64,000 nucleotides of DNA from Sedimentisphaerales bacterium (GCA_963663965.2 CAXXFK010000040.1:32001-96000); one strand, 5' to 3'; shown: positions 1 to 64,000, numbered from the stretch's first letter. The notes: generated by a model not told the origin, from the sequence alone. Translations and numbers: made by a program.

Positions 1-630
1 TGATGTAAGGTCGCGGCCATCGGAGTGCGAGTTTCCTTGAGCAATTGCACCGGCTGTTCATCCATGCAGAGCGCCGGAAAATCCGGGTCATACGGCAGGG
101 AATAGACATTCAGGACATCTTCCATGCACGCGACAAATTCACTGTTTTGCGCCGGCGGTATCACCCAGTACTGTATCTTTCGGTTCGTTATTTCATTTTT
201 TTAAGCGTCGTGGCAACGGTGGTGTGACTGATGGATTCTACGATTCCCAATTCCACCGCTTTGTCGGCGATCAAACGCAACGACCAGTTACTGTAACCTT
301 CCGGCGGATCGCTCAGCCTCAGGGCAATGATCTTTGCCTCCTGCTCACCATCCAGCAGCTTGGCGCGAGGCGGCGTGTCACGCTGCTTACCGTTCAATGT
401 GATGTCAAACCCTCTTTCTACCAGCGATTTACGAACTTTTGTTACGGTCCTGAGGCGACACAAGAAAGCTTCGGCGATTTGATTGCATGACCAGTTGGGG
501 CCGTCCCGCATCCGCCTTAAGCAAGATTTGTGCCCGTTTGACTTTTTGCGATTGTACCCTTGAGTTTCGTAACGACTTCAAGCAGTTCTTTCCGCTCTGC
601 GTCAGTGAGACGAACGGTGTACTTTTTCAT
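1..630 (-). CDS. IS630 transposase, partial (HTH orfA plus start of DDE orfB)
   Basis: ATG at 630 (MKKYTVRLTD); HTH region ...PPEGYSNWSLRLIADK; A7 run near 196-202 at the orfA/orfB junction (typical -1 frameshift site); orfB reads EFVACMEDVLNVYSLPYDPDFPALCMDEQP. Additional indels are present. Confidence 0.85.
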
Positions 631-709
631 AACAAACTCCTTAAAACATAGCTTATGGAGTTGTTATCGGATGCAATATTTGCGAATAATTAATTTTTAC
701 GGAGCACTA
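1..709 (-). mobile_element. IS630-family insertion sequence, truncated by the window start
   Basis: The minus-strand end reads TAGTGCTCCGTAAAAATT (TA at 708-709, the IS630-type target), followed by an IS630-type transposase. Confidence 0.8.
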
Positions 710-741
710 CCCATATTCTGGCTTCTCCCACGACCATCTTT

Positions 742-1034
742 CCTCCCCACTTCCAAACAGCATCTCCCATGCGCTGGGCTGTCGCCGTGAGTAATTGGGG
801 AGGATTTTCATCCTGCCCTACAAACAAAAATAATCCTATAATAGTTTATAGCACAAGAGTTTAAAAGATAACGGCGGCCAGAATTGAACCGGCGATCTGG
901 GGCTGTGAATCCCTGGTATGGCAAATGAGTATTAGAACTTCTTCAACAGTCAGGTAAGTGCGTATTGTTTGCCGGATTTTATCAATTCCACAGAAATTGA
1001 CACACATCCTACTCACTCCCCAATCAAAACCAGA
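742..1034. repeat. Junction J1: degenerate arm + tRNA-Met 3' fragment (869-910) + second arm
   Basis: TAACGGCGGCCAGAATTGAACCGGCGATCTGGGGCTGTGAAT matches 49536-49578 with about 5 changes. The flanks align with 17150-17460 (CACAAGAGTTTAAAA; ATTTTATCAATTCyACAGAAAT; CCCCAATCArAACCAGAA). Confidence 0.85.
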
Positions 1035-1097
1035 AACGAGTCTACCCGATATTTGCCAGGAAAAGAGTGCATGCCAAAATACTCGCTTGCTGATCCA

Positions 1098-1430
1098 TCA
1101 AATTATTCTATTCTGGAGAAAAGGCGCTTTCCGGGTGAAAAAGATAACGTAGACTGGCGCATAGCCAGGTAAGTTCAAGATAGTACCTGAGCGCCCTGGG
1201 ATCATGAAGTAAACATCGTTGCAAAATGGAGAAAAATTTCGTTCTTCCAGATCCTCATCATGCAGACGAAGAATCATTTCTCCCCAACCAGATATATTTC
1301 GATTCTTCAAAGTCAGAGTAACTATCTGGCGCATCAGAATTGTCCTGAGGTCTTTGGGAAGTGACATATTCATACCAGATATCATGACATGATTTATTGG
1401 ATTGCGTGCTTCCCTCGCTGATTTTATCAA
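1098..1430 (-). pseudogene. Fragment of a degraded gene of unknown function
   Basis: 110-aa ORF within a longer stretch of broken reading frames (~1050-1700); no recognisable motif. Confidence 0.25.
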
Positions 1431-1830
1431 GTCGTTCTTCCATATCCTTTTCCTGCCAGGAGACCACTTTAGATAACAGGCATATCGAGAATATGCCGGA
1501 TTATAAAAATCGTATTAAAAATATCGCATAAAAACGGCGGATAAGTTTAAAATTAAGGGATATATCTGCCCTGGCCATCGATGTTCTTAATTCCAGGCAG
1601 ACCCAAATCTTATAAAATTCCGTTTCCCTCCGGGCAATTTCAACTATCCTGTCTACTCTAAAATTTCTTTGGCTGGTGTCATTTTAGAATTATCCACCCT
1701 CTTATTATCAGCGCTCTCGGAAATCCCATGCTTTCTTTTATCCCACGATTTTCTTTAGTATTTCCAAAGTCTTCTACCTAGAAATGCCGTCTTTTCATCT
1801 TAAGAGTTCTGTTCAGTTTTGATAAGATAT

Positions 1831-3273
1831 TTACTGTGGCCATTCATAAGCGCCGATATCGGCAGCAGAACCTTGTGGGATGACCGTCCCCTCTATGTCG
1901 ACTTTCAAGCCCAAATTCACTCCCGCATCGATGCAGGGGGACTGGTTATTGATGTGAAAATCATTTTTCACAATATCGAACAACATGGGATCTTTCGCTA
2001 TAGAATGAATTTCTTTATTTAAAGCGGTTTGATACAACCCAAACTGATCCATCGAATATTTTTGAGATGGCGCCAGGATCATAATACCGGAACTCTGATA
2101 CCAGCAGTTGTGATCCATTTGGAGTGCATTAATCGCATCGGCGGACCATCCGGGGGCATAAAAGCCATTGCCCCGTGCTTCATAAAAAATATTGTTGCGG
2201 AGACAGATATCGTGGGCGGCCGCAGGGCTGGAATAAAAACATAAATGACGTCCGCTGGGATCCGGCCGCTGGGGATGACCCCAACCGGATCCGGCATTCA
2301 CGCAGGTGTTATTGTCGAAATAGATGTTATAGGTGAGTGAATTTTCGGGCCGGTTCCAGTATTCAAAAGAATACTCACAATTCCAGATCAGGTTCTGCCG
2401 ATAGGTAATGTTATACTGTTTGACATTCGACGCATTATTCTGATTAGTCAACGCCGCATCGTAGATCTCCCATAGCCGGCAATTTTCCACCAGATGATCG
2501 TGGGCATTCGCCCAGAATTCGATTCCATTACCGTAGCGAACCGGGTGTCCTTCCCGCGGTGGTGAATTGATGCCCGCCCCCGATATAGGAAAGGTCACAC
2601 CGGCGAATAATCAAATGGTGCGTACTACTGCCGCCGAAACCATGCGCGGCTCCGTAGCGCAGCGCCAGATCTTCAAACGTAATATAGCTTTTACCTCCAA
2701 TGTCAATAATATGTTGCTTTAATGCCAGTTCAATGCCGGTGTAAAGCAAGGCTGGGTTTTGAGAACAATACATCTTGACCCGCCTGGATTCCTGATCATA
2801 CCAGTAGTCTCCCGGTTGTTTCAGATCATCCGGTGACCATTTTTTTGACCCCCAACAGATTGCCCCCCATTAAATATAATGTTCCCGACATCTGTTGCAT
2901 ACGAGGAGGTGGTTGACCAGATATGATTCTGTTCGTCCTGCCAGTCCTCCGGTTGATTGGCGCTGACAGATCCAAGCAGTAAAGGTTTTTTCACCCATGC
3001 CATAAGCGCCATAGGTGACAGGACCGGTTTCGCCGCCACTCTGCGGAATCAACTGCCCGCGCCAGGTATCGCCTCGATGGAACCGGATCACATCATTGGG
3101 CTTGAATGATCCGCGATTGACGCGTTCCAGGCTCTGCCACGCGTTTTCAGGAGACAGCCCATTCTGAGTGTCTGAACCATCGCTGGAAACATAATAGACT
3201 TCTGCCATAACCAACTAGGGATAAAAAGAAAAGCGCTAGAATGGCAATCTGCCTGAGCCGGATAAAATGCCAT
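1831..3273 (-). CDS. Secreted right-handed parallel beta-helix protein, frameshifted into several ORFs
   Basis: Consecutive ORFs give a signal peptide, YYVSSDGSDTQNGLSPENAW...FKPNDVIRFHRGDTWRG, beta-helix repeats and a C-terminal DFHINNQSPCIDAG...DIGAYE motif. Confidence 0.75.
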
Positions 3274-5271
3274 GGATCGCCATCTTTGTATTGAAACTTT
3301 TTATTGTGAGCCATATTATTCACCTGAACACTCCGGTTCACCTCCAATGTCGCATCATTTCATCCATATAACATTAATTATCCCCAAACTTATTGCGGGA
3401 TCAAGAGAATTTCTTTTCACTAGAATGACATAATGGCATTATTGAAAATTCGGAGGTGGAATGATCTTCCCGCCAAGCTGTGGCGACATTTTCCTCGCGT
3501 GAATACGTCCCGTAAAACGGAGCATTACCGTCAAGCCAGACATAGATCCGCCGGTTTCTCTGTCATCGTTAAGCTGGGACCTGACCGGAATGAGTATCAT
3601 CTCCCAGTATTTCAATTAATGGACTTTCCGTCGTCGCCGACCGGCCCGGCCGCCGTTGCCAGTTGGTTAATGCTGTTACTGCCCCATTCGAAACCAGCGA
3701 ATGTAGGGCTTTAAGCTTTCGTAGGATTGACTGAATTGTCCCTGGGTTGCGCTCGTCAAGTTGAGTTGACTTTTCCCTTCACCTTCATTGCCATCATGAC
3801 ATCTGACACAATGACGATCCAATACCGGTTGAACCAGTACTGGAAAGCTGAATGGTTTCGATCCCTCCGGCCCGGGTTGGATGCGTGAGGGTTCCTGCTT
3901 CATTGCCAACAGATTTTGCGTGTTCGGCTGCACATCGCCTCGTCCTTTCATGACAGCCGACACAACTTCGGCGCTCCCCCGGTTGCAGATAGGTAATACT
4001 CCGCATCGTTTTGAATGGCTTTACCGGAAGCGTCCACCGCCTGGAAATAGATCGGCTTCCGCGCCGGGACCTGAAAATAGGCCGAGCCGTCCTGCTCCAC
4101 CGGTATCGTTCCCAACAGCATCCGCGCGCTCTCCGCGAAAGCATGACCGATCCTTGGTTGGTTGGCAATGTGATTATGCGTTTTCGGCAACACCTGGTAG
4201 ATCCTCAGTTCCCGAATCGCACGGTCCTCAGGCATCGCGAATAGACTACGGTTCACATCCGCCAAAAATAAATTCACCCTTGTCACCCAGATCGGGGTTC
4301 TGTACCGGGGGATCACCGCAGGTTTCGGACGTGGAACCAGGGGAATCGGGTACATACTTGAAATCCCTGTCTTCCGGTACAGCAGTTCCAGATTCCCAAA
4401 CGGTCGAAATAGTAGATCCCCGTTTCGGTATCCTTTTTCACTCCCGATCCCATTCCCGGTAGCGGATCGAAACTGAACGACACCAGAAAGTAATTTTCCG
4501 ACAGCGGCCATGGACTATGAAAATAACTGTCCGGCCAGCCGGATGCCTCAGGCAAACCGATCTCCGGCGTCAACTCTTCGATGGCATTAAAATCATCCTC
4601 TCCGCTCGTTTCGTCCAGTTTCTCTTTCGCCGGATCGAAGATCACCAGCGCCCCGCCCACATCGGCATGATGCGCCCGGCCACAAACAGAATCCGGTTGG
4701 AACCGGGAATCGCCTTCGGCTGATAGCACGCGTTGATTCGCTGGGTGTAATTCCCGAACAGCACGCTGGGATTCGTACCATCCGGATGACTCACCCAGAG
4801 CCCGTGATAATTCGCGGCCGACCGATCCACGTAGTCCCAGCGGATATACACAATCTGACCATCATTCAGAACCGATGGATGCCATTCGTTGGTTTCGTGT
4901 ACGGAAAGGGTTTGAATAGCCTGCCCCTCCGCATCCATCCGGTGTAATGTGTATGTGGGCAATGGCTCCCAGGGATTATGACACCGCCCGAATCCTCCCC
5001 GACGCGTAGACATAAACGCGACCCCGCCGTCAGGGAGCGGACACGGATCGAAATCATCTTCACACCCTATCGTCAATTGCCGGAGAGCCCCTTCCTCCGT
5101 ATCCATGGCGAAAAGGTGAAAACACTTCCTCTCCGCCGAATAAAAATCGGGTTTTTGCTCTGCTCGTTCTGCAAACGCAAAATAGAGGATTCCCGCATCA
5201 TAGTGTCACCGGGCGGGTTCAAAATCGACCATTGAGGGCGAATCAAAATCGACCACTCTGGGTAAAAAATA

Positions 5272-6022
5272 TCAGTATTTTTCCTTATTGCAAGCCTTAT
5301 TTCTGAGCCGATAGCTTTTGCCGGTAATCTGGATGATTTCGGCGTGGTGCAGGAAGCGGTCCAGGATAGCGCTGGCGCTGGGGACATCACCCAGCAGTTT
5401 GCCCCAGTCTTCCAGGGACGATTGGAAGTCATCACCGTCGAACGCAGTTCATAGCGCCGCATGATCACCCTCAAAGAGATATTCCCCGGATCGTCTGGGC
5501 AACTGCTTCATGCCCATATCGTCAATGATCAGCAGGTCCGGTTTCAGGTACTTGGCCAGCGCTTTTTCCAATCCGCCCAGGGCCTCATCCTGCAGGAAGT
5601 CGCGGACCACATCGAAATACCGAGCGGTACTTGACCACAAATCCGGTTTTTAATGGCCTGATAGCCCAACGCCTGGGCCAGATGACTCTTGCCGGTGCCC
5701 GGCGGCCCCAAGAACAGCACATCGCGCCGTTCGCGCAGGAAACCGGCAGCTGGCCAGATCGTAAATCTGTTTTTGTTTGACGGAGGGATTGAACTGCCAG
5801 TCGAAATCCTCCAGCGTTTTCAGTTCCCGAAAGGCCGCGGTCTTGACCCGCCGCTGGATCTGCCGATCCATGACGCACCAGCAGTTCATCTTGCAGGATC
5901 AATTCCAGGAAGTCCTGGTGAGATAACCGGTTGCCGGCCGCTTCCTGCAGCCGGATCTCCAGCGAGTCGGCCAGTCCGGACAGGCGCAGGCGTTTCAGCG
6001 CGGTTTGGATCGCATCATTCAT
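5272..6022 (-). CDS. istB: IS21 helper ATPase IstB (frameshifted in this sequence)
   Basis: MNDAIQTALKRLRLSG, KTLEDFDWQFNP, Walker A GPPGTGKSHL, YLKPDLLIIDDMG, STVMTSNRP, spread across several frames. Confidence 0.9.
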
Positions 6023-6191
6023 ACGAAGGTCTCCTTGTGATTGAGATAAAATAAAAGGTGCTTCACGCCGGGCTTTGCCATCCATACAGCAAAGAGGCTG
6101 AAAAGAGATAGGGGTGTGTGGGGGAAAGTGTCCCCCACGATCAAAACAGTTTTTCTTCCTTAAAATTAAAACCATGATATACTCCAAGAAC

Positions 6192-7727
6192 TTAACCGTG
6201 AGCCGCCGGAACCGACGGCAGGCATTGATCGTATTCACTCAATGGGCGGATAATGGGATGTTCTTCGATAAAATCAAATTGCGGCTGTTCAATCCCTGTT
6301 CCGCGTTTTAACAGGTCACGCAAAGTCCGCAGGCGAAACGCTCCATGTGTCAGGGCAATCCGGCAGGCCTGGTTAATCGCCGGGTGGTCATACTGCTTGC
6401 TCAGGGACAACAGGCCCATGAGCGCCCGAACGGCCGTGATCCCGCGGAACTCCAGCAGAGCCTCGGCCCAGGCCAGGGTTTCCGGCCCGATGTACCGGAC
6501 TTTGGTCAGTAACCAGGTGGATCCTTTTTCCACCCCCGAGCGTTTGCGTGCGTCGATGTGGCGATCATTGGTCTGGAACTTCCCGGCCTCCACCTGGGCA
6601 TGCGTCGCGATCGATTCCATGCGATGGTTGTAGATCCGTACCACCCGGCCGTCCCAGCGGGCCCAGACCGGATGCCCCAGATACTCCGGTGGCACGGAAT
6701 AGTAGGCTTTGGCGACTTCCACATGGCCGTCGCGATGCACCCGGCGTTGAGACTCTTGGAATGAAGGGAAATGACCGGACGGTAAGGGCAGCAAAGCCGG
6801 CTTGTCGGCCTGGTCAAAGATCTGGCGTACCTGTTGACGCATCGTGCCGTGAATCCGGGTATCGGCCACCCGCACTTCCCAATCCTGTAAAAAACGGTTC
6901 TGTTCGGCCAGCGAACTAAAGATCCGGCCCTTCAAGGCGTTGTCCTGCACATATTTGATTCCGCTTTCCACCTTGCCTTTGTGACGGGGTGTGTAAGGCC
7001 TGGCCGGCAGAATGACCGTCCGGTAATGGACACAAAACGATTGCAGTTTGGGATTCAGTTCCGGATCGTACCAGTCGGCCCGGGTGACCGCTGCCTTCAA
7101 ATTGTCGATAACCAGGGTTTGAGGCACACCCCCAAAATGCCAGAAGGCGTTCTCCAGACAGCGTAGAAAACTCTCGGTGGTCTGGTGGAAGACCGACTCA
7201 CTGTAGGCTTTACGCGAATGACTTAAAACCATGCGGAAGACATAAGTTCTTTTGCGTTTGCCATTGAGCCAGACCGGCGCGCCGGTGCCAAAATCGACTT
7301 GCGCTTCCTGGCCCGGCGGGCATTCCATCCGCCGATAGGGCAAAGGGCGGGTCTGGCCCAGGCGCCGCACAAACCGCTTGACACTGTCATAGCTGCCAGT
7401 GAATCCCTGCTCGCTTTGCAGATCCTGAAAGATCCGTTGTCCGGACAACCCCTGACCGAGTTTGTCGCAGATAATCTGACGATAGGGTTCGCACTGGCTC
7501 TGGCGGCCTGCCGACCCGGGGGGCGAAATGGTCGATTTTGGCCCACCGCCGATCTCGGACCCGGGGGGCACAATGGCCGATTTTGACTGTTCACGCACCA
7601 ATCGGACATAGCGACTGACCGTCTGGCGATGGATCCCCAGTCGGCGAGCCACCTCGCGCTGGGAAAACCCTTGTTCACAAAGAGTTATGATCTTATTCGT
7701 CTGTACCATGCTGATCTGATTGGCCAT
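6192..7727 (-). CDS. istA: IS21 transposase IstA
   Basis: Intact 511 aa; N-terminal HTH, PGQEAQVDFG, FGGVPQTLVIDNLKAAV, PRHKGKVESGIKYV. Confidence 0.95.
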   Translation of the reverse strand: MANQISMVQTNKIITLCEQGFSQREVARRLGIHRQTVSRYVRLVREQSKSAIVPPGSEIGGGPKSTISPPGSAGRQSQCEPYRQIICDKLGQGLSGQRIFQDLQSEQGFTGSYDSVKRFVRRLGQTRPLPYRRMECPPGQEAQVDFGTGAPVWLNGKRKRTYVFRMVLSHSRKAYSESVFHQTTESFLRCLENAFWHFGGVPQTLVIDNLKAAVTRADWYDPELNPKLQSFCVHYRTVILPARPYTPRHKGKVESGIKYVQDNALKGRIFSSLAEQNRFLQDWEVRVADTRIHGTMRQQVRQIFDQADKPALLPLPSGHFPSFQESQRRVHRDGHVEVAKAYYSVPPEYLGHPVWARWDGRVVRIYNHRMESIATHAQVEAGKFQTNDRHIDARKRSGVEKGSTWLLTKVRYIGPETLAWAEALLEFRGITAVRALMGLLSLSKQYDHPAINQACRIALTHGAFRLRTLRDLLKRGTGIEQPQFDFIEEHPIIRPLSEYDQCLPSVPAAHG

Positions 7728-8741
7728 GTCAAGCTCCCGTTTTTAGGTAACTTTAACAGACCAATTAGCCTTTCTTCAACATGGTCGATTTTAAACTGCC
7801 CCCTCGTGGTCGATTTTAACCGCCCCTTGACATCATAGGAGAGCGCCGGCGTGGTGAAATTGCCCCGGGGCAGACGTCCCTGGATCAAATCTCGAATTTC
7901 AAAAGAGTCGCCCGGCTTCTCTAATACATAGATCCCTCCACCGGAAATGTCGCCATAATCATAATAATATCCCAGGTATTCATGGAGCATCTGGCAGATA
8001 AAACGCCGCCGCTGCATGAATACCAGTTTCTTCCCCGCCAACAGCGGATTCCGCAACGCCAGCTTGCGTGTGACCGTCCGAAGCGTAAGATACAATTCGA
8101 GCCGTTGGCCCAGGTCCAGCGTTTCGAGCTTGCCAACCGGTTCCTCCAAGTCTTGCAGCTGCGCCGCCTCCGATTGATAATCGCCAGGGCTTGACAACCT
8201 CCGCAAATCGTGAAGTAAGGCCTGGGTCCGTTGCCATAACTCCTGGATCGCCGCCGGATCATACATCGAACGATTGTTACGCCTTTCCTGTCGGGCCCAA
8301 TCCTCGATGATCACCTGGTCGTAAGACAGTTCCGAATCGTTCGCCTGAACCGGCAGATCGAATAGGATTACTGTCCCCAGAAAAACCAGGAAACTGACCA
8401 CCCATTGACATCGCTTCGAGTTCATCTGATCTTTCCTGTTCAAGCCGTTTGAAACTTACTTCCTGAAACATCTATACCCCTAACCCGGCACAGCCGCAGC
8501 CAAACAGGGCCACAATGGCATCCGCTTCCCTGTCGAGATTTCCTTGCCATTTTGCCCAGGATTTCACTCATAAGAGACTAACAAAAGAAGCATTTCTAAG
8601 TCAAGAAAATTCATTTCCGCAAGTACTTTACCGGCAATTTTCAAAAAACCCGTTTGGGGGCCCTGATATCCCATATATGATTGCTCAAACGAACCGAAAA
8701 GACACATATTTAAACAGGAATATCGGTTTACGATAGATCCG

Positions 8742-8951
8742 AAAACAGACATTAGAACTCCTCTGAAACTCAATATTCACTGTTTGAGAAAGGCCTATGG
8801 CGCCACTCAGGCCAATCATGGTGTCCCTTTTCAGACACTCCAAAAAATGATGGGGCATAGTTCGATAGTCACGACTATGCAATATTACCTTAAAAGTAGT
8901 CCAGAGCAGGAAGAAAAGGCAAAAAGGGTGATGGAGAAGGTCATGGGGTAG
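8742..8951 (+). pseudogene. Junction J2: 3' fragment of a tyrosine integrase
   Basis: Translates to KLNIHCLRKAYGATQANHGVPFQTLQKMMGHSSIVTTMQYY...VMG* (HxxR, GH and catalytic Y); 12 differences in 210 bp versus 47307-47516. Confidence 0.9.
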
Positions 8952-9004
8952 GGGGGAAAATGAGCTGATGATCTTGATATTCCCAAATTACCTATCTAAC
9001 AAAA

Positions 9005-12000
9005 CTATTCAACACCCACTAGCCAATATTCTGCTACTGGTACGAAATCCATTATATTGACTATGCTATCGCCTGCCGGATACGGGATAATATCACCCGA
9101 AGGGATGCCGGGAGTTTGTAGCCACTGACTCATTAGAGTGATTAAGTCCGCAAACTCTACCCGGCAGTCACAATCAATATCACCTGATACAAATGAATAT
9201 CCAGAATTAAAACCACAGGCGGTATAAGCTTGGGTTTGATGGACATTTTCATAAATTGACAAATAGCCACTGCTTTTTTCATTTGTCTGTCGGATTGCAA
9301 CATAACCAAGATAATAAGGCCCATCGATACCATTATCAGCAATTAGACTCCCATCATATTCAAATGATATTACAGATATTCCCTGAACAAGCTGAGTATC
9401 AAACGGAATTGCTTGAATAACATTTCCATTGCTACCATACAATCCTGCACATATTTCATAACTACCAGAATCTTGTGTATCAATTTCCACATCGATCATT
9501 AATTTACTCATCGGGCAATGGTTTCCAGTATATGCCACATAATCCATGTAGTTTCCTGTCAACCTGGTTGGTGGTCGTTCAAACATTTCAGCCATATAAG
9601 CATTCATCGTATAATCTGTTGAAGTAACATAATTATCTTCTGAATCATACAATGTTATTGATGCCGTGTAAGAGCCGTTTATACCATTCTCTCGGATATA
9701 TCGTCCGTCAAATAAAACTTTAATTGAATTGGAATTCAGGGAGGACAATTTTCCGTTTTCCGTCAAAAACGGAGATGCATTGGGATCAATACTCAACGAT
9801 ACTACTGCGAAATACTCATCTTGCTCATACACATTCAAGCCAATATCAACCGCTAACCAGTCATACAAACCATCACAATTATCATCGATTCCATATTCAG
9901 TAATTGCTATCAATCTCAACGGCATTTCTCCGAAATCGTTATGATTGATAATTGATGTATTGAATTGAACATAGTCAAGCCGAATATTATTAACATCAAC
10001 TAACTCCAAGTAGACATTATATGTCCCATCATATCCGCTCCGAAATATGTCTTCGCCGCTGAATATTACAGTAGTAGTACTAGGATTTGTTCCAGAAAGA
10101 AATATTTTATCTGAAAGATATGATACATCACCCATACTTTTTCGGTCTGTTATAAATTCCGAATTGTATTTTAGATGACCCATAATATAGAAATCACCTG
10201 ATAAGCCATCAATATTTACATTTATTGCTAACGATTCAAATACTCCATCATTGTCCCCATCATTTCCGTATGCGGTAGGAATATCTGTAAAACTTGGCAT
10301 TGCTTCTTTATTTGTATTAGCAGTTATTGAATTGTCTAAATAATGAATATCATTGTCTAATATAATGCACTTAGCATGACCAAGGGGTGAATAATGAACA
10401 GGTTTATATATGTTTTGTGGAACAAAAGCCTCATCTGACTCAATATTAACTAGAAAGCTTTCTTGTTTTTCTGATTCGATATCACCCTTAATCTCAATTT
10501 CAACTGGTTGACTTTTCTGGCCCTTGTTAAATAAAAGGACTATACTTTTCTCAATATAATCAAAACCAGGTTCAGCTTCCCCTGGTATTGATACTGTATA
10601 ACATCTTACATTGATTGGATATTGTGCTGGCCTTGAAAGCGTAACATTAAAAATTGCTTTCGTAATTCCAGAGTCGCCTTCATTAATTTCAACTATTGCA
10701 CTATTATTTATTGGATTTCCAATAAAAACAGACATGGGCTCAAATTGTGTTATACCATTCAAATAAGTATCATTTATCGGGCCACAATAAATGTCATTAT
10801 TATTAACTGTCGTATGATATATAATACCATAAGTATCCACATATAATCTATCAACACTGTCCCACATTAAATCATTCAATAATCGCACATAATAGTCCCC
10901 AACCCAATATTCATAAAATTGTGTAAAAGTTGGGTCATACCATATGACCCGCAAACCATCGCTAAAATAACATAAAGCATGATATTTAAAATACCAACGA
11001 TCCCTAATACCATCAGTATGCTTCCGAGAAAATGCATTGCCGCCTTCATGCCCACCAATTGGAACCATATCAAATACTTGAGTAATGAATGACCCACTTT
11101 CATCGCCAGGCTTTATTATATTTTTAAGTGGTACCGTCGTATACTCTACTTTTATTCCTAATGTGGTGGCTAATTTTTCAAATGCACGAGCAAAACTTTC
11201 ACAATTCCCATATGGGAGTTTATTAGGATCAATATAATTGCTGGTGTAGAAGAGTAAGTCTCCCCAATTCATAACCTTAAATTGAGAGTAAATCCAATTC
11301 TGTCTCCTGAAACTTGCCATAAATTTATTGAGAATAGCTGGAGCATCAGCCGCCCTTTCTCCTTGTGCTAACTCCACGGCTTTTTTTAGATACTTTTCTT
11401 CAGGAGGGATATTGGATTCTTTTAATATCTTATCGGAATGAATGACAAACAAAGGAAATTCTGCAGGTGGTTCAGGTGATTTAATCTTAAGACCTTTTGA
11501 ATCCCAGAACCTAAACTTTAATCTCAGTATATATTGACCAATTTTCAGATTTCTGTCGTTAGAATCTAAAACAAATCGATTATTTTTTACCGGAATATTT
11601 TTAGCTTCAGCAATTACAGTACCATTGTCTATTATTTCCCAATCGACTTTACATGTCTCATACTCAATATTATTTGGTTTTATATCTATGGTATATATAG
11701 TACCCGGCATTGTATAATACTTATTAGCAGTTGAACCGTTGCCGGATATTTTATTTTCCTTATGAATAGCAGTAATATCTACGTTGTATTCCCCATCCGC
11801 CACAGGATAAAATACATCTGGATGCACTTCGCTCCATATTACATTCGGGATCCCTTGAATCGGGACATTTTCACTAACACTGATTTCTGTAACACGAATG
11901 GTATCAAGAGTACACTTTGCGCAATCTCCCCCCAGTGAATCAATATATAAATACCGTATCCAGTAAAGACTACACGCGCTGTCGCAAATCTGCACCCGTA

Positions 12001-12904
12001 TGCTATTGGTGCCGGCATGCAGATATTGACCAATCTCCCATTCATCTTTTACAAAACCATGATTGCCCGCATGGTTTTCCGCCGGATCATAACTAGTTTC
12101 AATCATTTGGCCATTGACGATAATATCAACAGGAGAATAACCGCCGCTAGGACATTCTGAATAAGATGAGCTGAGATGATCGATGACTAGCTTGGCTGTT
12201 CCCGGTACATTATCCAGCTCAAAATCAGCCTGTAAATATGAGCCATATGCCGTCATTTTCCAGTTGCCAGGATAAGCGGTATTATACTTAATTTTATTAG
12301 CATCATAACTTAATTGAGCCCTGGGACTCAGGATGACAGAGTCGGTCAAATCAATTCCCATACCCGGATTGCAATTATCATAGTCCTCATCAAAATACCA
12401 ATTATCAGGCAGACTTACCGAGAGTCGAGTGGTATGAGGATGAGCCAATCCGAAATACTTAAGATAATAGGGCCGGACATTACCGGTTGTGCTGCTCAAG
12501 GACATTTGTACGAAGGTTACACGTCCATTCGATTCTGAATATTCCAGCAAACCTTCAGCGGGTTCTAGAATTGTATAATCCCGAAAATCATTAAAATCCC
12601 ATTGGTTGTATGAACCATAATAATTATCCTCTGCTACTCCCCAGAAATGGACAGTACCAGTGATATTTTCAATAATATATTGCCAGATATCTCCCCGCTG
12701 TGTATTAAACCGCACATCCAGATTTAATTCGATCTCGCAATGGTAAGTAATTCGTTGCCAGTCATAAATCGGATCCCATATTATTTGTTTCTCGCCCGAA
12801 CCAGAACTCGTTAATCTCGCCATGATCGTTGAGTTATCCTCGGCGAGAATATGTCCCGATGCGGCAAAAAGAAAGACGATTATGGCCCCTATATGTCTTT
12901 TCAT
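9005..12904 (-). CDS. Large secreted multidomain protein: transglutaminase-like core, Calx-beta, three repeated beta-sandwich units, dockerin-like tail
   Basis: Signal peptide; GNCESFARAFEKLATTLGI...YHALC...WYDPTF; EGDSGITKAIFNVTLS...GFDY...ESFLVNI; repeats ending FxGxxIxxxGxxGxY; terminal GDIDCDCRVEFADL...WL. Low GC. Confidence 0.75.
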   Translation of the reverse strand: MKRHIGAIIVFLFAASGHILAEDNSTIMARLTSSGSGEKQIIWDPIYDWQRITYHCEIELNLDVRFNTQRGDIWQYIIENITGTVHFWGVAEDNYYGSYNQWDFNDFRDYTILEPAEGLLEYSESNGRVTFVQMSLSSTTGNVRPYYLKYFGLAHPHTTRLSVSLPDNWYFDEDYDNCNPGMGIDLTDSVILSPRAQLSYDANKIKYNTAYPGNWKMTAYGSYLQADFELDNVPGTAKLVIDHLSSSYSECPSGGYSPVDIIVNGQMIETSYDPAENHAGNHGFVKDEWEIGQYLHAGTNSIRVQICDSACSLYWIRYLYIDSLGGDCAKCTLDTIRVTEISVSENVPIQGIPNVIWSEVHPDVFYPVADGEYNVDITAIHKENKISGNGSTANKYYTMPGTIYTIDIKPNNIEYETCKVDWEIIDNGTVIAEAKNIPVKNNRFVLDSNDRNLKIGQYILRLKFRFWDSKGLKIKSPEPPAEFPLFVIHSDKILKESNIPPEEKYLKKAVELAQGERAADAPAILNKFMASFRRQNWIYSQFKVMNWGDLLFYTSNYIDPNKLPYGNCESFARAFEKLATTLGIKVEYTTVPLKNIIKPGDESGSFITQVFDMVPIGGHEGGNAFSRKHTDGIRDRWYFKYHALCYFSDGLRVIWYDPTFTQFYEYWVGDYYVRLLNDLMWDSVDRLYVDTYGIIYHTTVNNNDIYCGPINDTYLNGITQFEPMSVFIGNPINNSAIVEINEGDSGITKAIFNVTLSRPAQYPINVRCYTVSIPGEAEPGFDYIEKSIVLLFNKGQKSQPVEIEIKGDIESEKQESFLVNIESDEAFVPQNIYKPVHYSPLGHAKCIILDNDIHYLDNSITANTNKEAMPSFTDIPTAYGNDGDNDGVFESLAINVNIDGLSGDFYIMGHLKYNSEFITDRKSMGDVSYLSDKIFLSGTNPSTTTVIFSGEDIFRSGYDGTYNVYLELVDVNNIRLDYVQFNTSIINHNDFGEMPLRLIAITEYGIDDNCDGLYDWLAVDIGLNVYEQDEYFAVVSLSIDPNASPFLTENGKLSSLNSNSIKVLFDGRYIRENGINGSYTASITLYDSEDNYVTSTDYTMNAYMAEMFERPPTRLTGNYMDYVAYTGNHCPMSKLMIDVEIDTQDSGSYEICAGLYGSNGNVIQAIPFDTQLVQGISVISFEYDGSLIADNGIDGPYYLGYVAIRQTNEKSSGYLSIYENVHQTQAYTACGFNSGYSFVSGDIDCDCRVEFADLITLMSQWLQTPGIPSGDIIPYPAGDSIVNIMDFVPVAEYWLVGVE

Positions 12905-12931
12905 TAACCATTCCTATAATATTCAATTGAT

Positions 12932-12972
12932 AAAAATGCCTACCGGATAATCTTCTGAACCCGGCAGGCATT
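12932..12972 (-). terminator. Probable intrinsic terminator
   Basis: Hairpin AATGCCT-ACCGG...CCGG-CAGGCATT with a minus-strand T tract, just after the 12976 stop. Confidence 0.55.
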
Positions 12973-12975
12973 ACA

Positions 12976-13548
12976 TTAAATAATTACTTGCCATCTATAG
13001 ACATAAATACCGAATGCTCCAATAATAAATGATGTGAGGGAACCCGGCTCCGGGACAAATTCAACAACACCACAAATAGGGAAATTCGCTCCATCCCAAG
13101 CAATATCCCCATAATTATTCCATCCGCCATTTCGTCCCCAATATGGAGCGCTCATCATTGCCCAGTTTTCCTGACCAAGTAAGTTGGGTTCACCCCACTC
13201 CCAATTGGTATAAGTTATTGGTTCTCCGCTAATCCATATCCAATTACCTGACCGATCTAGGTCGGTAAAACCAAGCCAAATTCCTCGATTTAATCCTCCA
13301 TAATAACCAAAAGTATCGTAAATCCATTGATTCTCAGATGAATTTCTTATTGTTACCAGTTGTCCACCCAAACTCATTGCTTCAGCATTGGATGCTGTCC
13401 AGGTATTACTACTTAGGAGAAAATAAGAATGATTATTCATAGGATTAAGAATTGGTTCGCCAATAATCGAGGCATCGGAATTTCCAATAAATAATAAAAC
13501 CATGATAATTGATATTATCAATATTTCGATTGATATATAGTATTTCAT
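12976..13548 (-). CDS. C-type lectin domain PEP-CTERM protein
   Basis: HSYFLL...TWTASNAEAMSLGGQLVTIRNSSENQWI...IWLGFTD...YTNWEWGEPN; C-terminal VPEP plus hydrophobic tail. Confidence 0.85.
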   Translation of the reverse strand: MKYYISIEILIISIIMVLLFIGNSDASIIGEPILNPMNNHSYFLLSSNTWTASNAEAMSLGGQLVTIRNSSENQWIYDTFGYYGGLNRGIWLGFTDLDRSGNWIWISGEPITYTNWEWGEPNLLGQENWAMMSAPYWGRNGGWNNYGDIAWDGANFPICGVVEFVPEPGSLTSFIIGAFGIYVYRWQVII

Positions 13549-14186
13549 AAATCTCTCCTTCGGCATCTCGTTTGATCAATTACATCTTTTCTATAGCTTT
13601 TTCTTAACAATCCGAACATTCCTAAACAAAGTATTGATAAGCTGTTTGGTTCTGGAATACCAATTATGGATATATTATCAATGAACACTTCACTCAAGTC
13701 TGTTATGTCACCTGTTTGAAAAGTAATTACTGATGCATATTTATTAACTTGGATCAACTTATTCCGATAAGTATTATCTGCAATTCTATCATTGTATGGA
13801 AATCGACTATAAACATCATAATATGCTGTATTGCCACCATCAAGAAATATTGAGCCGCTAGAACCCCAGTTATCATATAATTCCATTTCTTTATACGATA
13901 TGCTCTCAATGTAAACTTGTTGAGGGAAAGTAATTGTTAAACTTGTTACATAATTGCCTTAGCTATTATATCGATTTGTTGATCTGCCAAAGCCAAATGA
14001 TTTATTTCCTTCTATGAGAGGTAAATCCTTAATTCCGGGCCAGCTATTAAAGCTACCTACTGTACTGACAGAAATCCTTGGATCCAGTACCCCGTCTTCA
14101 AAATTTTCATAAAGAAGAATTTGAGTAGAATAAGCGTAAGCATTTACTATTAATAATATAGCGTAGATTAGCATAGCATTTTTCAT
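13545..14186 (-). pseudogene. PEP-CTERM protein, disrupted (stop at 13959 plus a frameshift)
   Basis: A 75-aa signal-peptide ORF and a 113-aa ORF ending IPEPNSLSILCLGMFGLLRKSYRK are collinear. Confidence 0.7.
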
Positions 14187-14352
14187 TTTTAAACTCCTTA
14201 AAAATTGGTATTAGCATGAAATTGATACGATGAATTATTTGCAATAATGGTAATGTGTAATTATGAAGATAAATGTAATCTTCTAATACAATGAAAAATA
14301 ATAAATATTGAGATAGGTAGTTATTATTCCATCGTTATCTGTTCCTCCTCTA

Positions 14353-14456
14353 CCCTCCCCACTCAAAACCAGATTGTCAAAGACGCTGGTCAGCCGCTGG
14401 GAGGGATTTTGGGAGTATTTCGACCTGTCCCATCAACAAAAAACTCCTGCAAAAGT
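14353..14456. repeat. Junction J3: arm repeat without the tRNA fragment
   Basis: CCCCACTCAAAACCAGATTGTCAAAGACGCTGGTCAGCCGCTGGGA...AACAAAAAACTCCTGCAAAAGT aligns with the 15704, 17153 and 49411 copies. Confidence 0.9.
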
Positions 14457-15270
14457 TTTTTCTTCTCCCTGCTAAAAATGCACCGAGGGTGAGAAGGGAG
14501 ACAGTAGCGGGTTCGGGGATTGAGGCAATCCCAGATAACGTACCTACATAGCCAGATCCAACAATAGTCTGCACTCCAGATAAGGGATCAAGACGCATAA
14601 GTACATAACTGTAATTTGAGTGATATATATATCCATCTGGAGCCAAGTCGATATCGTCTACATTGAATCCGCCGATAGTAATCTCATTCACAGTAGAGAA
14701 ATCTTTCAGGTCAATGCTGAGAAGTTTTTGGATGAGGGGGGAAGGATATGAATTAGAAAGAACGGCATAAAGAATCCCATCTTGTGAAATATCTATTCCT
14801 TTTACAGCCCAACCGGCCTCGAAATCATATGAAGAAGTAAAAGTTTCTGTATTTAGATCTATGACTCCAAGTGTTAGACCTTGAGATATATTCCGCTCGA
14901 TAACTCCAAATAATGTTCCATCGGACGCAAAAGCCAATGCTCCGAGATCAAGAGGAGTTCCGAATTGAGTAATAGTAGAAATCGGTACGGCAATTCCGGT
15001 TGCTGGATTAATGCGGGTAATAACACCGGGATTATTATACACATCTGTACCGAATAAAAATCCGGACAGTGGATCTGCATCCATATCTATGCAATGTGGT
15101 GCTAATCCGATTGCACCGACAACGTTTTGTTGACCATTTTCGGCATTAATGGTAACCAGGGTATTCGGATTTCCAGAAGAAGTGGTTCCGTACAAAACAA
15201 ATTCAGCATTCGCATCCTCAATAATATTGAAACAAAAAACCGCCAGGCTAAATAATATTATTCTTTTCAT
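14377..15270 (-). CDS. PEP-CTERM protein with beta-propeller-like repeats
   Basis: Signal peptide, repeated LAFASDGTLFG / IDISQDGILYA / IDLAPDGYIY units, then IPEPATVSLLTLGAFLAGRRK. Confidence 0.85.
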   Translation of the reverse strand: MKRIILFSLAVFCFNIIEDANAEFVLYGTTSSGNPNTLVTINAENGQQNVVGAIGLAPHCIDMDADPLSGFLFGTDVYNNPGVITRINPATGIAVPISTITQFGTPLDLGALAFASDGTLFGVIERNISQGLTLGVIDLNTETFTSSYDFEAGWAVKGIDISQDGILYAVLSNSYPSPLIQKLLSIDLKDFSTVNEITIGGFNVDDIDLAPDGYIYHSNYSYVLMRLDPLSGVQTIVGSGYVGTLSGIASIPEPATVSLLTLGAFLAGRRKNFCRSFLLMGQVEILPKSLPAADQRL

Positions 15271-15328
15271 CTTTCAAGTCTCCAATACTCAAACAGGTTA
15301 ACACTTCATAGACTCAATTTCTCGACAT

Positions 15329-15385
15329 TCACAATTTTTTCTTTCTCACCGCCAAAATGGCTCCGAGGGCTAGAAGGGAGATCGA
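15329..15385 (-). pseudogene. Orphan PEP-CTERM tail remnant
   Basis: Reads SISLLALGAILAVRKKKL* and resembles, at DNA level, the tail of the 14377-15270 gene. Confidence 0.55.
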
Positions 15386-15700
15386 GTCATAGATATATTT
15401 ATTAAGACATTTACACGCTACTCTCCCATTTATCTATAATCACTTTTCACTTTTGCACTGATACTGTAACTACCAACGAATCTGATATTTATAATATGCT
15501 AACACAGAGAACACTTTCCAGCACTACAACAAATAATTTAATGTTAACTATTATTTTTTTCTTACCCAATACTATTTGGCAGGGCCAACTGACTATAAAC
15601 TTATATCATTTTCTACGCTGAATGGAAAAATACCCTATTTTCTGGCACTTAATTTAGACAACAATTATCAGTCACTCATTCCCCACTCAACTCTCTACTC

Positions 15701-15880
15701 CCGCCCCACTCAGAACCAGAATGTCAAAGACGCTGGTCAGCCGCTGGGAATGATTTTGGATGTATATCGACCTGACCCATAATCAAAAAAACTTCTGCAA
15801 AAGACTATTTTACAAGAGTTTAAAAAACTAGCGGCGGCCGGAATTGATCCGGCGACCTGCGGATGATATGAACACCTGGC
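15701..15880. repeat. Junction J4: arm + tRNA-Met 3' fragment (15829-15872)
   Basis: About 125 bp of arm, then TAGCGGCGGCCGGAATTGATCCGGCGACCTGCGGATGATATGAA, then CCTGG as in J1 and J5. Confidence 0.92.
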
Positions 15881-15961
15881 ACGCTAAAATCGCTAAGGAT
15901 ATATGATTGATAAGGCCCTTACAATAACCATCCATTAAAAATACCCAACTTTTACCATAAA

Positions 15962-16044
15962 TCTATAAATTTATAGAACTTTTTCTATTTTTGTCTATAT
16001 TAATATTGACTATATATCCGATATGGACTATAAATATATAGACA
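15962..16044 (+). promoter_or_regulatory. Sigma70-type promoter with overlapping palindromic operators
   Basis: TTGACT(16006)-N17-TATAAA(16029); perfect palindrome TCTATAAATTTATAGA at 15962-15977 and two related imperfect palindromes over the -35 and -10 boxes. Confidence 0.6.
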
Positions 16045-16067
16045 TACACTTAAAATCAGGTAATTCC

Positions 16068-16532
16068 ATGAAAGCCAGACATAAGTTGTTAGCTAGAGAG
16101 CAATTGGATAAAACACTGACACAATTCCGCCCACTCAAAGAAATAGTCCCCCCACGGAAAGGATGGGTTCGTGCGATCAGGGATGCCCTTGGCATGACCG
16201 GCGAACAACTGGCCAAACGGTTAGGTGTTAACAAACAGCGGGTCAGCCGTATTGAGCAGGATGAGAAACTGGGGAACATCACCATCAAGACACTGATAAA
16301 TGTAGCCAGGGCTTTAGATTGTCATTTTGTTTATGGGTTCGTTCCCAATCTGACTCTTGAAAAAACGGTTGAAAACCAGGCCGGAACGATTGCCCGGAAA
16401 CGGCTGTCCCGAAGTGACCAGATGATGAGACTGGAGCAGCAGGAACTATCGGAATCCGAGAAAGAAAAAGTACTGGAAAAAATGATAACTGAAATGATTT
16501 ACGAAATGCCAAAGTCCCTGTGGAGTGAATAA
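16068..16532 (+). CDS. Mobile mystery protein A (Xre-type HTH, TIGR02612-like)
   Basis: LAREQLDKTL...PPRKGWVRAIRDALGMTGEQLAKRLGV...MMRLEQQ; start placed downstream of the promoter. Confidence 0.88.
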   Translation: MKARHKLLAREQLDKTLTQFRPLKEIVPPRKGWVRAIRDALGMTGEQLAKRLGVNKQRVSRIEQDEKLGNITIKTLINVARALDCHFVYGFVPNLTLEKTVENQAGTIARKRLSRSDQMMRLEQQELSESEKEKVLEKMITEMIYEMPKSLWSE

Positions 16533-17124
16533 TGATGGCATGCAATGATCCTGAAGGAGCAACACCTCTTGACCCGGATGAGATGGAAGGTTTGATTCCC
16601 ACTCATATCACTCGCAGGGATGAACTGGACCGCTGGGAGCAGGAGAATATCAATGAAGCGCTGGCATGGATTGAAGAACGCAAACCGAAAGAGATTTTAA
16701 ATGAGCGTTTCGTGAAACAGCTTCATAAGCGGATGTTTTGCCATGTGTGGCAGTGGGCGGGAACTTTTAGAAAAAGTGATAAAAATATTGGTGTGTCATG
16801 GCATTACATTTCTGTTGAACTGAAAAAATTGTGTGATGATGCAGAATACTGGATCGAGAACCAGACGTTTTCTGAAGTAGAAATAGCCGCTCGTTTTCAT
16901 CATAACATAAACTGGTATCCATTCACCTGTTTCCCAATGGCAATGGCAGGCACGCCCGATTAATGGCTGATATTCTCTTGGAACATGTTTTCGGAAAGCC
17001 GTCATTTACCTGGGGGAGTGCCGATTTGATTAAGACCGGAGAGGATAGGAAGCAGTATATCAATGCGCTCAAAGCGGCTGATAAGGATGATTATGAGCTT
17101 CTGTTAAAGTTTGTCAGATCATAA
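16532..17124 (+). pseudogene. Mobile mystery protein B (Fic domain, TIGR02613-like), frameshifted by a 5-bp duplication
   Basis: PEGATPLDPDEMEGLIPTHIT...; removing one CATAA of CATAACATAA (16901-16910) restores HHKLVSIHLFPNGNGRHARLMAD through to TAA at 17124. Confidence 0.88.
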
Positions 17125-17149
17125 ATTCTACTGAAGTCTTGATTTATCC

Positions 17150-17500
17150 CCCTCCCCACTAAAAACCAGAATGTCAAAGACGCTGGTCAACCGCAGGACG
17201 ACATTTCAGAGCAATTTCAACCAGCCTCATCAACAAAAAACTCCTGCAAAAGTCCATTTCACAAGAGTTTAAAAAACTAGCGGCGGCCGGAATTGAACCG
17301 GCGATCTGCGGGCTATGAATGCCTGGCTGGCAAAAACCAAATTCCAGAACTCCTTATATAACAGTAATATAGTTGCACAGTTTTTGTCGAATTTTATCAA
17401 TTCTACAGAAATCAGACACGCTCCCCACTGACACTGAACGCCCTCCCCAATCAGAACCAGAATATCAAAAACGCTGGTGAGCCACTGGAAAATGGTTGGT
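17150..17500. repeat. Junction J5: most complete copy (arm + 43-bp tRNA-Met 3' fragment at 17278-17320 + second arm)
   Basis: 42/43 identity to 49536-49578; the CCCCA(A/C)T-A-AACCAGAAT-TCAAA-ACGCTGG motif occurs on both sides (17153, 17445). Confidence 0.95.
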
Positions 17501-17509
17501 ATCCAATGG

Positions 17510-17784
17510 TTTGAAGGTCACCGGCAACAAACGGCTGACCAAAGCCCTGCTGGATCGATTGACGCATCGGGTGCATATTCTCGAAGCTAATGCTGAAAGT
17601 AACCGGCCTCAGGAAACCAAACGGCTGCAGAAGCAGACCAGGGCCCAAGCCGGCGACAAGCAAGGCCCGCTAACTCGCGTCTTCCCTCGGGGAGGCATCT
17701 CTGGGAACTTGAATACAAAATGACACCTGTACGTACGGGATAAATCTACCATTCAGGTGCCGCACTTTTACGCCGGCGTTCGCA
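17510..17784 (+). mobile_element. IS21-family remnant (IstB C-terminus plus right end)
   Basis: LTKALLDRLTHRVHILEAN; probable terminal repeat GTGCCGCACTTTTACGCCGGCGTTCGCA ending in CA. Confidence 0.7.
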
Positions 17785-17982
17785 TCAAGAGATTGGTCGT
17801 CGATGGATACCTCGGCATTACCACAATTCATCAAACATAAGTAAAGAAATAATATTGAATTAATTTCATATAAGTTTGATCCAATCTGTTCAAGTAGAAA
17901 TTGAAATAAAAATAGAAATAAATTGCTTTGTTGTTATAATAGGGCGACATTCTGGTAATGAATTAATTTTATTGGCCTGAAA

Positions 17983-18922
17983 ATGAAAAAGCTTTTATTA
18001 GTCTTGTTAAGCTGGATTGACGTTGATGCCAGACCACTGGAAACACGAATTGACAAGCTTGATGTCATTGACTGGCTGCCGGCACTTCCATTCTTTGCAA
18101 TTTTTATTGTCTGTTTTGGCGCTATTTGGACAGGTTGGAGTTGGATTTCAGTTGGAACAGGTCTTGTGTTGTATTTCTTGAGAATGTTCGGTTTGACCGC
18201 TGGTTACCATCGTTATTTTTCCCATCGCAGCTTTGAGACATCAAGATCTTTTCAGTTCATCCTTGCTGTTTTGGGAAATGCCTCTGCGCAACGAGGACCG
18301 CTTTGGTGGGCCGCCCATCATCGACACCATCATCGTTTCGCTGATCAGGCAGAAGATGAACATTCTCCAGGCCAGCAAGGTTTTTGGGTCAGCCACATTT
18401 TGTGGTTTCTGAAGCGGCGAAACTATCCCACTCGCAAAGATTTTGTTAAAGGCTGGTTAAAATATCCAGAACTAGTTTTTCTAAATCGGTATGCTTCAAT
18501 TGTGCCCATGGTAATGATCATCATTCTATATGGTATCGGCGAATATCTTCGTCATGATTTCCCCCCAATTCAATACAACTGGTTTTCAGATGGTCATGTG
18601 GGGATTTTGCATTCCAACAGTTGTTCTATTTAATATCACCGCGACGATCAATTCGCTGGATCATATGTTTGGATCTCAACGGTATAACACAGGTGATCAA
18701 AGCAGGAATAACTGGATATTAGCTATTCTTTCGATGGGAGAAGGTTGGCATAATAATCACCACTATTATCCGATCTCTGCCAGAAACGGATTCTTCTGGT
18801 GGGAAATTGACATGACCTATTATATTCTAAAACTTCTGGAGCAATTCAACGTGGTGTGGAATCTACAGTTAATACCGGAAAAAAAACTCAAAGAGAGATT
18901 GATTTCAACGCAATCCGGCTAA
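17983..18922 (+). CDS. Delta-9-type membrane fatty acid desaturase (frameshift near the C-run at ~18561)
   Basis: His boxes GYHRYFSH, WAAHHRHHH and GEGWHNNHH. Confidence 0.9.
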
Positions 18923-18932
18923 AAATGGAGTA

Positions 18933-20183
18933 ATGATTGTGAAAATTGGTATCATAGGATCGGGGATTTCGGGACTGACCGCGGCTTATGTGCTTAATCC
19001 CGACCATGAAATCGCCGTTTTTGAAAAAGATGACAGAATTGGCGGACATACCAATACGGTTCATGTAAAACTTTCAGATTCAATATACGCCATCGATACC
19101 GGTTTTATTGTATTCAACGAAAAAACATATCCGAATTTTATTAAGCTGATCAAAAAGCTTGATGTCTCCTGGCAAAAAAGTGATATGAGTTTTAGCGTCA
19201 GCGCTCCTGACGTGGGCATTGAATACTCGTCAAAGTCGCTAGGAACATTATTTGCCCGCAGACGCAACATTTGGAATGCTTCCTTTTGGTGGATGCTCAT
19301 TGAAATCCTTCGGTTTCGAAAAATTTCTCAAGCATCGTTGCATAAGTATTATTCAACCTCATTAGATACCTACTTGCAGCAACAAGGATACAGCCGATAT
19401 TTCAGAGACTATTTTTTGTATCCAATGGGTGCCTCTATCTGGTCAGCAGAACCGGAGCGCTTTGGACAAATTCCACTGGGTTTCTTTTTTCGTTTCTTTG
19501 CGAATCACGGCCTATTAACGCTGACCAATCAGCCACAATGGCTTACAATTCAGGGCGGTTCGCAGTCGTATGTCAAGGCGCTTACAGCAGGATTCAAGGA
19601 CCGGATTTATGTTAATACTTCGATTGAATCCATCCGGCGAGATACCAATGCCGTGATTATCAAAACCCGGCAAGGCAAGGAATATTCATTTGACCATATT
19701 ATTGTTGCCACACACAGTGACCAGGCCCTGAGGATGCTAAAAAGTCCTTCTCCAGCTGAACAGTTGATTCTTTCGGCAATCCCTTATCGAAGGAATCGGG
19801 TGGTGCTCCATTCAGATATTAGCCTGCTGCCTGAAAAGAGAAAGGTCTGGGCCAGCTGGAATTACCAGGCGCCACAAAAAACAAGCCGGCAACTGGCATT
19901 GACCTACTGGATGAATTCGCTACAGGCAATTGATTCAAATGTACAATTTTGCGTGACCCTAAATCGACAGGATCGCATCGATCCGGATACTATTTTTTAC
20001 ACGACCGATTACGAACACCCGGTTTATCACATTGATTCTGTTGACGCTCAACAGCGGCATCATGAGATCAGCGGTACGGACCGGATTCATTATTGCGGTG
20101 CCTACTGGGGCAATGGCTTTCATGAGGATGGAGTTAACAGTGCCTTGGTTGTATGTCGCCATTTTGGAAAAGGGCTGGACTGA
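18933..20183 (+). CDS. FAD-dependent oxidoreductase (COG2907, UfaD/Rv0449c-like)
   Basis: GIIGSGISGL, RIGGHTNT, IDTGFIVFNEKTYPNF, CGAYWGNGFHEDG. Confidence 0.9.
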   Translation: MIVKIGIIGSGISGLTAAYVLNPDHEIAVFEKDDRIGGHTNTVHVKLSDSIYAIDTGFIVFNEKTYPNFIKLIKKLDVSWQKSDMSFSVSAPDVGIEYSSKSLGTLFARRRNIWNASFWWMLIEILRFRKISQASLHKYYSTSLDTYLQQQGYSRYFRDYFLYPMGASIWSAEPERFGQIPLGFFFRFFANHGLLTLTNQPQWLTIQGGSQSYVKALTAGFKDRIYVNTSIESIRRDTNAVIIKTRQGKEYSFDHIIVATHSDQALRMLKSPSPAEQLILSAIPYRRNRVVLHSDISLLPEKRKVWASWNYQAPQKTSRQLALTYWMNSLQAIDSNVQFCVTLNRQDRIDPDTIFYTTDYEHPVYHIDSVDAQQRHHEISGTDRIHYCGAYWGNGFHEDGVNSALVVCRHFGKGLD

Positions 20184-20950
20184 TGCAGAGCGCTATTTAC
20201 GAAGGAACCATTAAACATCGACGACATGTTCCTGTTAAAAACAGCTTTTGCTATCGGCTATTTATGCTATATATTGATCTGAACGAGCTCGACGAAGTTT
20301 TTACTTCGAATAATCTTTGGTCTGTTGAAAAGAGAAATGTTGCTGTTTTCAAAAGGTCTGACCACCTTGGCGAACAGAATGTGCCATTGGCTGATTCAGT
20401 GCGTCAATTGGTTCAAGAAAAATCCGGCTTGACACTCAATGGACCAGTTCGAATACTGACCCACCTGCGTTATTTTGGATATTGCTTTAATCCTGTATCT
20501 TTCTACTATTGCTATGATTTTAAGGGGGAACATATCGAGGCTATTGTTCTGGAAGTACACAACATTCCCTGGCTTCAGGAGCATTGTTACGTCTTGACCG
20601 GGAATCTAAATAAAGACTCAGATGAATGGAAGCATTATAAATTTAACAAAGAGTTTCATGTCTCACCGTTTATGGACATGGATTTTATGTATGCGGCGCG
20701 CTTTCTAACGCCGGGGCCTCATCTACGAGCACATTTGCAAAATATCAAGAGCGGGAAAAAGTATTTTGATGCGACATTGAATTTATCCCGCATAGAGATA
20801 TCCAGCCCAAGATTAACAAGACTATTGCTGCGCTATCCGATGATGACAGCTCAGGTGGCGCTCAAAATCCACTGGCAGGCGCTGAAATTAAAAATAAAAG
20901 GGAGCTCAGTATTATCCCATTCAGAGCATAAAAACGAAAGATTGAGTTGA
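20183..20950 (+). CDS. DUF1365 family protein (UfaO/Rv0448c-like)
   Basis: SAIYEGTIKHRR, LRYFGYCFNPVSFYYC, KEFHVSPFMDM, IHWQALKL. Confidence 0.9.
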   Translation: MQSAIYEGTIKHRRHVPVKNSFCYRLFMLYIDLNELDEVFTSNNLWSVEKRNVAVFKRSDHLGEQNVPLADSVRQLVQEKSGLTLNGPVRILTHLRYFGYCFNPVSFYYCYDFKGEHIEAIVLEVHNIPWLQEHCYVLTGNLNKDSDEWKHYKFNKEFHVSPFMDMDFMYAARFLTPGPHLRAHLQNIKSGKKYFDATLNLSRIEISSPRLTRLLLRYPMMTAQVALKIHWQALKLKIKGSSVLSHSEHKNERLS

Positions 20951-22277
20951 TGGTTGAAAACATTGTTCCCAAAACCGGACTATTTGATCTTAAATGCCCG
21001 CCGGGGCGTTTTGATAACTGGACTAAAAAGAAGTTGTTTGAACATTTGTCTGCTATTCAATCTGGCCGATTGACCCATTACAGGAGTCAGGGCAGACATA
21101 TAATTTTGGCCAGGTGAAGTCCCCGGAAGATCTAGATGTCGCAATAACCGTACACCACAGCCGATTTTACTCAGCAACCGTCTTGGGTGGCGCCATTGGC
21201 TTCGCCCAAGCCTATATGCTGGGCTTGTGGAATTGTAATCAACTGACGAATCTGATTCGTCTTTTTGCAAGAAACGCTTCTTCGCTTGATGGCGTCGAAG
21301 GTCTCCTGACATGGTTGAGGCGATTTCGCGAAAAAGTGTTTCATCGACTCCATGCTAACTCGCCAATCGGCAGCCGCAAAAATATACAAGCTCATTATGA
21401 CTTGGGTAACAGTTTTTATGAGCTTTGGCTTGATCCCACAATGACTTATTCATCCGGGCGTTTTCCTTTCCGATACAATCTCACTCCAACAAGCACAACT
21501 GGCTAAATATGAACGTCTGTGCCGGAAGTTGTCTTTAAGCCCTGATGACCATGTACTTGAGATCGGTACTGGTTGGGGAGGAATTCGCAGAATATGCGGT
21601 CACCAACTACGGCTGCAAGGTCACAACACGACAACAATTAGCGAGGAACAATATGCTTATGCAAAAAAAACGTTTTGCCAAAGCGGGATTAACCCAACAA
21701 GTAACCTTATTACAGCAAGATTACAGAGAATTGACCGGCCAATTTGACAAACTTGTTTCGATTGAAATGATCGAAGCGGTCGGACATCGGTATATCGATA
21801 CATTTTTTCGGTGTTGCAATCGATTATTGAAAAAAGAGGGCATGATGGCGCTGCAGGCGATAACCATTGCAGACCAGAAATTTAAACGTTATATTCAACA
21901 AGTCGATTTCATCCAGCGCTATATTTTCCCCGGCGGTTGTCTAACCTCGTTGACTCACATGTGCGACAGTTTAACGCGCCTGTACCGAGTTGAGATTGTT
22001 TGACCTTGAAGATCTGACAGCCTGTTATGTTACGACTTTATATCACTGGCAACAAAATTTTAGCAAGCATCTGGAATCGGTTCGCTCCTTCGGTTTTAAT
22101 GAATGTTTTATTCGCATGTGGATCTATTATCTTTCCTACTGTCAAGCTGGCTTTGCTGAACGAAATATCGGCCTGGTACAAATGGTGTTAACTAAAAAGC
22201 AGGTGTTTCCCTGGATTGATGTCATCGCTTTTGAAATAAATAATGTCCGACAAACCATTCATTACCCTTGGCGGTAA
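20950..22277 (+). CDS. Cyclopropane-fatty-acid synthase family SAM methyltransferase (UfaM/UfaA1-like), multiply frameshifted
   Basis: NIQAHYDLGNSFYELWLDPTMTYSS, VLEIGTGWG, FDKLVSIEMIEAVG, FIQRYIFPGG, MWIYYLSYCQAGF. Confidence 0.88.
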
Positions 22278-23260
22278 CCAAACAGTTCTGCGCAAGCCAT
22301 GAAAAAGACTCGCCATCGTTGAAACCAGCGATTGGCCTGCTCTGCTGAACCATAGGTGGATTTGAAAATATCAATAATCGCCAGTCGATGGATGTCCATG
22401 TTTTTTAGCCATGCTTCACAGGTTTTTCTGGTAATGCGCACCGCATATCCTCCAGTGATTTTCGATAACCAGATCGTCTTGAAAATGAAAAAATAAATCA
22501 TCCGATGGCATAATCCCTCCGGTAAAAAAGTATTTACTCATCCAGTTCTCATCACCCTCTGTTTCATACAAATAACTGTATTCACGATGACAGAAAATAT
22601 GAACAAACACCCTTCCATCAGATTTCAGCCAGGCAGCAAATATTTTTCAATAATTGCTGATAATTGTGCATGTGTTCAAACATCTCCACGGACACAATTC
22701 GATCAAACTGTTCGGATGTTTCGAATACATTTATATCCTTCGTGATGACTTCAATATTTGTAATATTCTTTTCGCGGCAACGTTTCTCAATAAACTCGCG
22801 CTGCAAGTTGGAATTGGAAACCGATGTAATATGACCGTTGGGGTAAGATTCCGCCATCCATATTGACAGACTGCCCCATCCCACAACCCAGCTCCAATAT
22901 CTTCATGCCATCCTTTAAACCCGCCCGCTGGGATGTAATCGACAGGGCTCTGACTTCAGCTTGATCAAGGTTTTCAACATCGTCCCCCCAGAGGCAACAA
23001 CTGTACTTTAAATGAGACCCCATTACTAATTTAAAAAATCCGGGCGGCAATTCATAGTGTTGCTGATTGGCAGTATCGGTTTCGATGGCGATTGGCTGGG
23101 TTGTTAAGAAATCGAACAGTTGCTTTTTTCTTTTCAGCCGTTCTGCAACATTGCCTTGCATTTCACGCTGCAGCGTTTGTTTATTCAAATGTCGAATCCC
23201 TACGCGGATAAGCGCATCCGGCAGGAGTCTGCGTTCCATTAAGTCAATCAGTAAATTCAT
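22222..23260 (-). CDS. Second CFA-like (coclaurine N-methyltransferase-like) SAM methyltransferase, frameshifted
   Basis: ANQQHYELPPGFF...HLKYSCC, ILELGCG/WGSLS, FDRIVSVEMFEHM, YFFTGGIMPS, RWRVFFMACAELFG. Confidence 0.88.
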
Positions 23261-24048
23261 AAATCCTCCTTTTTAAACATCCATGGAATAAACGGGGAGG
23301 TCGCCTGTTGGTATTTTTTGTAGTCTTCGCCCCGGCTGGCCAGTGCCTGCTGCTCGGTATAAGGGATCCCGGTTATCTTATAAAGAAACACTAGCATTAC
23401 TACTGGACCGAGCGCGGATAAAAACCACATCTCCGAACCAAACGCTAAGAACAAGTAAGTAAACCAGTGAAGCCATTCAAAAAAGTAATTGGGATGTCTA
23501 CTATATCGCCACAATCCCTTTCGGCAGGTTTTGCCTTGGTTGTCAGGATTCCTTCGAAACGCCTCCAACTGCCAGTCAGCAACCGCTTCTCCTGCAATTG
23601 CACCGATTGCGATAATGACAGCGACAACATCATACCACTGTCCGGCAGGAATCGTACTGAATGCTACGGGCAAAAAAGGTATCGAAAACAAGGCGGTACC
23701 GAAAGCCTGAAGCTGGTAAAAGTAGAAGAATTTTTGTTGTGCCTTGTTGCTCCACTCGGAACGCAGCATTTGGTATCGCCCGTCCTCGGGTTTTCCATAA
23801 GCACGAATAAATAGGTAGACAGCCAGCCGAAAGCTCCAAAAACAGGCCAATACCATTAAAAGAATTCTACGGCTCCAATCCCCATTTCCTGTGATGCCAT
23901 AAGTCAACGCAAGGCATCCCACTCCAGCAGCCCAGACAATATCCACGGCAGTGGCGTTTTTGCTTTTCTTTTGAAACCGGTAAAATAAATACATGATGAC
24001 TGCCATCGCAGTCCAGCCGGAAATAAACAGCATGAACATGTTCTTCAC
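23257..24048 (-). CDS. DUF1295 (steroid 5-alpha-reductase-like) membrane protein
   Basis: EDGRY, EAVADWQL, GLWRYSRHPNYFFEWLHW. Confidence 0.9.
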   Translation of the reverse strand: MKNMFMLFISGWTAMAVIMYLFYRFQKKSKNATAVDIVWAAGVGCLALTYGITGNGDWSRRILLMVLACFWSFRLAVYLFIRAYGKPEDGRYQMLRSEWSNKAQQKFFYFYQLQAFGTALFSIPFLPVAFSTIPAGQWYDVVAVIIAIGAIAGEAVADWQLEAFRRNPDNQGKTCRKGLWRYSRHPNYFFEWLHWFTYLFLAFGSEMWFLSALGPVVMLVFLYKITGIPYTEQQALASRGEDYKKYQQATSPFIPWMFKKEDL

Positions 24049-24244
24049 GAAAAATCCTTATTTCGAACTGCAAGTATCCACATTATACCCTCAATCCCCA
24101 TATATTATAGCATAAATTTCTTTTGTCGTCATTTACTATTTATATTCAATATAGCATTGCAAGGCAGAGTATTTTTAACTTGCGAAGCCCTGAGTTACTG
24201 GGTAGCATGATTGTAGGTGTTTGATCCGTTTTAGGAGATACATT

Positions 24245-24664
24245 ATGTCACTGTCAAAAATTCTTATCACTTACCTCATTTCCGTTCCGATTTTTTTAAT
24301 CATTGACGGCGTCTGGCTGGGAGTCATTGCAGGCGGTTGGTATCGAAAAACACTCGGTCATTTACTTTCTTCTACGGTAAACTGGACTGCGGCAATCGTA
24401 TTCTATTTGCTTTTTCTTGTGGGATTGCTGGTCTTCTCCTTAATTCCGGGAATCAGCAAACAATCTCTCGTTCACACCATTGCTTTGGCCGCCTTGTTCG
24501 GGTTTGTCAGCTATGCAACCTATGACCTTACCAACCTGGCAACCCTTAAAGACTGGCCGCTTACAGTAACAATCATCGACTTGATTTGGGGAGCATTCCT
24601 GTCGGCTTCAACGGCAGCCATCACTTATCTGATAATAACTCGTATTTTTTATAAGCCGGTTTAG
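24245..24664 (+). CDS. DUF2177 membrane protein
   Basis: IDGVWLG, AAIVFYLLF, FGFVSYATYDLTNLATLKDWP...DLIWG. Confidence 0.9.
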   Translation: MSLSKILITYLISVPIFLIIDGVWLGVIAGGWYRKTLGHLLSSTVNWTAAIVFYLLFLVGLLVFSLIPGISKQSLVHTIALAALFGFVSYATYDLTNLATLKDWPLTVTIIDLIWGAFLSASTAAITYLIITRIFYKPV

Positions 24665-24737
24665 TTGGTAGGCAACAAAGAGAGGTCCCATCTCTCTCCC
24701 AACATAATCCCCCATTTTAAATTTATCATTATTCATT

Positions 24738-24764
24738 CTCGAACTGACTATCGGTCAGTTTGAG
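24738..24764. repeat. Fused pair of IS701-like terminal inverted repeats (empty scar)
   Basis: CTCGAACTGACT+ATCGGTCAGTTTGAG; the last 15 bp equal 27013-27027 and the first 11 match 25672-25682 with one mismatch. Confidence 0.75.
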
Positions 24765-24767
24765 TTA

Positions 24768-24789
24768 ATGGAAGAGGTCATGGGGTAGG
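24768..24789 (+). repeat. Junction J6: last codons of the tyrosine integrase
   Basis: ATGGAAGAGGTCATGGGGTAGG versus ATGGAGGAGGTCATGGGGTAGG at 47496-47517 (MEEVMG*). Confidence 0.8.
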
Positions 24790-24844
24790 TATTAAACACA
24801 AACATCATTTGACTGTGGTATTATGCACTTAATGTGTATTTGAA

Positions 24845-25459
24845 TTATTCCAAAGAGCCTTTACTGTTTATGTAACTTACTGTTTCGCTCAATGAAAGTC
24901 CTCTGCTTCCTGGCCCCACCCTTATGTAAAATTCTTCTTCGCCCGGTTTAATTCTAAGGTAGACTGGGGCATCGGCTTTGCGGCAGTCAGCCACAATGAT
25001 AGTTTTGTCTTCAAGAGTAAATGCTTTAAAGGTGATGAACTTTGCAAGAGCCAAACCTATATGCTGTTTTATGAGATTGTTGAAGTGAAGAAGGAGTTTG
25101 TCTTCATTCGGGAAGTTATCCAGATAAGTTCCAAGAATATTTCCGTTGTCCTCTACTCCTACGATGAGTGTTCCCCCCTCTGAGTTCATGAATGCAACAA
25201 GTGTTTTCATCGATGCAAGCTCAATGTCTTTTCCCTGTTGATTTGCTTTGATATTCCTACGGAGGGTTGATTTGAATTCCAAGTGATCGTTTTCACCTGC
25301 GTCGATAGTTTTAAGTAGAGTTTGGTTGTCCATTTCTGCGAGCATTGGTGGAAGTGATGATAGCTTTAATTCGATCTCATAACGTCGCCAGAGGGAAAAA
25401 GTTGCAAGTACCCTCTTGTACCATCCTCTCTGGAAAGAACATAACCACAAGCCAAACAT
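24845..25459 (-). CDS. Schlafen/AlbA_2 domain protein, possibly 5'-truncated
   Basis: GENDHLEFKSTLR, KTLVAFMNSEGGTLIVGVEDNG, EEFYIRVGPGS. Confidence 0.85.
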   Translation of the reverse strand: MFGLWLCSFQRGWYKRVLATFSLWRRYEIELKLSSLPPMLAEMDNQTLLKTIDAGENDHLEFKSTLRRNIKANQQGKDIELASMKTLVAFMNSEGGTLIVGVEDNGNILGTYLDNFPNEDKLLLHFNNLIKQHIGLALAKFITFKAFTLEDKTIIVADCRKADAPVYLRIKPGEEEFYIRVGPGSRGLSLSETVSYINSKGSLE

Positions 25460-25671
25460 TGATAACGATCAACCATGCCAGGCATCAATCGGCCCATAGT
25501 CAAAATCACCGTCCTCGTCAATATTTAGAACCTCACTGCTGTAAGGCCCATCCCTGGTTTGTTTCAGCAATTTCAATTAAACCAGAATATCTTTCACTTT
25601 TAAAGAGGGAAAATCAGGAATTATACATTATATACGGATTATTGTAGTGAAAGAGAAATATTTGTAATTTA

Positions 25672-27027
25672 CTCAAACTGACCGATTGAAGGATTTTAGA
25701 TGATAGTAATAGTTCAACAAAAAAGGCCTTTCCAGCCGATAAGTGTAGTGCAAACAAACATTTACTGGCAAGGAGGCCTTATGCTTACTATCGGCAAAAT
25801 CCCGCAAAAAATCAAGCGTTTTTTTCAACCTGTCCAGAGGCAGGTTTCCGAACATGTTTTCGCCTATTTCTGGGAGTTCGTTGTGGCCTTTTCCGTCAGT
25901 CATGGCCACACCATTGAACGGCTGATGGACTGCCTGCGGGACACCTCGCATCGCACCAATCATGGCGAATTCCTCTGGCGCAGCCAATGGGATGAGGCCT
26001 GGACCTTGCGCGCCATCGCCCTGGACACTCTTAAACGGCTCTATCGCAAAGACTGTCCGGACTGCTACCTGATTCTCGACGACACCCAAACCATCAAACG
26101 CGCCAAAAAGATGCAGGCCGTCGGCAAGATCTACCATCATGCCAACAAGACCTACTGTACCGGCCATACTATTCTGAAGGCCTGTTTGTTTTACCGGGGC
26201 GTCACCCTTCCCTGGGGCAACTGGCTTTATCTCAAAAAAGAGCAGGCCCAACGGCTGCAGTTGCCGTTTGAAAAACTCACGAATCTGGCCGCCCAAGCCA
26301 TCCGGCAGGCGCAATTTCCCACCCCATTGCGAATCACGGTGCTGTTTGATTCCTGGTATTTGTGTCCTCAGGTAGTACAGGCCTGCCAGGAACGCCGCTG
26401 GCATTATATCAGCGTGGCTAAAAAAAACCGGACTTTGATGGTTCCAGGGGTGGGCAAAAAAGCGGTTGGAACCTATGGCCGCAATGTTCTGAAAAACTCC
26501 GGCCATTCCTGCAGCATTACGGGATTGCGTAAATCGCTGCCTTATCGCATCGCCGAGCGGCGGGGCCGCATGGGCAAACTGGGTGAGGTCCGGGTGATCT
26601 TCTCGCAACGCCGGAACGAGTCTCAGTTTGTCGCGTTGGTCACCGATCATTTCAACCGGGCGCTGCACAAACTCGTTGCCGATTATCTGAAACGTTGGTC
26701 CATCGAAATGCTGATCAAGGATGAGAAACAGCATCTCGGGCTGGGCGACTACCGCGTCCTGCGGTACCAGGCGATAGTTAGACACCTGAGCCTGGTTGAT
26801 TGCGCCTATGCCTGCCTGACCCATGTTGGCTTGAATGACCAACATGCACAAGGCCACCTCCACACCAAGCCAGTGCTGTTTCTGAAACCCATCAGCAAAC
26901 TGAAGGAGCAGTTGCGTCAGATTGTCTGGCAGGAAGAAGTTAAAAATGTAATCAAGGTATTGCATGAACGAAAAGTGATAAACCGATTGGAAAAGCTGCT
27001 CAAGGCTTCATGATCGGTCAGTTTGAG
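25672..27027 (+). mobile_element. Complete IS701-like element (1356 bp)
   Basis: Perfect 15-bp TIRs CTCAAACTGACCGAT / ATCGGTCAGTTTGAG; direct repeat TAATTTA at 25665-25671 and 27028-27034. Confidence 0.92.
25781..27013 (+). CDS. DDE transposase, IS701-like
   Basis: AGGAGG RBS; YLILDDT, VLFDSWY, YLKRWSIEMLIKDEKQHLGLGDY. Confidence 0.92.
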   Translation: MLTIGKIPQKIKRFFQPVQRQVSEHVFAYFWEFVVAFSVSHGHTIERLMDCLRDTSHRTNHGEFLWRSQWDEAWTLRAIALDTLKRLYRKDCPDCYLILDDTQTIKRAKKMQAVGKIYHHANKTYCTGHTILKACLFYRGVTLPWGNWLYLKKEQAQRLQLPFEKLTNLAAQAIRQAQFPTPLRITVLFDSWYLCPQVVQACQERRWHYISVAKKNRTLMVPGVGKKAVGTYGRNVLKNSGHSCSITGLRKSLPYRIAERRGRMGKLGEVRVIFSQRRNESQFVALVTDHFNRALHKLVADYLKRWSIEMLIKDEKQHLGLGDYRVLRYQAIVRHLSLVDCAYACLTHVGLNDQHAQGHLHTKPVLFLKPISKLKEQLRQIVWQEEVKNVIKVLHERKVINRLEKLLKAS

Positions 27028-27036
27028 TAATTTATA

Positions 27037-30000
27037 TTAATTAATCCAATTCTGAACTAATATATAATAGTCAAACAGGTTTGTAATACCATCACTATTG
27101 ATGTCTGTTCGGGAGTCAACTTTTAACCAACGCTCAGCAAAATAGGATAAGTCTTCAGAGTCTACTCCATCAGGACATAGAAAATCTCCGGCCGAATCGT
27201 ACTCCCACGCCAAACGCGGATACCCGGCCCCATCGACACACATCCGCCAAATATCCTCAACCCCGTTAATATGCTCCCCAACAAAATCCCAACCAACATC
27301 CGTAAAGGTTGCTTGCATTTGCATTTGATTTGTTGTTAGCCCCACCATACCATCGGTATCATAATCTGGTTCGTCCGGGTCAGGAATGCCGCTTGCAACA
27401 ATGTCCCAAAAACAGTTGAATGTATTACCCATATAGCCTACCAATCCTCCAACCATATACCCCTCGCCGGAAACCGACGCGTTTGAATAGCAATTATTAA
27501 TATTAGCACCTCTTCCGTTACCCACTAGACCGCCAGTGTAAGCATTACCAGTAACCGATCCGTTCGAATAACAGTTACTGATATCACCTCTACCATAGCC
27601 CACCAGACCACCAATACTTCCGTATCCTTTTGTTATCCCACTTGAATAGCAATTGTCTATGATACCTGAGTTCTTTCCTACAAGACCACCAATGTCTGTG
27701 CCACCGCCACTATTGGTGGTGCTAGTTGAATAGCAATTAATAATTCGACCATCATTATCGCCCACTAAGCCACCGATCCTACTCGAACCATATGGACCAT
27801 TATAAGATGCATTAGAATAGCAATTCGTAACACTGCCAATGCTATTCTTGGCAATCAGTGTGCCGCTAAAATTTCTTCCTACCATACCCCCAATATCCCC
27901 GTTCCCTGCAACGGTTCCACTTGAATGGCATCGATTTATATTCCCAATATTATCGCCCACAAAAGCACTTACACTATAATACCCAGTTACTATACTATTT
28001 GAATAACAACCATTTATACTACCAGCATTAAAACTTACTAAGGGAGCGACGCACAAACCTGTTCCTGAACCTGTAATAGAAGCATCTTGAATACTAAGAT
28101 TATTAATATTACCATCAATTCCAAGTTGAGCAAATAATCCTAAATATCCTCCTCCTTCAATAGTAAGATTTAATACAGAAAAGCCGTTACCATTAAATTT
28201 TCCGTAGAAACTATCAACGACAGCCGTTGACCATTTGATACCATGTAAATCGATATCAGCTTTCAGGTCATAGCAAGCTCCTCTATCATAGTGATGAATT
28301 GCACCAAGTTCCTCTGCGGTAGAAATCTGATATGGATTTTCCTTGCTGCCATCGCCATCTAATGCGGTCGGAACATAGCTTGTTGTAAAAACAGTTAACT
28401 CCGGATACCCTCCTCCATCAGGCAACTGCCATATCTGACTAGTTCCGTTAGCAGATTCACCGATAAAATCCCATCCGGTGTCTATGAAAGTACTGAGGGA
28501 ATGCATCTGATCAGTTGTTTTCCCTGTTCCGGCATGACTTGTTGTCATGCCGGAAGTTTCAACATCCCAATAGCTGTTGATAGTAATACTGTTATCATAG
28601 CCTACAAGACCGCCTGTATTAGAATTGCCAGTAACAAGGCCGATCGAATAACAGTGTGTAACAACGCCAATGTTATAACCAACCAAACCACCTGTGTTTG
28701 CATTACCAATAATTGTGCTACTCGAATAACAATTACTAATTACACCTCCATTTTGGGTTGGAACGCCACCATTAGTTCCTACCAATCCACCTGATGCGTA
28801 TATCCCGTTAACATTTCCGGTTGAGTAACAACCGGAAATGATACCACCATTTGATCCTACTAAGCCACCAGCATATGAACCTTCAATAAAAGTACTCGAA
28901 TAGCAATTAGTGATACTACCCAGCATATTATCAGCTACCAAAGAAGCTACAAGTCCTCCCCCAATAACAGAAGCACTTTTAACCCTTAGATTGTCTATGT
29001 GCCCTCCAATACCTAGATGACCAAACAACGCCAAGAACCCTCCTCCTTCAATAGTAAGATTTAATACAGAAAAGCCGTTACCATTAAATTTTCCGTAGAA
29101 ACTATCAACGACAGCCGTTGACCATTTGATACCATGTAAATCGATATCAGCTTTCAGGTCATAGCAAGCTCCTCTATCATAGTGATGAATTGCACCAAGT
29201 TCCTCTGCGGTAGAAATCTGATATGGATTTTCCTTGCTGCCATCGCCATCTAATGTGGTCGGAACATAGCTTGTTGTAAACACAGTTAACTCCGGATACC
29301 CTCCCCCATCAGGCAACTGCCATATCTGACTAGTTCCGTTAGCTGATTCACCGGTAAAATCCCATCCGGTATCTATAAATGTTCTGAGGGAATGCATCTG
29401 ATCAGTTGTCTTTCCTGTTCCTCCATTACTTATTGCCGTACCGGACTTTTCAACATCCCAAAAACAATTGAAAATATTAGAGACATAGCTATTATCTCCA
29501 ATCAGTCCGCCGATACTGTAATTACCATTTACGGCACAATTCGAATAACAGTTGGTTATTGCACCTAAGTTCGTACCTATCAGGCCACCTATAAAATAAT
29601 TCCCGATCACATTGCCCCTCGAATAACAGTTGCTAATTCTCCCGTTGTAGTTCTGACCTACGAGTCCCCCGACAAAATTATTGCCCGCCACATCACCATT
29701 AGAGTAACAATTAGTAATATTACCTCCATAATTAGCACCTACCAGAGCAGCAATATAATCGCCTAATCCATCAATTGATGCATTTTCGATACCAAGAAAT
29801 CTAATCTCTGAATCATTATCAATTTTCCCAAATAGTCCCAGATAATACCCTCCTACAAAGCCTTTAACAATTGTTACATTTCGAATTATGTGTCCATTAC
29901 CATTAAAACTGCCTGAAAAAGGAATACCTCTGAAATCACTTTTATTGCCGCTGCTTGGTGAGATAACGGCATTTGTGAATGTTTGTCCAGCGAGATTGAT

Positions 30001-30240
30001 ATCGTTAACAAGCACAAAACACGCTGCCGGGTCACTGTTCACATCCAGAAGATCCTGAATTGTAGCTATTTGATAAGGGTCCTTAGCCGTGCCATCCCCA
30101 CCTGAAAAAGATCCACAATAAGCTGATTCTGATAGTAAAAATATAAGTACTATTGGTAACATAGTCCAAAGTATATTGACTTGTATTATCATGTTTTTTT
30201 TCATTTTGCCTTTCTCCATTAATGCTCTGAATAAAAGCAT
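27037..30240 (-). CDS. GLUG-repeat secreted protein with dockerin-like tail
   Basis: FSGGDGTAKDPYQI, many GGLVGxN...NCYSxG repeats, internal duplication, terminal DINSDGITNLFDY...NW. Confidence 0.9.
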   Translation of the reverse strand: MLLFRALMEKGKMKKNMIIQVNILWTMLPIVLIFLLSESAYCGSFSGGDGTAKDPYQIATIQDLLDVNSDPAACFVLVNDINLAGQTFTNAVISPSSGNKSDFRGIPFSGSFNGNGHIIRNVTIVKGFVGGYYLGLFGKIDNDSEIRFLGIENASIDGLGDYIAALVGANYGGNITNCYSNGDVAGNNFVGGLVGQNYNGRISNCYSRGNVIGNYFIGGLIGTNLGAITNCYSNCAVNGNYSIGGLIGDNSYVSNIFNCFWDVEKSGTAISNGGTGKTTDQMHSLRTFIDTGWDFTGESANGTSQIWQLPDGGGYPELTVFTTSYVPTTLDGDGSKENPYQISTAEELGAIHHYDRGACYDLKADIDLHGIKWSTAVVDSFYGKFNGNGFSVLNLTIEGGGFLALFGHLGIGGHIDNLRVKSASVIGGGLVASLVADNMLGSITNCYSSTFIEGSYAGGLVGSNGGIISGCYSTGNVNGIYASGGLVGTNGGVPTQNGGVISNCYSSSTIIGNANTGGLVGYNIGVVTHCYSIGLVTGNSNTGGLVGYDNSITINSYWDVETSGMTTSHAGTGKTTDQMHSLSTFIDTGWDFIGESANGTSQIWQLPDGGGYPELTVFTTSYVPTALDGDGSKENPYQISTAEELGAIHHYDRGACYDLKADIDLHGIKWSTAVVDSFYGKFNGNGFSVLNLTIEGGGYLGLFAQLGIDGNINNLSIQDASITGSGTGLCVAPLVSFNAGSINGCYSNSIVTGYYSVSAFVGDNIGNINRCHSSGTVAGNGDIGGMVGRNFSGTLIAKNSIGSVTNCYSNASYNGPYGSSRIGGLVGDNDGRIINCYSTSTTNSGGGTDIGGLVGKNSGIIDNCYSSGITKGYGSIGGLVGYGRGDISNCYSNGSVTGNAYTGGLVGNGRGANINNCYSNASVSGEGYMVGGLVGYMGNTFNCFWDIVASGIPDPDEPDYDTDGMVGLTTNQMQMQATFTDVGWDFVGEHINGVEDIWRMCVDGAGYPRLAWEYDSAGDFLCPDGVDSEDLSYFAERWLKVDSRTDINSDGITNLFDYYILVQNWIN
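28150..29421. repeat. Intragenic direct repeat of ~380 bp (28150-28530 and 29041-29421)
   Basis: Offset 891 bp (297 codons); first ~215 bp identical. Confidence 0.9.
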
Positions 30241-30606
30241 TTAATAGTTCGATATGACCATTGGAAAAAGTCAGTCCCCAAACCTAAGCACATCGACTAA
30301 CCTTTTTAACTACTTAACTATTTCCTACCCTCTCCTGCATGTAGTTCTCCAATTACAAGTTCCCCTATTATATAAAAACTACCATACCTATTTCAAGTAA
30401 AAATATATTATTATCGTCCCAAAGTGCACACCGCGTACCCTGAAGGTATGATATAACAAACTGGTGGCCATAGCTTTATCTCTTTATGTAGATATTTTTA
30501 ATGATCAGCGACAACCATTCTTGCCCTTGACGACAATTAAAAGTTCCCCAAAAATTGAAGTCAGAATAGACTATCTGAAACTCATTAACTCAGGGGATTT
30601 CCGATG

Positions 30607-30700
30607 ATCCCTACCCACTCACACCCCACTCAAAACCAGAATACAAATGACGCTGGTGGGACGCTGGAAATAGGTTGGTCGTGGAGAAAGGGTCGTGGAT
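30607..30700. repeat. Junction J7: second-arm copy joined to a degenerate integrase-end motif
   Basis: CCCCACTCAAAACCAGAATACAAATGACGCTGGTGGGACGCTGGAAATAGGTTGGT aligns with 17445-17500; the following GTGGAGAAAGGGTCGTGGAT loosely resembles ATGGAGAAGGTCATGGGGT. Confidence 0.7.
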
Positions 30701-31287
30701 AATTTATTAATAACTCCCTGTTAGAGACAATGAAAATGGTGATATATTGACAGAATAGGAGTATGGGAATATTCAACTTACCTGATGATTGAGTCATAAG
30801 TTGGAAAATACCTGAGTGTTCCTACTTTCTACTCAATAATTTGAGTCACATTGGTCTATCTATGCTATATATGAGTATTTCCAGTCAAATTGGAAAAATA
30901 TGCTGATTTTGGAGTAGGAGGCAGGGTTGTTAGAAGGGGGCAGGTTGTAGAATTCACTCTCCTGGTAGATGTTCAAGAAGCCATGAAGGTAGCTAAGGCA
31001 CTGGCTAAATATAACAAGGCCAGTTAGAACCATAGGGATTTAGTCATAATGTTCCTATCTCCCTCCTGGACAACTCAGAATTGTCCCAGATTGATTATAA
31101 TCTGAACGATGCTCCCCATTTATTGCCATGCCCATTCCTGGCTCATTGTGAGCCGTTTGTGGGGCAATAGGGAAAATGTAATTTCCCGTTACATCCCTAC
31201 TTGCCCATCCCCACCGATCGCTAAGTTTCCTTATTTAAAGATCATATCTGAGATTAGAATCAGGTAGAAACTGGACTGTTTTGTTTC

Positions 31288-32316
31288 CTATTCTTCCAGA
31301 AATTGAAATTGAACGAAGATTGGTTTGTGATCTGATGGATACACACCATTAACATTGTAATCCACCTGCTCATAGTCAAGAATGTTGACATTTCCTTTAT
31401 ATAAGATCCAATCTATACCACGCCCACCCTTGATACTGTCTTTCAATAGGTCTGGATTGTCCGAGTTACCATCTCCCACAAACGTCCTGTAAACTTCACT
31501 GCCAGGTCGTGAATTGAAATCTCCCAATAAAAACACCGGTCGGTCCTTTGTCCATTCACCAAAGCGATTGAAAGCATTAATCCTTTCCATGATTAATTTG
31601 GCACTATTCAGCTTTGCAAGATGATAACCACTTCCGGATGTAAAGAAGTGAGTATTAAAAACGTAAAACTCCTGGGTATTTTCCCAATGCCCTCTGTAAT
31701 CCTCTGGATAGGGACTGGTTTCTCCATCCGCAGAATGGTTAATAAAGGCCAGACGTGCCCACGTGACGATACGAGGATTCACCTCAGGGCCACTGCCAAG
31801 TATTTCGGGGGTTTCGGACAACTGAAAAGAACCCATTTCACGCAGACGGAATTTATCTCGCTTAAAAAAGATAGCCATATGTTCATCGTCATCGCCTCCT
31901 TTACGGCCCTCTCCTATAACCACGTAGTCAGTCAACTTATTCATCAGAAAATCGATTTGCTCCTTCAGACCTTCCTGTGTTCCAATGATGTCTGGGCCAT
32001 AGTGATTAATAAGATCCACTTGCCAATCACGACGGACTGACCAAGCGGGCTTAAACGTAGGACTGGCAAACTTCAGGTTATATGACATTATAGTGAGAGT
32101 GTGCCCTTCTGACAATAGGTTCCTGTTTGTGCTTTGTATCGTTTCCTTCTTCATTTCAGGTGCAGAAAAAATAGGATTTCTTATCACTTCGCTTGTTTGA
32201 CGACAACCACTTCCAATAGAGAGAAACGACAGATAAACCGCTAGTATTATTGTCCATTTTAATACTGACTTATTGAGCATGTAATCCATGATATTATTCC
32301 CTGATTGATTCTTCAA
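31288..32316 (-). CDS. Endonuclease/exonuclease/phosphatase family protein, probable lipoprotein
   Basis: IMSYNL, PDIIGTQE, FNTHF, LLGDFNS, IDWILY, YPSDHKPI. Confidence 0.9.
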   Translation of the reverse strand: MKNQSGNNIMDYMLNKSVLKWTIILAVYLSFLSIGSGCRQTSEVIRNPIFSAPEMKKETIQSTNRNLLSEGHTLTIMSYNLKFASPTFKPAWSVRRDWQVDLINHYGPDIIGTQEGLKEQIDFLMNKLTDYVVIGEGRKGGDDDEHMAIFFKRDKFRLREMGSFQLSETPEILGSGPEVNPRIVTWARLAFINHSADGETSPYPEDYRGHWENTQEFYVFNTHFFTSGSGYHLAKLNSAKLIMERINAFNRFGEWTKDRPVFLLGDFNSRPGSEVYRTFVGDGNSDNPDLLKDSIKGGRGIDWILYKGNVNILDYEQVDYNVNGVYPSDHKPIFVQFQFLEE

Positions 32317-32710
32317 TTTTTAATTAACTTATCCACAAATCATCACACCTGTTTTCCTACTTACCCATCTCCAATCTCTTCACCACTGTCTCCCTCAAAT
32401 GAGCATCACAATGATGCTTCATCATCTTCCTGGCTAATAGTAGCAGAAAGTATTGTCAGCATCAGCATCAACTATAATGTCTGCCCAAATGGTTGAATTT
32501 CCATCTTCCCTATTATACTTGGCTCTGACTTCATCGACAATACCCGTTTTCGCCATAGCCTACAACTTGAATCCACCCGTCTTCTCAATATCCCTGCGAG
32601 TCAGTTTCATTTCTGTTATTTTAGACTCTCTCCAAAGTAATGCACGTTCACTGGGCATTCTCCACTTAAAGAATGCGAAAATATAGCGTTTATTTTATAA
32701 TTCTCTGATT

Positions 32711-34096
32711 CTACCGAGATATCTCCTGCTTGAAATCGTCATAAAAATCCAGTAACCGTTTAAGAACTTCCGGATGCTCCTTTGCCACATCACACTGTTC
32801 TCCTGGGTCGTTCTGCAAGTCAAAAAGCATCATGGGTTCGGGGTCGTCTCCGTTGCTTAAACCAGGATAACTGCTGGGATTATACTGTTCATAGGGAGCG
32901 AGAATCGTAACGCCGTCCGGAGCCCGTTTATCAACCCAATTGTTGTCAGGGGGCAATGGTTTTCGGTCCTTTGGCTTGATCGGGTAAAGTTTCCAGTGTC
33001 CATCACGAATGCACGCTATCTCTTCATTCAGTTGACCGAAAATATAACGTATGATTAGCTCTTTCTTTTTCGGATTCTCCATTAAAGGCAGAAGATTTTG
33101 GCCGTCGATGACGCGATCCGTCGGCAACGGCTGTCCGGCAGTCGCCATGACGGTTGTAAAGAGGTCCATCATTATGGTCGGTACGTTGCAATTTCCGCCT
33201 TCGGGGATGCGGCCCGGCCAACGAGCAATCAGGGGAACGCGGTAGCCCCCCTCAAAGGTGGTCGCCTTCATCCCGCGCAATCCTCCCGTACTGCCGCCGA
33301 AGTAAGGCCCGTTGTCGCTCGTAAAAATCACCAGCGTCTGCTTATCCAGACCCAGCAACTGAAGTGTGTCCAGGATCCTTCCTGTGCTCCAGTCCAGTTC
33401 GGCGATGACGTCACCGTAAAGGCCTGCTCCCGATTTTTTGTAGAATGACTCGGATGGGGCAAGAGGCTTGTGAGGCATCGCGTGGGCCAGGTAAAGAAAG
33501 AAAGGATGATCCTTGCTTTTCTCAATGAACTCAACGGCTCTTTCGGTATAGCGTTGCGTCAACTTGGCCTGCACCACAGGATCCTCCACGACCTGCTCCC
33601 CTTCGATCAGTTGCACAGGCCTCATATCGTTGCTATAGAGAATGCCCAGATACTCATCAAAACCGCGATGGGTGGGCAGTGACTCCGGCTTCTTATGGCC
33701 AAGGTGCCACTTCCCGATCATGGCCGTCTTGTACCCCGCTTTCTTGAGAAGTTGGCCGAGTAATAACTCCGTCTGAGGGAGCGCTAAACTGTCTGATTCC
33801 GGACTTTCGTCCGGAGCAGGATTCCGGGTCATGCCGCAACGCGAGGGATAACGACCTGTGAGCAGGGAGGCGCGTGAAGGCGCACAAAAAGGCATAGCAG
33901 CATTGAACTGGGTGAATCGCACACCTTCGGCGGCCATTTGGTCCAGCCGGGGCGTTTTGAATTCCTCCTGACCATAACAGCCCAAATCCCCGTATCCCAG
34001 GTCGTCGGCCAGGATGATAATGATATTGGGAGGAGTTGCTCCCATCATCAGGGTACTTAAGAAAATACAACAGACGCAGATCATAAATTTTTTCAT
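32711..34096 (-). CDS. Sulfatase (Cys-type formylglycine, arylsulfatase-like)
   Basis: PNIIIILADDLGYGD, CAPSRASLLTGR, GKWHLG, FTSDNGP. Confidence 0.95.
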   Translation of the reverse strand: MKKFMICVCCIFLSTLMMGATPPNIIIILADDLGYGDLGCYGQEEFKTPRLDQMAAEGVRFTQFNAAMPFCAPSRASLLTGRYPSRCGMTRNPAPDESPESDSLALPQTELLLGQLLKKAGYKTAMIGKWHLGHKKPESLPTHRGFDEYLGILYSNDMRPVQLIEGEQVVEDPVVQAKLTQRYTERAVEFIEKSKDHPFFLYLAHAMPHKPLAPSESFYKKSGAGLYGDVIAELDWSTGRILDTLQLLGLDKQTLVIFTSDNGPYFGGSTGGLRGMKATTFEGGYRVPLIARWPGRIPEGGNCNVPTIMMDLFTTVMATAGQPLPTDRVIDGQNLLPLMENPKKKELIIRYIFGQLNEEIACIRDGHWKLYPIKPKDRKPLPPDNNWVDKRAPDGVTILAPYEQYNPSSYPGLSNGDDPEPMMLFDLQNDPGEQCDVAKEHPEVLKRLLDFYDDFKQEISR

Positions 34097-34153
34097 GTGA
34101 AATCCTTTCTATTAGATTGCCGGGACTCCTTTTACATCAGATTCATTTGGAAG

Positions 34154-35734
34154 CTACTTTGCTTCCCAGTGAAAGATATCGCCATCAATAATCAGTTTCA
34201 AGTCATTTCTCGGCGTAGCCGACGGACTGAATTCTTTCGGGGCTGCCTTTTGCATCAGCTTAATAATGTCCCGATTTTCATCTTTACCCGCAAGATTGTA
34301 CCATTCGTTTGGATCTTTTTTCACATTGTAAAGTTCTTCTGCGCCATCCGGATAATAAATGTACCTCCAGTTACTGTTTACCACGGCATAACCTCCCCTT
34401 TCATGATACGGGATGAAAATATCGCGTTCTTTTGCAGACGAAGGATTGTGAAGAGCTGATGCAAGAGAAACCCCTTCCAATTGCTTGTTAGGTGACAGGC
34501 CGCACAGCTCAGTCAAGGTTGGATAGATATCAATCAAGCCCACGGGGGTTTTCACTTTCTCATTTTGCACGATCCCTTTTCCCGCCCAAATGAACGGCAC
34601 CTGGGTTGTTCGCTGCCAAAGTGTATGTTTTCCCCAATGTCCCTTCTCACCATGGTGGAAGCCTTGATCGCTCCAGAAAACAACGATCGTATTGTCATTA
34701 TAAGGACTGGCCTCAAGGGTATCCAGAAGCCTTCCCAGCATGGCATCGCCAAAAGAAATGCAGGCGAGCTGACCCTGGATGGCATCTTTTAGAACACCGT
34801 ATTTTTTAAGCTCCTCATGTTGTTTTGATCTGGCGGTATAAAATTGACGAATCGACGGAGACAAATCGTCCAGGTCATCCTCTTTATCGGGAGGCAGTTC
34901 CAGTTCATCACGATTGTACATGTCAAAATACTTTTGAGGAGCATAATTAGGATAATGAGGTAAGTACATGCCTAGGGCTATGAAAAAAGGCTTGTCATGA
35001 TCTCTTTTTAGCACATCACACATCCAGTTTGTACGGATGGCATCTGCCATGTCATCTTCCTTCTCATTCGGAATGGGGCCCCACTCAAGATGCAATGCAG
35101 CTTCTCCTGCCTTATAGTGATTTTTAGCATAAGGGCTGTAAGGATACGGTTCCGGAAGTGGCACATCGCTCTGATGGTAGCTATTCATTTCATACCCCAT
35201 ATCTTTTACTTCCTGGCTTCGTGCAAAATATTCATCCCAGCCACGGAGGTCCAGATATCCTGATCTGTGGTGGTATATTTTCCCGGCCCCGTAGGTATTG
35301 TAACCCGCCTGTTGAAAGGCTATTTGAAGTGTAACCAAGTCAGGGTGATCATAGAAAAACACTTCATTGGTATAACAGCCTGTGGTTGAGGCGTGCATTC
35401 CGGTAAGTATCGCTGTTCTGGAGGGTGCACAAAATACGCCGGGTGCATGAGCATTCATGAATGTCACTCCTCTTTGAGCCAGTTTATCCAAGTTGGGGGT
35501 CACTGCTTGCTGGCATCCCAACGGCCCCGCCCAGTCACAAAGATCATCCATAACGAAAAAGATCACATTAGGAGGGTTGGCCACAGATACGAACGTGGTG
35601 TCCGACTTCGTCTCAGCGGCAACGAATGGACCAAAAGATAGACAGAAAGCAATAAAACTTAGAGCCATTTGATTTTCGATCTTCATAATTAGCAGCTCCT
35701 GATTATTTATAGTTTTTAATCTGACATTTCCCAT
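34154..35734 (-). CDS. Sulfatase (iduronate/choline-sulfatase-like)
   Basis: PNVIFFVMDDL, CAPSRTAILTG, GKIYH, FWSDQGFHHGEKGHWGK. Confidence 0.93.
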   Translation of the reverse strand: MGNVRLKTINNQELLIMKIENQMALSFIAFCLSFGPFVAAETKSDTTFVSVANPPNVIFFVMDDLCDWAGPLGCQQAVTPNLDKLAQRGVTFMNAHAPGVFCAPSRTAILTGMHASTTGCYTNEVFFYDHPDLVTLQIAFQQAGYNTYGAGKIYHHRSGYLDLRGWDEYFARSQEVKDMGYEMNSYHQSDVPLPEPYPYSPYAKNHYKAGEAALHLEWGPIPNEKEDDMADAIRTNWMCDVLKRDHDKPFFIALGMYLPHYPNYAPQKYFDMYNRDELELPPDKEDDLDDLSPSIRQFYTARSKQHEELKKYGVLKDAIQGQLACISFGDAMLGRLLDTLEASPYNDNTIVVFWSDQGFHHGEKGHWGKHTLWQRTTQVPFIWAGKGIVQNEKVKTPVGLIDIYPTLTELCGLSPNKQLEGVSLASALHNPSSAKERDIFIPYHERGGYAVVNSNWRYIYYPDGAEELYNVKKDPNEWYNLAGKDENRDIIKLMQKAAPKEFSPSATPRNDLKLIIDGDIFHWEAK

Positions 35735-35797
35735 TTAACCGCTTAAAGAACATAATTTTCTCCTAACAACATCAATATTTTATAAAATTTACTATAG

Positions 35798-36244
35798 GTA
35801 AACTTTCGCACATTTTGTAATCGTTTAAACGGCTTTAGCCAGGTTTTCTATTAAGAACTCGAAATTTTTATCATGAACGGCAGTACTTCCGAACATGCAT
35901 TTGATTCGTACGCGCCAAAGCTGCCAGCGGGCATCGGGAAAGAATCGATGAAAGGCGTCGCGAGCATGATGACCAGCCGGATCGGCATAGGGCAAGATCC
36001 CCGTGACGGTGCGTCGCACGGTACAGAGAATCCACCCGCTGATCAATTGGGTAAAGATGACGCCGCCAGGCTGCGTAAAAAGAACCAGAAAGGGCTGGAT
36101 CAGAGACATCCATGTCGTTATATTGGTAACCATACCAACCTCCTTGTCGTATATGGCTGTAGTTTACCAATACAATCATCGGGCGGTTGGTATTTTTATG
36201 TTCATAAATCATGATTTTGGCACTAAAAAAGTGCGAAAGTTTAC
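35798..36244 (-). mobile_element. Internally deleted IS701-like element (MITE-like, 447 bp)
   Basis: 14-bp TIRs GTAAACTTTCGCAC / GTGCGAAAGTTTAC enclosing a 102-aa ORF (GWILCTVRRTVTGIL...AFHRFF...W) resembling a transposase N-terminus fused to its C-terminus. Confidence 0.8.
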
Positions 36245-36260
36245 TCATGTTAATGATATA

Positions 36261-37736
36261 CTATTTGAGAATGATATTATCGACATTGTCTTCTATGCGA
36301 ACATGGGGCGAGTCTATGCTCAATGGCTCACCAAACCTGGTTATATTTTCAAAGGTTACATTCGAAACGCCATAATTCTCACCCTGGCCTTTTATCCAGA
36401 TTTCGTACCTTCCCTGATCATCCTTGCCGTCAAGGCTCACATTTTTGAAGTCCATTCCATTAATTCTGCCGGGCACTTTATTTTTCATATACTGATTGAC
36501 CACCGGATGGAGACGAATGAAATCGCTGAATTCCCGCCAGTATTCTGCGTTACATCGAACATTTTCAATAAGCACCTTCTCAATGGTCATCTCTTCGCCC
36601 GGTTCAATCAAAAACGGCGTCATAGTAAAATGCAGGATGTCCAGGTCGCGAATAATGATGTTACGCATGTATTGGGCGCGGCTTTCATGACCCAGTAGAA
36701 AAATGCGAGCCCTGTCGCACCACAGCACACAGTCTTCAACCAGAATATTTTCAACATTTCCCTGGTCGGCGTTCAATCCTTTCATTGCGATACAATCATC
36801 GTCGGTCCGGATAAAACAGTTGCGAATCGTCACATTCCGTGAGTTGACCGGGTTAATCCCATCGTCGTTAGGACACTTACTGCCACAGATTTTTACATTC
36901 TCGATCCAGACATCATCACAATTTCTCGGCACAATGGTCCATGACCAACTGCCCCGAAGGATGATATCTCGAACAATAACATTTTTGGCATTCCGCATTC
37001 CGATCATATTTCCCGGCCCCTTACGCCATGGCCAGTCGGTTCCGCAAAGAATGCCCCGGCCGCAAATAGTCGCATGATTTCCGGTAACCTCAACTCCCGC
37101 CTGAACGACGGAGCCGCCCGCGAGATAAAGGGTTTGACCCGAACCAACACGAATCTTATCTGGCTTATGTATGCCCGGACCGAAATAAATCACATTTGGA
37201 TCATCCTTAGCCGGAGGACCGGCCGGAGGTGCATTCGCAAACAGCAGCAGGGGATTGAATCGGCCTTCCGGTTCGATCGAGAGCTGGCAGGGTTTGTTTA
37301 GCTGAAATTGTATGCTGTTATTCTCAATCGTATATTGCAAACCGGCTGATTCTGGACGAATCACCAGATGATTCAGCGGCGTCTTCAGCGAACGCACCGT
37401 GACGGTAACCGATCCGGAAAAATCAAAGGACGCAAACGCGTACGCTTCACCCAGGGTTCCCGGCTGCACCATCCACGTCTCCAGTTTGTCAGAGGCAACA
37501 TTGGTCACCGGCGCCAGGTACACATCGACATTCTTTCCATCCACTTCGACACGATAGCGTTTGGAAAGCGATTCCTGCGCGGGGGCCGGATAGGTAAAAA
37601 CCTCCGCCTCGGCACTATGAATCCACATGCTGCCGAGCAAAAGAAGCATCCAGAGACGCATTATTTTTATCCGGCAGGGGCTGTTATCCGCCAGAAGACT
37701 CATCGGATTTATTTCGTGTCGTTCAATCGGTATCAT
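36261..37736 (-). CDS. GH28-related pectin-lyase-fold glycoside hydrolase
   Basis: IYFGPGIH, LYLAGGS, NDDGIN...FIRTDDDCIAMK. Confidence 0.85.
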   Translation of the reverse strand: MIPIERHEINPMSLLADNSPCRIKIMRLWMLLLLGSMWIHSAEAEVFTYPAPAQESLSKRYRVEVDGKNVDVYLAPVTNVASDKLETWMVQPGTLGEAYAFASFDFSGSVTVTVRSLKTPLNHLVIRPESAGLQYTIENNSIQFQLNKPCQLSIEPEGRFNPLLLFANAPPAGPPAKDDPNVIYFGPGIHKPDKIRVGSGQTLYLAGGSVVQAGVEVTGNHATICGRGILCGTDWPWRKGPGNMIGMRNAKNVIVRDIILRGSWSWTIVPRNCDDVWIENVKICGSKCPNDDGINPVNSRNVTIRNCFIRTDDDCIAMKGLNADQGNVENILVEDCVLWCDRARIFLLGHESRAQYMRNIIIRDLDILHFTMTPFLIEPGEEMTIEKVLIENVRCNAEYWREFSDFIRLHPVVNQYMKNKVPGRINGMDFKNVSLDGKDDQGRYEIWIKGQGENYGVSNVTFENITRFGEPLSIDSPHVRIEDNVDNIILK

Positions 37737-37756
37737 TTTGGTTTACCTTCAATCTG

Positions 37757-39376
37757 TTAGTTGCGGCCTTTTGTTACTTTAATCAGTACGCAGTCATCGG
37801 GGTTCACCGTCACGGCATAGCCGCCAAAAAACTCACCCAAATCTTTTCGTTCCCATAGGTCTCTGATACGGCAATTTCCCGAAAGTCCAAGATCGACAAA
37901 CGAGAAGGCAAGTTCCCTGGTCTCCTCGTCGGCAAAATTGTACAGGGCAACAGCATAAGACCCGTCCGAGAGTTTCTTGCTCCAGATTTCGCACTCATGG
38001 TACTGGCCGTCATACATTCCTTCTCTCCAATTCAGGCGGGTCATCTTACCGTAAGAGTTGATACGACGGGCCTGGTACCCCTGCACATCCTGGTTAACTG
38101 CCAGCACTTCTTCATTTTTCAGCCAGTTCAGCACTTCAGCTTCTAATAGGCTGATATCGCAGCCCAACAGTAATGGGGCCGCACAAATGCTCCATTGTGT
38201 CAGATGCACCTTTTGTTCATTGAGCGTTAAACGTGTCTTTCGTGTCTCTCCGCTAAATCCAACATTTCCAACCACCAACATATCAGGATCTGCCCAGTGC
38301 CCCGGTCCGACGTAGGGCGCCCACCGGTCTGCGGTAGCAAAACCGCATTGCAAAATCGTATGTTCCCAAACTTTAGGGTTTTCTATATATTTGAAATAAT
38401 CCCTGATATCCCCGGTTGTCCGCCAAACCTGAGCTAAACGCGCCCATTCACAGGCCAGCTCAAATGGGGCGGAATTTGACAAAGAAAAAACAATATCTCT
38501 GCCGCTATTTCTAAGGGCATCACTCATTTTTTGCGTATGATCAACATCAATCGGATACCAATCATACTTGAGATAGTCAAAACCCCACTCTGCAAACTGT
38601 AAGGCATCCTGAATGTGATATTCATATTTCCCGTATTTGCCGGCATCGTAACGAGGATCCGACTTATCGAATACTTTGCCGTCTGCTGTATCGGCTGATC
38701 CTCCGGTGTACCCTGCATAGCTTTTTTTCCATGGGGTAGAATAAATACCGATCTTTAAACCAAGGCTGTGCACATAATCGCACATTCCTTTCATATCGGA
38801 AAATTTTTCATTGGCAAGCAAGGTTAATGTAGTGGGGTCACGATCTCCCTGCCATCCGTCGTCGATATTGATATAGCTATAGCCATAGTTTATAAGTCCT
38901 TTGTCCACCATGGCCTTAGCCATTTTACGAACTTTTTCTTCAGAGATTTTCTTGCCGCAATAATTCCAGGAACTCCAACCCATAGGCGGTGTAAGTGCTA
39001 TTCCTTCACCGCAGACGATCTCCATATCGCATTCTTTTTCTTGTCCGTCACTGCCCGCCGCTGTGACTTTTATGATGTAACTTCCAATCTTATCCAGTTT
39101 GCCGGTCAGCACTTTCTTTTCGGGATCATATGAAAGTCCTTCCGGCAGAGTTCTGACTGATAGTTTATCGAGATCTCCGCTGACAGCGATGTACTGATGC
39201 AGCGGATGATGCGGCCTTACTCCAACCCGTTTGGGAAAATTAAAACAGATTGGTTGATGCGCAGAGACCGCTGCATCTTTTTTATTAGTTGATGCTTTTT
39301 CTGCATTTGCCGAAACAGGCAAACAATACGCAGCAGATAGAATGAATAACAATTGAGCAGCAGTGTTCAAACGCAT
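37757..39376 (-). CDS. GH27 alpha-galactosidase-like enzyme with N-terminal Ig-like domain
   Basis: ALTPPMGWSSWN, YINIDDGWQG, WGFDYLKYDW, WRTTGDI, WADPDMLVVG. Confidence 0.93.
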   Translation of the reverse strand: MRLNTAAQLLFILSAAYCLPVSANAEKASTNKKDAAVSAHQPICFNFPKRVGVRPHHPLHQYIAVSGDLDKLSVRTLPEGLSYDPEKKVLTGKLDKIGSYIIKVTAAGSDGQEKECDMEIVCGEGIALTPPMGWSSWNYCGKKISEEKVRKMAKAMVDKGLINYGYSYINIDDGWQGDRDPTTLTLLANEKFSDMKGMCDYVHSLGLKIGIYSTPWKKSYAGYTGGSADTADGKVFDKSDPRYDAGKYGKYEYHIQDALQFAEWGFDYLKYDWYPIDVDHTQKMSDALRNSGRDIVFSLSNSAPFELACEWARLAQVWRTTGDIRDYFKYIENPKVWEHTILQCGFATADRWAPYVGPGHWADPDMLVVGNVGFSGETRKTRLTLNEQKVHLTQWSICAAPLLLGCDISLLEAEVLNWLKNEEVLAVNQDVQGYQARRINSYGKMTRLNWREGMYDGQYHECEIWSKKLSDGSYAVALYNFADEETRELAFSFVDLGLSGNCRIRDLWERKDLGEFFGGYAVTVNPDDCVLIKVTKGRN

Positions 39377-39379
39377 AAG

Positions 39380-39607
39380 TCATTGTCTCCAAATAGGGTT
39401 CAAGTTTATATTATGCAAAGTCATTTCCATCCACTTCGATAGCGATTCCTGCGCTGGGGCCGGATATGTGATGACCTTCGCCCTGGCAATATGAATCCAT
39501 ATGCTACCGAGCCAAAGAAGCATCCAGAAACGCATGGTTTTTACTCGACAGGGGCTGTTATCCGCCAGAAGACTCATCGGATTTATTTCGTATCGTTCAA
39601 TCGGCAT
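39380..39607 (-). pseudogene. Truncated duplicate of the 5' end of the GH28-like gene
   Basis: MPIERYEINPMSLLADNSPCR...TYPAPAQESLSK matches the first ~58 aa of 36261-37736. Confidence 0.85.
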
Positions 39608-39655
39608 CGTTTAAGTTTGCCTCAAATCTTTCATTTATACGGCTTACTGGTACCC

Positions 39656-42193
39656 TTACTTTGTTTCCGCAAGCCAATCGTTTACGATGTCAAGCAGGTT
39701 AGAAAACCGATATGCGTTTAGCCAACCACTCGACAATATGCCCATGTCCGGAAGGTCTACGCGATTGTCCAAAGTCAAGTCGCCCGGATACAATGGAGCC
39801 GATTGTTCATGACTGTTACCCGATTCATTGTTGTTGTTATCGACGGCTGTCACCACATAGTAATAGATTTTTCCCGGTACCGCGGTTGAATCGGTGTAGT
39901 TAGTCGTCCCTGCATTGGTACTGCCGATCACAGCATATCCGCTGCCGCTGACAGTCGACCGCTTGATGTTATAGTGGTCAAGATCGCCCGCGTCGTTGGC
40001 ATCCCAACTCAGCTCAACGGCTCCTCCTTGTGCGCCGGCGACAAGGCTGGTCGGAGCCGTCGGAGGCGTCGTGTCCGGCGAAAATTCAATTAAAGGATTC
40101 CACTGGGTATAATCATAGTTTCCATTGCCATTATCATTAATATGGAAACATATCCGATCACCAGCGCTGACTGCAATGTTGGCTACTCCTGCGGGGGCAA
40201 CTTCAGTATCGGGCGCAACCGTGTCACTCCATAAAAGGCTGGAGTTTTTGTAAATTAGGGCCACTACCCCATTGCCTGCGGTTAGACCGGTTTTAGAGAC
40301 AGACCCGGTAATGTGGTTTATCACACCGGATTGAGGCGCTTCCCAAACGCGCACCGTGTCTATGCCCGGGCCGGGATGGCAGGCATTGGAGAAGATTTGT
40401 AAATAGGTTGTAGATCCTTGCCATCTATTATGGGCAGCATCCCAGACCATATCCGTGTAGGTGTTTCCATTATATTCCTGATAGAACCAGTTGTTGCCTC
40501 CCTGAACGCCGGAAAAATCAACCGAGGCCTGAAATATTACGGGCGCCGGCCCACTAACATCTTCGCAGTTCTCAAGAAGGATCGTGTCATACACGTTGCC
40601 ATCCAGGATCAATCCCTTTGTTGAGGTGACCCGGATGTGAGGATTACCGACATTCGTAATCGTGTTATTCCTGAGGACGATGTTTCCATGGGCCCCTGCC
40701 GGCGCAAGCCCGCCTGCCCCGGGGGTGGCGTAGATCGCGATGCCATCGCCAACACAGTTTTTGATACTATTGTCGCTGAATGTTACATTCCAGGAACTGC
40801 CGGACTCCAGCCACCAGAATTCCGGTGAACACTTGATAGCCTCATCCCAACAGCCCTCGATCACATTCCCCTGTACAATGCCGTTACTGGCCTTGATCAG
40901 AATCCCTCGAGACCGGTTAAAGCCGAAGTCGCAGTTGATCACCTTAAATCCGTTGCCCATGCGGTTAGCGGCCGCAATCAGGCTGCCCATGGGCAGATCA
41001 ATGGCGCGATCAATCTCGATCTCATAGGCATTGCCTATATTACCCTCTTTGTAGGTGGCGTGCATACTCTGATGGGAGAGGAAATCGAGTTCCTCCGCCG
41101 TCGCTCCACCCATTGGGCCTGATACCCGTACCGCCACGGCATCAGGCAGGCGCAAACCGGTGTAGGACCATAGCTCGATGGGATCACCCGGCTGGATGTT
41201 CATACTGCTGCCTTTTGCCAGAACTCGAAGGGTCTGGCCGTTGCACGCCATAATCATATGGTACTCACCACAGATGTTGACGCAATCATCCCCCTGGAAC
41301 CTGGCCGTGCATCCTTCAATGGTGGGCCCGACAATGGCATGTTTTGAATGGAAGGCGTCTGCATCGAGAGAGCGGATGCGCGGATCCTCGCGCACTTTCA
41401 GGTCGGTCGCCGCCGGTCGCCGGTCGATTTTGCAGCGGAGGTAGTGCGTACTGTTGCAATTGGTCTCGAAAAAACCGAAGCAGTTCGAGCCATAGAGGGT
41501 GATATCCTGAAGAGTAACACCTTCTGAATCTTTTATCTGGATCCCATGCGGGATACTGCCGCCGGGGGCATATTGATAGTTGATGACGATGATGTCGCCG
41601 ACCTTTTCCCCTTTATAGGCACCTTCACGGGTGACCCTGATGTGTCTGGAGTCTATCTTTTCATGGGAGAATGTGAAGTAAGAGCCCCAGCGCAATGTGC
41701 GGGTCGCGGAATCAAATATCTCATACTTGGAATCTATGACGCCTTGCGAACCCGGATAACCGTCGAACAACTCGATCTCGTGGATGGTATTGTTTGCCGA
41801 CATGCTCTTGATGACCCCTTGCGTGTAGGGCAGCGGATCATAGTCGATCGTTAATCCCTGAATGGTCAGGTTCGTGCAGTTATCGATAAGAATCGCCTGA
41901 GTCGTTTCGGTACAGACCATTTCCACGCCGTCGGCAACAATCGTCACATCGTTGAGGTTCTGAAACAGCAAGTGTTTGCGACTTCTCGGGGCAACATAGT
42001 AGCGTCCTGGAGCAATTGTCACGATACGGTATCCCTGGGCCAGTTGATCGTCAATCATTTTCTGCAGGTTCGTAATCTGATCGGCCGCCTGCGCGGCAAT
42101 CGGAACCATCATGGTAACAAAGAACAACAATACCACAATGGAAACGAGTCTTAACGTTTTATTGAGTACCATACTTTTAGCTGACTTTCGCAT
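39656..42193 (-). CDS. Secreted beta-helix (GH110-like) protein with FN3 domain and dockerin-like tail
   Basis: TIDYDPLPYTQG, SLDADAFHS, QGDDCVNICG, RSRGILIK; DTTPPTAPTSL...YYYVVTAVD; GDLTLDNRVDLPD...WL. Confidence 0.8.
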   Translation of the reverse strand: MRKSAKSMVLNKTLRLVSIVVLLFFVTMMVPIAAQAADQITNLQKMIDDQLAQGYRIVTIAPGRYYVAPRSRKHLLFQNLNDVTIVADGVEMVCTETTQAILIDNCTNLTIQGLTIDYDPLPYTQGVIKSMSANNTIHEIELFDGYPGSQGVIDSKYEIFDSATRTLRWGSYFTFSHEKIDSRHIRVTREGAYKGEKVGDIIVINYQYAPGGSIPHGIQIKDSEGVTLQDITLYGSNCFGFFETNCNSTHYLRCKIDRRPAATDLKVREDPRIRSLDADAFHSKHAIVGPTIEGCTARFQGDDCVNICGEYHMIMACNGQTLRVLAKGSSMNIQPGDPIELWSYTGLRLPDAVAVRVSGPMGGATAEELDFLSHQSMHATYKEGNIGNAYEIEIDRAIDLPMGSLIAAANRMGNGFKVINCDFGFNRSRGILIKASNGIVQGNVIEGCWDEAIKCSPEFWWLESGSSWNVTFSDNSIKNCVGDGIAIYATPGAGGLAPAGAHGNIVLRNNTITNVGNPHIRVTSTKGLILDGNVYDTILLENCEDVSGPAPVIFQASVDFSGVQGGNNWFYQEYNGNTYTDMVWDAAHNRWQGSTTYLQIFSNACHPGPGIDTVRVWEAPQSGVINHITGSVSKTGLTAGNGVVALIYKNSSLLWSDTVAPDTEVAPAGVANIAVSAGDRICFHINDNGNGNYDYTQWNPLIEFSPDTTPPTAPTSLVAGAQGGAVELSWDANDAGDLDHYNIKRSTVSGSGYAVIGSTNAGTTNYTDSTAVPGKIYYYVVTAVDNNNNESGNSHEQSAPLYPGDLTLDNRVDLPDMGILSSGWLNAYRFSNLLDIVNDWLAETK

Positions 42194-42647
42194 TGATGTT
42201 TTCGTTATTTCATTACTCAGCAGGGCTTTAGTCTCTTACGAGTAGAGTCTTGCGCAAAATGGCAAAGAAAACATAACAGGGTGAACCATGCTGCTATGAC
42301 CCTGTTTGGCGCCGGCACTGCCGGATTAGGCATCAATTCCAATAACAGTCATGTTCGACTGCCTGCTCGAACATGACATGATCTATTTCATTTACATTCT
42401 AACAGCTCTGCGGCTATATGTCATTTAACGCTTCGCAACAAAAAAATACAAAAGTACTCTTTTAGAATCTCCAATGATGATCCTTTTATTTATAACTCCT
42501 GATGCCATGCCGTTTGGGATACCTGGAATGATACCTACTGGGTAAGAAAGTTGCTGAGCGCTCGCAAGCTAACATATTACTCGCTCTGCATTTATCTTCC
42601 GGCGCAACGGAAAAATCATTTGTAATGGGTATCGCTTCCGATAACAT

Positions 42648-42683
42648 AAAAGCAGGGCGGCCAGTCAAGTCTGGACCGCCCTG
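42648..42683 (-). terminator. Intrinsic terminator
   Basis: CAGGGCGG-CCAG...CTGG-A-CCGCCCTG hairpin with a minus-strand T tract, after the 42709 stop. Confidence 0.65.
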
Positions 42684-42708
42684 TATATTGTTGTTAGGAC
42701 ATCAATAC

Positions 42709-44283
42709 TCAATAGTATAAGGTTTCGGTCAGAGTCGAATCTTCCAGCCAACTCTGTGCTAAAGCCGCAAAATCGGCAAGATCGACAACACAGTTGCCCG
42801 TGATATCGCCGGCCGGATCGCCCGCATAGCCGGGAGACTGACGGGCGGCCTGGCAGGAATTGGCGTATACCCCAACCTGGCACTGAGCCGACTCTTCCCA
42901 ATAGCCATCATTGACGGTAAGTGTCAAAGTCCGTACACCGGTCGAACTGATAGTCAGCGTTGGATCTTCAATCGCCGCGTTGTCAAATACAACATCCGGA
43001 TCATCCGCAGGATCAACCGTCCATGCATAGGTTATTCCAGTTGTATCATCAACCACAGTAGCATCCATCAGAATAACCGCTTTGCCGGTTACCTCATCAA
43101 GCCAGGAGCTTACATTCTTAATGCTTATTTCAGGCTTAGCGTTATCAATTACCAAAAATTTTAGTACAGCACCTTCGATAGTGCTGCCGCTTCCATTATC
43201 AATATCAACCTGCCAGTAATAGGTTTGGCCGGCAACAATTGGCTGCGGAGCGGATGAGCTGCGAGTGCCGGTGGTCACAATCATGCCATCAACGGCCTTG
43301 CTGTAAACAGCCGGATTCAATTTGTTGGGGTCTGTACCAAACCAGACATCTGCATTCATAGTCGCGCCGACATGATTTGGATCGATATAATTATCCCATT
43401 CCAGGGTAACGGTGCCCGAGCCCCCAGTTGTCAGGATGATGCCGTTGTACTCAGGAAAAGGATTAAGTGGATTTATCGCTGTAACGGTCGTACGCCCCGG
43501 AGTAGTTTCATTGTAGTCATAAACAATTGTACCTTTGCCGCCAAAGCCAACCAGTTCTCCGCGGTCTATCATCGTTTGAACATCTGTCGTCCTGTTTCCG
43601 TTAATAATCCATGTTGCAAAATCAATATCGACATTCAGACTGCCGGTCGGGCTATCGTAGAGGGCTAATACGGCTGGATTTAAATATCCAGTGTCAAAAA
43701 GACCATCATTCAAGTCCAGCGTAACCTGACATTTTGACTCGTAAGCACCCAATTGGTCGTTCTTTATTGTTCCACCGTTCAAGATTAACTTACCTTGCCG
43801 CGTACCTGAACCCCAGTCACCGAATAACATCAGCCCACATTCTGCGTAACCGCCTTCGTTGACGATAAGGGTTCCATTGGCATTCTGGCCACCGCAAAAG
43901 GTGAATCTTTGACCCGGGTTGTTCCAGGTTCCGTCGACCTCGGCAGTAAAAGTGGAGGAACCTGCCTCTCTTGAAATGAAGACGGTCCCGCCTGAATTCA
44001 GAGTGGCTCCCGGGGCGATGTACAAACTACTTACACCGCCATAATGGCCGAATGATCCTGCACCATGCGAATAACTTTCGCCGGCAGGTATTTCTACAGC
44101 ACCGCTTGGGATTCTGACTTCATCAGCGGATGTTGGCACAGTCCCGCTATTCCAGTTTGCCCCAGTACCCCAGTTGGAGTCCGAACCGCCGCCTGTCCAG
44201 CTGACAATTGCAGCCAAAGCCGGGGTACTGATACAAGCTATACACACCAATAAAAAGGTTCTTTTCAATAAAACAGTACTCAT
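42709..44283 (-). CDS. Secreted protein with passenger-like beta-strand region, PKD-like domain and dockerin-like tail
   Basis: Signal peptide, WTGGGSDSNWGTGANW, TYYWQVD, GDITGNCVVDLADFAALAQSWL. Confidence 0.75.
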   Translation of the reverse strand: MSTVLLKRTFLLVCIACISTPALAAIVSWTGGGSDSNWGTGANWNSGTVPTSADEVRIPSGAVEIPAGESYSHGAGSFGHYGGVSSLYIAPGATLNSGGTVFISREAGSSTFTAEVDGTWNNPGQRFTFCGGQNANGTLIVNEGGYAECGLMLFGDWGSGTRQGKLILNGGTIKNDQLGAYESKCQVTLDLNDGLFDTGYLNPAVLALYDSPTGSLNVDIDFATWIINGNRTTDVQTMIDRGELVGFGGKGTIVYDYNETTPGRTTVTAINPLNPFPEYNGIILTTGGSGTVTLEWDNYIDPNHVGATMNADVWFGTDPNKLNPAVYSKAVDGMIVTTGTRSSSAPQPIVAGQTYYWQVDIDNGSGSTIEGAVLKFLVIDNAKPEISIKNVSSWLDEVTGKAVILMDATVVDDTTGITYAWTVDPADDPDVVFDNAAIEDPTLTISSTGVRTLTLTVNDGYWEESAQCQVGVYANSCQAARQSPGYAGDPAGDITGNCVVDLADFAALAQSWLEDSTLTETLYY

Positions 44284-44558
44284 TTTGCACCTCGAAAATA
44301 AAAAAGTGAAAAGGTTACAACTTTAGAATATCAAACAGTTAGCTTTTCTGTTTGTATCTACACAAACCTGATATTCTTCTGTCGCTTTGACTGACGGCCA
44401 CCAAAGCCGCCATCGTACAGGTTAACATGAAACGACTAACATTTTCGCCATTCAATTCTCCTTACAAAAAATTTAAACATTAACTTTGATACATCCACAA
44501 TTTGCTTTTTTCAGTTTAGCAGTATACTTTAAAAGCCATGTCTATTTGCGCTTTCTTC

Positions 44559-46265
44559 TCAATCCTGCAAAATCAGCTCAGGCGCCCCAAAAACACCGTG
44601 GTCATTATCATTGCTCTGCTGGCCGCAAGTGACGAGCAAGGTTATAAACCGGTGAGTTCCCTCAGTCAGGTCAATTTCAACAGGAACAGCGTTGTTTTCA
44701 ATATGCTTCAGCGATTGATAAAAAACCGGTTTTCCATCCAGGAAAACATGGAAATCCGCCGTCCTTTCGGGGTCATAGTTGTTTTTAATGATTGACTCAT
44801 TAATTCCGCATAACGCCTTGAATGAAACAATGCTGAGACCGGAAATGTTTTGCCGAATCTTATCCAGATCAAAGGTGATCCCGCAGTTAGCATGTATCAG
44901 GATCGCGGGGTTCTCATCGACGCCATATCTTGTTCCGTTCAGAGTCACTATACCCTCTTTACGGTATGGCTGCGTCTGAATCCTCCACCGCATGCTTCCT
45001 GTGAGCTCGGGAAAGTCTGGAATACTTAAACCGGTTGTGCTGAGCGGCAGGTTTCCGCTCGCCTCGTACCCGGGGACGATCACACAGTCCACAGCAGGCA
45101 GATCAGGGACCGCTCGCATATACGACAAGTGTAATTTCGTCACTCCGGAAGGATCGGACCCCAAAGGCGTCTCCTCAGTAGCAGTAAAGCGGCCCGTATC
45201 AGGCATAATACAGAATCCTTTCCTTCCCGTTCCAAAACCATTTCCACCGCTCACAATATCGGCAAGATCAATACTTTTTTTACCCTTCCAAATAAAATTG
45301 TTAATGGAGTCAATCTGATGAACAAACCGAGTCTTATTGTAGGGTATATCCCTGACAAATCCATCGTTGTAAACCTTTTTGGCGGCGCCGGCATCCACAT
45401 TTACCTCGGATTTATTGCCGCTTTGAAAACCAGTGAAAAGCACTGTCCTGCCTTTGGTTACATGCAGTTGAGTTTCTTTGTTTGTATCGACTTCAACACC
45501 GAACTCGGTGCCCAGGTCAACGATCTTATTATCTCCGGCCACAACTGAAAAGCCCCTTGCTCTTTCGGGAACAATGGTATAAATACGGCCGCGTACCAAC
45601 TCCATTTCATTATCATTCAGCAAAACCCATGTAGCGGGAGCTTCGATTGTCATATTTGTCCCGCTATTAAAATCAATACTCACATAGCCATGGGTTAATC
45701 GGTAGGTTTTTTGGATTAGATGGCCATTCTGGTCGGGCGTTTGCATTGAGTGATCCCAAACAGCGCCGATCTGGTCGATAAGCCGGGCGACTACGGGAGG
45801 GGAGGGGGCGTTTTGGTGTCGTGTGAGCCAGACGTCAAACCACAACAATGCCATAAATGGCATCATAAAACAGGCCACATTAAACAGTATCCGCCGTCGG
45901 TAACCAACCGGACGGGGGCCGCGAGGGGTATAGCTTCGGCCCACCATATCTTCTTCCGGTTCTTCCATAACAATCCTGGGGGCGGTCTTTTCTTCTTCGG
46001 CCAGTTTCTCTAATGAACAGGTGATATCTTCAGAGACATCATCCCCTCCTCTACCGATAACATCAGCTTCTGATGCCTTGAGATTGTCTTTGCTCAAATG
46101 CCAATCCAACCCGGTATGAACAACCATAAGCTCCAGGTAATATTTCATTGCTTGCGGGTCAGCCGCTAGAATCTTGCCCAGTAACTCTTGCTGCTGATCA
46201 TCGGCACTGCCATTCATAACCGCAATAATCAGCTCGCCCAGATCTGTTTTATCTATATGCTTCAT
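44559..46265 (-). CDS. FecR-domain anti-sigma factor with C-terminal NPCBM-like domain
   Basis: One TM helix, GFSVVAGDNKIVDLGTEFGVEV, IHANCGITFDL...FGAPEL. Confidence 0.88.
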   Translation of the reverse strand: MKHIDKTDLGELIIAVMNGSADDQQQELLGKILAADPQAMKYYLELMVVHTGLDWHLSKDNLKASEADVIGRGGDDVSEDITCSLEKLAEEEKTAPRIVMEEPEEDMVGRSYTPRGPRPVGYRRRILFNVACFMMPFMALLWFDVWLTRHQNAPSPPVVARLIDQIGAVWDHSMQTPDQNGHLIQKTYRLTHGYVSIDFNSGTNMTIEAPATWVLLNDNEMELVRGRIYTIVPERARGFSVVAGDNKIVDLGTEFGVEVDTNKETQLHVTKGRTVLFTGFQSGNKSEVNVDAGAAKKVYNDGFVRDIPYNKTRFVHQIDSINNFIWKGKKSIDLADIVSGGNGFGTGRKGFCIMPDTGRFTATEETPLGSDPSGVTKLHLSYMRAVPDLPAVDCVIVPGYEASGNLPLSTTGLSIPDFPELTGSMRWRIQTQPYRKEGIVTLNGTRYGVDENPAILIHANCGITFDLDKIRQNISGLSIVSFKALCGINESIIKNNYDPERTADFHVFLDGKPVFYQSLKHIENNAVPVEIDLTEGTHRFITLLVTCGQQSNDNDHGVFGAPELILQD

Positions 46266-46861
46266 TATATATCTTCTGTACGCAATTTCCAGTTAATGCA
46301 TTCCATTAACTGGCTGTTTATTCTCGCCATAACCTTATAAAGACCTTGGATCGAACGGCCGGCCTCCTCGGCAATGGATTTGATCGTCTTCTTTTGTTCG
46401 TAATGTAATTTCAGCAATTTAATATCCTTACCGGGCAATTTCTTCAAACATTCCTGCAAATGACCTATCCTGCTATCGGTCTGGTTCACCGTGGAGGATG
46501 CCGATTCAATGATCTTACGAAACTGCTCATCGTTGAAATGGATCCGGCTGCGCTGCATCTTCTTGCGATAAGCCATGACCTTATTCAACGCAATTTTTGC
46601 ACCCCAACCAAAAAAATTCGTCCCGGGCTCAAATTCGCCAAATTTCTGCCACATCACCGAGGCCGTCTCCTGCATGAGATCATCCGCATCAGCAACATTT
46701 GTCACTAACATCAGGATATAGGCCCGTATCCGGTTCTGATGCAGCATGAACAGGCTAAAGAATAACTTCGATTGTTCGTTTTCCATTTTCATATTATTGA
46801 CCGGAAAGTCCGAATATGTACATATTTTAGACAATCTCCTATTATCTGCCGGGCTGTCCAT
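46265..46861 (-). CDS. ECF sigma-70 factor (planctomycete type)
   Basis: RIRAYILMLV...ADDLMQET...WQKFGEFEPGTNFFGW; adjacent to FecR. Confidence 0.92.
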   Translation of the reverse strand: MDSPADNRRLSKICTYSDFPVNNMKMENEQSKLFFSLFMLHQNRIRAYILMLVTNVADADDLMQETASVMWQKFGEFEPGTNFFGWGAKIALNKVMAYRKKMQRSRIHFNDEQFRKIIESASSTVNQTDSRIGHLQECLKKLPGKDIKLLKLHYEQKKTIKSIAEEAGRSIQGLYKVMARINSQLMECINWKLRTEDI

Positions 46862-47128
46862 AAACTAGCAATTAATACTATTCCCTTATCGCCGAGAGCA
46901 CCATCCCAAAAAATTGAGGGCAAGTGAATACATTTCACACCTATTTATTACCTGCCAATTATAAATTAGAGCATAAATATTAAAAAACCAACCATAATTA
47001 CCATAAGTATATACATAACATAACGTTACAAGAACACCGAATTCTCACCTTTAAAAAGAGCCAAGGTTACTGAATCAGCATGACATCCAGCCCCCTACTA
47101 CCCTATTTGTGATAATCCACTCCCCCAT

Positions 47129-47155
47129 ACCTCCGTGACAACCCTGCCATTTTCC
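47129..47155. repeat. Junction J8 left part: 27-bp perfect direct repeat with 49363-49389
   Basis: ACCTCCGTGACAACCCTGCCATTTTCC at both positions. Confidence 0.92.
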
Positions 47156-47194
47156 AGTTGTCCTTTTGTCTTTTTGACTCCTGCCAGATATAAG

Positions 47195-47516
47195 CTGGTC
47201 TGTCAGAAATGGCAGGAAATTCGACTGGCAGGAAAAGACAGAAGAAGAATGGACTAATGAGAAAATGGCTAATAATATACTCAGAAATTTTAAAAGGCAT
47301 TGTCTAAAAATAGACATTCGAACCCCTCTCAAACTCAATATTCACTGTTTGAGAAAGGCCTATGGCACGACTCAGGCAAATCATGGTGTTCCTTTTCAGA
47401 CACTCCAAAAAATGATGGGGCATAGTTCGATAGTCACGACCATGCAATATTACCTTATAAGTAGTCCTGAGCAGGAAGAAAAGGCAAAAAGGGTGATGGA
47501 GGAGGTCATGGGGTAG
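47195..47516 (+). pseudogene. Junction J8: 3' fragment of a tyrosine integrase
   Basis: ...MANNILRNFKRHC...IHCLRKAYG...LQKMMGHSSIVTTMQYY...VMG*; no upstream box-I Arg or N-terminal domain. Confidence 0.9.
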
Positions 47517-47558
47517 GGGGGGAAGTGATTAAATGGCGAAATGAATACTGGCATCAAT

Positions 47559-48086
47559 CTACAAATCAAGCTTCTCTTTAAATCTTTTAAGTGTTTGCAT
47601 TTTAATATATTTGTTCTTGGATTGAATATCTTGAGCAATATGATATGCTTTCTTGTCTGTTATTACCTTTGCAGAAACCAAATATAGCATAATTTCCAAT
47701 CCCCAGATACAGTGTATTTTATGGAGAGAACATATAGTTCTCAAAGGCTTGTCATTAGTAAGGCAAGTCCAATCCTTATCTCGTGCCATAACAAAACAGA
47801 TGGCGTCCTCTCCTGACAGAGAAGGCTTTTTCATTCTGATTTTAGTTGCCTCAATGATTTGTAATAATGTTGGTTCGACTATTACAATACCGAGGTCCAG
47901 AACCTCTTTAATGCTTAATTGGTCAACTTCTTTTAAAACAGGCAATGGGATGTATAGCGTTTGAACATGCTTACTGATTAGCCTTAGAAGATCAGGTGCA
48001 GACTTGGCATAATCTATCAAAACATTAGCATCAGATATTATTCCGGCTTTGATAGTTGTTTTTGTCATACAGATATTTCCGCCCAT
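47559..48086 (-). CDS. PIN-domain protein (DUF3368-like), putative nuclease/toxin
   Basis: IISDANVLIDY, VLKEV, LSGEDAIC, LTNDKPLR acidic PIN pattern. Confidence 0.8.
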   Translation of the reverse strand: MGGNICMTKTTIKAGIISDANVLIDYAKSAPDLLRLISKHVQTLYIPLPVLKEVDQLSIKEVLDLGIVIVEPTLLQIIEATKIRMKKPSLSGEDAICFVMARDKDWTCLTNDKPLRTICSLHKIHCIWGLEIMLYLVSAKVITDKKAYHIAQDIQSKNKYIKMQTLKRFKEKLDL

Positions 48087-49201
48087 GAATTGATTATCTC
48101 CCTCATATTCATGAGCGATACATTTAATATTTCTGCTGCTCGACTAACAGTAATTTCTGCTTTATCCAATGCTTTTCTGACAAGGGAAACGAGATAATCT
48201 TCTACGAAGTCAGGTTTAGTAAGTGGGAATGGTTCTTTGTGAGAACCCAGATTATCTCCATATTTGAGTTTATAGATAGCATGGAATTTTTGTGATAATT
48301 TTCCATAGTCGCCTAATTTCATGTCTGACAACCGATGCAAAACAGCCTGATAACTAACGCCAAAATACCGTTTAATGTGCAAAATACGATCAATGAATCC
48401 AAGTCCATAGGATTCATCAAGTTTCTTTTTGAAAGTCTCATCTGGCATCAAGAAATATCCTGCGAAGATATTCGCTTCTTTTTCTTCTTGTTCGGATTCT
48501 TCCGTTTGAACAGGATCATATGCCTTTGGATGTAATATGAGATGTCCTAATTCATGGGCAACAGTAAATATTTGCCTTTCAATCGATATATTGAAATTAT
48601 TATTAACCATGATTGCAGGTCCACCATCTAATTCTGATATAGAAAAGCCAAAGAAATGCTTAAGATCAAAACTTTGAGTTTTAATCTTGATGCCGGCATT
48701 TTCCATTAAGCCAATAATGTCTCCAATTGGCTCATCTACTTTCAATTTCAATGCCAATCTCGTCAATTCAGCAGACTTTTTGGGACGGTCAGATTTTATT
48801 TTTCCCGCATCTTGAATGACTTTTTTGAGTTTATATTCTTTTTTGTCTGCAACTATTGATTGGAGGTGATTGAAATTCTTAAGCCAGTACGCTGCGTCAA
48901 TCAGGTATTGTTCCTTTTTAGCCTCTTCTTTTTGATTTTTGATTGAATTACTTCTGAACCGAACCGTATTGAGTTTGATGGGTTCTTCAAATAAATCTAC
49001 AATTGATACATCTAAGGCGTCGGCAATTGCCTGTAGATTACTTACCTTAGGATCTTTAGTCTTCCCGCTTTCAATATCAACAAAGGCTTGTCGTGAAATG
49101 TTTGCGGACCTTGAGATAGCAGTCTGGGTAATACCCCGACTGATTCTTATTCGTTTTATATTTATGGAAAGCAGTTCTTGTGGATTCATGATGCCACCCA
49201 A
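48065..49201 (-). CDS. Xre HTH fused to ImmA/IrrE (M78) metallopeptidase
   Basis: N-terminal HTH; RQIFTVAHELGHLILH (HExxH), EKEANIFAGYFLMP. Confidence 0.92.
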   Translation of the reverse strand: MGGIMNPQELLSINIKRIRISRGITQTAISRSANISRQAFVDIESGKTKDPKVSNLQAIADALDVSIVDLFEEPIKLNTVRFRSNSIKNQKEEAKKEQYLIDAAYWLKNFNHLQSIVADKKEYKLKKVIQDAGKIKSDRPKKSAELTRLALKLKVDEPIGDIIGLMENAGIKIKTQSFDLKHFFGFSISELDGGPAIMVNNNFNISIERQIFTVAHELGHLILHPKAYDPVQTEESEQEEKEANIFAGYFLMPDETFKKKLDESYGLGFIDRILHIKRYFGVSYQAVLHRLSDMKLGDYGKLSQKFHAIYKLKYGDNLGSHKEPFPLTKPDFVEDYLVSLVRKALDKAEITVSRAAEILNVSLMNMREIINSWAEISV

Positions 49202-49253
49202 TCATTTATTTACATAGTATCTTTAATAACACAATATGACAAGCTGACTTTAC

Positions 49254-49283
49254 ATTATATGCATCGTCTACAATAACTGTCAA
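49254..49283 (-). promoter_or_regulatory. Consensus sigma70 promoter
   Basis: Minus strand TTGACA-N18-TATAAT upstream of the Xre-ImmA gene. Confidence 0.7.
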
Positions 49284-49362
49284 GTTGAATATTTTCATTA
49301 TATTTCCCACAATTCATGTTGTAGCCCTAAAACTGACACAGTTAACACAAACCCACCCCCTG

Positions 49363-49535
49363 ACCTCCGTGACAACCCTGCCATTTTCCCCGTTCACCCC
49401 CCACACCCTCACCACTCAAAACCAGAATGCCAAAGACGCTGTACAGTCGCTGGGAGGAGTATTTAAGCAATTTCGACCTGTTTCATAAAATAAAAAAACT
49501 CCTGCAAAAGTTTATTTCACAAGAGTTAAAAAAAC
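49363..49535. repeat. Junction J9: arm repeat abutting the tRNA 3' end
   Basis: 27-bp repeat, then CCACTCAAAACCAGAATGCCAAAGACGCTG...CTCCTGCAAAAGT...CACAAGAGTTAAAAAAAC. Confidence 0.92.
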
Positions 49536-49609
49536 TAGCGGCGGCCGGAATTGAACCGGCGACCTGCGGGCTATGAATCCGCCGCTCTAACCATCTGAGC
49601 TACACCGCC
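49536..49609 (-). tRNA. tRNA-Met (CAT), elongator type, CCA not encoded
   Basis: GGCGGTGTAGCTCAGATGGTTAGAGCGGCGGATTCATAGCCCGCAGGTCGCCGGTTCAATTCCGGCCGCCGCTA folds as a cloverleaf; paired position 1-72 and no three-GC initiator stem. Confidence 0.95.
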
Positions 49610-49802
49610 ACATATTCAATTGTTAATCTCTCGATCTCTCAAATCGATCCTCCAGCCCGGCCAGACTGTCTCATCTGCCAGCCAGAGCCGCATATTATAG
49701 CCCGGCCACCGCCCTTTTGTAAAGTATAATTTAACACTTTCGCCCGCCTCCGCCATCGCAAACATAAATCGATTATCAACAAATACTTATACACAACCTC
49801 CC

Positions 49803-50414
49803 TTACGGATCAGCCTGGATCCGCTTCACCCGCCGCGGGATCTCAATCACATCGCCCGGCTTCAGCCCCAGCGCCTCCGCCTGACCCGCCGCCAGTTCCA
49901 GGGCATACATCACTGCCGAATGGCTGTTGTACAACTCCGTCTGCTCACCCGGCGGCGGCGCCTTCATCGTCATCACCGAATCGATCTGTCCGGTCGCCCG
50001 GATAAACACAATATCGATATCCATCCGGCAGTTTTCCATATGAAACGTCAGCGGCTGCGTTCGCCCAAACACAAACAACATCCCCGTATCGGGCGGCATT
50101 GATTCCCGGTACATCAATCCCAGCCGCCGGGCCGACTCGGTATACGCCAGTTCCACCTCATGCTTCACCCCGCCCAATACCAGCGTCTCGGTCGGCAGCT
50201 TCGGATTCCCCAGGTACGGCTCACTTACCTGCCCCGGCTCAACGACGCCAGTGCCACCATCCGACGCCGGACCCGCCTCATCCCGCTTCGTACAAGAAGG
50301 CGTCAGCAGAATCGGAACCAGCAACACCGTTGTCAAAACTGTCATCATCATCGTTCGTTTCCACATATCCATTCTCAACAGGTTACACATCCACCCTATT
50401 GCATCTAAAAACAA
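49803..50414 (-). CDS. DUF192 family lipoprotein
   Basis: VELAYTESARRLGLMYR...GMLFVF...FHMENC...ALELAAG. Confidence 0.9.
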   Translation of the reverse strand: MFLDAIGWMCNLLRMDMWKRTMMMTVLTTVLLVPILLTPSCTKRDEAGPASDGGTGVVEPGQVSEPYLGNPKLPTETLVLGGVKHEVELAYTESARRLGLMYRESMPPDTGMLFVFGRTQPLTFHMENCRMDIDIVFIRATGQIDSVMTMKAPPPGEQTELYNSHSAVMYALELAAGQAEALGLKPGDVIEIPRRVKRIQADP

Positions 50415-50696
50415 ATCAGGCCACAGACGCCAATCTCCCCATTCCCCGGCAGTTTTTCACCTTCTTGCCTTCTTATCTTCTTGCCTTTTCGCCTTTTAGC
50501 TTTTTTTATTGGTGTTTATTCGTACTACAATTCATAATTTCTTTGTTTTCTTAACAGGTATTTCTTGCATCAGTGTCAATAGGTTATTTTAAAACAACAA
50601 TTTGTATCGCTTAGCGCCTTTTGTCAACTTTTAACTCCGCCAGCAGATACCCACCCTTTGCGACTCAGCGTCTTTGCGTTAAATCGGCTGTTTTTC

Positions 50697-51392
50697 TTAG
50701 TGGCTTGGTGGCTTTGTGTGAGCTGTATTTTCTTTAGTTTCGGCTTGGCCGCCCCAGGGTTCTACTGTTCCCGTGTCATCCCCCGCTCCAACCTCCCGTG
50801 CGAATTCCCCGATCAATTCCCCCAGCCGCTCCATCGGCAGCCCGACAATATTCGATTCGCTTCCACTAATCGACTGCACAAACCGGTCGCCCCCCTCCTG
50901 CAGGGCATACGCTCCCGCCTTATCGCGCCAGGCCCCACTGGCCAGATAATCCTCCAACTCAGCCTCATCCATCGGCCGCATTACCAGTTCCGTCACCACA
51001 TGGGTCACCACCCGCCACCGCGCCGCCGCGCAGATCAGCGCCACCCCGGTAATCACCTCATTTCGCCCCCCGAACAGATTCGTCAATATCCGCCGCGCGT
51101 CCGCCAGATCCCGCGGCTTCCCCACCAGCGTCTCCCCATGCCGCACAATCGTATCCGCCCCGATCACCAGCGCCTCCGGATACCGCAGCGCCACCGCCGC
51201 CGCCTTGATATAAGCCAGCGACTCCGCCCAGTAGCCCGCTGCCGCGCCGCCTCCCTCCGCCGGCGCGCCCGGCTCCTCAATCTCCGGCCGCACCACCTCA
51301 AACGCGTACCCCGCCCCCAGCATCAACTCCCGCCGCCGCGGCGAGCCAGACGCCAGGATTATCGGATAAGCTAATTTAACTTTATGGGCCAT
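50697..51392 (-). CDS. maf: Maf-family nucleotide pyrophosphatase
   Basis: IILASGSPRRRELM, VIGADTIV, GKP, DKAGAYALQ, NIVGLP. Confidence 0.93.
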   Translation of the reverse strand: MAHKVKLAYPIILASGSPRRRELMLGAGYAFEVVRPEIEEPGAPAEGGGAAAGYWAESLAYIKAAAVALRYPEALVIGADTIVRHGETLVGKPRDLADARRILTNLFGGRNEVITGVALICAAARWRVVTHVVTELVMRPMDEAELEDYLASGAWRDKAGAYALQEGGDRFVQSISGSESNIVGLPMERLGELIGEFAREVGAGDDTGTVEPWGGQAETKENTAHTKPPSH

Positions 51393-51641
51393 ACTTGATC
51401 ATCCTCAAAACAAATATTATGGCACAATTGATCTAAAATTGCAACACACACTTAATTGATAATCAACTCAGCAATCACAACTATTGTTCCTTTTACAGAG
51501 AATATTTGCGACCTGTCTGCCAAGGTATTATAATCGTAATCAATTACTTCGAATCTAAAAGACTGAACTCAATTAATAATTCATTAGAAAATTTGTCGCA
51601 AAAAATTTCGATCCGGTTTTCTCAAAACAGGGAGATTTCGC

Positions 51642-52457
51642 ATGACAAACAAGCCTGAAAACCAACTCCGCCCCAAATTTCTACCCCCCAAATTCAAACC
51701 ATACTATCCCATTATCCAGTTAGCTTTAATCCTTGCCTGTGGTAGCATCGGTTGCCAGTCCTTCAACCACCAACCGGCCTCCTGCCCCACAGAACTCCTC
51801 AACCAGAACCCCATCAAAATCATCTGTTACGGCGATTCCATTACTGCCAGCGGCTGGCCGGCCATCCTGGGCCAGAAACTCAACCAGCCCACCCCCAATC
51901 GCTACCAGGTTATCAATCGCGGCCAGAGCGGCGACACCAGCGTGGGAGCGTACTATCGCATGCGCGACCAGATCCTGCCCGAACTGCCCGCCATCATGCT
52001 GATCGAGTTCGGTATCAACGACTCCAACTCACCCTTCTGGGGCAACATACTGCGGGTCAGCCCGGCCGAATACCGCCAGAAAATGACCGCCATCTGCCAG
52101 ACCATCCAGCAACGGGGCGGCTACCCCATTTTTATCATCAATCACCCCATCGTATTACCCGACCTGTCCAAAGTCGGCGGCGACGAACGTCGCCGGCAAA
52201 AAGTCCGGGCCTACTGGACCGAACCGGGCAACGGACAGAGCCCCATTATCAACCTTCAGAATTACAACAACATCGTCCGCGATATCGCCAAAAAATGCAA
52301 CGCGCCCACCATCGACCTCCCCGCCATTATGGCCCGCGACCAGATCGATCTTCCGGACTTACTCGCTGACGACGGCGTCCACCTGACCGATCAGGGCAAA
52401 GAGATCTACGCCTCCCTGGTTTACCGGCGATTAAACGCGATTTTATCTCAACAATAA
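51642..52457 (+). CDS. SGNH/GDSL hydrolase
   Basis: CYGDSIT, NRGQSG, EFGINDS, DGVH. Confidence 0.92.
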
Positions 52458-52488
52458 TGCAACCGGGACTTTAGAACTCCAAAACAAA

Positions 52489-53925
52489 ATGAAAGGGCTC
52501 CTCATGAAACCATACCGGCTTAACCTGATTTTAGCCATTCTGGCGTTCATACTGACAGCCGCCGGATCAACTCCGGCCGCCCCAAAACCCAACTTCATCT
52601 TCATTAATATCGACGATATGGGCTATGCCGATATCGGGCCGTTCGGCTCCCAGCTGAACCGCACACCCAACCTGGACCGCATGGCCGAAGAAGGCCGCCG
52701 GCTGACCAGTTTTTACGCCGCACCCGTCTGCTCACCATCCCGCGCGGCCCTGATGACCGGCTGCTATCCCAAACGGTCCCTCAGCATCCCGCATGTTCTG
52801 TTCCCCGGCAACAAAGAAGGTCTCTCTCCCAATGAAATCACCATCGCCGAACTGCTCAAACAGCAGGGCTATGCGACCGCCTGCATCGGCAAGTGGCATC
52901 TGGGCGACCAGCCCGAATTCCTCCCGCGCCGCTAGGGCTTCGATTATTACTTCGGCCTGCCCTACTCCAATGATATGGGCCCGGCCGAAGATGGCGTCAA
53001 AAGCAGCCTGGGTGCGCCGCTGCCCAAACCCAACGAGAACGCCAAAGGCCAGCCTCCCCTGCCCATGTTACGAAACGAAACCGTCTTACAGCGTGTCCTG
53101 GCCGACGACCAGACCACCCTGGTTGAGCGCTATACCAAAGAAGCGATCCAGTTCATCAAAGCCCATCCAGATGATCCGTTCTTCCTCTACCTGCCCCACT
53201 CGGCCGTGCATTTCCCCATTTATCCCGGCAAAGCGTTTCAAGGCAAATCAAAAAACGGCATTTACGGTGATTGGGTCGAAGAGGTTGACTGGAGCGTCGG
53301 CCAGATACTCGATACCGTCCGCCAGTCAGGATTGAGTGAAAACACCCTAATTATTTTCACCTCCGATAACGGCGGCACTAAACGGGCCGTTAACGCGCCG
53401 CTCCGTGGATTCAAAAACAGTACCTGGGAAGGCGGCATCCGCGTCCCCACTATCGCCTGGTGGCCCGGCAAAATCCCCGCCAAAACCGAAACCGATGCTA
53501 TTACCGGTATGATGGATATCCTGCCGACCCTGGTCAAACTGGCCGGCGGCGAACCACCCGCCGACCGCAAACTGGACGGCGTCGATATCTGGCCGGTCCT
53601 GTCCGGCCAACCCAACGCGAAATCACCCCACGATGTTTTTTACTACTTTCGCGGCCTGAACCTGGAGGCCGTCCGTAACGGACCCTGGAAACTGCATCTC
53701 GCCAAAGACGAACTCTACAATTTAAAGACCGATATCGGCGAAACCACCAACGTCGCCGCCGACCATGCCGACATCGTCAAACGCCTGCACCAACTGGCCG
53801 CACAAATGAAAGAGGATCTTGGCACCGAAGGCATCGGCCCCGGCTGCCGCCCACTGGGTATCGCCCAGAACCCCCAGCCGATCATCGACTACGACGGCGC
53901 CTTCCGCAAACTGGAAATCCCCTGA
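52489..53925 (+). pseudogene. Sulfatase with an in-frame TAG at 52933-52935
   Basis: [11 protein letters not shown]...GKWHLG...FLPRR*GFDYYFGLPYSNDM; the same frame continues to 53925. Confidence 0.88.
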
Positions 53926-53961
53926 TCGATACGACTAAAATGATCACCTGCTTTGTTAAAT

Positions 53962-53987
53962 GTAGAGACGCGATGCTTCGCGTCTCT
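53962..53987. repeat. GTAG-type REP-like palindrome, possible terminator
   Basis: GTAGAGACGCGATGCTTCGCGTCTCT followed by TTT. Confidence 0.6.
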
Positions 53988-54121
53988 TTTCATTCATGCT
54001 ATAAAGCAGGATACCTGTAATAGCCCTGCATATCAGCCGGATTCAATGAAGCAATGACAAAATCATCCTCTCAAATTCAGACATCTTGAACATCTTTCAG
54101 TTTGAGATCGGAAAACATCTT

Positions 54122-55621
54122 TCACAATTCCCACCCTTTCCGATAATCCCGATATAAATACTGATTCGCCCCGGAAGGATTGGTAATCATTATCGCGTTG
54201 CTGTCGAAAACCACCTTTTTACCCGCCCGCAACGCGACCGTCCCCAGGTTCACCGTATCGGTAATCGATTCGGCGTTCAGAAAATTACCCGGCGAAGGCG
54301 TCTTACCCTGACAACCCCTGATCCACAGATCCAGACCACTGCCCCGCTCCTGGGCGGACACCTCATTCAATGGCAGGGCTTCACTTTTCCCTCCCGCAAA
54401 CAACCTGGGATTACCTCCATGAAAATCCGCCAGGATCGAACCGCCATCGCCCACAAACAGGATCCCTTCCTGTCCCATCTCAATTTCATGGCGTTCAATC
54501 TCCTGAGGTAGCCGGGGCCTCATCCCGCCATCATACCAGAACAGATCCAGTTCATCCCGGTTTTCACCGGCGGCAAAATGGAATCGCAGGGTACAACCGG
54601 TTGGATAAGCAAAGTCATTATTGACCCGGCGACAGACCTGATGATCGGTATCGCAGGTATGCGTCGCCCAGGCCTCCGCGGTCCTCGCTACCGGCAGCCC
54701 CAATCCCGTAAATACCGGCCACAAACTATAGATCCCCATATCCGCCATGGACCCGCCTCCAAATTCATACCACCCGCGATAGACCGTATGGGTATAATGG
54801 GGATGATAAGGCCGGTACTGCGCCGGCCCCAGCCACAGATCCCAGTCAAAACCGTCCGGAACCGGCGGTTTCTCCGCTGAAATCTCAGTATACTGAGGCC
54901 AGACCGGCCGGTTCGTCCAGTTGTGAATTTCGCGCAGCTTCCCAATCGCCCCTTCCTTGATCCGTTCCACGATCCGCCCATTGTCATAACCGCTGCCATA
55001 CGCCAGTAAGTGGGTCGCCCGCTGACTGGCCCGCACCGTTTCCAGTACCTTTCTGCCCTCATACACCCGGTTGGCGATGGGCTTATGCATCAGCACATGC
55101 AGCCCCTTTTTCATCGCCGCAATCGACAGATGGGCGTGCAGATGATCCGGTGTCATGATCTTAACCGCATCCAGATCCTTTTCCCGCTCGAGCATCTCTC
55201 GAAAGTCCGCGTAAACCGCGCACCCTTTATAAGACTCCCGATCGGCTTGTCTGGCATACCAGCCCTCGATTATCTCCTTCCCAACCTCACGGCCGCCGGG
55301 ACAGCCCTCTTCACCACTGCCCCAATCCGGATTCTTCAGATATTCACGGATCTGGTTGCGAATGCCGTACCGGCCCCACTCGAGATAATCCCAACTCCTT
55401 CGGTTGGGATCGCAGACCGCAACGATCTGAATCCGGTTATCGTTCAGCAACCCACCCAACTCCCGAATACTCTGGCTACCCATCCCGATATGACCCAGCC
55501 GGATCCGCTCACTGGGCGCCACATACCCATCACCACCCAGCACCGAACGCGGCACAACCACATAAGCCCCCGTCGCCACTGCCGAACCCAGAAAACGCCG
55601 TCGATTTATTTCCGTCTGCAT
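54122..55621 (-). CDS. Tat-exported Gfo/Idh/MocA oxidoreductase
   Basis: INRRRFL, GHIGMG, MTPDHLHA, HKP, DWDLWLGPA, DMGIY. Confidence 0.92.
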   Translation of the reverse strand: MQTEINRRRFLGSAVATGAYVVVPRSVLGGDGYVAPSERIRLGHIGMGSQSIRELGGLLNDNRIQIVAVCDPNRRSWDYLEWGRYGIRNQIREYLKNPDWGSGEEGCPGGREVGKEIIEGWYARQADRESYKGCAVYADFREMLEREKDLDAVKIMTPDHLHAHLSIAAMKKGLHVLMHKPIANRVYEGRKVLETVRASQRATHLLAYGSGYDNGRIVERIKEGAIGKLREIHNWTNRPVWPQYTEISAEKPPVPDGFDWDLWLGPAQYRPYHPHYTHTVYRGWYEFGGGSMADMGIYSLWPVFTGLGLPVARTAEAWATHTCDTDHQVCRRVNNDFAYPTGCTLRFHFAAGENRDELDLFWYDGGMRPRLPQEIERHEIEMGQEGILFVGDGGSILADFHGGNPRLFAGGKSEALPLNEVSAQERGSGLDLWIRGCQGKTPSPGNFLNAESITDTVNLGTVALRAGKKVVFDSNAIMITNPSGANQYLYRDYRKGWEL

Positions 55622-55851
55622 GATAAACTCCCTTGTTATAATGGACCAGATTAACAGGACTCATCAGGTGCCGCCTTAAAACGCAACACATGGAAGATAG
55701 CGCTCAACACGTGATAAAACGCGCCCTCAAATATTATATGGCGACCAGGCAACCTCCACAAGCCCCCATAAAAAATTTCGGCGATAACCACCCATGAGAC
55801 AGTATGATTATCGCCGGAGATATCAATTCGAATCCAACGAAACAGGATTCA

Positions 55852-58800
55852 TTATTCAAATTCAAACTTCATGGTATGAATCGACCAGTGCCAGGTATCC
55901 TCAGATTCGGTTTCGATGATCTTAATATACTGCGCGCGGACCGGCTTGGGGAACACCAGTTCGGTGATCGGATTAGTACCCTTGCCAACCAGAACCGGCT
56001 CGCCCCAGTCGCCATCGCTGAACGAAGCGTAAACCTCGTAACCGCGCGGATAATCGTTGGCGCTGTCGCGCGTATCGAGCGTAATCTTCTTGATCACACA
56101 TTCAGCCCCGAAATTCAGCGTAAACCAGTCGCCCGGTTTCATGCCCCGTCCGGTGGTCCAGCGGGTTCCGGTATTGCCATCCAACGCGTTCCTGGTATTA
56201 TTGTTCTCGCGCGATGCGGTCGCGGTAATCTTCCGGTTGATCAGCGCCGCTTTGATCTTCTTCGCGGCGATATCGGCCTCCTGCCGCAGTTCGTTATCCG
56301 TCTGCATACCTTCAACCAGTTTCAACGACTCAGCACAGGGATAAACCGCCAGTGCGCCCAGAATCGCTTTCTTCTCATCCGCGCGTCGGGCCAGCGGCAA
56401 TCCTTTGGCCAGTAGCGCCGTCGATTCCGATGCCGCTCGGTTGGCCGGAAGCGTGCAGAGCTTGATATACCCGCGTAACGCGATCACATTCACATTCATA
56501 TCAGGATCCTGCGCCGCCTTGAGCAGATCATCGCTGGGCGTCGCGTCCGGCCAGTCGGCCAGGGCGCGAATCGCCGCTCTTTTCACCTCGCCATTGGTGC
56601 TGGCCACCTGCGCCCGCACCGCCGCCAGGGCCGCATCGCCGCCAAAGCGCGGCAGCACACCCAGCAATCTCGCGGTGACATTGGGGTTGGCGCCCTTCAA
56701 CGCGTTAATAACCACAACCGCGTCCGAACTCGCCAGCCGCCCGGCCATTGAGGTAATCGCCCGCTCGATGGCGCCCTGTTCCGAACCATTGGGGGTCACG
56801 GTCAGTTTTTTCACCATCACCGGCAATTCGCCCGCGCCGCCCAGACTGCCAATCGCCTTATAGGCCGCCTGGCGCACTTTCACATCGCTGTCATCGGTAA
56901 CCTTTACCAGCGCCCCCACGGCATCCGTAGCCTGCCGCGTAACCAGCGCATCCATGACATTGGATCGCGCCGCACTATTACCATTGGCCAGGGCAACCGC
57001 AACCAGGGTCATATTCACATCGTCACCATGCAGCCGTTCCAGACTGTCCGTCGCGGCCTTGCCCAGCGCGCCGCCCTTGGTACTGGCCTCCGCCAGCATC
57101 TTCACTTGCGAAGCGTCTCCCAGGGCCACCAATGCCTTGATGGCGGCAATCGCCACGGCTTCATCGCCGCTGTTCGCTGCCTGGGAGACCGCGCCGGCCG
57201 CCGCCTTATCGCCGCGATCTTCCAGCGCGCCAATCAATACTACCTGCATGGCTGGTGATAACGTGGCCAGCTTATCCGCGAACGCCTTCGTCACCGTGGT
57301 TCCTTCCATTTCCGAAATAAACTTGCCCGCCGCCTGCCGAAGCTGCTCGTTTTTATCCGTAAACAGAGCCAGTACGATTGGCACGGCCTGTTCCTTCTTG
57401 GCCCGCACCAACCCACGATAGGCCGCCAGCCGGATCATCACCGGATAGCTCTCCGCGGTCATTCGCTGATAGATACCCACCGCGAAATCTACCGCCCCTT
57501 TATTCAACATCGTATCGGTACAGGTCAGAATGGCATCGTTTCTCAACGCTTCCAACTCCACCGGTAGCGGGGTCTCAACCAATGCCAATCCAGTAACCTG
57601 ATTGGAAAAGTGGCTCAGCGCCGTAATCGCGGCACGCGCCAGTTCAATATTATCGCTCTTCATCAACGCCGCGATCTTCTCCGCAGCCGCCTCCTCACCG
57701 CGTTGGCCCAGCGAACCGACAATCCCAATCTTCAGATCGCCGTCAACGCGGTCCAGCGCGTCGATCAACGCCACGCCCGCCGACGGAGCCGGCATCTCTT
57801 GCAACGCGTACCGGGCCATATGCGACAGTTTCTCATCCGTCAGCAACGCCGCCAGCGCCGGAACGCTTCGTTCCGAACCCATCTGCCGCAATTGCCTGCA
57901 GACATACTGCTTGCCCGCGTAGGTGCAATTGGGATTGGTCAGCGCCCGGATCAGGGCCGCTTCAATCTCTCGCATCCGTGCCGGGCCGGCGTTACGGATA
58001 TCCTCTTCAATCGCGGCCAGCGCCTGGCGGTTCTTGTCGAAGTCCCAGGTCACAATCTCTTTGCCATAATCCCCCGATACTTTGGCATTATTGGTTGTCC
58101 GCAGACTCACCGCGTCAGCCGTCGGAAAATCGGCCGGTACATCGGTCTGCGTCACCATACCGGTGGCAGCCCATTCCGTGCCACGCAGGAAGGTAACGAT
58201 AAAGCCAACCGATTTCAACTGGTCAACATCATGGCCAATCGCGGTATGGAAAATACGGCCCTTATTACGATACACCGTAAACAGCATCGGCTCATGTTCA
58301 CCTGTGCCGCGTTGTTCCGGGGCCGCGTAAGCCGTCGCCAGCAGTGTCATGTTTTTCGCCGGCCCGCGCAGCTTGCTGTACAGTTCATCCTTGGCGTGCA
58401 TCCACTTCTCCGGCAAACCGCGCATGATCGGATGATCCGCCTCACGCGTAATCAGCTGAAACGCATGTTGCGGTCCATGGGTACCGCCCGCCCCGGGACT
58501 GTTGTCAAATACCATCTGACCATCCCGGAACCGCACCATCGGGCCCGACTTTTCATTCCGGCCGCCCCAACCGCCCAGCGCGATCATCTCGTTCCACGCC
58601 GGCCAGTTGGAAAACGCATTATCGGCGGCATGATAGATCACCAGACCACCGCCGTTGTCCATATACTTTTCAAACGCTGTCTTCGTCGCCGCCGGCCAAT
58701 CATCGCCGTTATAGTTGCTCACCACCACATCATACTTGGCAAAATCCGGCGAAAATCCATTCATCGGCTGCTTCGCCGGTGGCGTCGTCGCCACATCCAC

Positions 58801-59631
58801 CACAAACAATCCCGTTTCCTCCAGCAACTGCTTGAGTACCGGTGTCGTACCTGCCCAGTTGTGATTGTTCTGACCATCCACAATCAGCGCCTTTAACGGA
58901 TACTTCGGCGCAGGCTCCGCTCCCAGCGGTGTCATCGTAATATTCCGGTAAGCCACCGGACCATGATCCCCTTGCAGCATCAGCGGACCGGTCGCCTTCT
59001 CATCATTCTCCCACGTGGCCGCGCGTGTCGGCCCTGTCACTTCCACATTCTCATGCACCAGTATCCCGTTGTGCTTCACCTCTACAAAGCGCGCGTTGGC
59101 GATCTTATTGCCTTGGCGATCAAATTTCGGCGCGCGGAAAATCGCGTCAAAACTCTGCCACTGGCCCGGTTCCTTCGAGGCGTTCACCCGCGGCGCCCGC
59201 CCTTCATAACCCCGGTCATTGCGCCACCGCTGATAAATACCGCCGCAGTCACTGTGTTGCGGTTCGGCCACACCCCAGCTGTCAAACACCTGGATTTCAT
59301 AGCGGCCCATCAAATACACACCGCTGTTGGAGCCCTTGGGCACGACAAATTCAATATGCAGCGCCACATCACCCCATTCTTTCTTCGTTATGATATTACT
59401 GGTCCGGCCGGTGGCTCCGTTGATCATCACCCCCTTGCCCGCCTTCGCGGCCAGCAACGCCTCATTCTGCGGATTCTTCACCGCGTCCCCGGCAATCATC
59501 CAATCGCCCGTAGGTGCGCGCCACGCGCTCAGATCGTCCAGCCCAACCTTCTCGGCCGGGATTGACGACACCGCCATCAGCAATGCCGCAGCCAGTAATA
59601 TCGAAATAAGTTTCAAATTATTCATGTTCAA
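55852..59631 (-). CDS. Secreted fusion: DUF1080 + ThuA-like + HEAT repeats + discoidin (F5/8)
   Basis: SNSGVYLMGRYEIQVFDS...LQGDHGPVAYRNI; LIVDGQNNHNW...GRIFHTAIGH; alanine-rich HEAT region; NALDGNTGTRWTT. Confidence 0.88.
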   Translation of the reverse strand: MNMNNLKLISILLAAALLMAVSSIPAEKVGLDDLSAWRAPTGDWMIAGDAVKNPQNEALLAAKAGKGVMINGATGRTSNIITKKEWGDVALHIEFVVPKGSNSGVYLMGRYEIQVFDSWGVAEPQHSDCGGIYQRWRNDRGYEGRAPRVNASKEPGQWQSFDAIFRAPKFDRQGNKIANARFVEVKHNGILVHENVEVTGPTRAATWENDEKATGPLMLQGDHGPVAYRNITMTPLGAEPAPKYPLKALIVDGQNNHNWAGTTPVLKQLLEETGLFVVDVATTPPAKQPMNGFSPDFAKYDVVVSNYNGDDWPAATKTAFEKYMDNGGGLVIYHAADNAFSNWPAWNEMIALGGWGGRNEKSGPMVRFRDGQMVFDNSPGAGGTHGPQHAFQLITREADHPIMRGLPEKWMHAKDELYSKLRGPAKNMTLLATAYAAPEQRGTGEHEPMLFTVYRNKGRIFHTAIGHDVDQLKSVGFIVTFLRGTEWAATGMVTQTDVPADFPTADAVSLRTTNNAKVSGDYGKEIVTWDFDKNRQALAAIEEDIRNAGPARMREIEAALIRALTNPNCTYAGKQYVCRQLRQMGSERSVPALAALLTDEKLSHMARYALQEMPAPSAGVALIDALDRVDGDLKIGIVGSLGQRGEEAAAEKIAALMKSDNIELARAAITALSHFSNQVTGLALVETPLPVELEALRNDAILTCTDTMLNKGAVDFAVGIYQRMTAESYPVMIRLAAYRGLVRAKKEQAVPIVLALFTDKNEQLRQAAGKFISEMEGTTVTKAFADKLATLSPAMQVVLIGALEDRGDKAAAGAVSQAANSGDEAVAIAAIKALVALGDASQVKMLAEASTKGGALGKAATDSLERLHGDDVNMTLVAVALANGNSAARSNVMDALVTRQATDAVGALVKVTDDSDVKVRQAAYKAIGSLGGAGELPVMVKKLTVTPNGSEQGAIERAITSMAGRLASSDAVVVINALKGANPNVTARLLGVLPRFGGDAALAAVRAQVASTNGEVKRAAIRALADWPDATPSDDLLKAAQDPDMNVNVIALRGYIKLCTLPANRAASESTALLAKGLPLARRADEKKAILGALAVYPCAESLKLVEGMQTDNELRQEADIAAKKIKAALINRKITATASRENNNTRNALDGNTGTRWTTGRGMKPGDWFTLNFGAECVIKKITLDTRDSANDYPRGYEVYASFSDGDWGEPVLVGKGTNPITELVFPKPVRAQYIKIIETESEDTWHWSIHTMKFEFE

Positions 59632-59721
59632 ATCCTCAAATATAATCCATCGGATAGGTTAATTCGATTTAAAGACCAATCTTTTTGCCTTTTTGTCTTC
59701 TTGACTTTTCGACTTTTTTCT

Positions 59722-61014
59722 TCACAACGTCCACGGCTCGCGATAGGGCCGCATCAGCAGCGCGCTGGCCGCCGGATCACCGATAATCTCCTCGGTTTCC
59801 GGTTTCCACCGAATCTTACGCCCGGTCAGCATCGCGATCTCACCCAGTAACCCTACACTGATTGACCGCTGCGCCGTCTCCACCGGGGTAATGGTCAGCT
59901 TCCGGCTCTTCACGCACTCCAGGAAATTCCCCATATGGTCCCGGCTGTCGTACAACTGTACCTCATCCGGTCCTATGACTTCCTTAAGAATCTTCTCATC
60001 CGAGGCCGACAGTCCGCCACGGCTGACATGCACCCACCCCTTGTCACCATACCATCGAGTCCCCTGTGGCAACTGCTGATTATTGGCCACTACCATCTCT
60101 ATTCCATTGGCATACTTGCAACGGAATTTGTACGTCGGCGGCGTATCATAAAGCCCGTTATCCGGATAATCGCCTTTGCCCTCGATCTCCACCGGTCCGG
60201 TATGATCAAAATCCAGGCCCCAGTGGGCAATGTCAATATGATGACCAGCCCAGTCTGTCAGCTGACCGCCTGAGTAATCCATGATCCAGCGCCATTGATA
60301 GTGGCAATCGCCCTGGCCAAAATCACAGAACGGGCGCCATGGCGCCGGCCCCAGCCAGAATTCCCAATCCAGCGTATCCGGTACCGGTTTTGCCGGTTGC
60401 GGACCACGCGTTCCACCGGTCGGTAAACCCACCTCAACATGAGTGATTTTGCCTACCCGGCCGTTGCGCACCAGTTCGCATGCCCGCCGGAAGTTCCCCA
60501 CCGATCGCTGCCAGCTGCCCGTCTGCCACACCCGGCCATAACGATGCACCGCGTCGCAGATCGCCCGGCCTTCCCGAATCGAACGCGCCAGCGGTTTCTG
60601 CCCGTGTATATCCAGACCCGCCTTCGCCGCTGCCACCGACACCAGGGCATGCCAGTGGTCCGGCAAAGCCGTCATCACTGCGTCCAGATCGCCACGACCA
60701 ATCAACTCGCGATAATCCAGATACGCGGTACAGTTATTGTCGCCATATTTCTTGTTGGTTATATTTTTTGCGTTTTCACGATGATTGCGATCCACATCGC
60801 AAACCGCGACCATCCGGACCTCAGACTTGCCCAGAAATCCGTTCAGGTCACCCGTTCCCATCGATCCGGTGCCAATGGCGCCCATCACAATCTTGTTACT
60901 CGGTGCGTTCTGCCCAAAGACAGTCGAAGGCACCACTATTGGAAAAGCTGCGACGCCCCCTGCGACTGCCGCACGCTTCAAAAAACTGCGGCGGGTAAAT
61001 TGGTCTCTTGCCAT
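59722..61014 (-). CDS. Tat-exported Gfo/Idh/MocA oxidoreductase
   Basis: TRRSFLK, GAIGTGSMG, ALPDHWHA, QKP, DWAGHHID. Confidence 0.93.
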   Translation of the reverse strand: MARDQFTRRSFLKRAAVAGGVAAFPIVVPSTVFGQNAPSNKIVMGAIGTGSMGTGDLNGFLGKSEVRMVAVCDVDRNHRENAKNITNKKYGDNNCTAYLDYRELIGRGDLDAVMTALPDHWHALVSVAAAKAGLDIHGQKPLARSIREGRAICDAVHRYGRVWQTGSWQRSVGNFRRACELVRNGRVGKITHVEVGLPTGGTRGPQPAKPVPDTLDWEFWLGPAPWRPFCDFGQGDCHYQWRWIMDYSGGQLTDWAGHHIDIAHWGLDFDHTGPVEIEGKGDYPDNGLYDTPPTYKFRCKYANGIEMVVANNQQLPQGTRWYGDKGWVHVSRGGLSASDEKILKEVIGPDEVQLYDSRDHMGNFLECVKSRKLTITPVETAQRSISVGLLGEIAMLTGRKIRWKPETEEIIGDPAASALLMRPYREPWTL

Positions 61015-61390
61015 AATAGACTCCTGTTGATAAGGTTCTAAAGTTATTTATTTCCTGTTAAACGGTTATGATTGGCTTGTTATTTGTTCAATTTACGGTT
61101 TTCCCCAAAATTGAACACTAACCACGCCTTTCGCCTAATTAATTGATTGACAGACTGTTACAACAATTAACCCCCTGTGCGCATCTTTGTAAAAACATAA
61201 TCCAGGTCCTGATGTAAATCAACGCAAAGACTGCCCTCATACATAATCACGATTTTACTGATACAGAAATATGAAATCTTAATAGTCAAATTTGAATTTT
61301 AGTATAATAACTAACCTTAACTTTGGATAGAATGTAAAATGAAATATTTATTAAATCGCATCCGCCGCCAGGCGGTATCATTTAAGAAAT

Positions 61391-61462
61391 CCCGAAGGGA
61401 TGATAGTAAATAGCCGGGGGTAAGGCCGATCAGCCATCGGCTGATCGAACGCAACCCCCGGA
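61391..61462. repeat. Nested palindromic extragenic element
   Basis: CCCGAAGGG hairpin, then CCGGGGGT...CGATCAGCC/GGCTGATCG...ACCCCCGG. Confidence 0.45.
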
Positions 61463-61569
61463 AAATCAATGAATAAATCTATTCTACCTCCAGCATTTCG
61501 TGCGAAGCACGAAAGTTGAATAACCTTTCATATGATAAACCAAAGCCAACCTTGTATCCGGATTAAATA

Positions 61570-63144
61570 ATGCCCATACCCACCCGCCAGATTCTCATCG
61601 CATTGTGTTTCCTCCTTCTAAGCCTCGGCCATCGCCAGGCCTCAGCCCTGGAAAACTCTGCCGACCTCGTCACCATCGAGACCGGCAACTTACCCATCAT
61701 TCTCTCAGCCCCGCACGGCGGGCACAACCCCATTCCCAATGTACCCATCCGACAGGGTAAAGGGGTTAAACTGTTCAGCACCCTGACGGACATCAACACC
61801 GACCGCCTCACCGAACAGCTGGCGGACGCCATCGAAAAAAAACTGGGCAAACGTCCCTATCTGGTCATCGCTCGATTCCACCGCAAGTATGTTGACGTCA
61901 ACCGCCGGGCAAGTGACGCCTTCGAGTCACCCGCGGCCCAGGTCGCTTACGACACCTACCATCAGGCGCTGACCCGGGCCCGCAATGAGGTGATCGAAAG
62001 ATGGGGCTACGGCATCCTGCTCGACATCCACGGGCAAAGCGCGGACCCCAACGCGATTTTCCGCGGTACCCGAAACGGCCAAACGACAACGCACCTGATA
62101 AACGACTTCGGCCGTGAAGCGCTGATCGGCCCAACCAGCCTGTTCAGCCAATTGGCCGCCCAGGGCCTGCGTGTCATCCCCGCCCCCGGCTCAACCGATC
62201 CCGAAAACCCCCATTACAACGGCGGCTATATCGTCCATACCCACGGCAGCAGTTCCGGCACAACCCTGGACGCCATTCAACTGGAACTGGGCCGGAACCT
62301 GCGCGCCACCCGGGCCCTGCCCTCAACCGTCACCCGGTTGACCCATGCCATTGCCGCATTCAGTCATGACTACCTTCCCCAAACCGAAAGGAACACCCAG
62401 ACCAACCCTGCAACTCCCCCCACCGACAAAGTCCGGATCGGTGTCTATTGCGATAAAGGCACTGGTAACGCCGGCCCCACCACGCTTCTGAATGTCCTGG
62501 GACAATTTAACGATGTATCGGTCCGGAAACTCATGGCCGACGACATCCGATCAGGCGCGCTCGACCACTTCGATGTCCTGATCCACCCCGGAGGCAGCGG
62601 CAGCGGCCAGGGCCAACACCTGCAAACAGAAGGCAGAGAAAAAATCCGCGCCTTTATCGCCGACGGCGGCGGCTTCATCGGCATCTGTGCCGGCGCCTAC
62701 CTGGCCTCCGCTGATTATTCATGGTCGCTGAACATTCTCGACGCCAAAGTCCTCGACCGTCAGCATTGGGCCCGCGGTAATGGCATGGTAGAAATCACCT
62801 TAACCGACGCCGGACAACACCTCCTCAAATCCGACCAGCCGCAGTTGACCATCTATTACGCCCAGGGCCCCCTGCTGGCCCCCCGGAACAATCCCGACAT
62901 CCCGGACTATCAAACCCTCGCCACCTTCAAAACCGAAATCGCCAGAAACGGCGCCCCCGAAGGAGTCATGAAAAACACCACCGCCATCGCCGCCGGCCAA
63001 TTCGGCCACGGCCGCGTCCTCTGCTTCAGCCCCCACCCCGAAAAAACCAAAGGCCTCGAACCACTCCTGCAATACGCCATCAACCACGTCAAACCCCATT
63101 ACCCCCTGCCAGAACACAACCAGCCCGTTTTACTCCAAAATTAA
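61570..63144 (+). CDS. N-formylglutamate amidohydrolase-like domain fused to a BPL_N/GATase-like domain
   Basis: IILSAPHGG, HRKYVDVNR, LLDIHG, IQLE; then PGGSG, FIGICAGAY, SPHPE. Confidence 0.82.
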   Translation: MPIPTRQILIALCFLLLSLGHRQASALENSADLVTIETGNLPIILSAPHGGHNPIPNVPIRQGKGVKLFSTLTDINTDRLTEQLADAIEKKLGKRPYLVIARFHRKYVDVNRRASDAFESPAAQVAYDTYHQALTRARNEVIERWGYGILLDIHGQSADPNAIFRGTRNGQTTTHLINDFGREALIGPTSLFSQLAAQGLRVIPAPGSTDPENPHYNGGYIVHTHGSSSGTTLDAIQLELGRNLRATRALPSTVTRLTHAIAAFSHDYLPQTERNTQTNPATPPTDKVRIGVYCDKGTGNAGPTTLLNVLGQFNDVSVRKLMADDIRSGALDHFDVLIHPGGSGSGQGQHLQTEGREKIRAFIADGGGFIGICAGAYLASADYSWSLNILDAKVLDRQHWARGNGMVEITLTDAGQHLLKSDQPQLTIYYAQGPLLAPRNNPDIPDYQTLATFKTEIARNGAPEGVMKNTTAIAAGQFGHGRVLCFSPHPEKTKGLEPLLQYAINHVKPHYPLPEHNQPVLLQN

Positions 63145-63190
63145 GAGTATCTCCCATTTTCTGTTAGAGGATCTGTTTTGAAAAGGATTT

Positions 63191-64000
63191 TTATTTCTGC
63201 GAATCCAGCAGTTCATTTAGCAGTTTACGGACCTGTTCTTTGAAAATGGTTTCCCAAAAGTTAGCCAGAATAGGATCCAGTGTTTCATACAATCGGCCCG
63301 ATTCTGTTTGTTTGAGTTTGTACGCTGCCGCTTCCATCAGATTTTTGAGTTCTTCAGGAAAAATCGATACGGACAGACGAATATCGTCATCACTGCATGT
63401 CTGAAATTGCTCAAAAACACTGCTGATCCGGTCTTTTATTTTTGAGTTTTTCATGACCAGCGGTTTCCAGTCTTTGCGAAAATCATCTACTGACATCGCT
63501 TGCAGACCCCGCCTGGCAAAGGCCGTCCAAACCGGATGGCCAAGCTGCTGAAGGAGTTTGGCCGTCAGTGCATATCCAATGGGGCCGATTTGTTCGGAAT
63601 TATAAATCAGTCGCAGTTCTTCCACAACACTGGGATGTTGTCCATATCCTGAGACCATCAGCACACAGGCATGCATGAGCGTCCGTACCCAGGAGTCGCG
63701 AGGGAAATTGTCACGACAGGCCTGATAGGCCGCCGAAAACAACATCGACATCATCCCGCCAGATGACAGCTGGTCTTCGATGGGCAGCGAAAATTCTTTC
63801 TCGGACCATGCCCGTTTTTTATCATTCTTTCCCTCGGCGTTTTTATCTGAGCCAAAGCCTGCCAGTAGCCGCTCCCAGGCATTGAGTATTTGCATTTTCT
63901 GCTCAACGGCAAAACGGCCTTCCGGTAAATGGACTAAATACGTGGCCAGGCCAATATTCAGAAAAGTGCTTAGCCCAAATTTCGCACTTAGTCGCCTAAA
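63191..64000 (-). CDS. Hypothetical protein, 3' part (5' end outside the window)
   Basis: The frame is open from 64000 to the stop at 63191. Confidence 0.7.
   Translation of the reverse strand, partial: FRRLSAKFGLSTFLNIGLATYLVHLPEGRFAVEQKMQILNAWERLLAGFGSDKNAEGKNDKKRAWSEKEFSLPIEDQLSSGGMMSMLFSAAYQACRDNFPRDSWVRTLMHACVLMVSGYGQHPSVVEELRLIYNSEQIGPIGYALTAKLLQQLGHPVWTAFARRGLQAMSVDDFRKDWKPLVMKNSKIKDRISSVFEQFQTCSDDDIRLSVSIFPEELKNLMEAAAYKLKQTESGRLYETLDPILANFWETIFKEQVRKLLNELLDSQK

Follow-up and report, generated by a model that had tools for sequence, protein, structure and literature searches.

A ~49-kb row of leftover tRNA halves, att arms, and broken integrase genes lies behind a tRNA-Met(CAT) gene in the genome of a probable planctomycete. 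In all likelihood it records successive site-specific insertions of a single tyrosine-integrase family into the anticodon loop of that gene, after which the elements eroded. Three of these insertions are well established; incomplete arms together with stubs of the integrase suggest six or seven. An earlier note on this DNA had proposed that one element family entered the tRNA gene repeatedly, which our analysis supports; its count of about eight or more entries is not supported by the evidence assembled here. The window analyzed, a stretch of 64,000 nt, sits inside a 192-kb contig of a 7.2-Mb draft genome (42 contigs, 94.6% complete, 5.4% contamination). The integration target is intact (49535–49610, minus strand; ARAGORN; Rfam RF00005, 62.4 bits). 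GC content within the array is patchy, at 0.33–0.55, vs. 0.52–0.61 to the right of the tRNA. Synteny was tried as a guide to the left boundary and set aside: the Maf/DUF192 genes right of the tRNA do not neighbor tRNA-Met in the six relatives examined.

What do the junctions within this array share? The repeated tRNA block, here called t3, is the 3′ 44 nt of tRNA-Met(CAT) (49535–49578). Three displaced copies of t3 all stop at one nucleotide, after ...TATGAAT in the anticodon loop, and beyond the break they continue as a common non-tRNA sequence, the Y arm (nCCTGGC...AAAA). To the left of each copy lies a common X arm, consisting of motif A—which holds two CGCTGG half-sites 11 nt apart—and then B, with a terminator-like hairpin. 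Motif A, allowing ≤3 mismatches, has four matches against 0.00 expected, and the twin CGCTGG core has six, each of them at a junction and on the plus strand, where 0.09 would be expected; chance cannot account for these numbers. By genome-wide BLAST, one of the checks that the earlier note had proposed, the junction sequence occurs in the window and at one place on contig C13 only, a small locus without a tRNA; it is not a generic repeat. Near the tRNA, B resembles the sequence that follows tRNA-Met in two other genera (G004 and G005), so some of the repeat unit may belong to the native flank or terminator and not to an element arm.

Co-oriented remnants are present on one strand at all nine places where the earlier note had seen junctions (plus-strand coordinates unless stated). 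Only J0, J17, and the tRNA itself are complete, the other junctions being partial, and only J0, J15, and J17 hold a displaced tRNA piece. J0 (742–1035), the most distal and the most decayed complete junction, comprises a degenerate A, B, t3 at ~868–910 (38/43), a segment D, and a second A at 1003–1035; a 1.23-kb multi-copy insertion sequence adjoins it on the left, ending near 710. The second junction, previously placed at ~8520–8951, proved to be an integrase 3′ end (8742–8963), with the last 69 codons at 8742–8951. The integrase end from 8742 onward stands, while the part at 8520–8741 does not belong, 8479–8581 being an unrelated 104-nt repeat dispersed genome-wide. J14 (14353–14461) is an X arm remnant with A and half of B, its tRNA piece and Y arm missing, and J15 (15679–15889) has an X arm (A and B), t3 at ~15828–15873 (41/45 aligned columns), and only ~17 nt of Y arm. 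J17 (17150–17490), the complete internal junction, runs from its X arm (17150–17276) through t3 (17277–17320; 43/44) to a Y arm with D and the second A (17441–17488). There follow an integrase 3′ vestige (24768–24788; the last 7 codons and stop, matching the other copies at 21/25 nt), a lone arm remnant of distal type (J30, 30597–30679; Y arm with second A), and a junction of motif C with an integrase remnant (47117–47516). J49 (49356–49578) joins C, A, and B to the tRNA. Its X arm (49356–49534), that of the newest, tRNA-proximal element, divides into C (49356–49389), A (49410–49442), and B (49443–49534), with the twin CGCTGG at 49436–49453. Within B, directly after the tRNA, lies a terminator-like hairpin of 13 pairs and a T run (49527–49497, minus strand), called, like the cargo promoter described below, by consensus scan only.

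Decay of the junctions gives the array a direction. Identity of the tRNA half to the gene falls with distance from it (J17 43/44, J15 41/45, J0 38/43), and identity of the A-B-t3 unit to J49 is 85% in J17, 82% in J15, and 73% in J0, in agreement with the earlier view of a polarized array; its oldest part lies farthest from the tRNA. Two details of the previously proposed junction order fared less well. Motif C, described as 27 bp and part of that order, is 34 nt long and exists in two copies only; it is probably an integrase-internal sequence duplicated beside motif A at J49, a duplication that simple deletion does not explain. We considered C as a component of the X arm, but the alignments favor integrase coding sequence. 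Nor does the integrase 3′ end ever directly follow the second A: ~7 kb separate the two at J0 and J17.

How much of the integrase survives? Three 3′ remnants were found, of ~120–137, 69, and 7 codons. The longest, which is also the nearest to the tRNA (47117–47516), holds the last ~120–137 of ~412 codons (PF00589, E 8e-11; tblastn; HMM positions 293–412), is frameshifted near 47229–47242, and carries motif C at its 5′ edge (47122–47155). The 8742–8963 remnant is 94% identical to 47307–47528 over 222 nt. An integrase HMM built from nine full-length relatives scored the three at E 8e-38, 7e-26, and 3e-6, with nothing below E 0.6 in the rest of the window, and its search revealed no further recombinase frames there. 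The earlier note had seen no full integrase in the window, which is borne out; moreover, a full-length member of the remnants' family was found nowhere in the draft genome, although one could sit in a missing part of this draft. The HMM detected no N-terminal integrase fragments, a search that could miss short ones with references this distant. The best full-length database relatives are only 46–56% identical over the last 83 residues, and the search for longer homologous proteins gave 12 matches, the best at 56% identity. Searches for related loci returned one with the integrase stub (unrelated), 15 with the motif-A pattern in metagenome contigs (no similarity to the junctions or the integrase in any), and 34 with the tRNA-half/Y-arm pattern in genome contigs (none related).

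The surroundings of the remnants are regular. In 4/4 cases (three in the window and the one on C13), cargo of 1.8–6.2 kb separates an integrase stop from a following A motif, and in all three window cases the last cargo gene ends 43–57 nt from the stop. In another genus (G008), an A-like motif containing this twin half-site lies 4 kb beyond an integrase C-terminal stub. Elsewhere in the host genome, five of the seven other recombinase frames have a tRNA gene no more than 200 nt away; an integrase converging on a tRNA 3′ end is the rule there, and the relative G013 has the same geometry. The earlier note had left open whether the elements' machinery was deleted or never carried; the three remnants indicate integrases that were once present and then truncated. 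In SSV-type elements, attP lies inside the integrase ORF, and integration leaves N- and C-terminal parts at the two ends. A split-integrase element of this kind is not supported here: the HMM detected no N-terminal fragments, and no remnant lies next to a tRNA piece.

The cargo blocks that the junctions separate are unrelated to one another, both in content and in GC. They are multi-gene, with their own regulators (an ECF sigma factor and HTH proteins) and many insertion sequences and pseudogenes; the array carries IS21, IS4-like, and other insertion sequences as well as broken genes. As the earlier note had said, most genes point the same way as the tRNA (28 of 38 ORFs of at least 100 aa). 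The distal block contains an IS21-family insertion sequence (istA and istB by Pfam; 5203–7832, minus strand), copies of which on contigs C33 and C6 are 99.6–99.7% identical. Next come a block with a 1299-aa Calx-beta protein, a C-type lectin protein, and a PEP-CTERM protein (9005–14186, minus strand; Pfam) and a mini-block (15890–17149, plus strand) with an HTH-XRE gene (16023–16532) and a Fic/Doc gene (16532–16963). The block at 17491–24767 (plus strand; Pfam) has an IstB fragment and a lipid-modification cluster (desaturase fragment, amine oxidase, DUF1365, DUF1295, and DUF2177), and its cyclopropane-synthase gene is broken into three frames. A Schlafen/AlbA_2 protein and a 1067-aa GLUG-repeat protein are encoded at 24789–30596 (minus strand), together with an IS4-like DDE transposase (25700–27013, plus strand). 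The 16-kb block at 30680–47116 (minus strand; Pfam) encodes an Exo_endo_phos protein, two sulfatases, a GH28 protein, an alpha-galactosidase, beta-helix proteins, and a FecR/NPCBM protein with the ECF sigma factor.

The cargo of the proximal element (47559–49201, minus strand) looks intact. An HTH + M78 peptidase gene (48065–49201) matches PADLOC RmrA models nearly over their full length (E 1.5e-34), and its 175-aa partner (47559–48086) has a weak PIN_4 match (E 0.007). The pair is a candidate Rosmer-like defense system, in which an RmrA-type gene stands beside a variable toxin gene; the possible toxin here has only the weak PIN_4 match. The first cargo gene has a predicted sigma-70-like promoter of its own (49283–49254, minus strand; 12/12 by consensus scan).

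How might such an array have formed? The free element would have carried an attP of X arm, tRNA 3′ half, and Y arm; the searches found neither an intact element nor a cognate integrase that would show this attP directly. Motif A, in the same orientation in both arms, is the predicted arm-type binding site of the integrase. Each insertion would have brought a new tRNA 3′ half and terminator, pushing older elements away from the gene. The element was probably laid out as Y arm, integrase, variable cargo, and X arm, a layout that needs large replacements inside the integrase genes, because ~7 kb lie between the remnants and the Y arms of J0 and J17. Deletions and insertion sequences would then have removed the 5′ parts of the integrases and some junctions, leaving a likely immobile patchwork of six or seven element remains.

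Could the array instead be a working gene-capture platform, in which an integrase acting in trans excises, shuffles, or co-mobilizes integrase-less, att-bounded modules in the manner of an integron? We regard this as unlikely, and give no better chance to its corollary that the tRNA-Met of this lineage is a live capture site, its modules still excised, duplicated, or re-stacked by the integrase of an element outside the assembled genome. If true, the array would be a tRNA-based analogue of the integron, with its 32-kb proximal block in circulation as a composite unit. In its favor, J0 and J17 are complete, the proximal cargo genes appear undamaged, and 86-nt repeats of 95% identity flank the 32-kb block. 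In addition, in a 942-nt contig from run X1 (depth 2.06), a J49-type arm runs into the tRNA half and Y arm found at 17.3 kb. Such a join would be expected if 17321–49534 formed a circle or were duplicated in tandem. However, the change of this contig from J49-type to J17-type sequence falls within an exact repeat of 34 nt; the contigs of the run were presumably built from 31-letter words, and since the repeat is longer than these, the contig can be a graph chimera (2–5× depth). A crossover in the anticodon loop would, moreover, carry the J49-type base at 17305, and the contig's three differences suggest otherwise. We therefore do not count it as evidence of excision. Against a live platform there stand also the failure to find a cognate integrase in the genome, the truncation of most junctions, and the terminator-like hairpin between the tRNA and cargo that has its own promoter.

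Two other readings are less probable still. One, that the tRNA-Met locus was copied together with its downstream flank by segmental duplication or homologous recombination, with no mobile element, could draw on the resemblance of part of B to native tRNA-Met flank in other genera and on the 34-nt duplication of motif C, which shows that non-site-specific events did happen. Duplication with decay does not, however, predict one break point with a common continuation in four co-oriented copies (the gene included), and it is disfavored for that reason: the displaced tRNA pieces all end at one anticodon-loop position and then share a non-tRNA arm. Integrase remnants accompany the pieces, and the intervening blocks are unrelated to one another. 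We give marginally less credence again to an assembly or binning artifact of a metagenome-assembled genome. The draft state and contamination of the assembly would fit it, the sequence is found in low-depth metagenome runs of a single sample, and contigs break at 17261–17290. However, a single 8511-nt contig from a separate per-run assembly covers 8766–17276 unbroken, crossing J14 and J15 and stopping 32 nt short of the J17 tRNA half, and the window is embedded in a much longer contig. The junctions are not collapsed repeats, because the copies differ from one another by 15–27%. This metagenome contig comparison covered positions 1–20000 in one low-depth sample, and the bins over 668–5336, with little or no contig cover, were uninformative.

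Read as tandem accretion followed by erosion, the array is a well-resolved record of a probable planctomycete genome gaining ~49 kb of accessory genes at a single tRNA, among them surface proteins, polysaccharide-utilization genes, and toxin-antitoxin or defense pairs. The record has an internal clock, in that older junctions are more decayed, and its elements follow a consistent plan, with an integrase, a cargo slot, and an att arm.

How does the array relate to known systems? Tandem accretion at tRNA and tmRNA genes, including integrase-less members and fragmented integrases, is already described in published accounts; the mechanism is not new, and the earlier note's suggestion of novelty is not supported. 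For Planctomycetes, a literature search returned no earlier account of tRNA-integrase island arrays among the titles of the matches listed. The tandem islands of Islander (Hudson, Lau & Williams 2015, PMC4383910) share with our array an intact tDNA, co-oriented displaced 3′ fragments, an anticodon-centered crossover, the tyrosine-integrase family, and stacking at one tDNA. Here, one tRNA gene is accompanied by three same-strand 3′ fragments with a common crossover and a common arm. Islander accepts an array only if each island has its own integrase; the tandems that satisfy this number 125 with at least two islands and four with at least three. In contrast, no island here has an intact integrase, three 3′ remnants being all that is left, and several junctions are down to one arm. 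Because tools of this type reject integrase-less arrays, the share of such arrays in genome growth is likely under-counted.

Cis-mobilizable elements (CIMEs) and their tandem accretion (Pavlovic 2004 and Bellanger 2011, as summarized in the review PMC5704250) have lost integration and transfer genes and kept attL and attR; here the integrase is lost, complete junctions remain at J0, J17, and the tRNA, and most att sites are damaged. CIME arrays adjoin a functional conjugative or mobilizable element whose integrase mobilizes them; here we found no such partner, nor a cognate integrase in the array or genome. The ssrA arrays of Dehalococcoides (McMurdie 2011, PMC3146451) likewise consist of several islands stacked behind a single small-RNA gene, with direct repeats of the gene's 3′ end as their boundaries, and 15 of those islands, without an integration module, were proposed to be cis-mobilizable or fixed. 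They involve a tmRNA target, a serine recombinase, and a 20-bp repeat, in contrast to tRNA-Met, the tyrosine family, and a 44-nt repeat with arms of ~130–170 nt here. The tycheposon islands of Prochlorococcus (Hackl et al., bioRxiv 10.1101/2020.12.28.424599) are similar in that successive integrations push older elements inward and leave fragmented integrases and extra partial tRNAs scattered, with the tRNA as seed and the elements as vectors; they differ in phylum and element family, and we identified no replication or transposon-like module in our array.

The earlier note had called the array integron-like. Like an integron, it is a one-directional store of accessory genes beside a recombination site. 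Unlike an integron, it has no IntI gene (the window's recombinase frames are the three remnants only), no single promoterless cassettes, and no promoter common to the cargo. Transcription from the tRNA would meet a terminator-like hairpin, and the first cargo gene is preceded by a predicted 12/12 promoter. The boundaries found here are tRNA halves and att arms where an integron would have attC sites, and the blocks are multi-gene, with insertion sequences and pseudogenes. The array is most likely an eroded tandem stack of tRNA islands and not a new integron-like system.

How is the row beside the tRNA gene put together? The window holds a single tRNA gene, tRNA-Met(CAT) (49535-49610, minus strand; ARAGORN and Rfam), whose 3' 44 nt (t3, 49535-49578) are repeated three times in the same orientation, at ~868-910, 15828-15873 and 17277-17320. 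In a multiple alignment, the tRNA match of these three fossils and of a fourth copy on contig C13 ends at one point, after ...TATGAAT in the anticodon loop, and all four copies then run into a common non-tRNA sequence, the Y arm (nCCTGGC...AAAA). To the left of every t3 lies an X arm, made of motif A and a B segment of roughly 90 nt. At J0 and J17 (junction remnants are named by their approximate kilobase in the window), the Y arm extends through ~100 nt, termed D, up to a second motif A. With at most three mismatches, motif A has four matches in the window (0.00 expected). Its core, ACGCTGK-N5-CRCTGG, comprises two CGCTGG half-sites spaced 11 nt apart and has six matches (0.09 expected), all on the plus strand and all at junctions; the word CCCCAMTMA, upstream of the core, occurs nine times against 3.4 expected, seven times at junctions. 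The junctions reported in the earlier note are thereby borne out, with t3, arms and integrase remnants located in one orientation. They are not scattered: when each junction was searched by BLAST across the entire genome, the matches were confined to this window and one site on C13 (127653-127851), so the junction repeat is no generic dispersed element.

Taking attP as X arm, t3 and Y arm, we parsed the row along the plus strand, starting at its left end. The complete junction J0 (742-1035) is followed by gene fragments and an IS21-family copy (1036-8741), an integrase stub (8742-8951) and a cargo of surface proteins (9005-14186). Then come J14, an X arm alone (14353-14461), with a single PEP-CTERM gene (14377-15270); J15 (15679-15889), an X arm and t3 whose Y arm ends after ~17 nt; an HTH-Fic pair (15890-17149); and the complete junction J17 (17150-17490). 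Beyond it lie an IstB fragment with a lipid-modification cluster that is broken in part (17491-24767), an integrase vestige (24768-24788), and a block with Schlafen/AlbA_2, an IS4-like transposase and a GLUG protein (24789-30596). J30, a Y-type arm typed by its flanks (30597-30679), precedes a 16-kb block for polysaccharide utilisation, which also encodes an ECF sigma factor and anti-sigma protein (30680-47116). Motif C with the longest of the integrase stubs (47117-47516), an RmrA-like HTH-M78 protein and its small PIN-like partner (47559-49201) and an X arm (C, A and B; 49356-49534) lead up to the tRNA itself, at J49.

Several features of the cargo can be recorded alongside this layout. The HTH and M78 peptidase protein of the newest cargo matches 15 PADLOC RmrA models (best E 1.5e-34), and its 175-aa partner has a weak PIN_4 match; by sequence, the two resemble a Rosmer-like defence or toxin-antitoxin pair. 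A cyclopropane-fatty-acid synthase gene within the array is broken over three frames (21114-22277), and a sulfatase gene on the core side of the tRNA is split in two (52489-53925). The gene for the 1067-aa GLUG protein holds internal repeats (27480-30240), namely a 300-nt pair at 90% identity and a 55-nt family of seven, and in the glycosidase block a stretch of 202 nt is directly repeated, with copies starting at 37561 and 39435 (85% identity; span 37561-39636). Two insertion sequences are young: the 2.6-kb IS21-family copy (5203-7832), with copies on C33 and C6 that are 99.6-99.7% identical, and a 1.23-kb element with an HTH_32 domain left of J0 (1-710), with nine more copies at 93-98% identity. 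A dispersed repeat of 104 nt, which bears no relation to the junction family, lies at 8479-8581 (plus) and 42228-42330 (minus); it gives 22 BLAST matches on 16 contigs in both orientations, starts with CCTAAACCGGCAGTGCCGG, a short hairpin, and ends ...ACTCGTAAGAGACTAAA. Contig C42 has two abutting copies, and on C30 a copy comes immediately after a recombinase frame of 307 aa.

What is left of the integrase? Three pieces in the window share the C-terminal end ...GTCATGGGGTAG, and next to each, at a distance of 43-57 nt, a converging gene has its stop. On an HMM built from nine full-length relatives, the stub at 47117/47150-47516, with a frameshift near 47229-47242, spans positions 293-412 and the one at 8742-8951 spans 344-412. 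Only the last seven codons are left of the third piece (24768-24788), with 21 of 25 nt matching. The copies at 8.7 and 47.3 kb are 94% identical over 222 nt, a likeness that ends abruptly at 8742/47307. The absence of a full integrase from the window, as previously noted, was confirmed: a six-frame HMM search of the window yielded no match below E 0.6 beyond these remnants. Extended to all contigs, the search returned ten frames at E ≤ 1e-3, comprising the three remnants and seven distant recombinases, and no cognate full-length integrase was found in the draft genome; tblastn of the genome with the 67-residue C terminus likewise recovered remnants only. In large databases, the nearest full-length proteins show 46-56% identity across the final 83 residues.

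Five of the seven other recombinase frames, of the tyrosine-recombinase type, run toward the 3' end of a tRNA gene that lies 21-197 nt away: C40:188299-189477 (Asp), C2:34546-36018 (His), C3:11589-12521 (Arg), C22:91322-92848 (a second CAT tRNA) and C24:2176-2805 (Leu). Elements targeting tRNAs are thus common in this genome, as is the converging geometry, which is also seen in the relative G013. A full-length integrase of 413 aa, from a different lineage, is present in another genus (G008:C44; L051, 9262-10547); its stop codon overlaps a 3' fragment of tRNA-Met that has no 5' half beside it.

The data support accretion at tRNA-Met by repeated insertion. Three insertions are firm, one for each t3 fossil, and we infer six or seven if every stranded arm or integrase stub represents a further element. 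The degenerate X arm that forms the left part of J0 points to one more, now cut by the 1.23-kb multi-copy insertion sequence ending near 710. Identity of t3 to the live gene drops with distance, from 43/44 at J17 to 41/45 at J15 and 38/43 at J0, as does that of the A-B-t3 unit to J49 (85, 82 and 73%, respectively). The longest integrase remnant is nearest to the tRNA, and the cargo genes of that element look intact. Each insertion at the live tRNA would push older elements outward, and the polarity of the row fits such displacement. The earlier note also observed that most cargo genes point the same way as the tRNA; this holds for 28 of 38 ORFs of at least 100 aa in the array, but a general strand bias would explain the excess equally well, because GC skew is negative over the entire window, core side included.

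Four integrase stops survive, and each is separated from the next A motif by 1.8-6.2 kb of unrelated cargo (8951 to 14353, 24788 to 30624, 47516 to 49410, and on C13); likeness between integrase copies ends ~10 nt or less past the stop. In G008, too, a stub of the same integrase family precedes, by 4.2 kb, an A-like motif that contains the twin half-site. Based on these observations, we propose that the element would be laid out as Y arm, integrase, cargo slot and X arm. In lambda-type attP, arm-type integrase sites occur in both arms in the same orientation; motif A, likewise present in both arms in one orientation, looks like a predicted site of this type. One feature is left over by this explanation. 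Motif C is a 34-nt sequence in two copies (94% identity); that at 47122 reads as integrase coding sequence, PLPHTSVTTLPFSS and then the well-conserved CPFVFLTPARYKLV, and the one at 49356 is isolated, with motif A 20 nt away, so that a 2.2-kb segment is flanked by direct copies of integrase-internal sequence.

The C13 locus (121207-127851; L001, 9208-15852) is a second remnant of the same family, without a tRNA. It begins just after serA and comprises a degenerate fourth integrase 3' end, 6 kb of cargo (an AraC/PBP regulator and three proteins without a Pfam match) and, 6.3 kb to the right of the integrase copy, an A-B-tRNA half-Y arm junction; 3.6 kb beyond this is a Schlafen/AlbA_2 gene. In the window, the tRNA-proximal half of B, at the tRNA and again at J17, forms a terminator-like hairpin on the tRNA strand, with 13 pairs and then a T run. 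Similar AT-rich hairpins lie downstream of tRNA-Met in two other genera, G004 (L049, 18143-18193) and G005 (L073, 2989-3062), so the elements seem to bring, or copy, the predicted terminator of tRNA-Met. Further out than the hairpin, G004 and G005 each have a direct repeat of 11-nt period with a sequence of its own (e.g., TTTAGGCACT twice in G004). Arm architecture may be conserved across genera although its sequence differs.

Could the row be an assembly artifact, or is it still mobile? The window (C40:32001-96000) is part of a draft genome (7.24 Mb, 42 contigs, 94.6% completeness, 5.4% contamination); for one conserved oxidoreductase encoded in the window, Planctomycetota is the most frequent phylum among the nearest clusters, in line with the earlier note, although this is weak evidence. 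Two public runs of a single sample contain the sequence, with a depth of only ~2-5x over this stretch. An 8511-nt per-run contig spans 8766-17276, which shows that J14 and J15 are no mis-joins. A 942-nt contig (run X1, depth 2.06) opens with A-like sequence and 35 letters that only the B of J49 has, then passes through t3 into the Y arm and continues to 18072; this is the join predicted for a circle or tandem copy of 17321-49534. Its three differences, however, fit a type switch within the exact 34-nt run common to J17 and J49 (17271-17304 = 49529-49562), and a crossover in the anticodon loop would bring one more J49-type base than this switch does. Such metagenome contigs are built from 31-letter words; because the shared run is longer than these and depth is 2-5x, a graph chimera and a real recombinant of this block are equally probable.

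How does the row compare with known systems? The integron-like reading in the earlier note is not supported: a predicted terminator follows the tRNA, the first cargo gene has its own candidate sigma-70-like promoter (12/12 in a consensus scan), and the blocks are multi-gene, with their own regulators, insertion sequences and pseudogenes. Islander (PMC4383910) uses a signature identical in definition and, as described there, resolves tandem arrays only if each island keeps its integrase; it lists 3919 islands, with 125 tandems of at least two and 4 of at least three, and anticodon-centred sites in 2083 islands. Those tandems thus retain one integrase per island, whereas the tRNA-Met row is fully stripped. 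Cis-mobilizable elements and tandem accretion are attributed to Pavlovic 2004 and Bellanger 2011 in a review (PMC5704250), and Dehalococcoides is reported to carry several islands in tandem after ssrA, of which 15 lack an integration module (PMC3146451). For Prochlorococcus, Hackl et al. (bioRxiv 10.1101/2020.12.28.424599) describe islands seeded by the tRNA, in which serial integrations displace older elements deeper into the island, as well as fragmented integrases and extra partial tRNAs. A full-text search combining Planctomycetes, genomic island, integrase and tRNA gave nothing on topic among the matches listed. The novelty proposed in the earlier note is not supported, since the publications cited here already cover tandem accretion at tRNA or tmRNA genes, integrase-less members and fragmented integrases. 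The tRNA-Met row belongs to this known kind, as a tidy and unusually long example from which the integrase has been wholly stripped.
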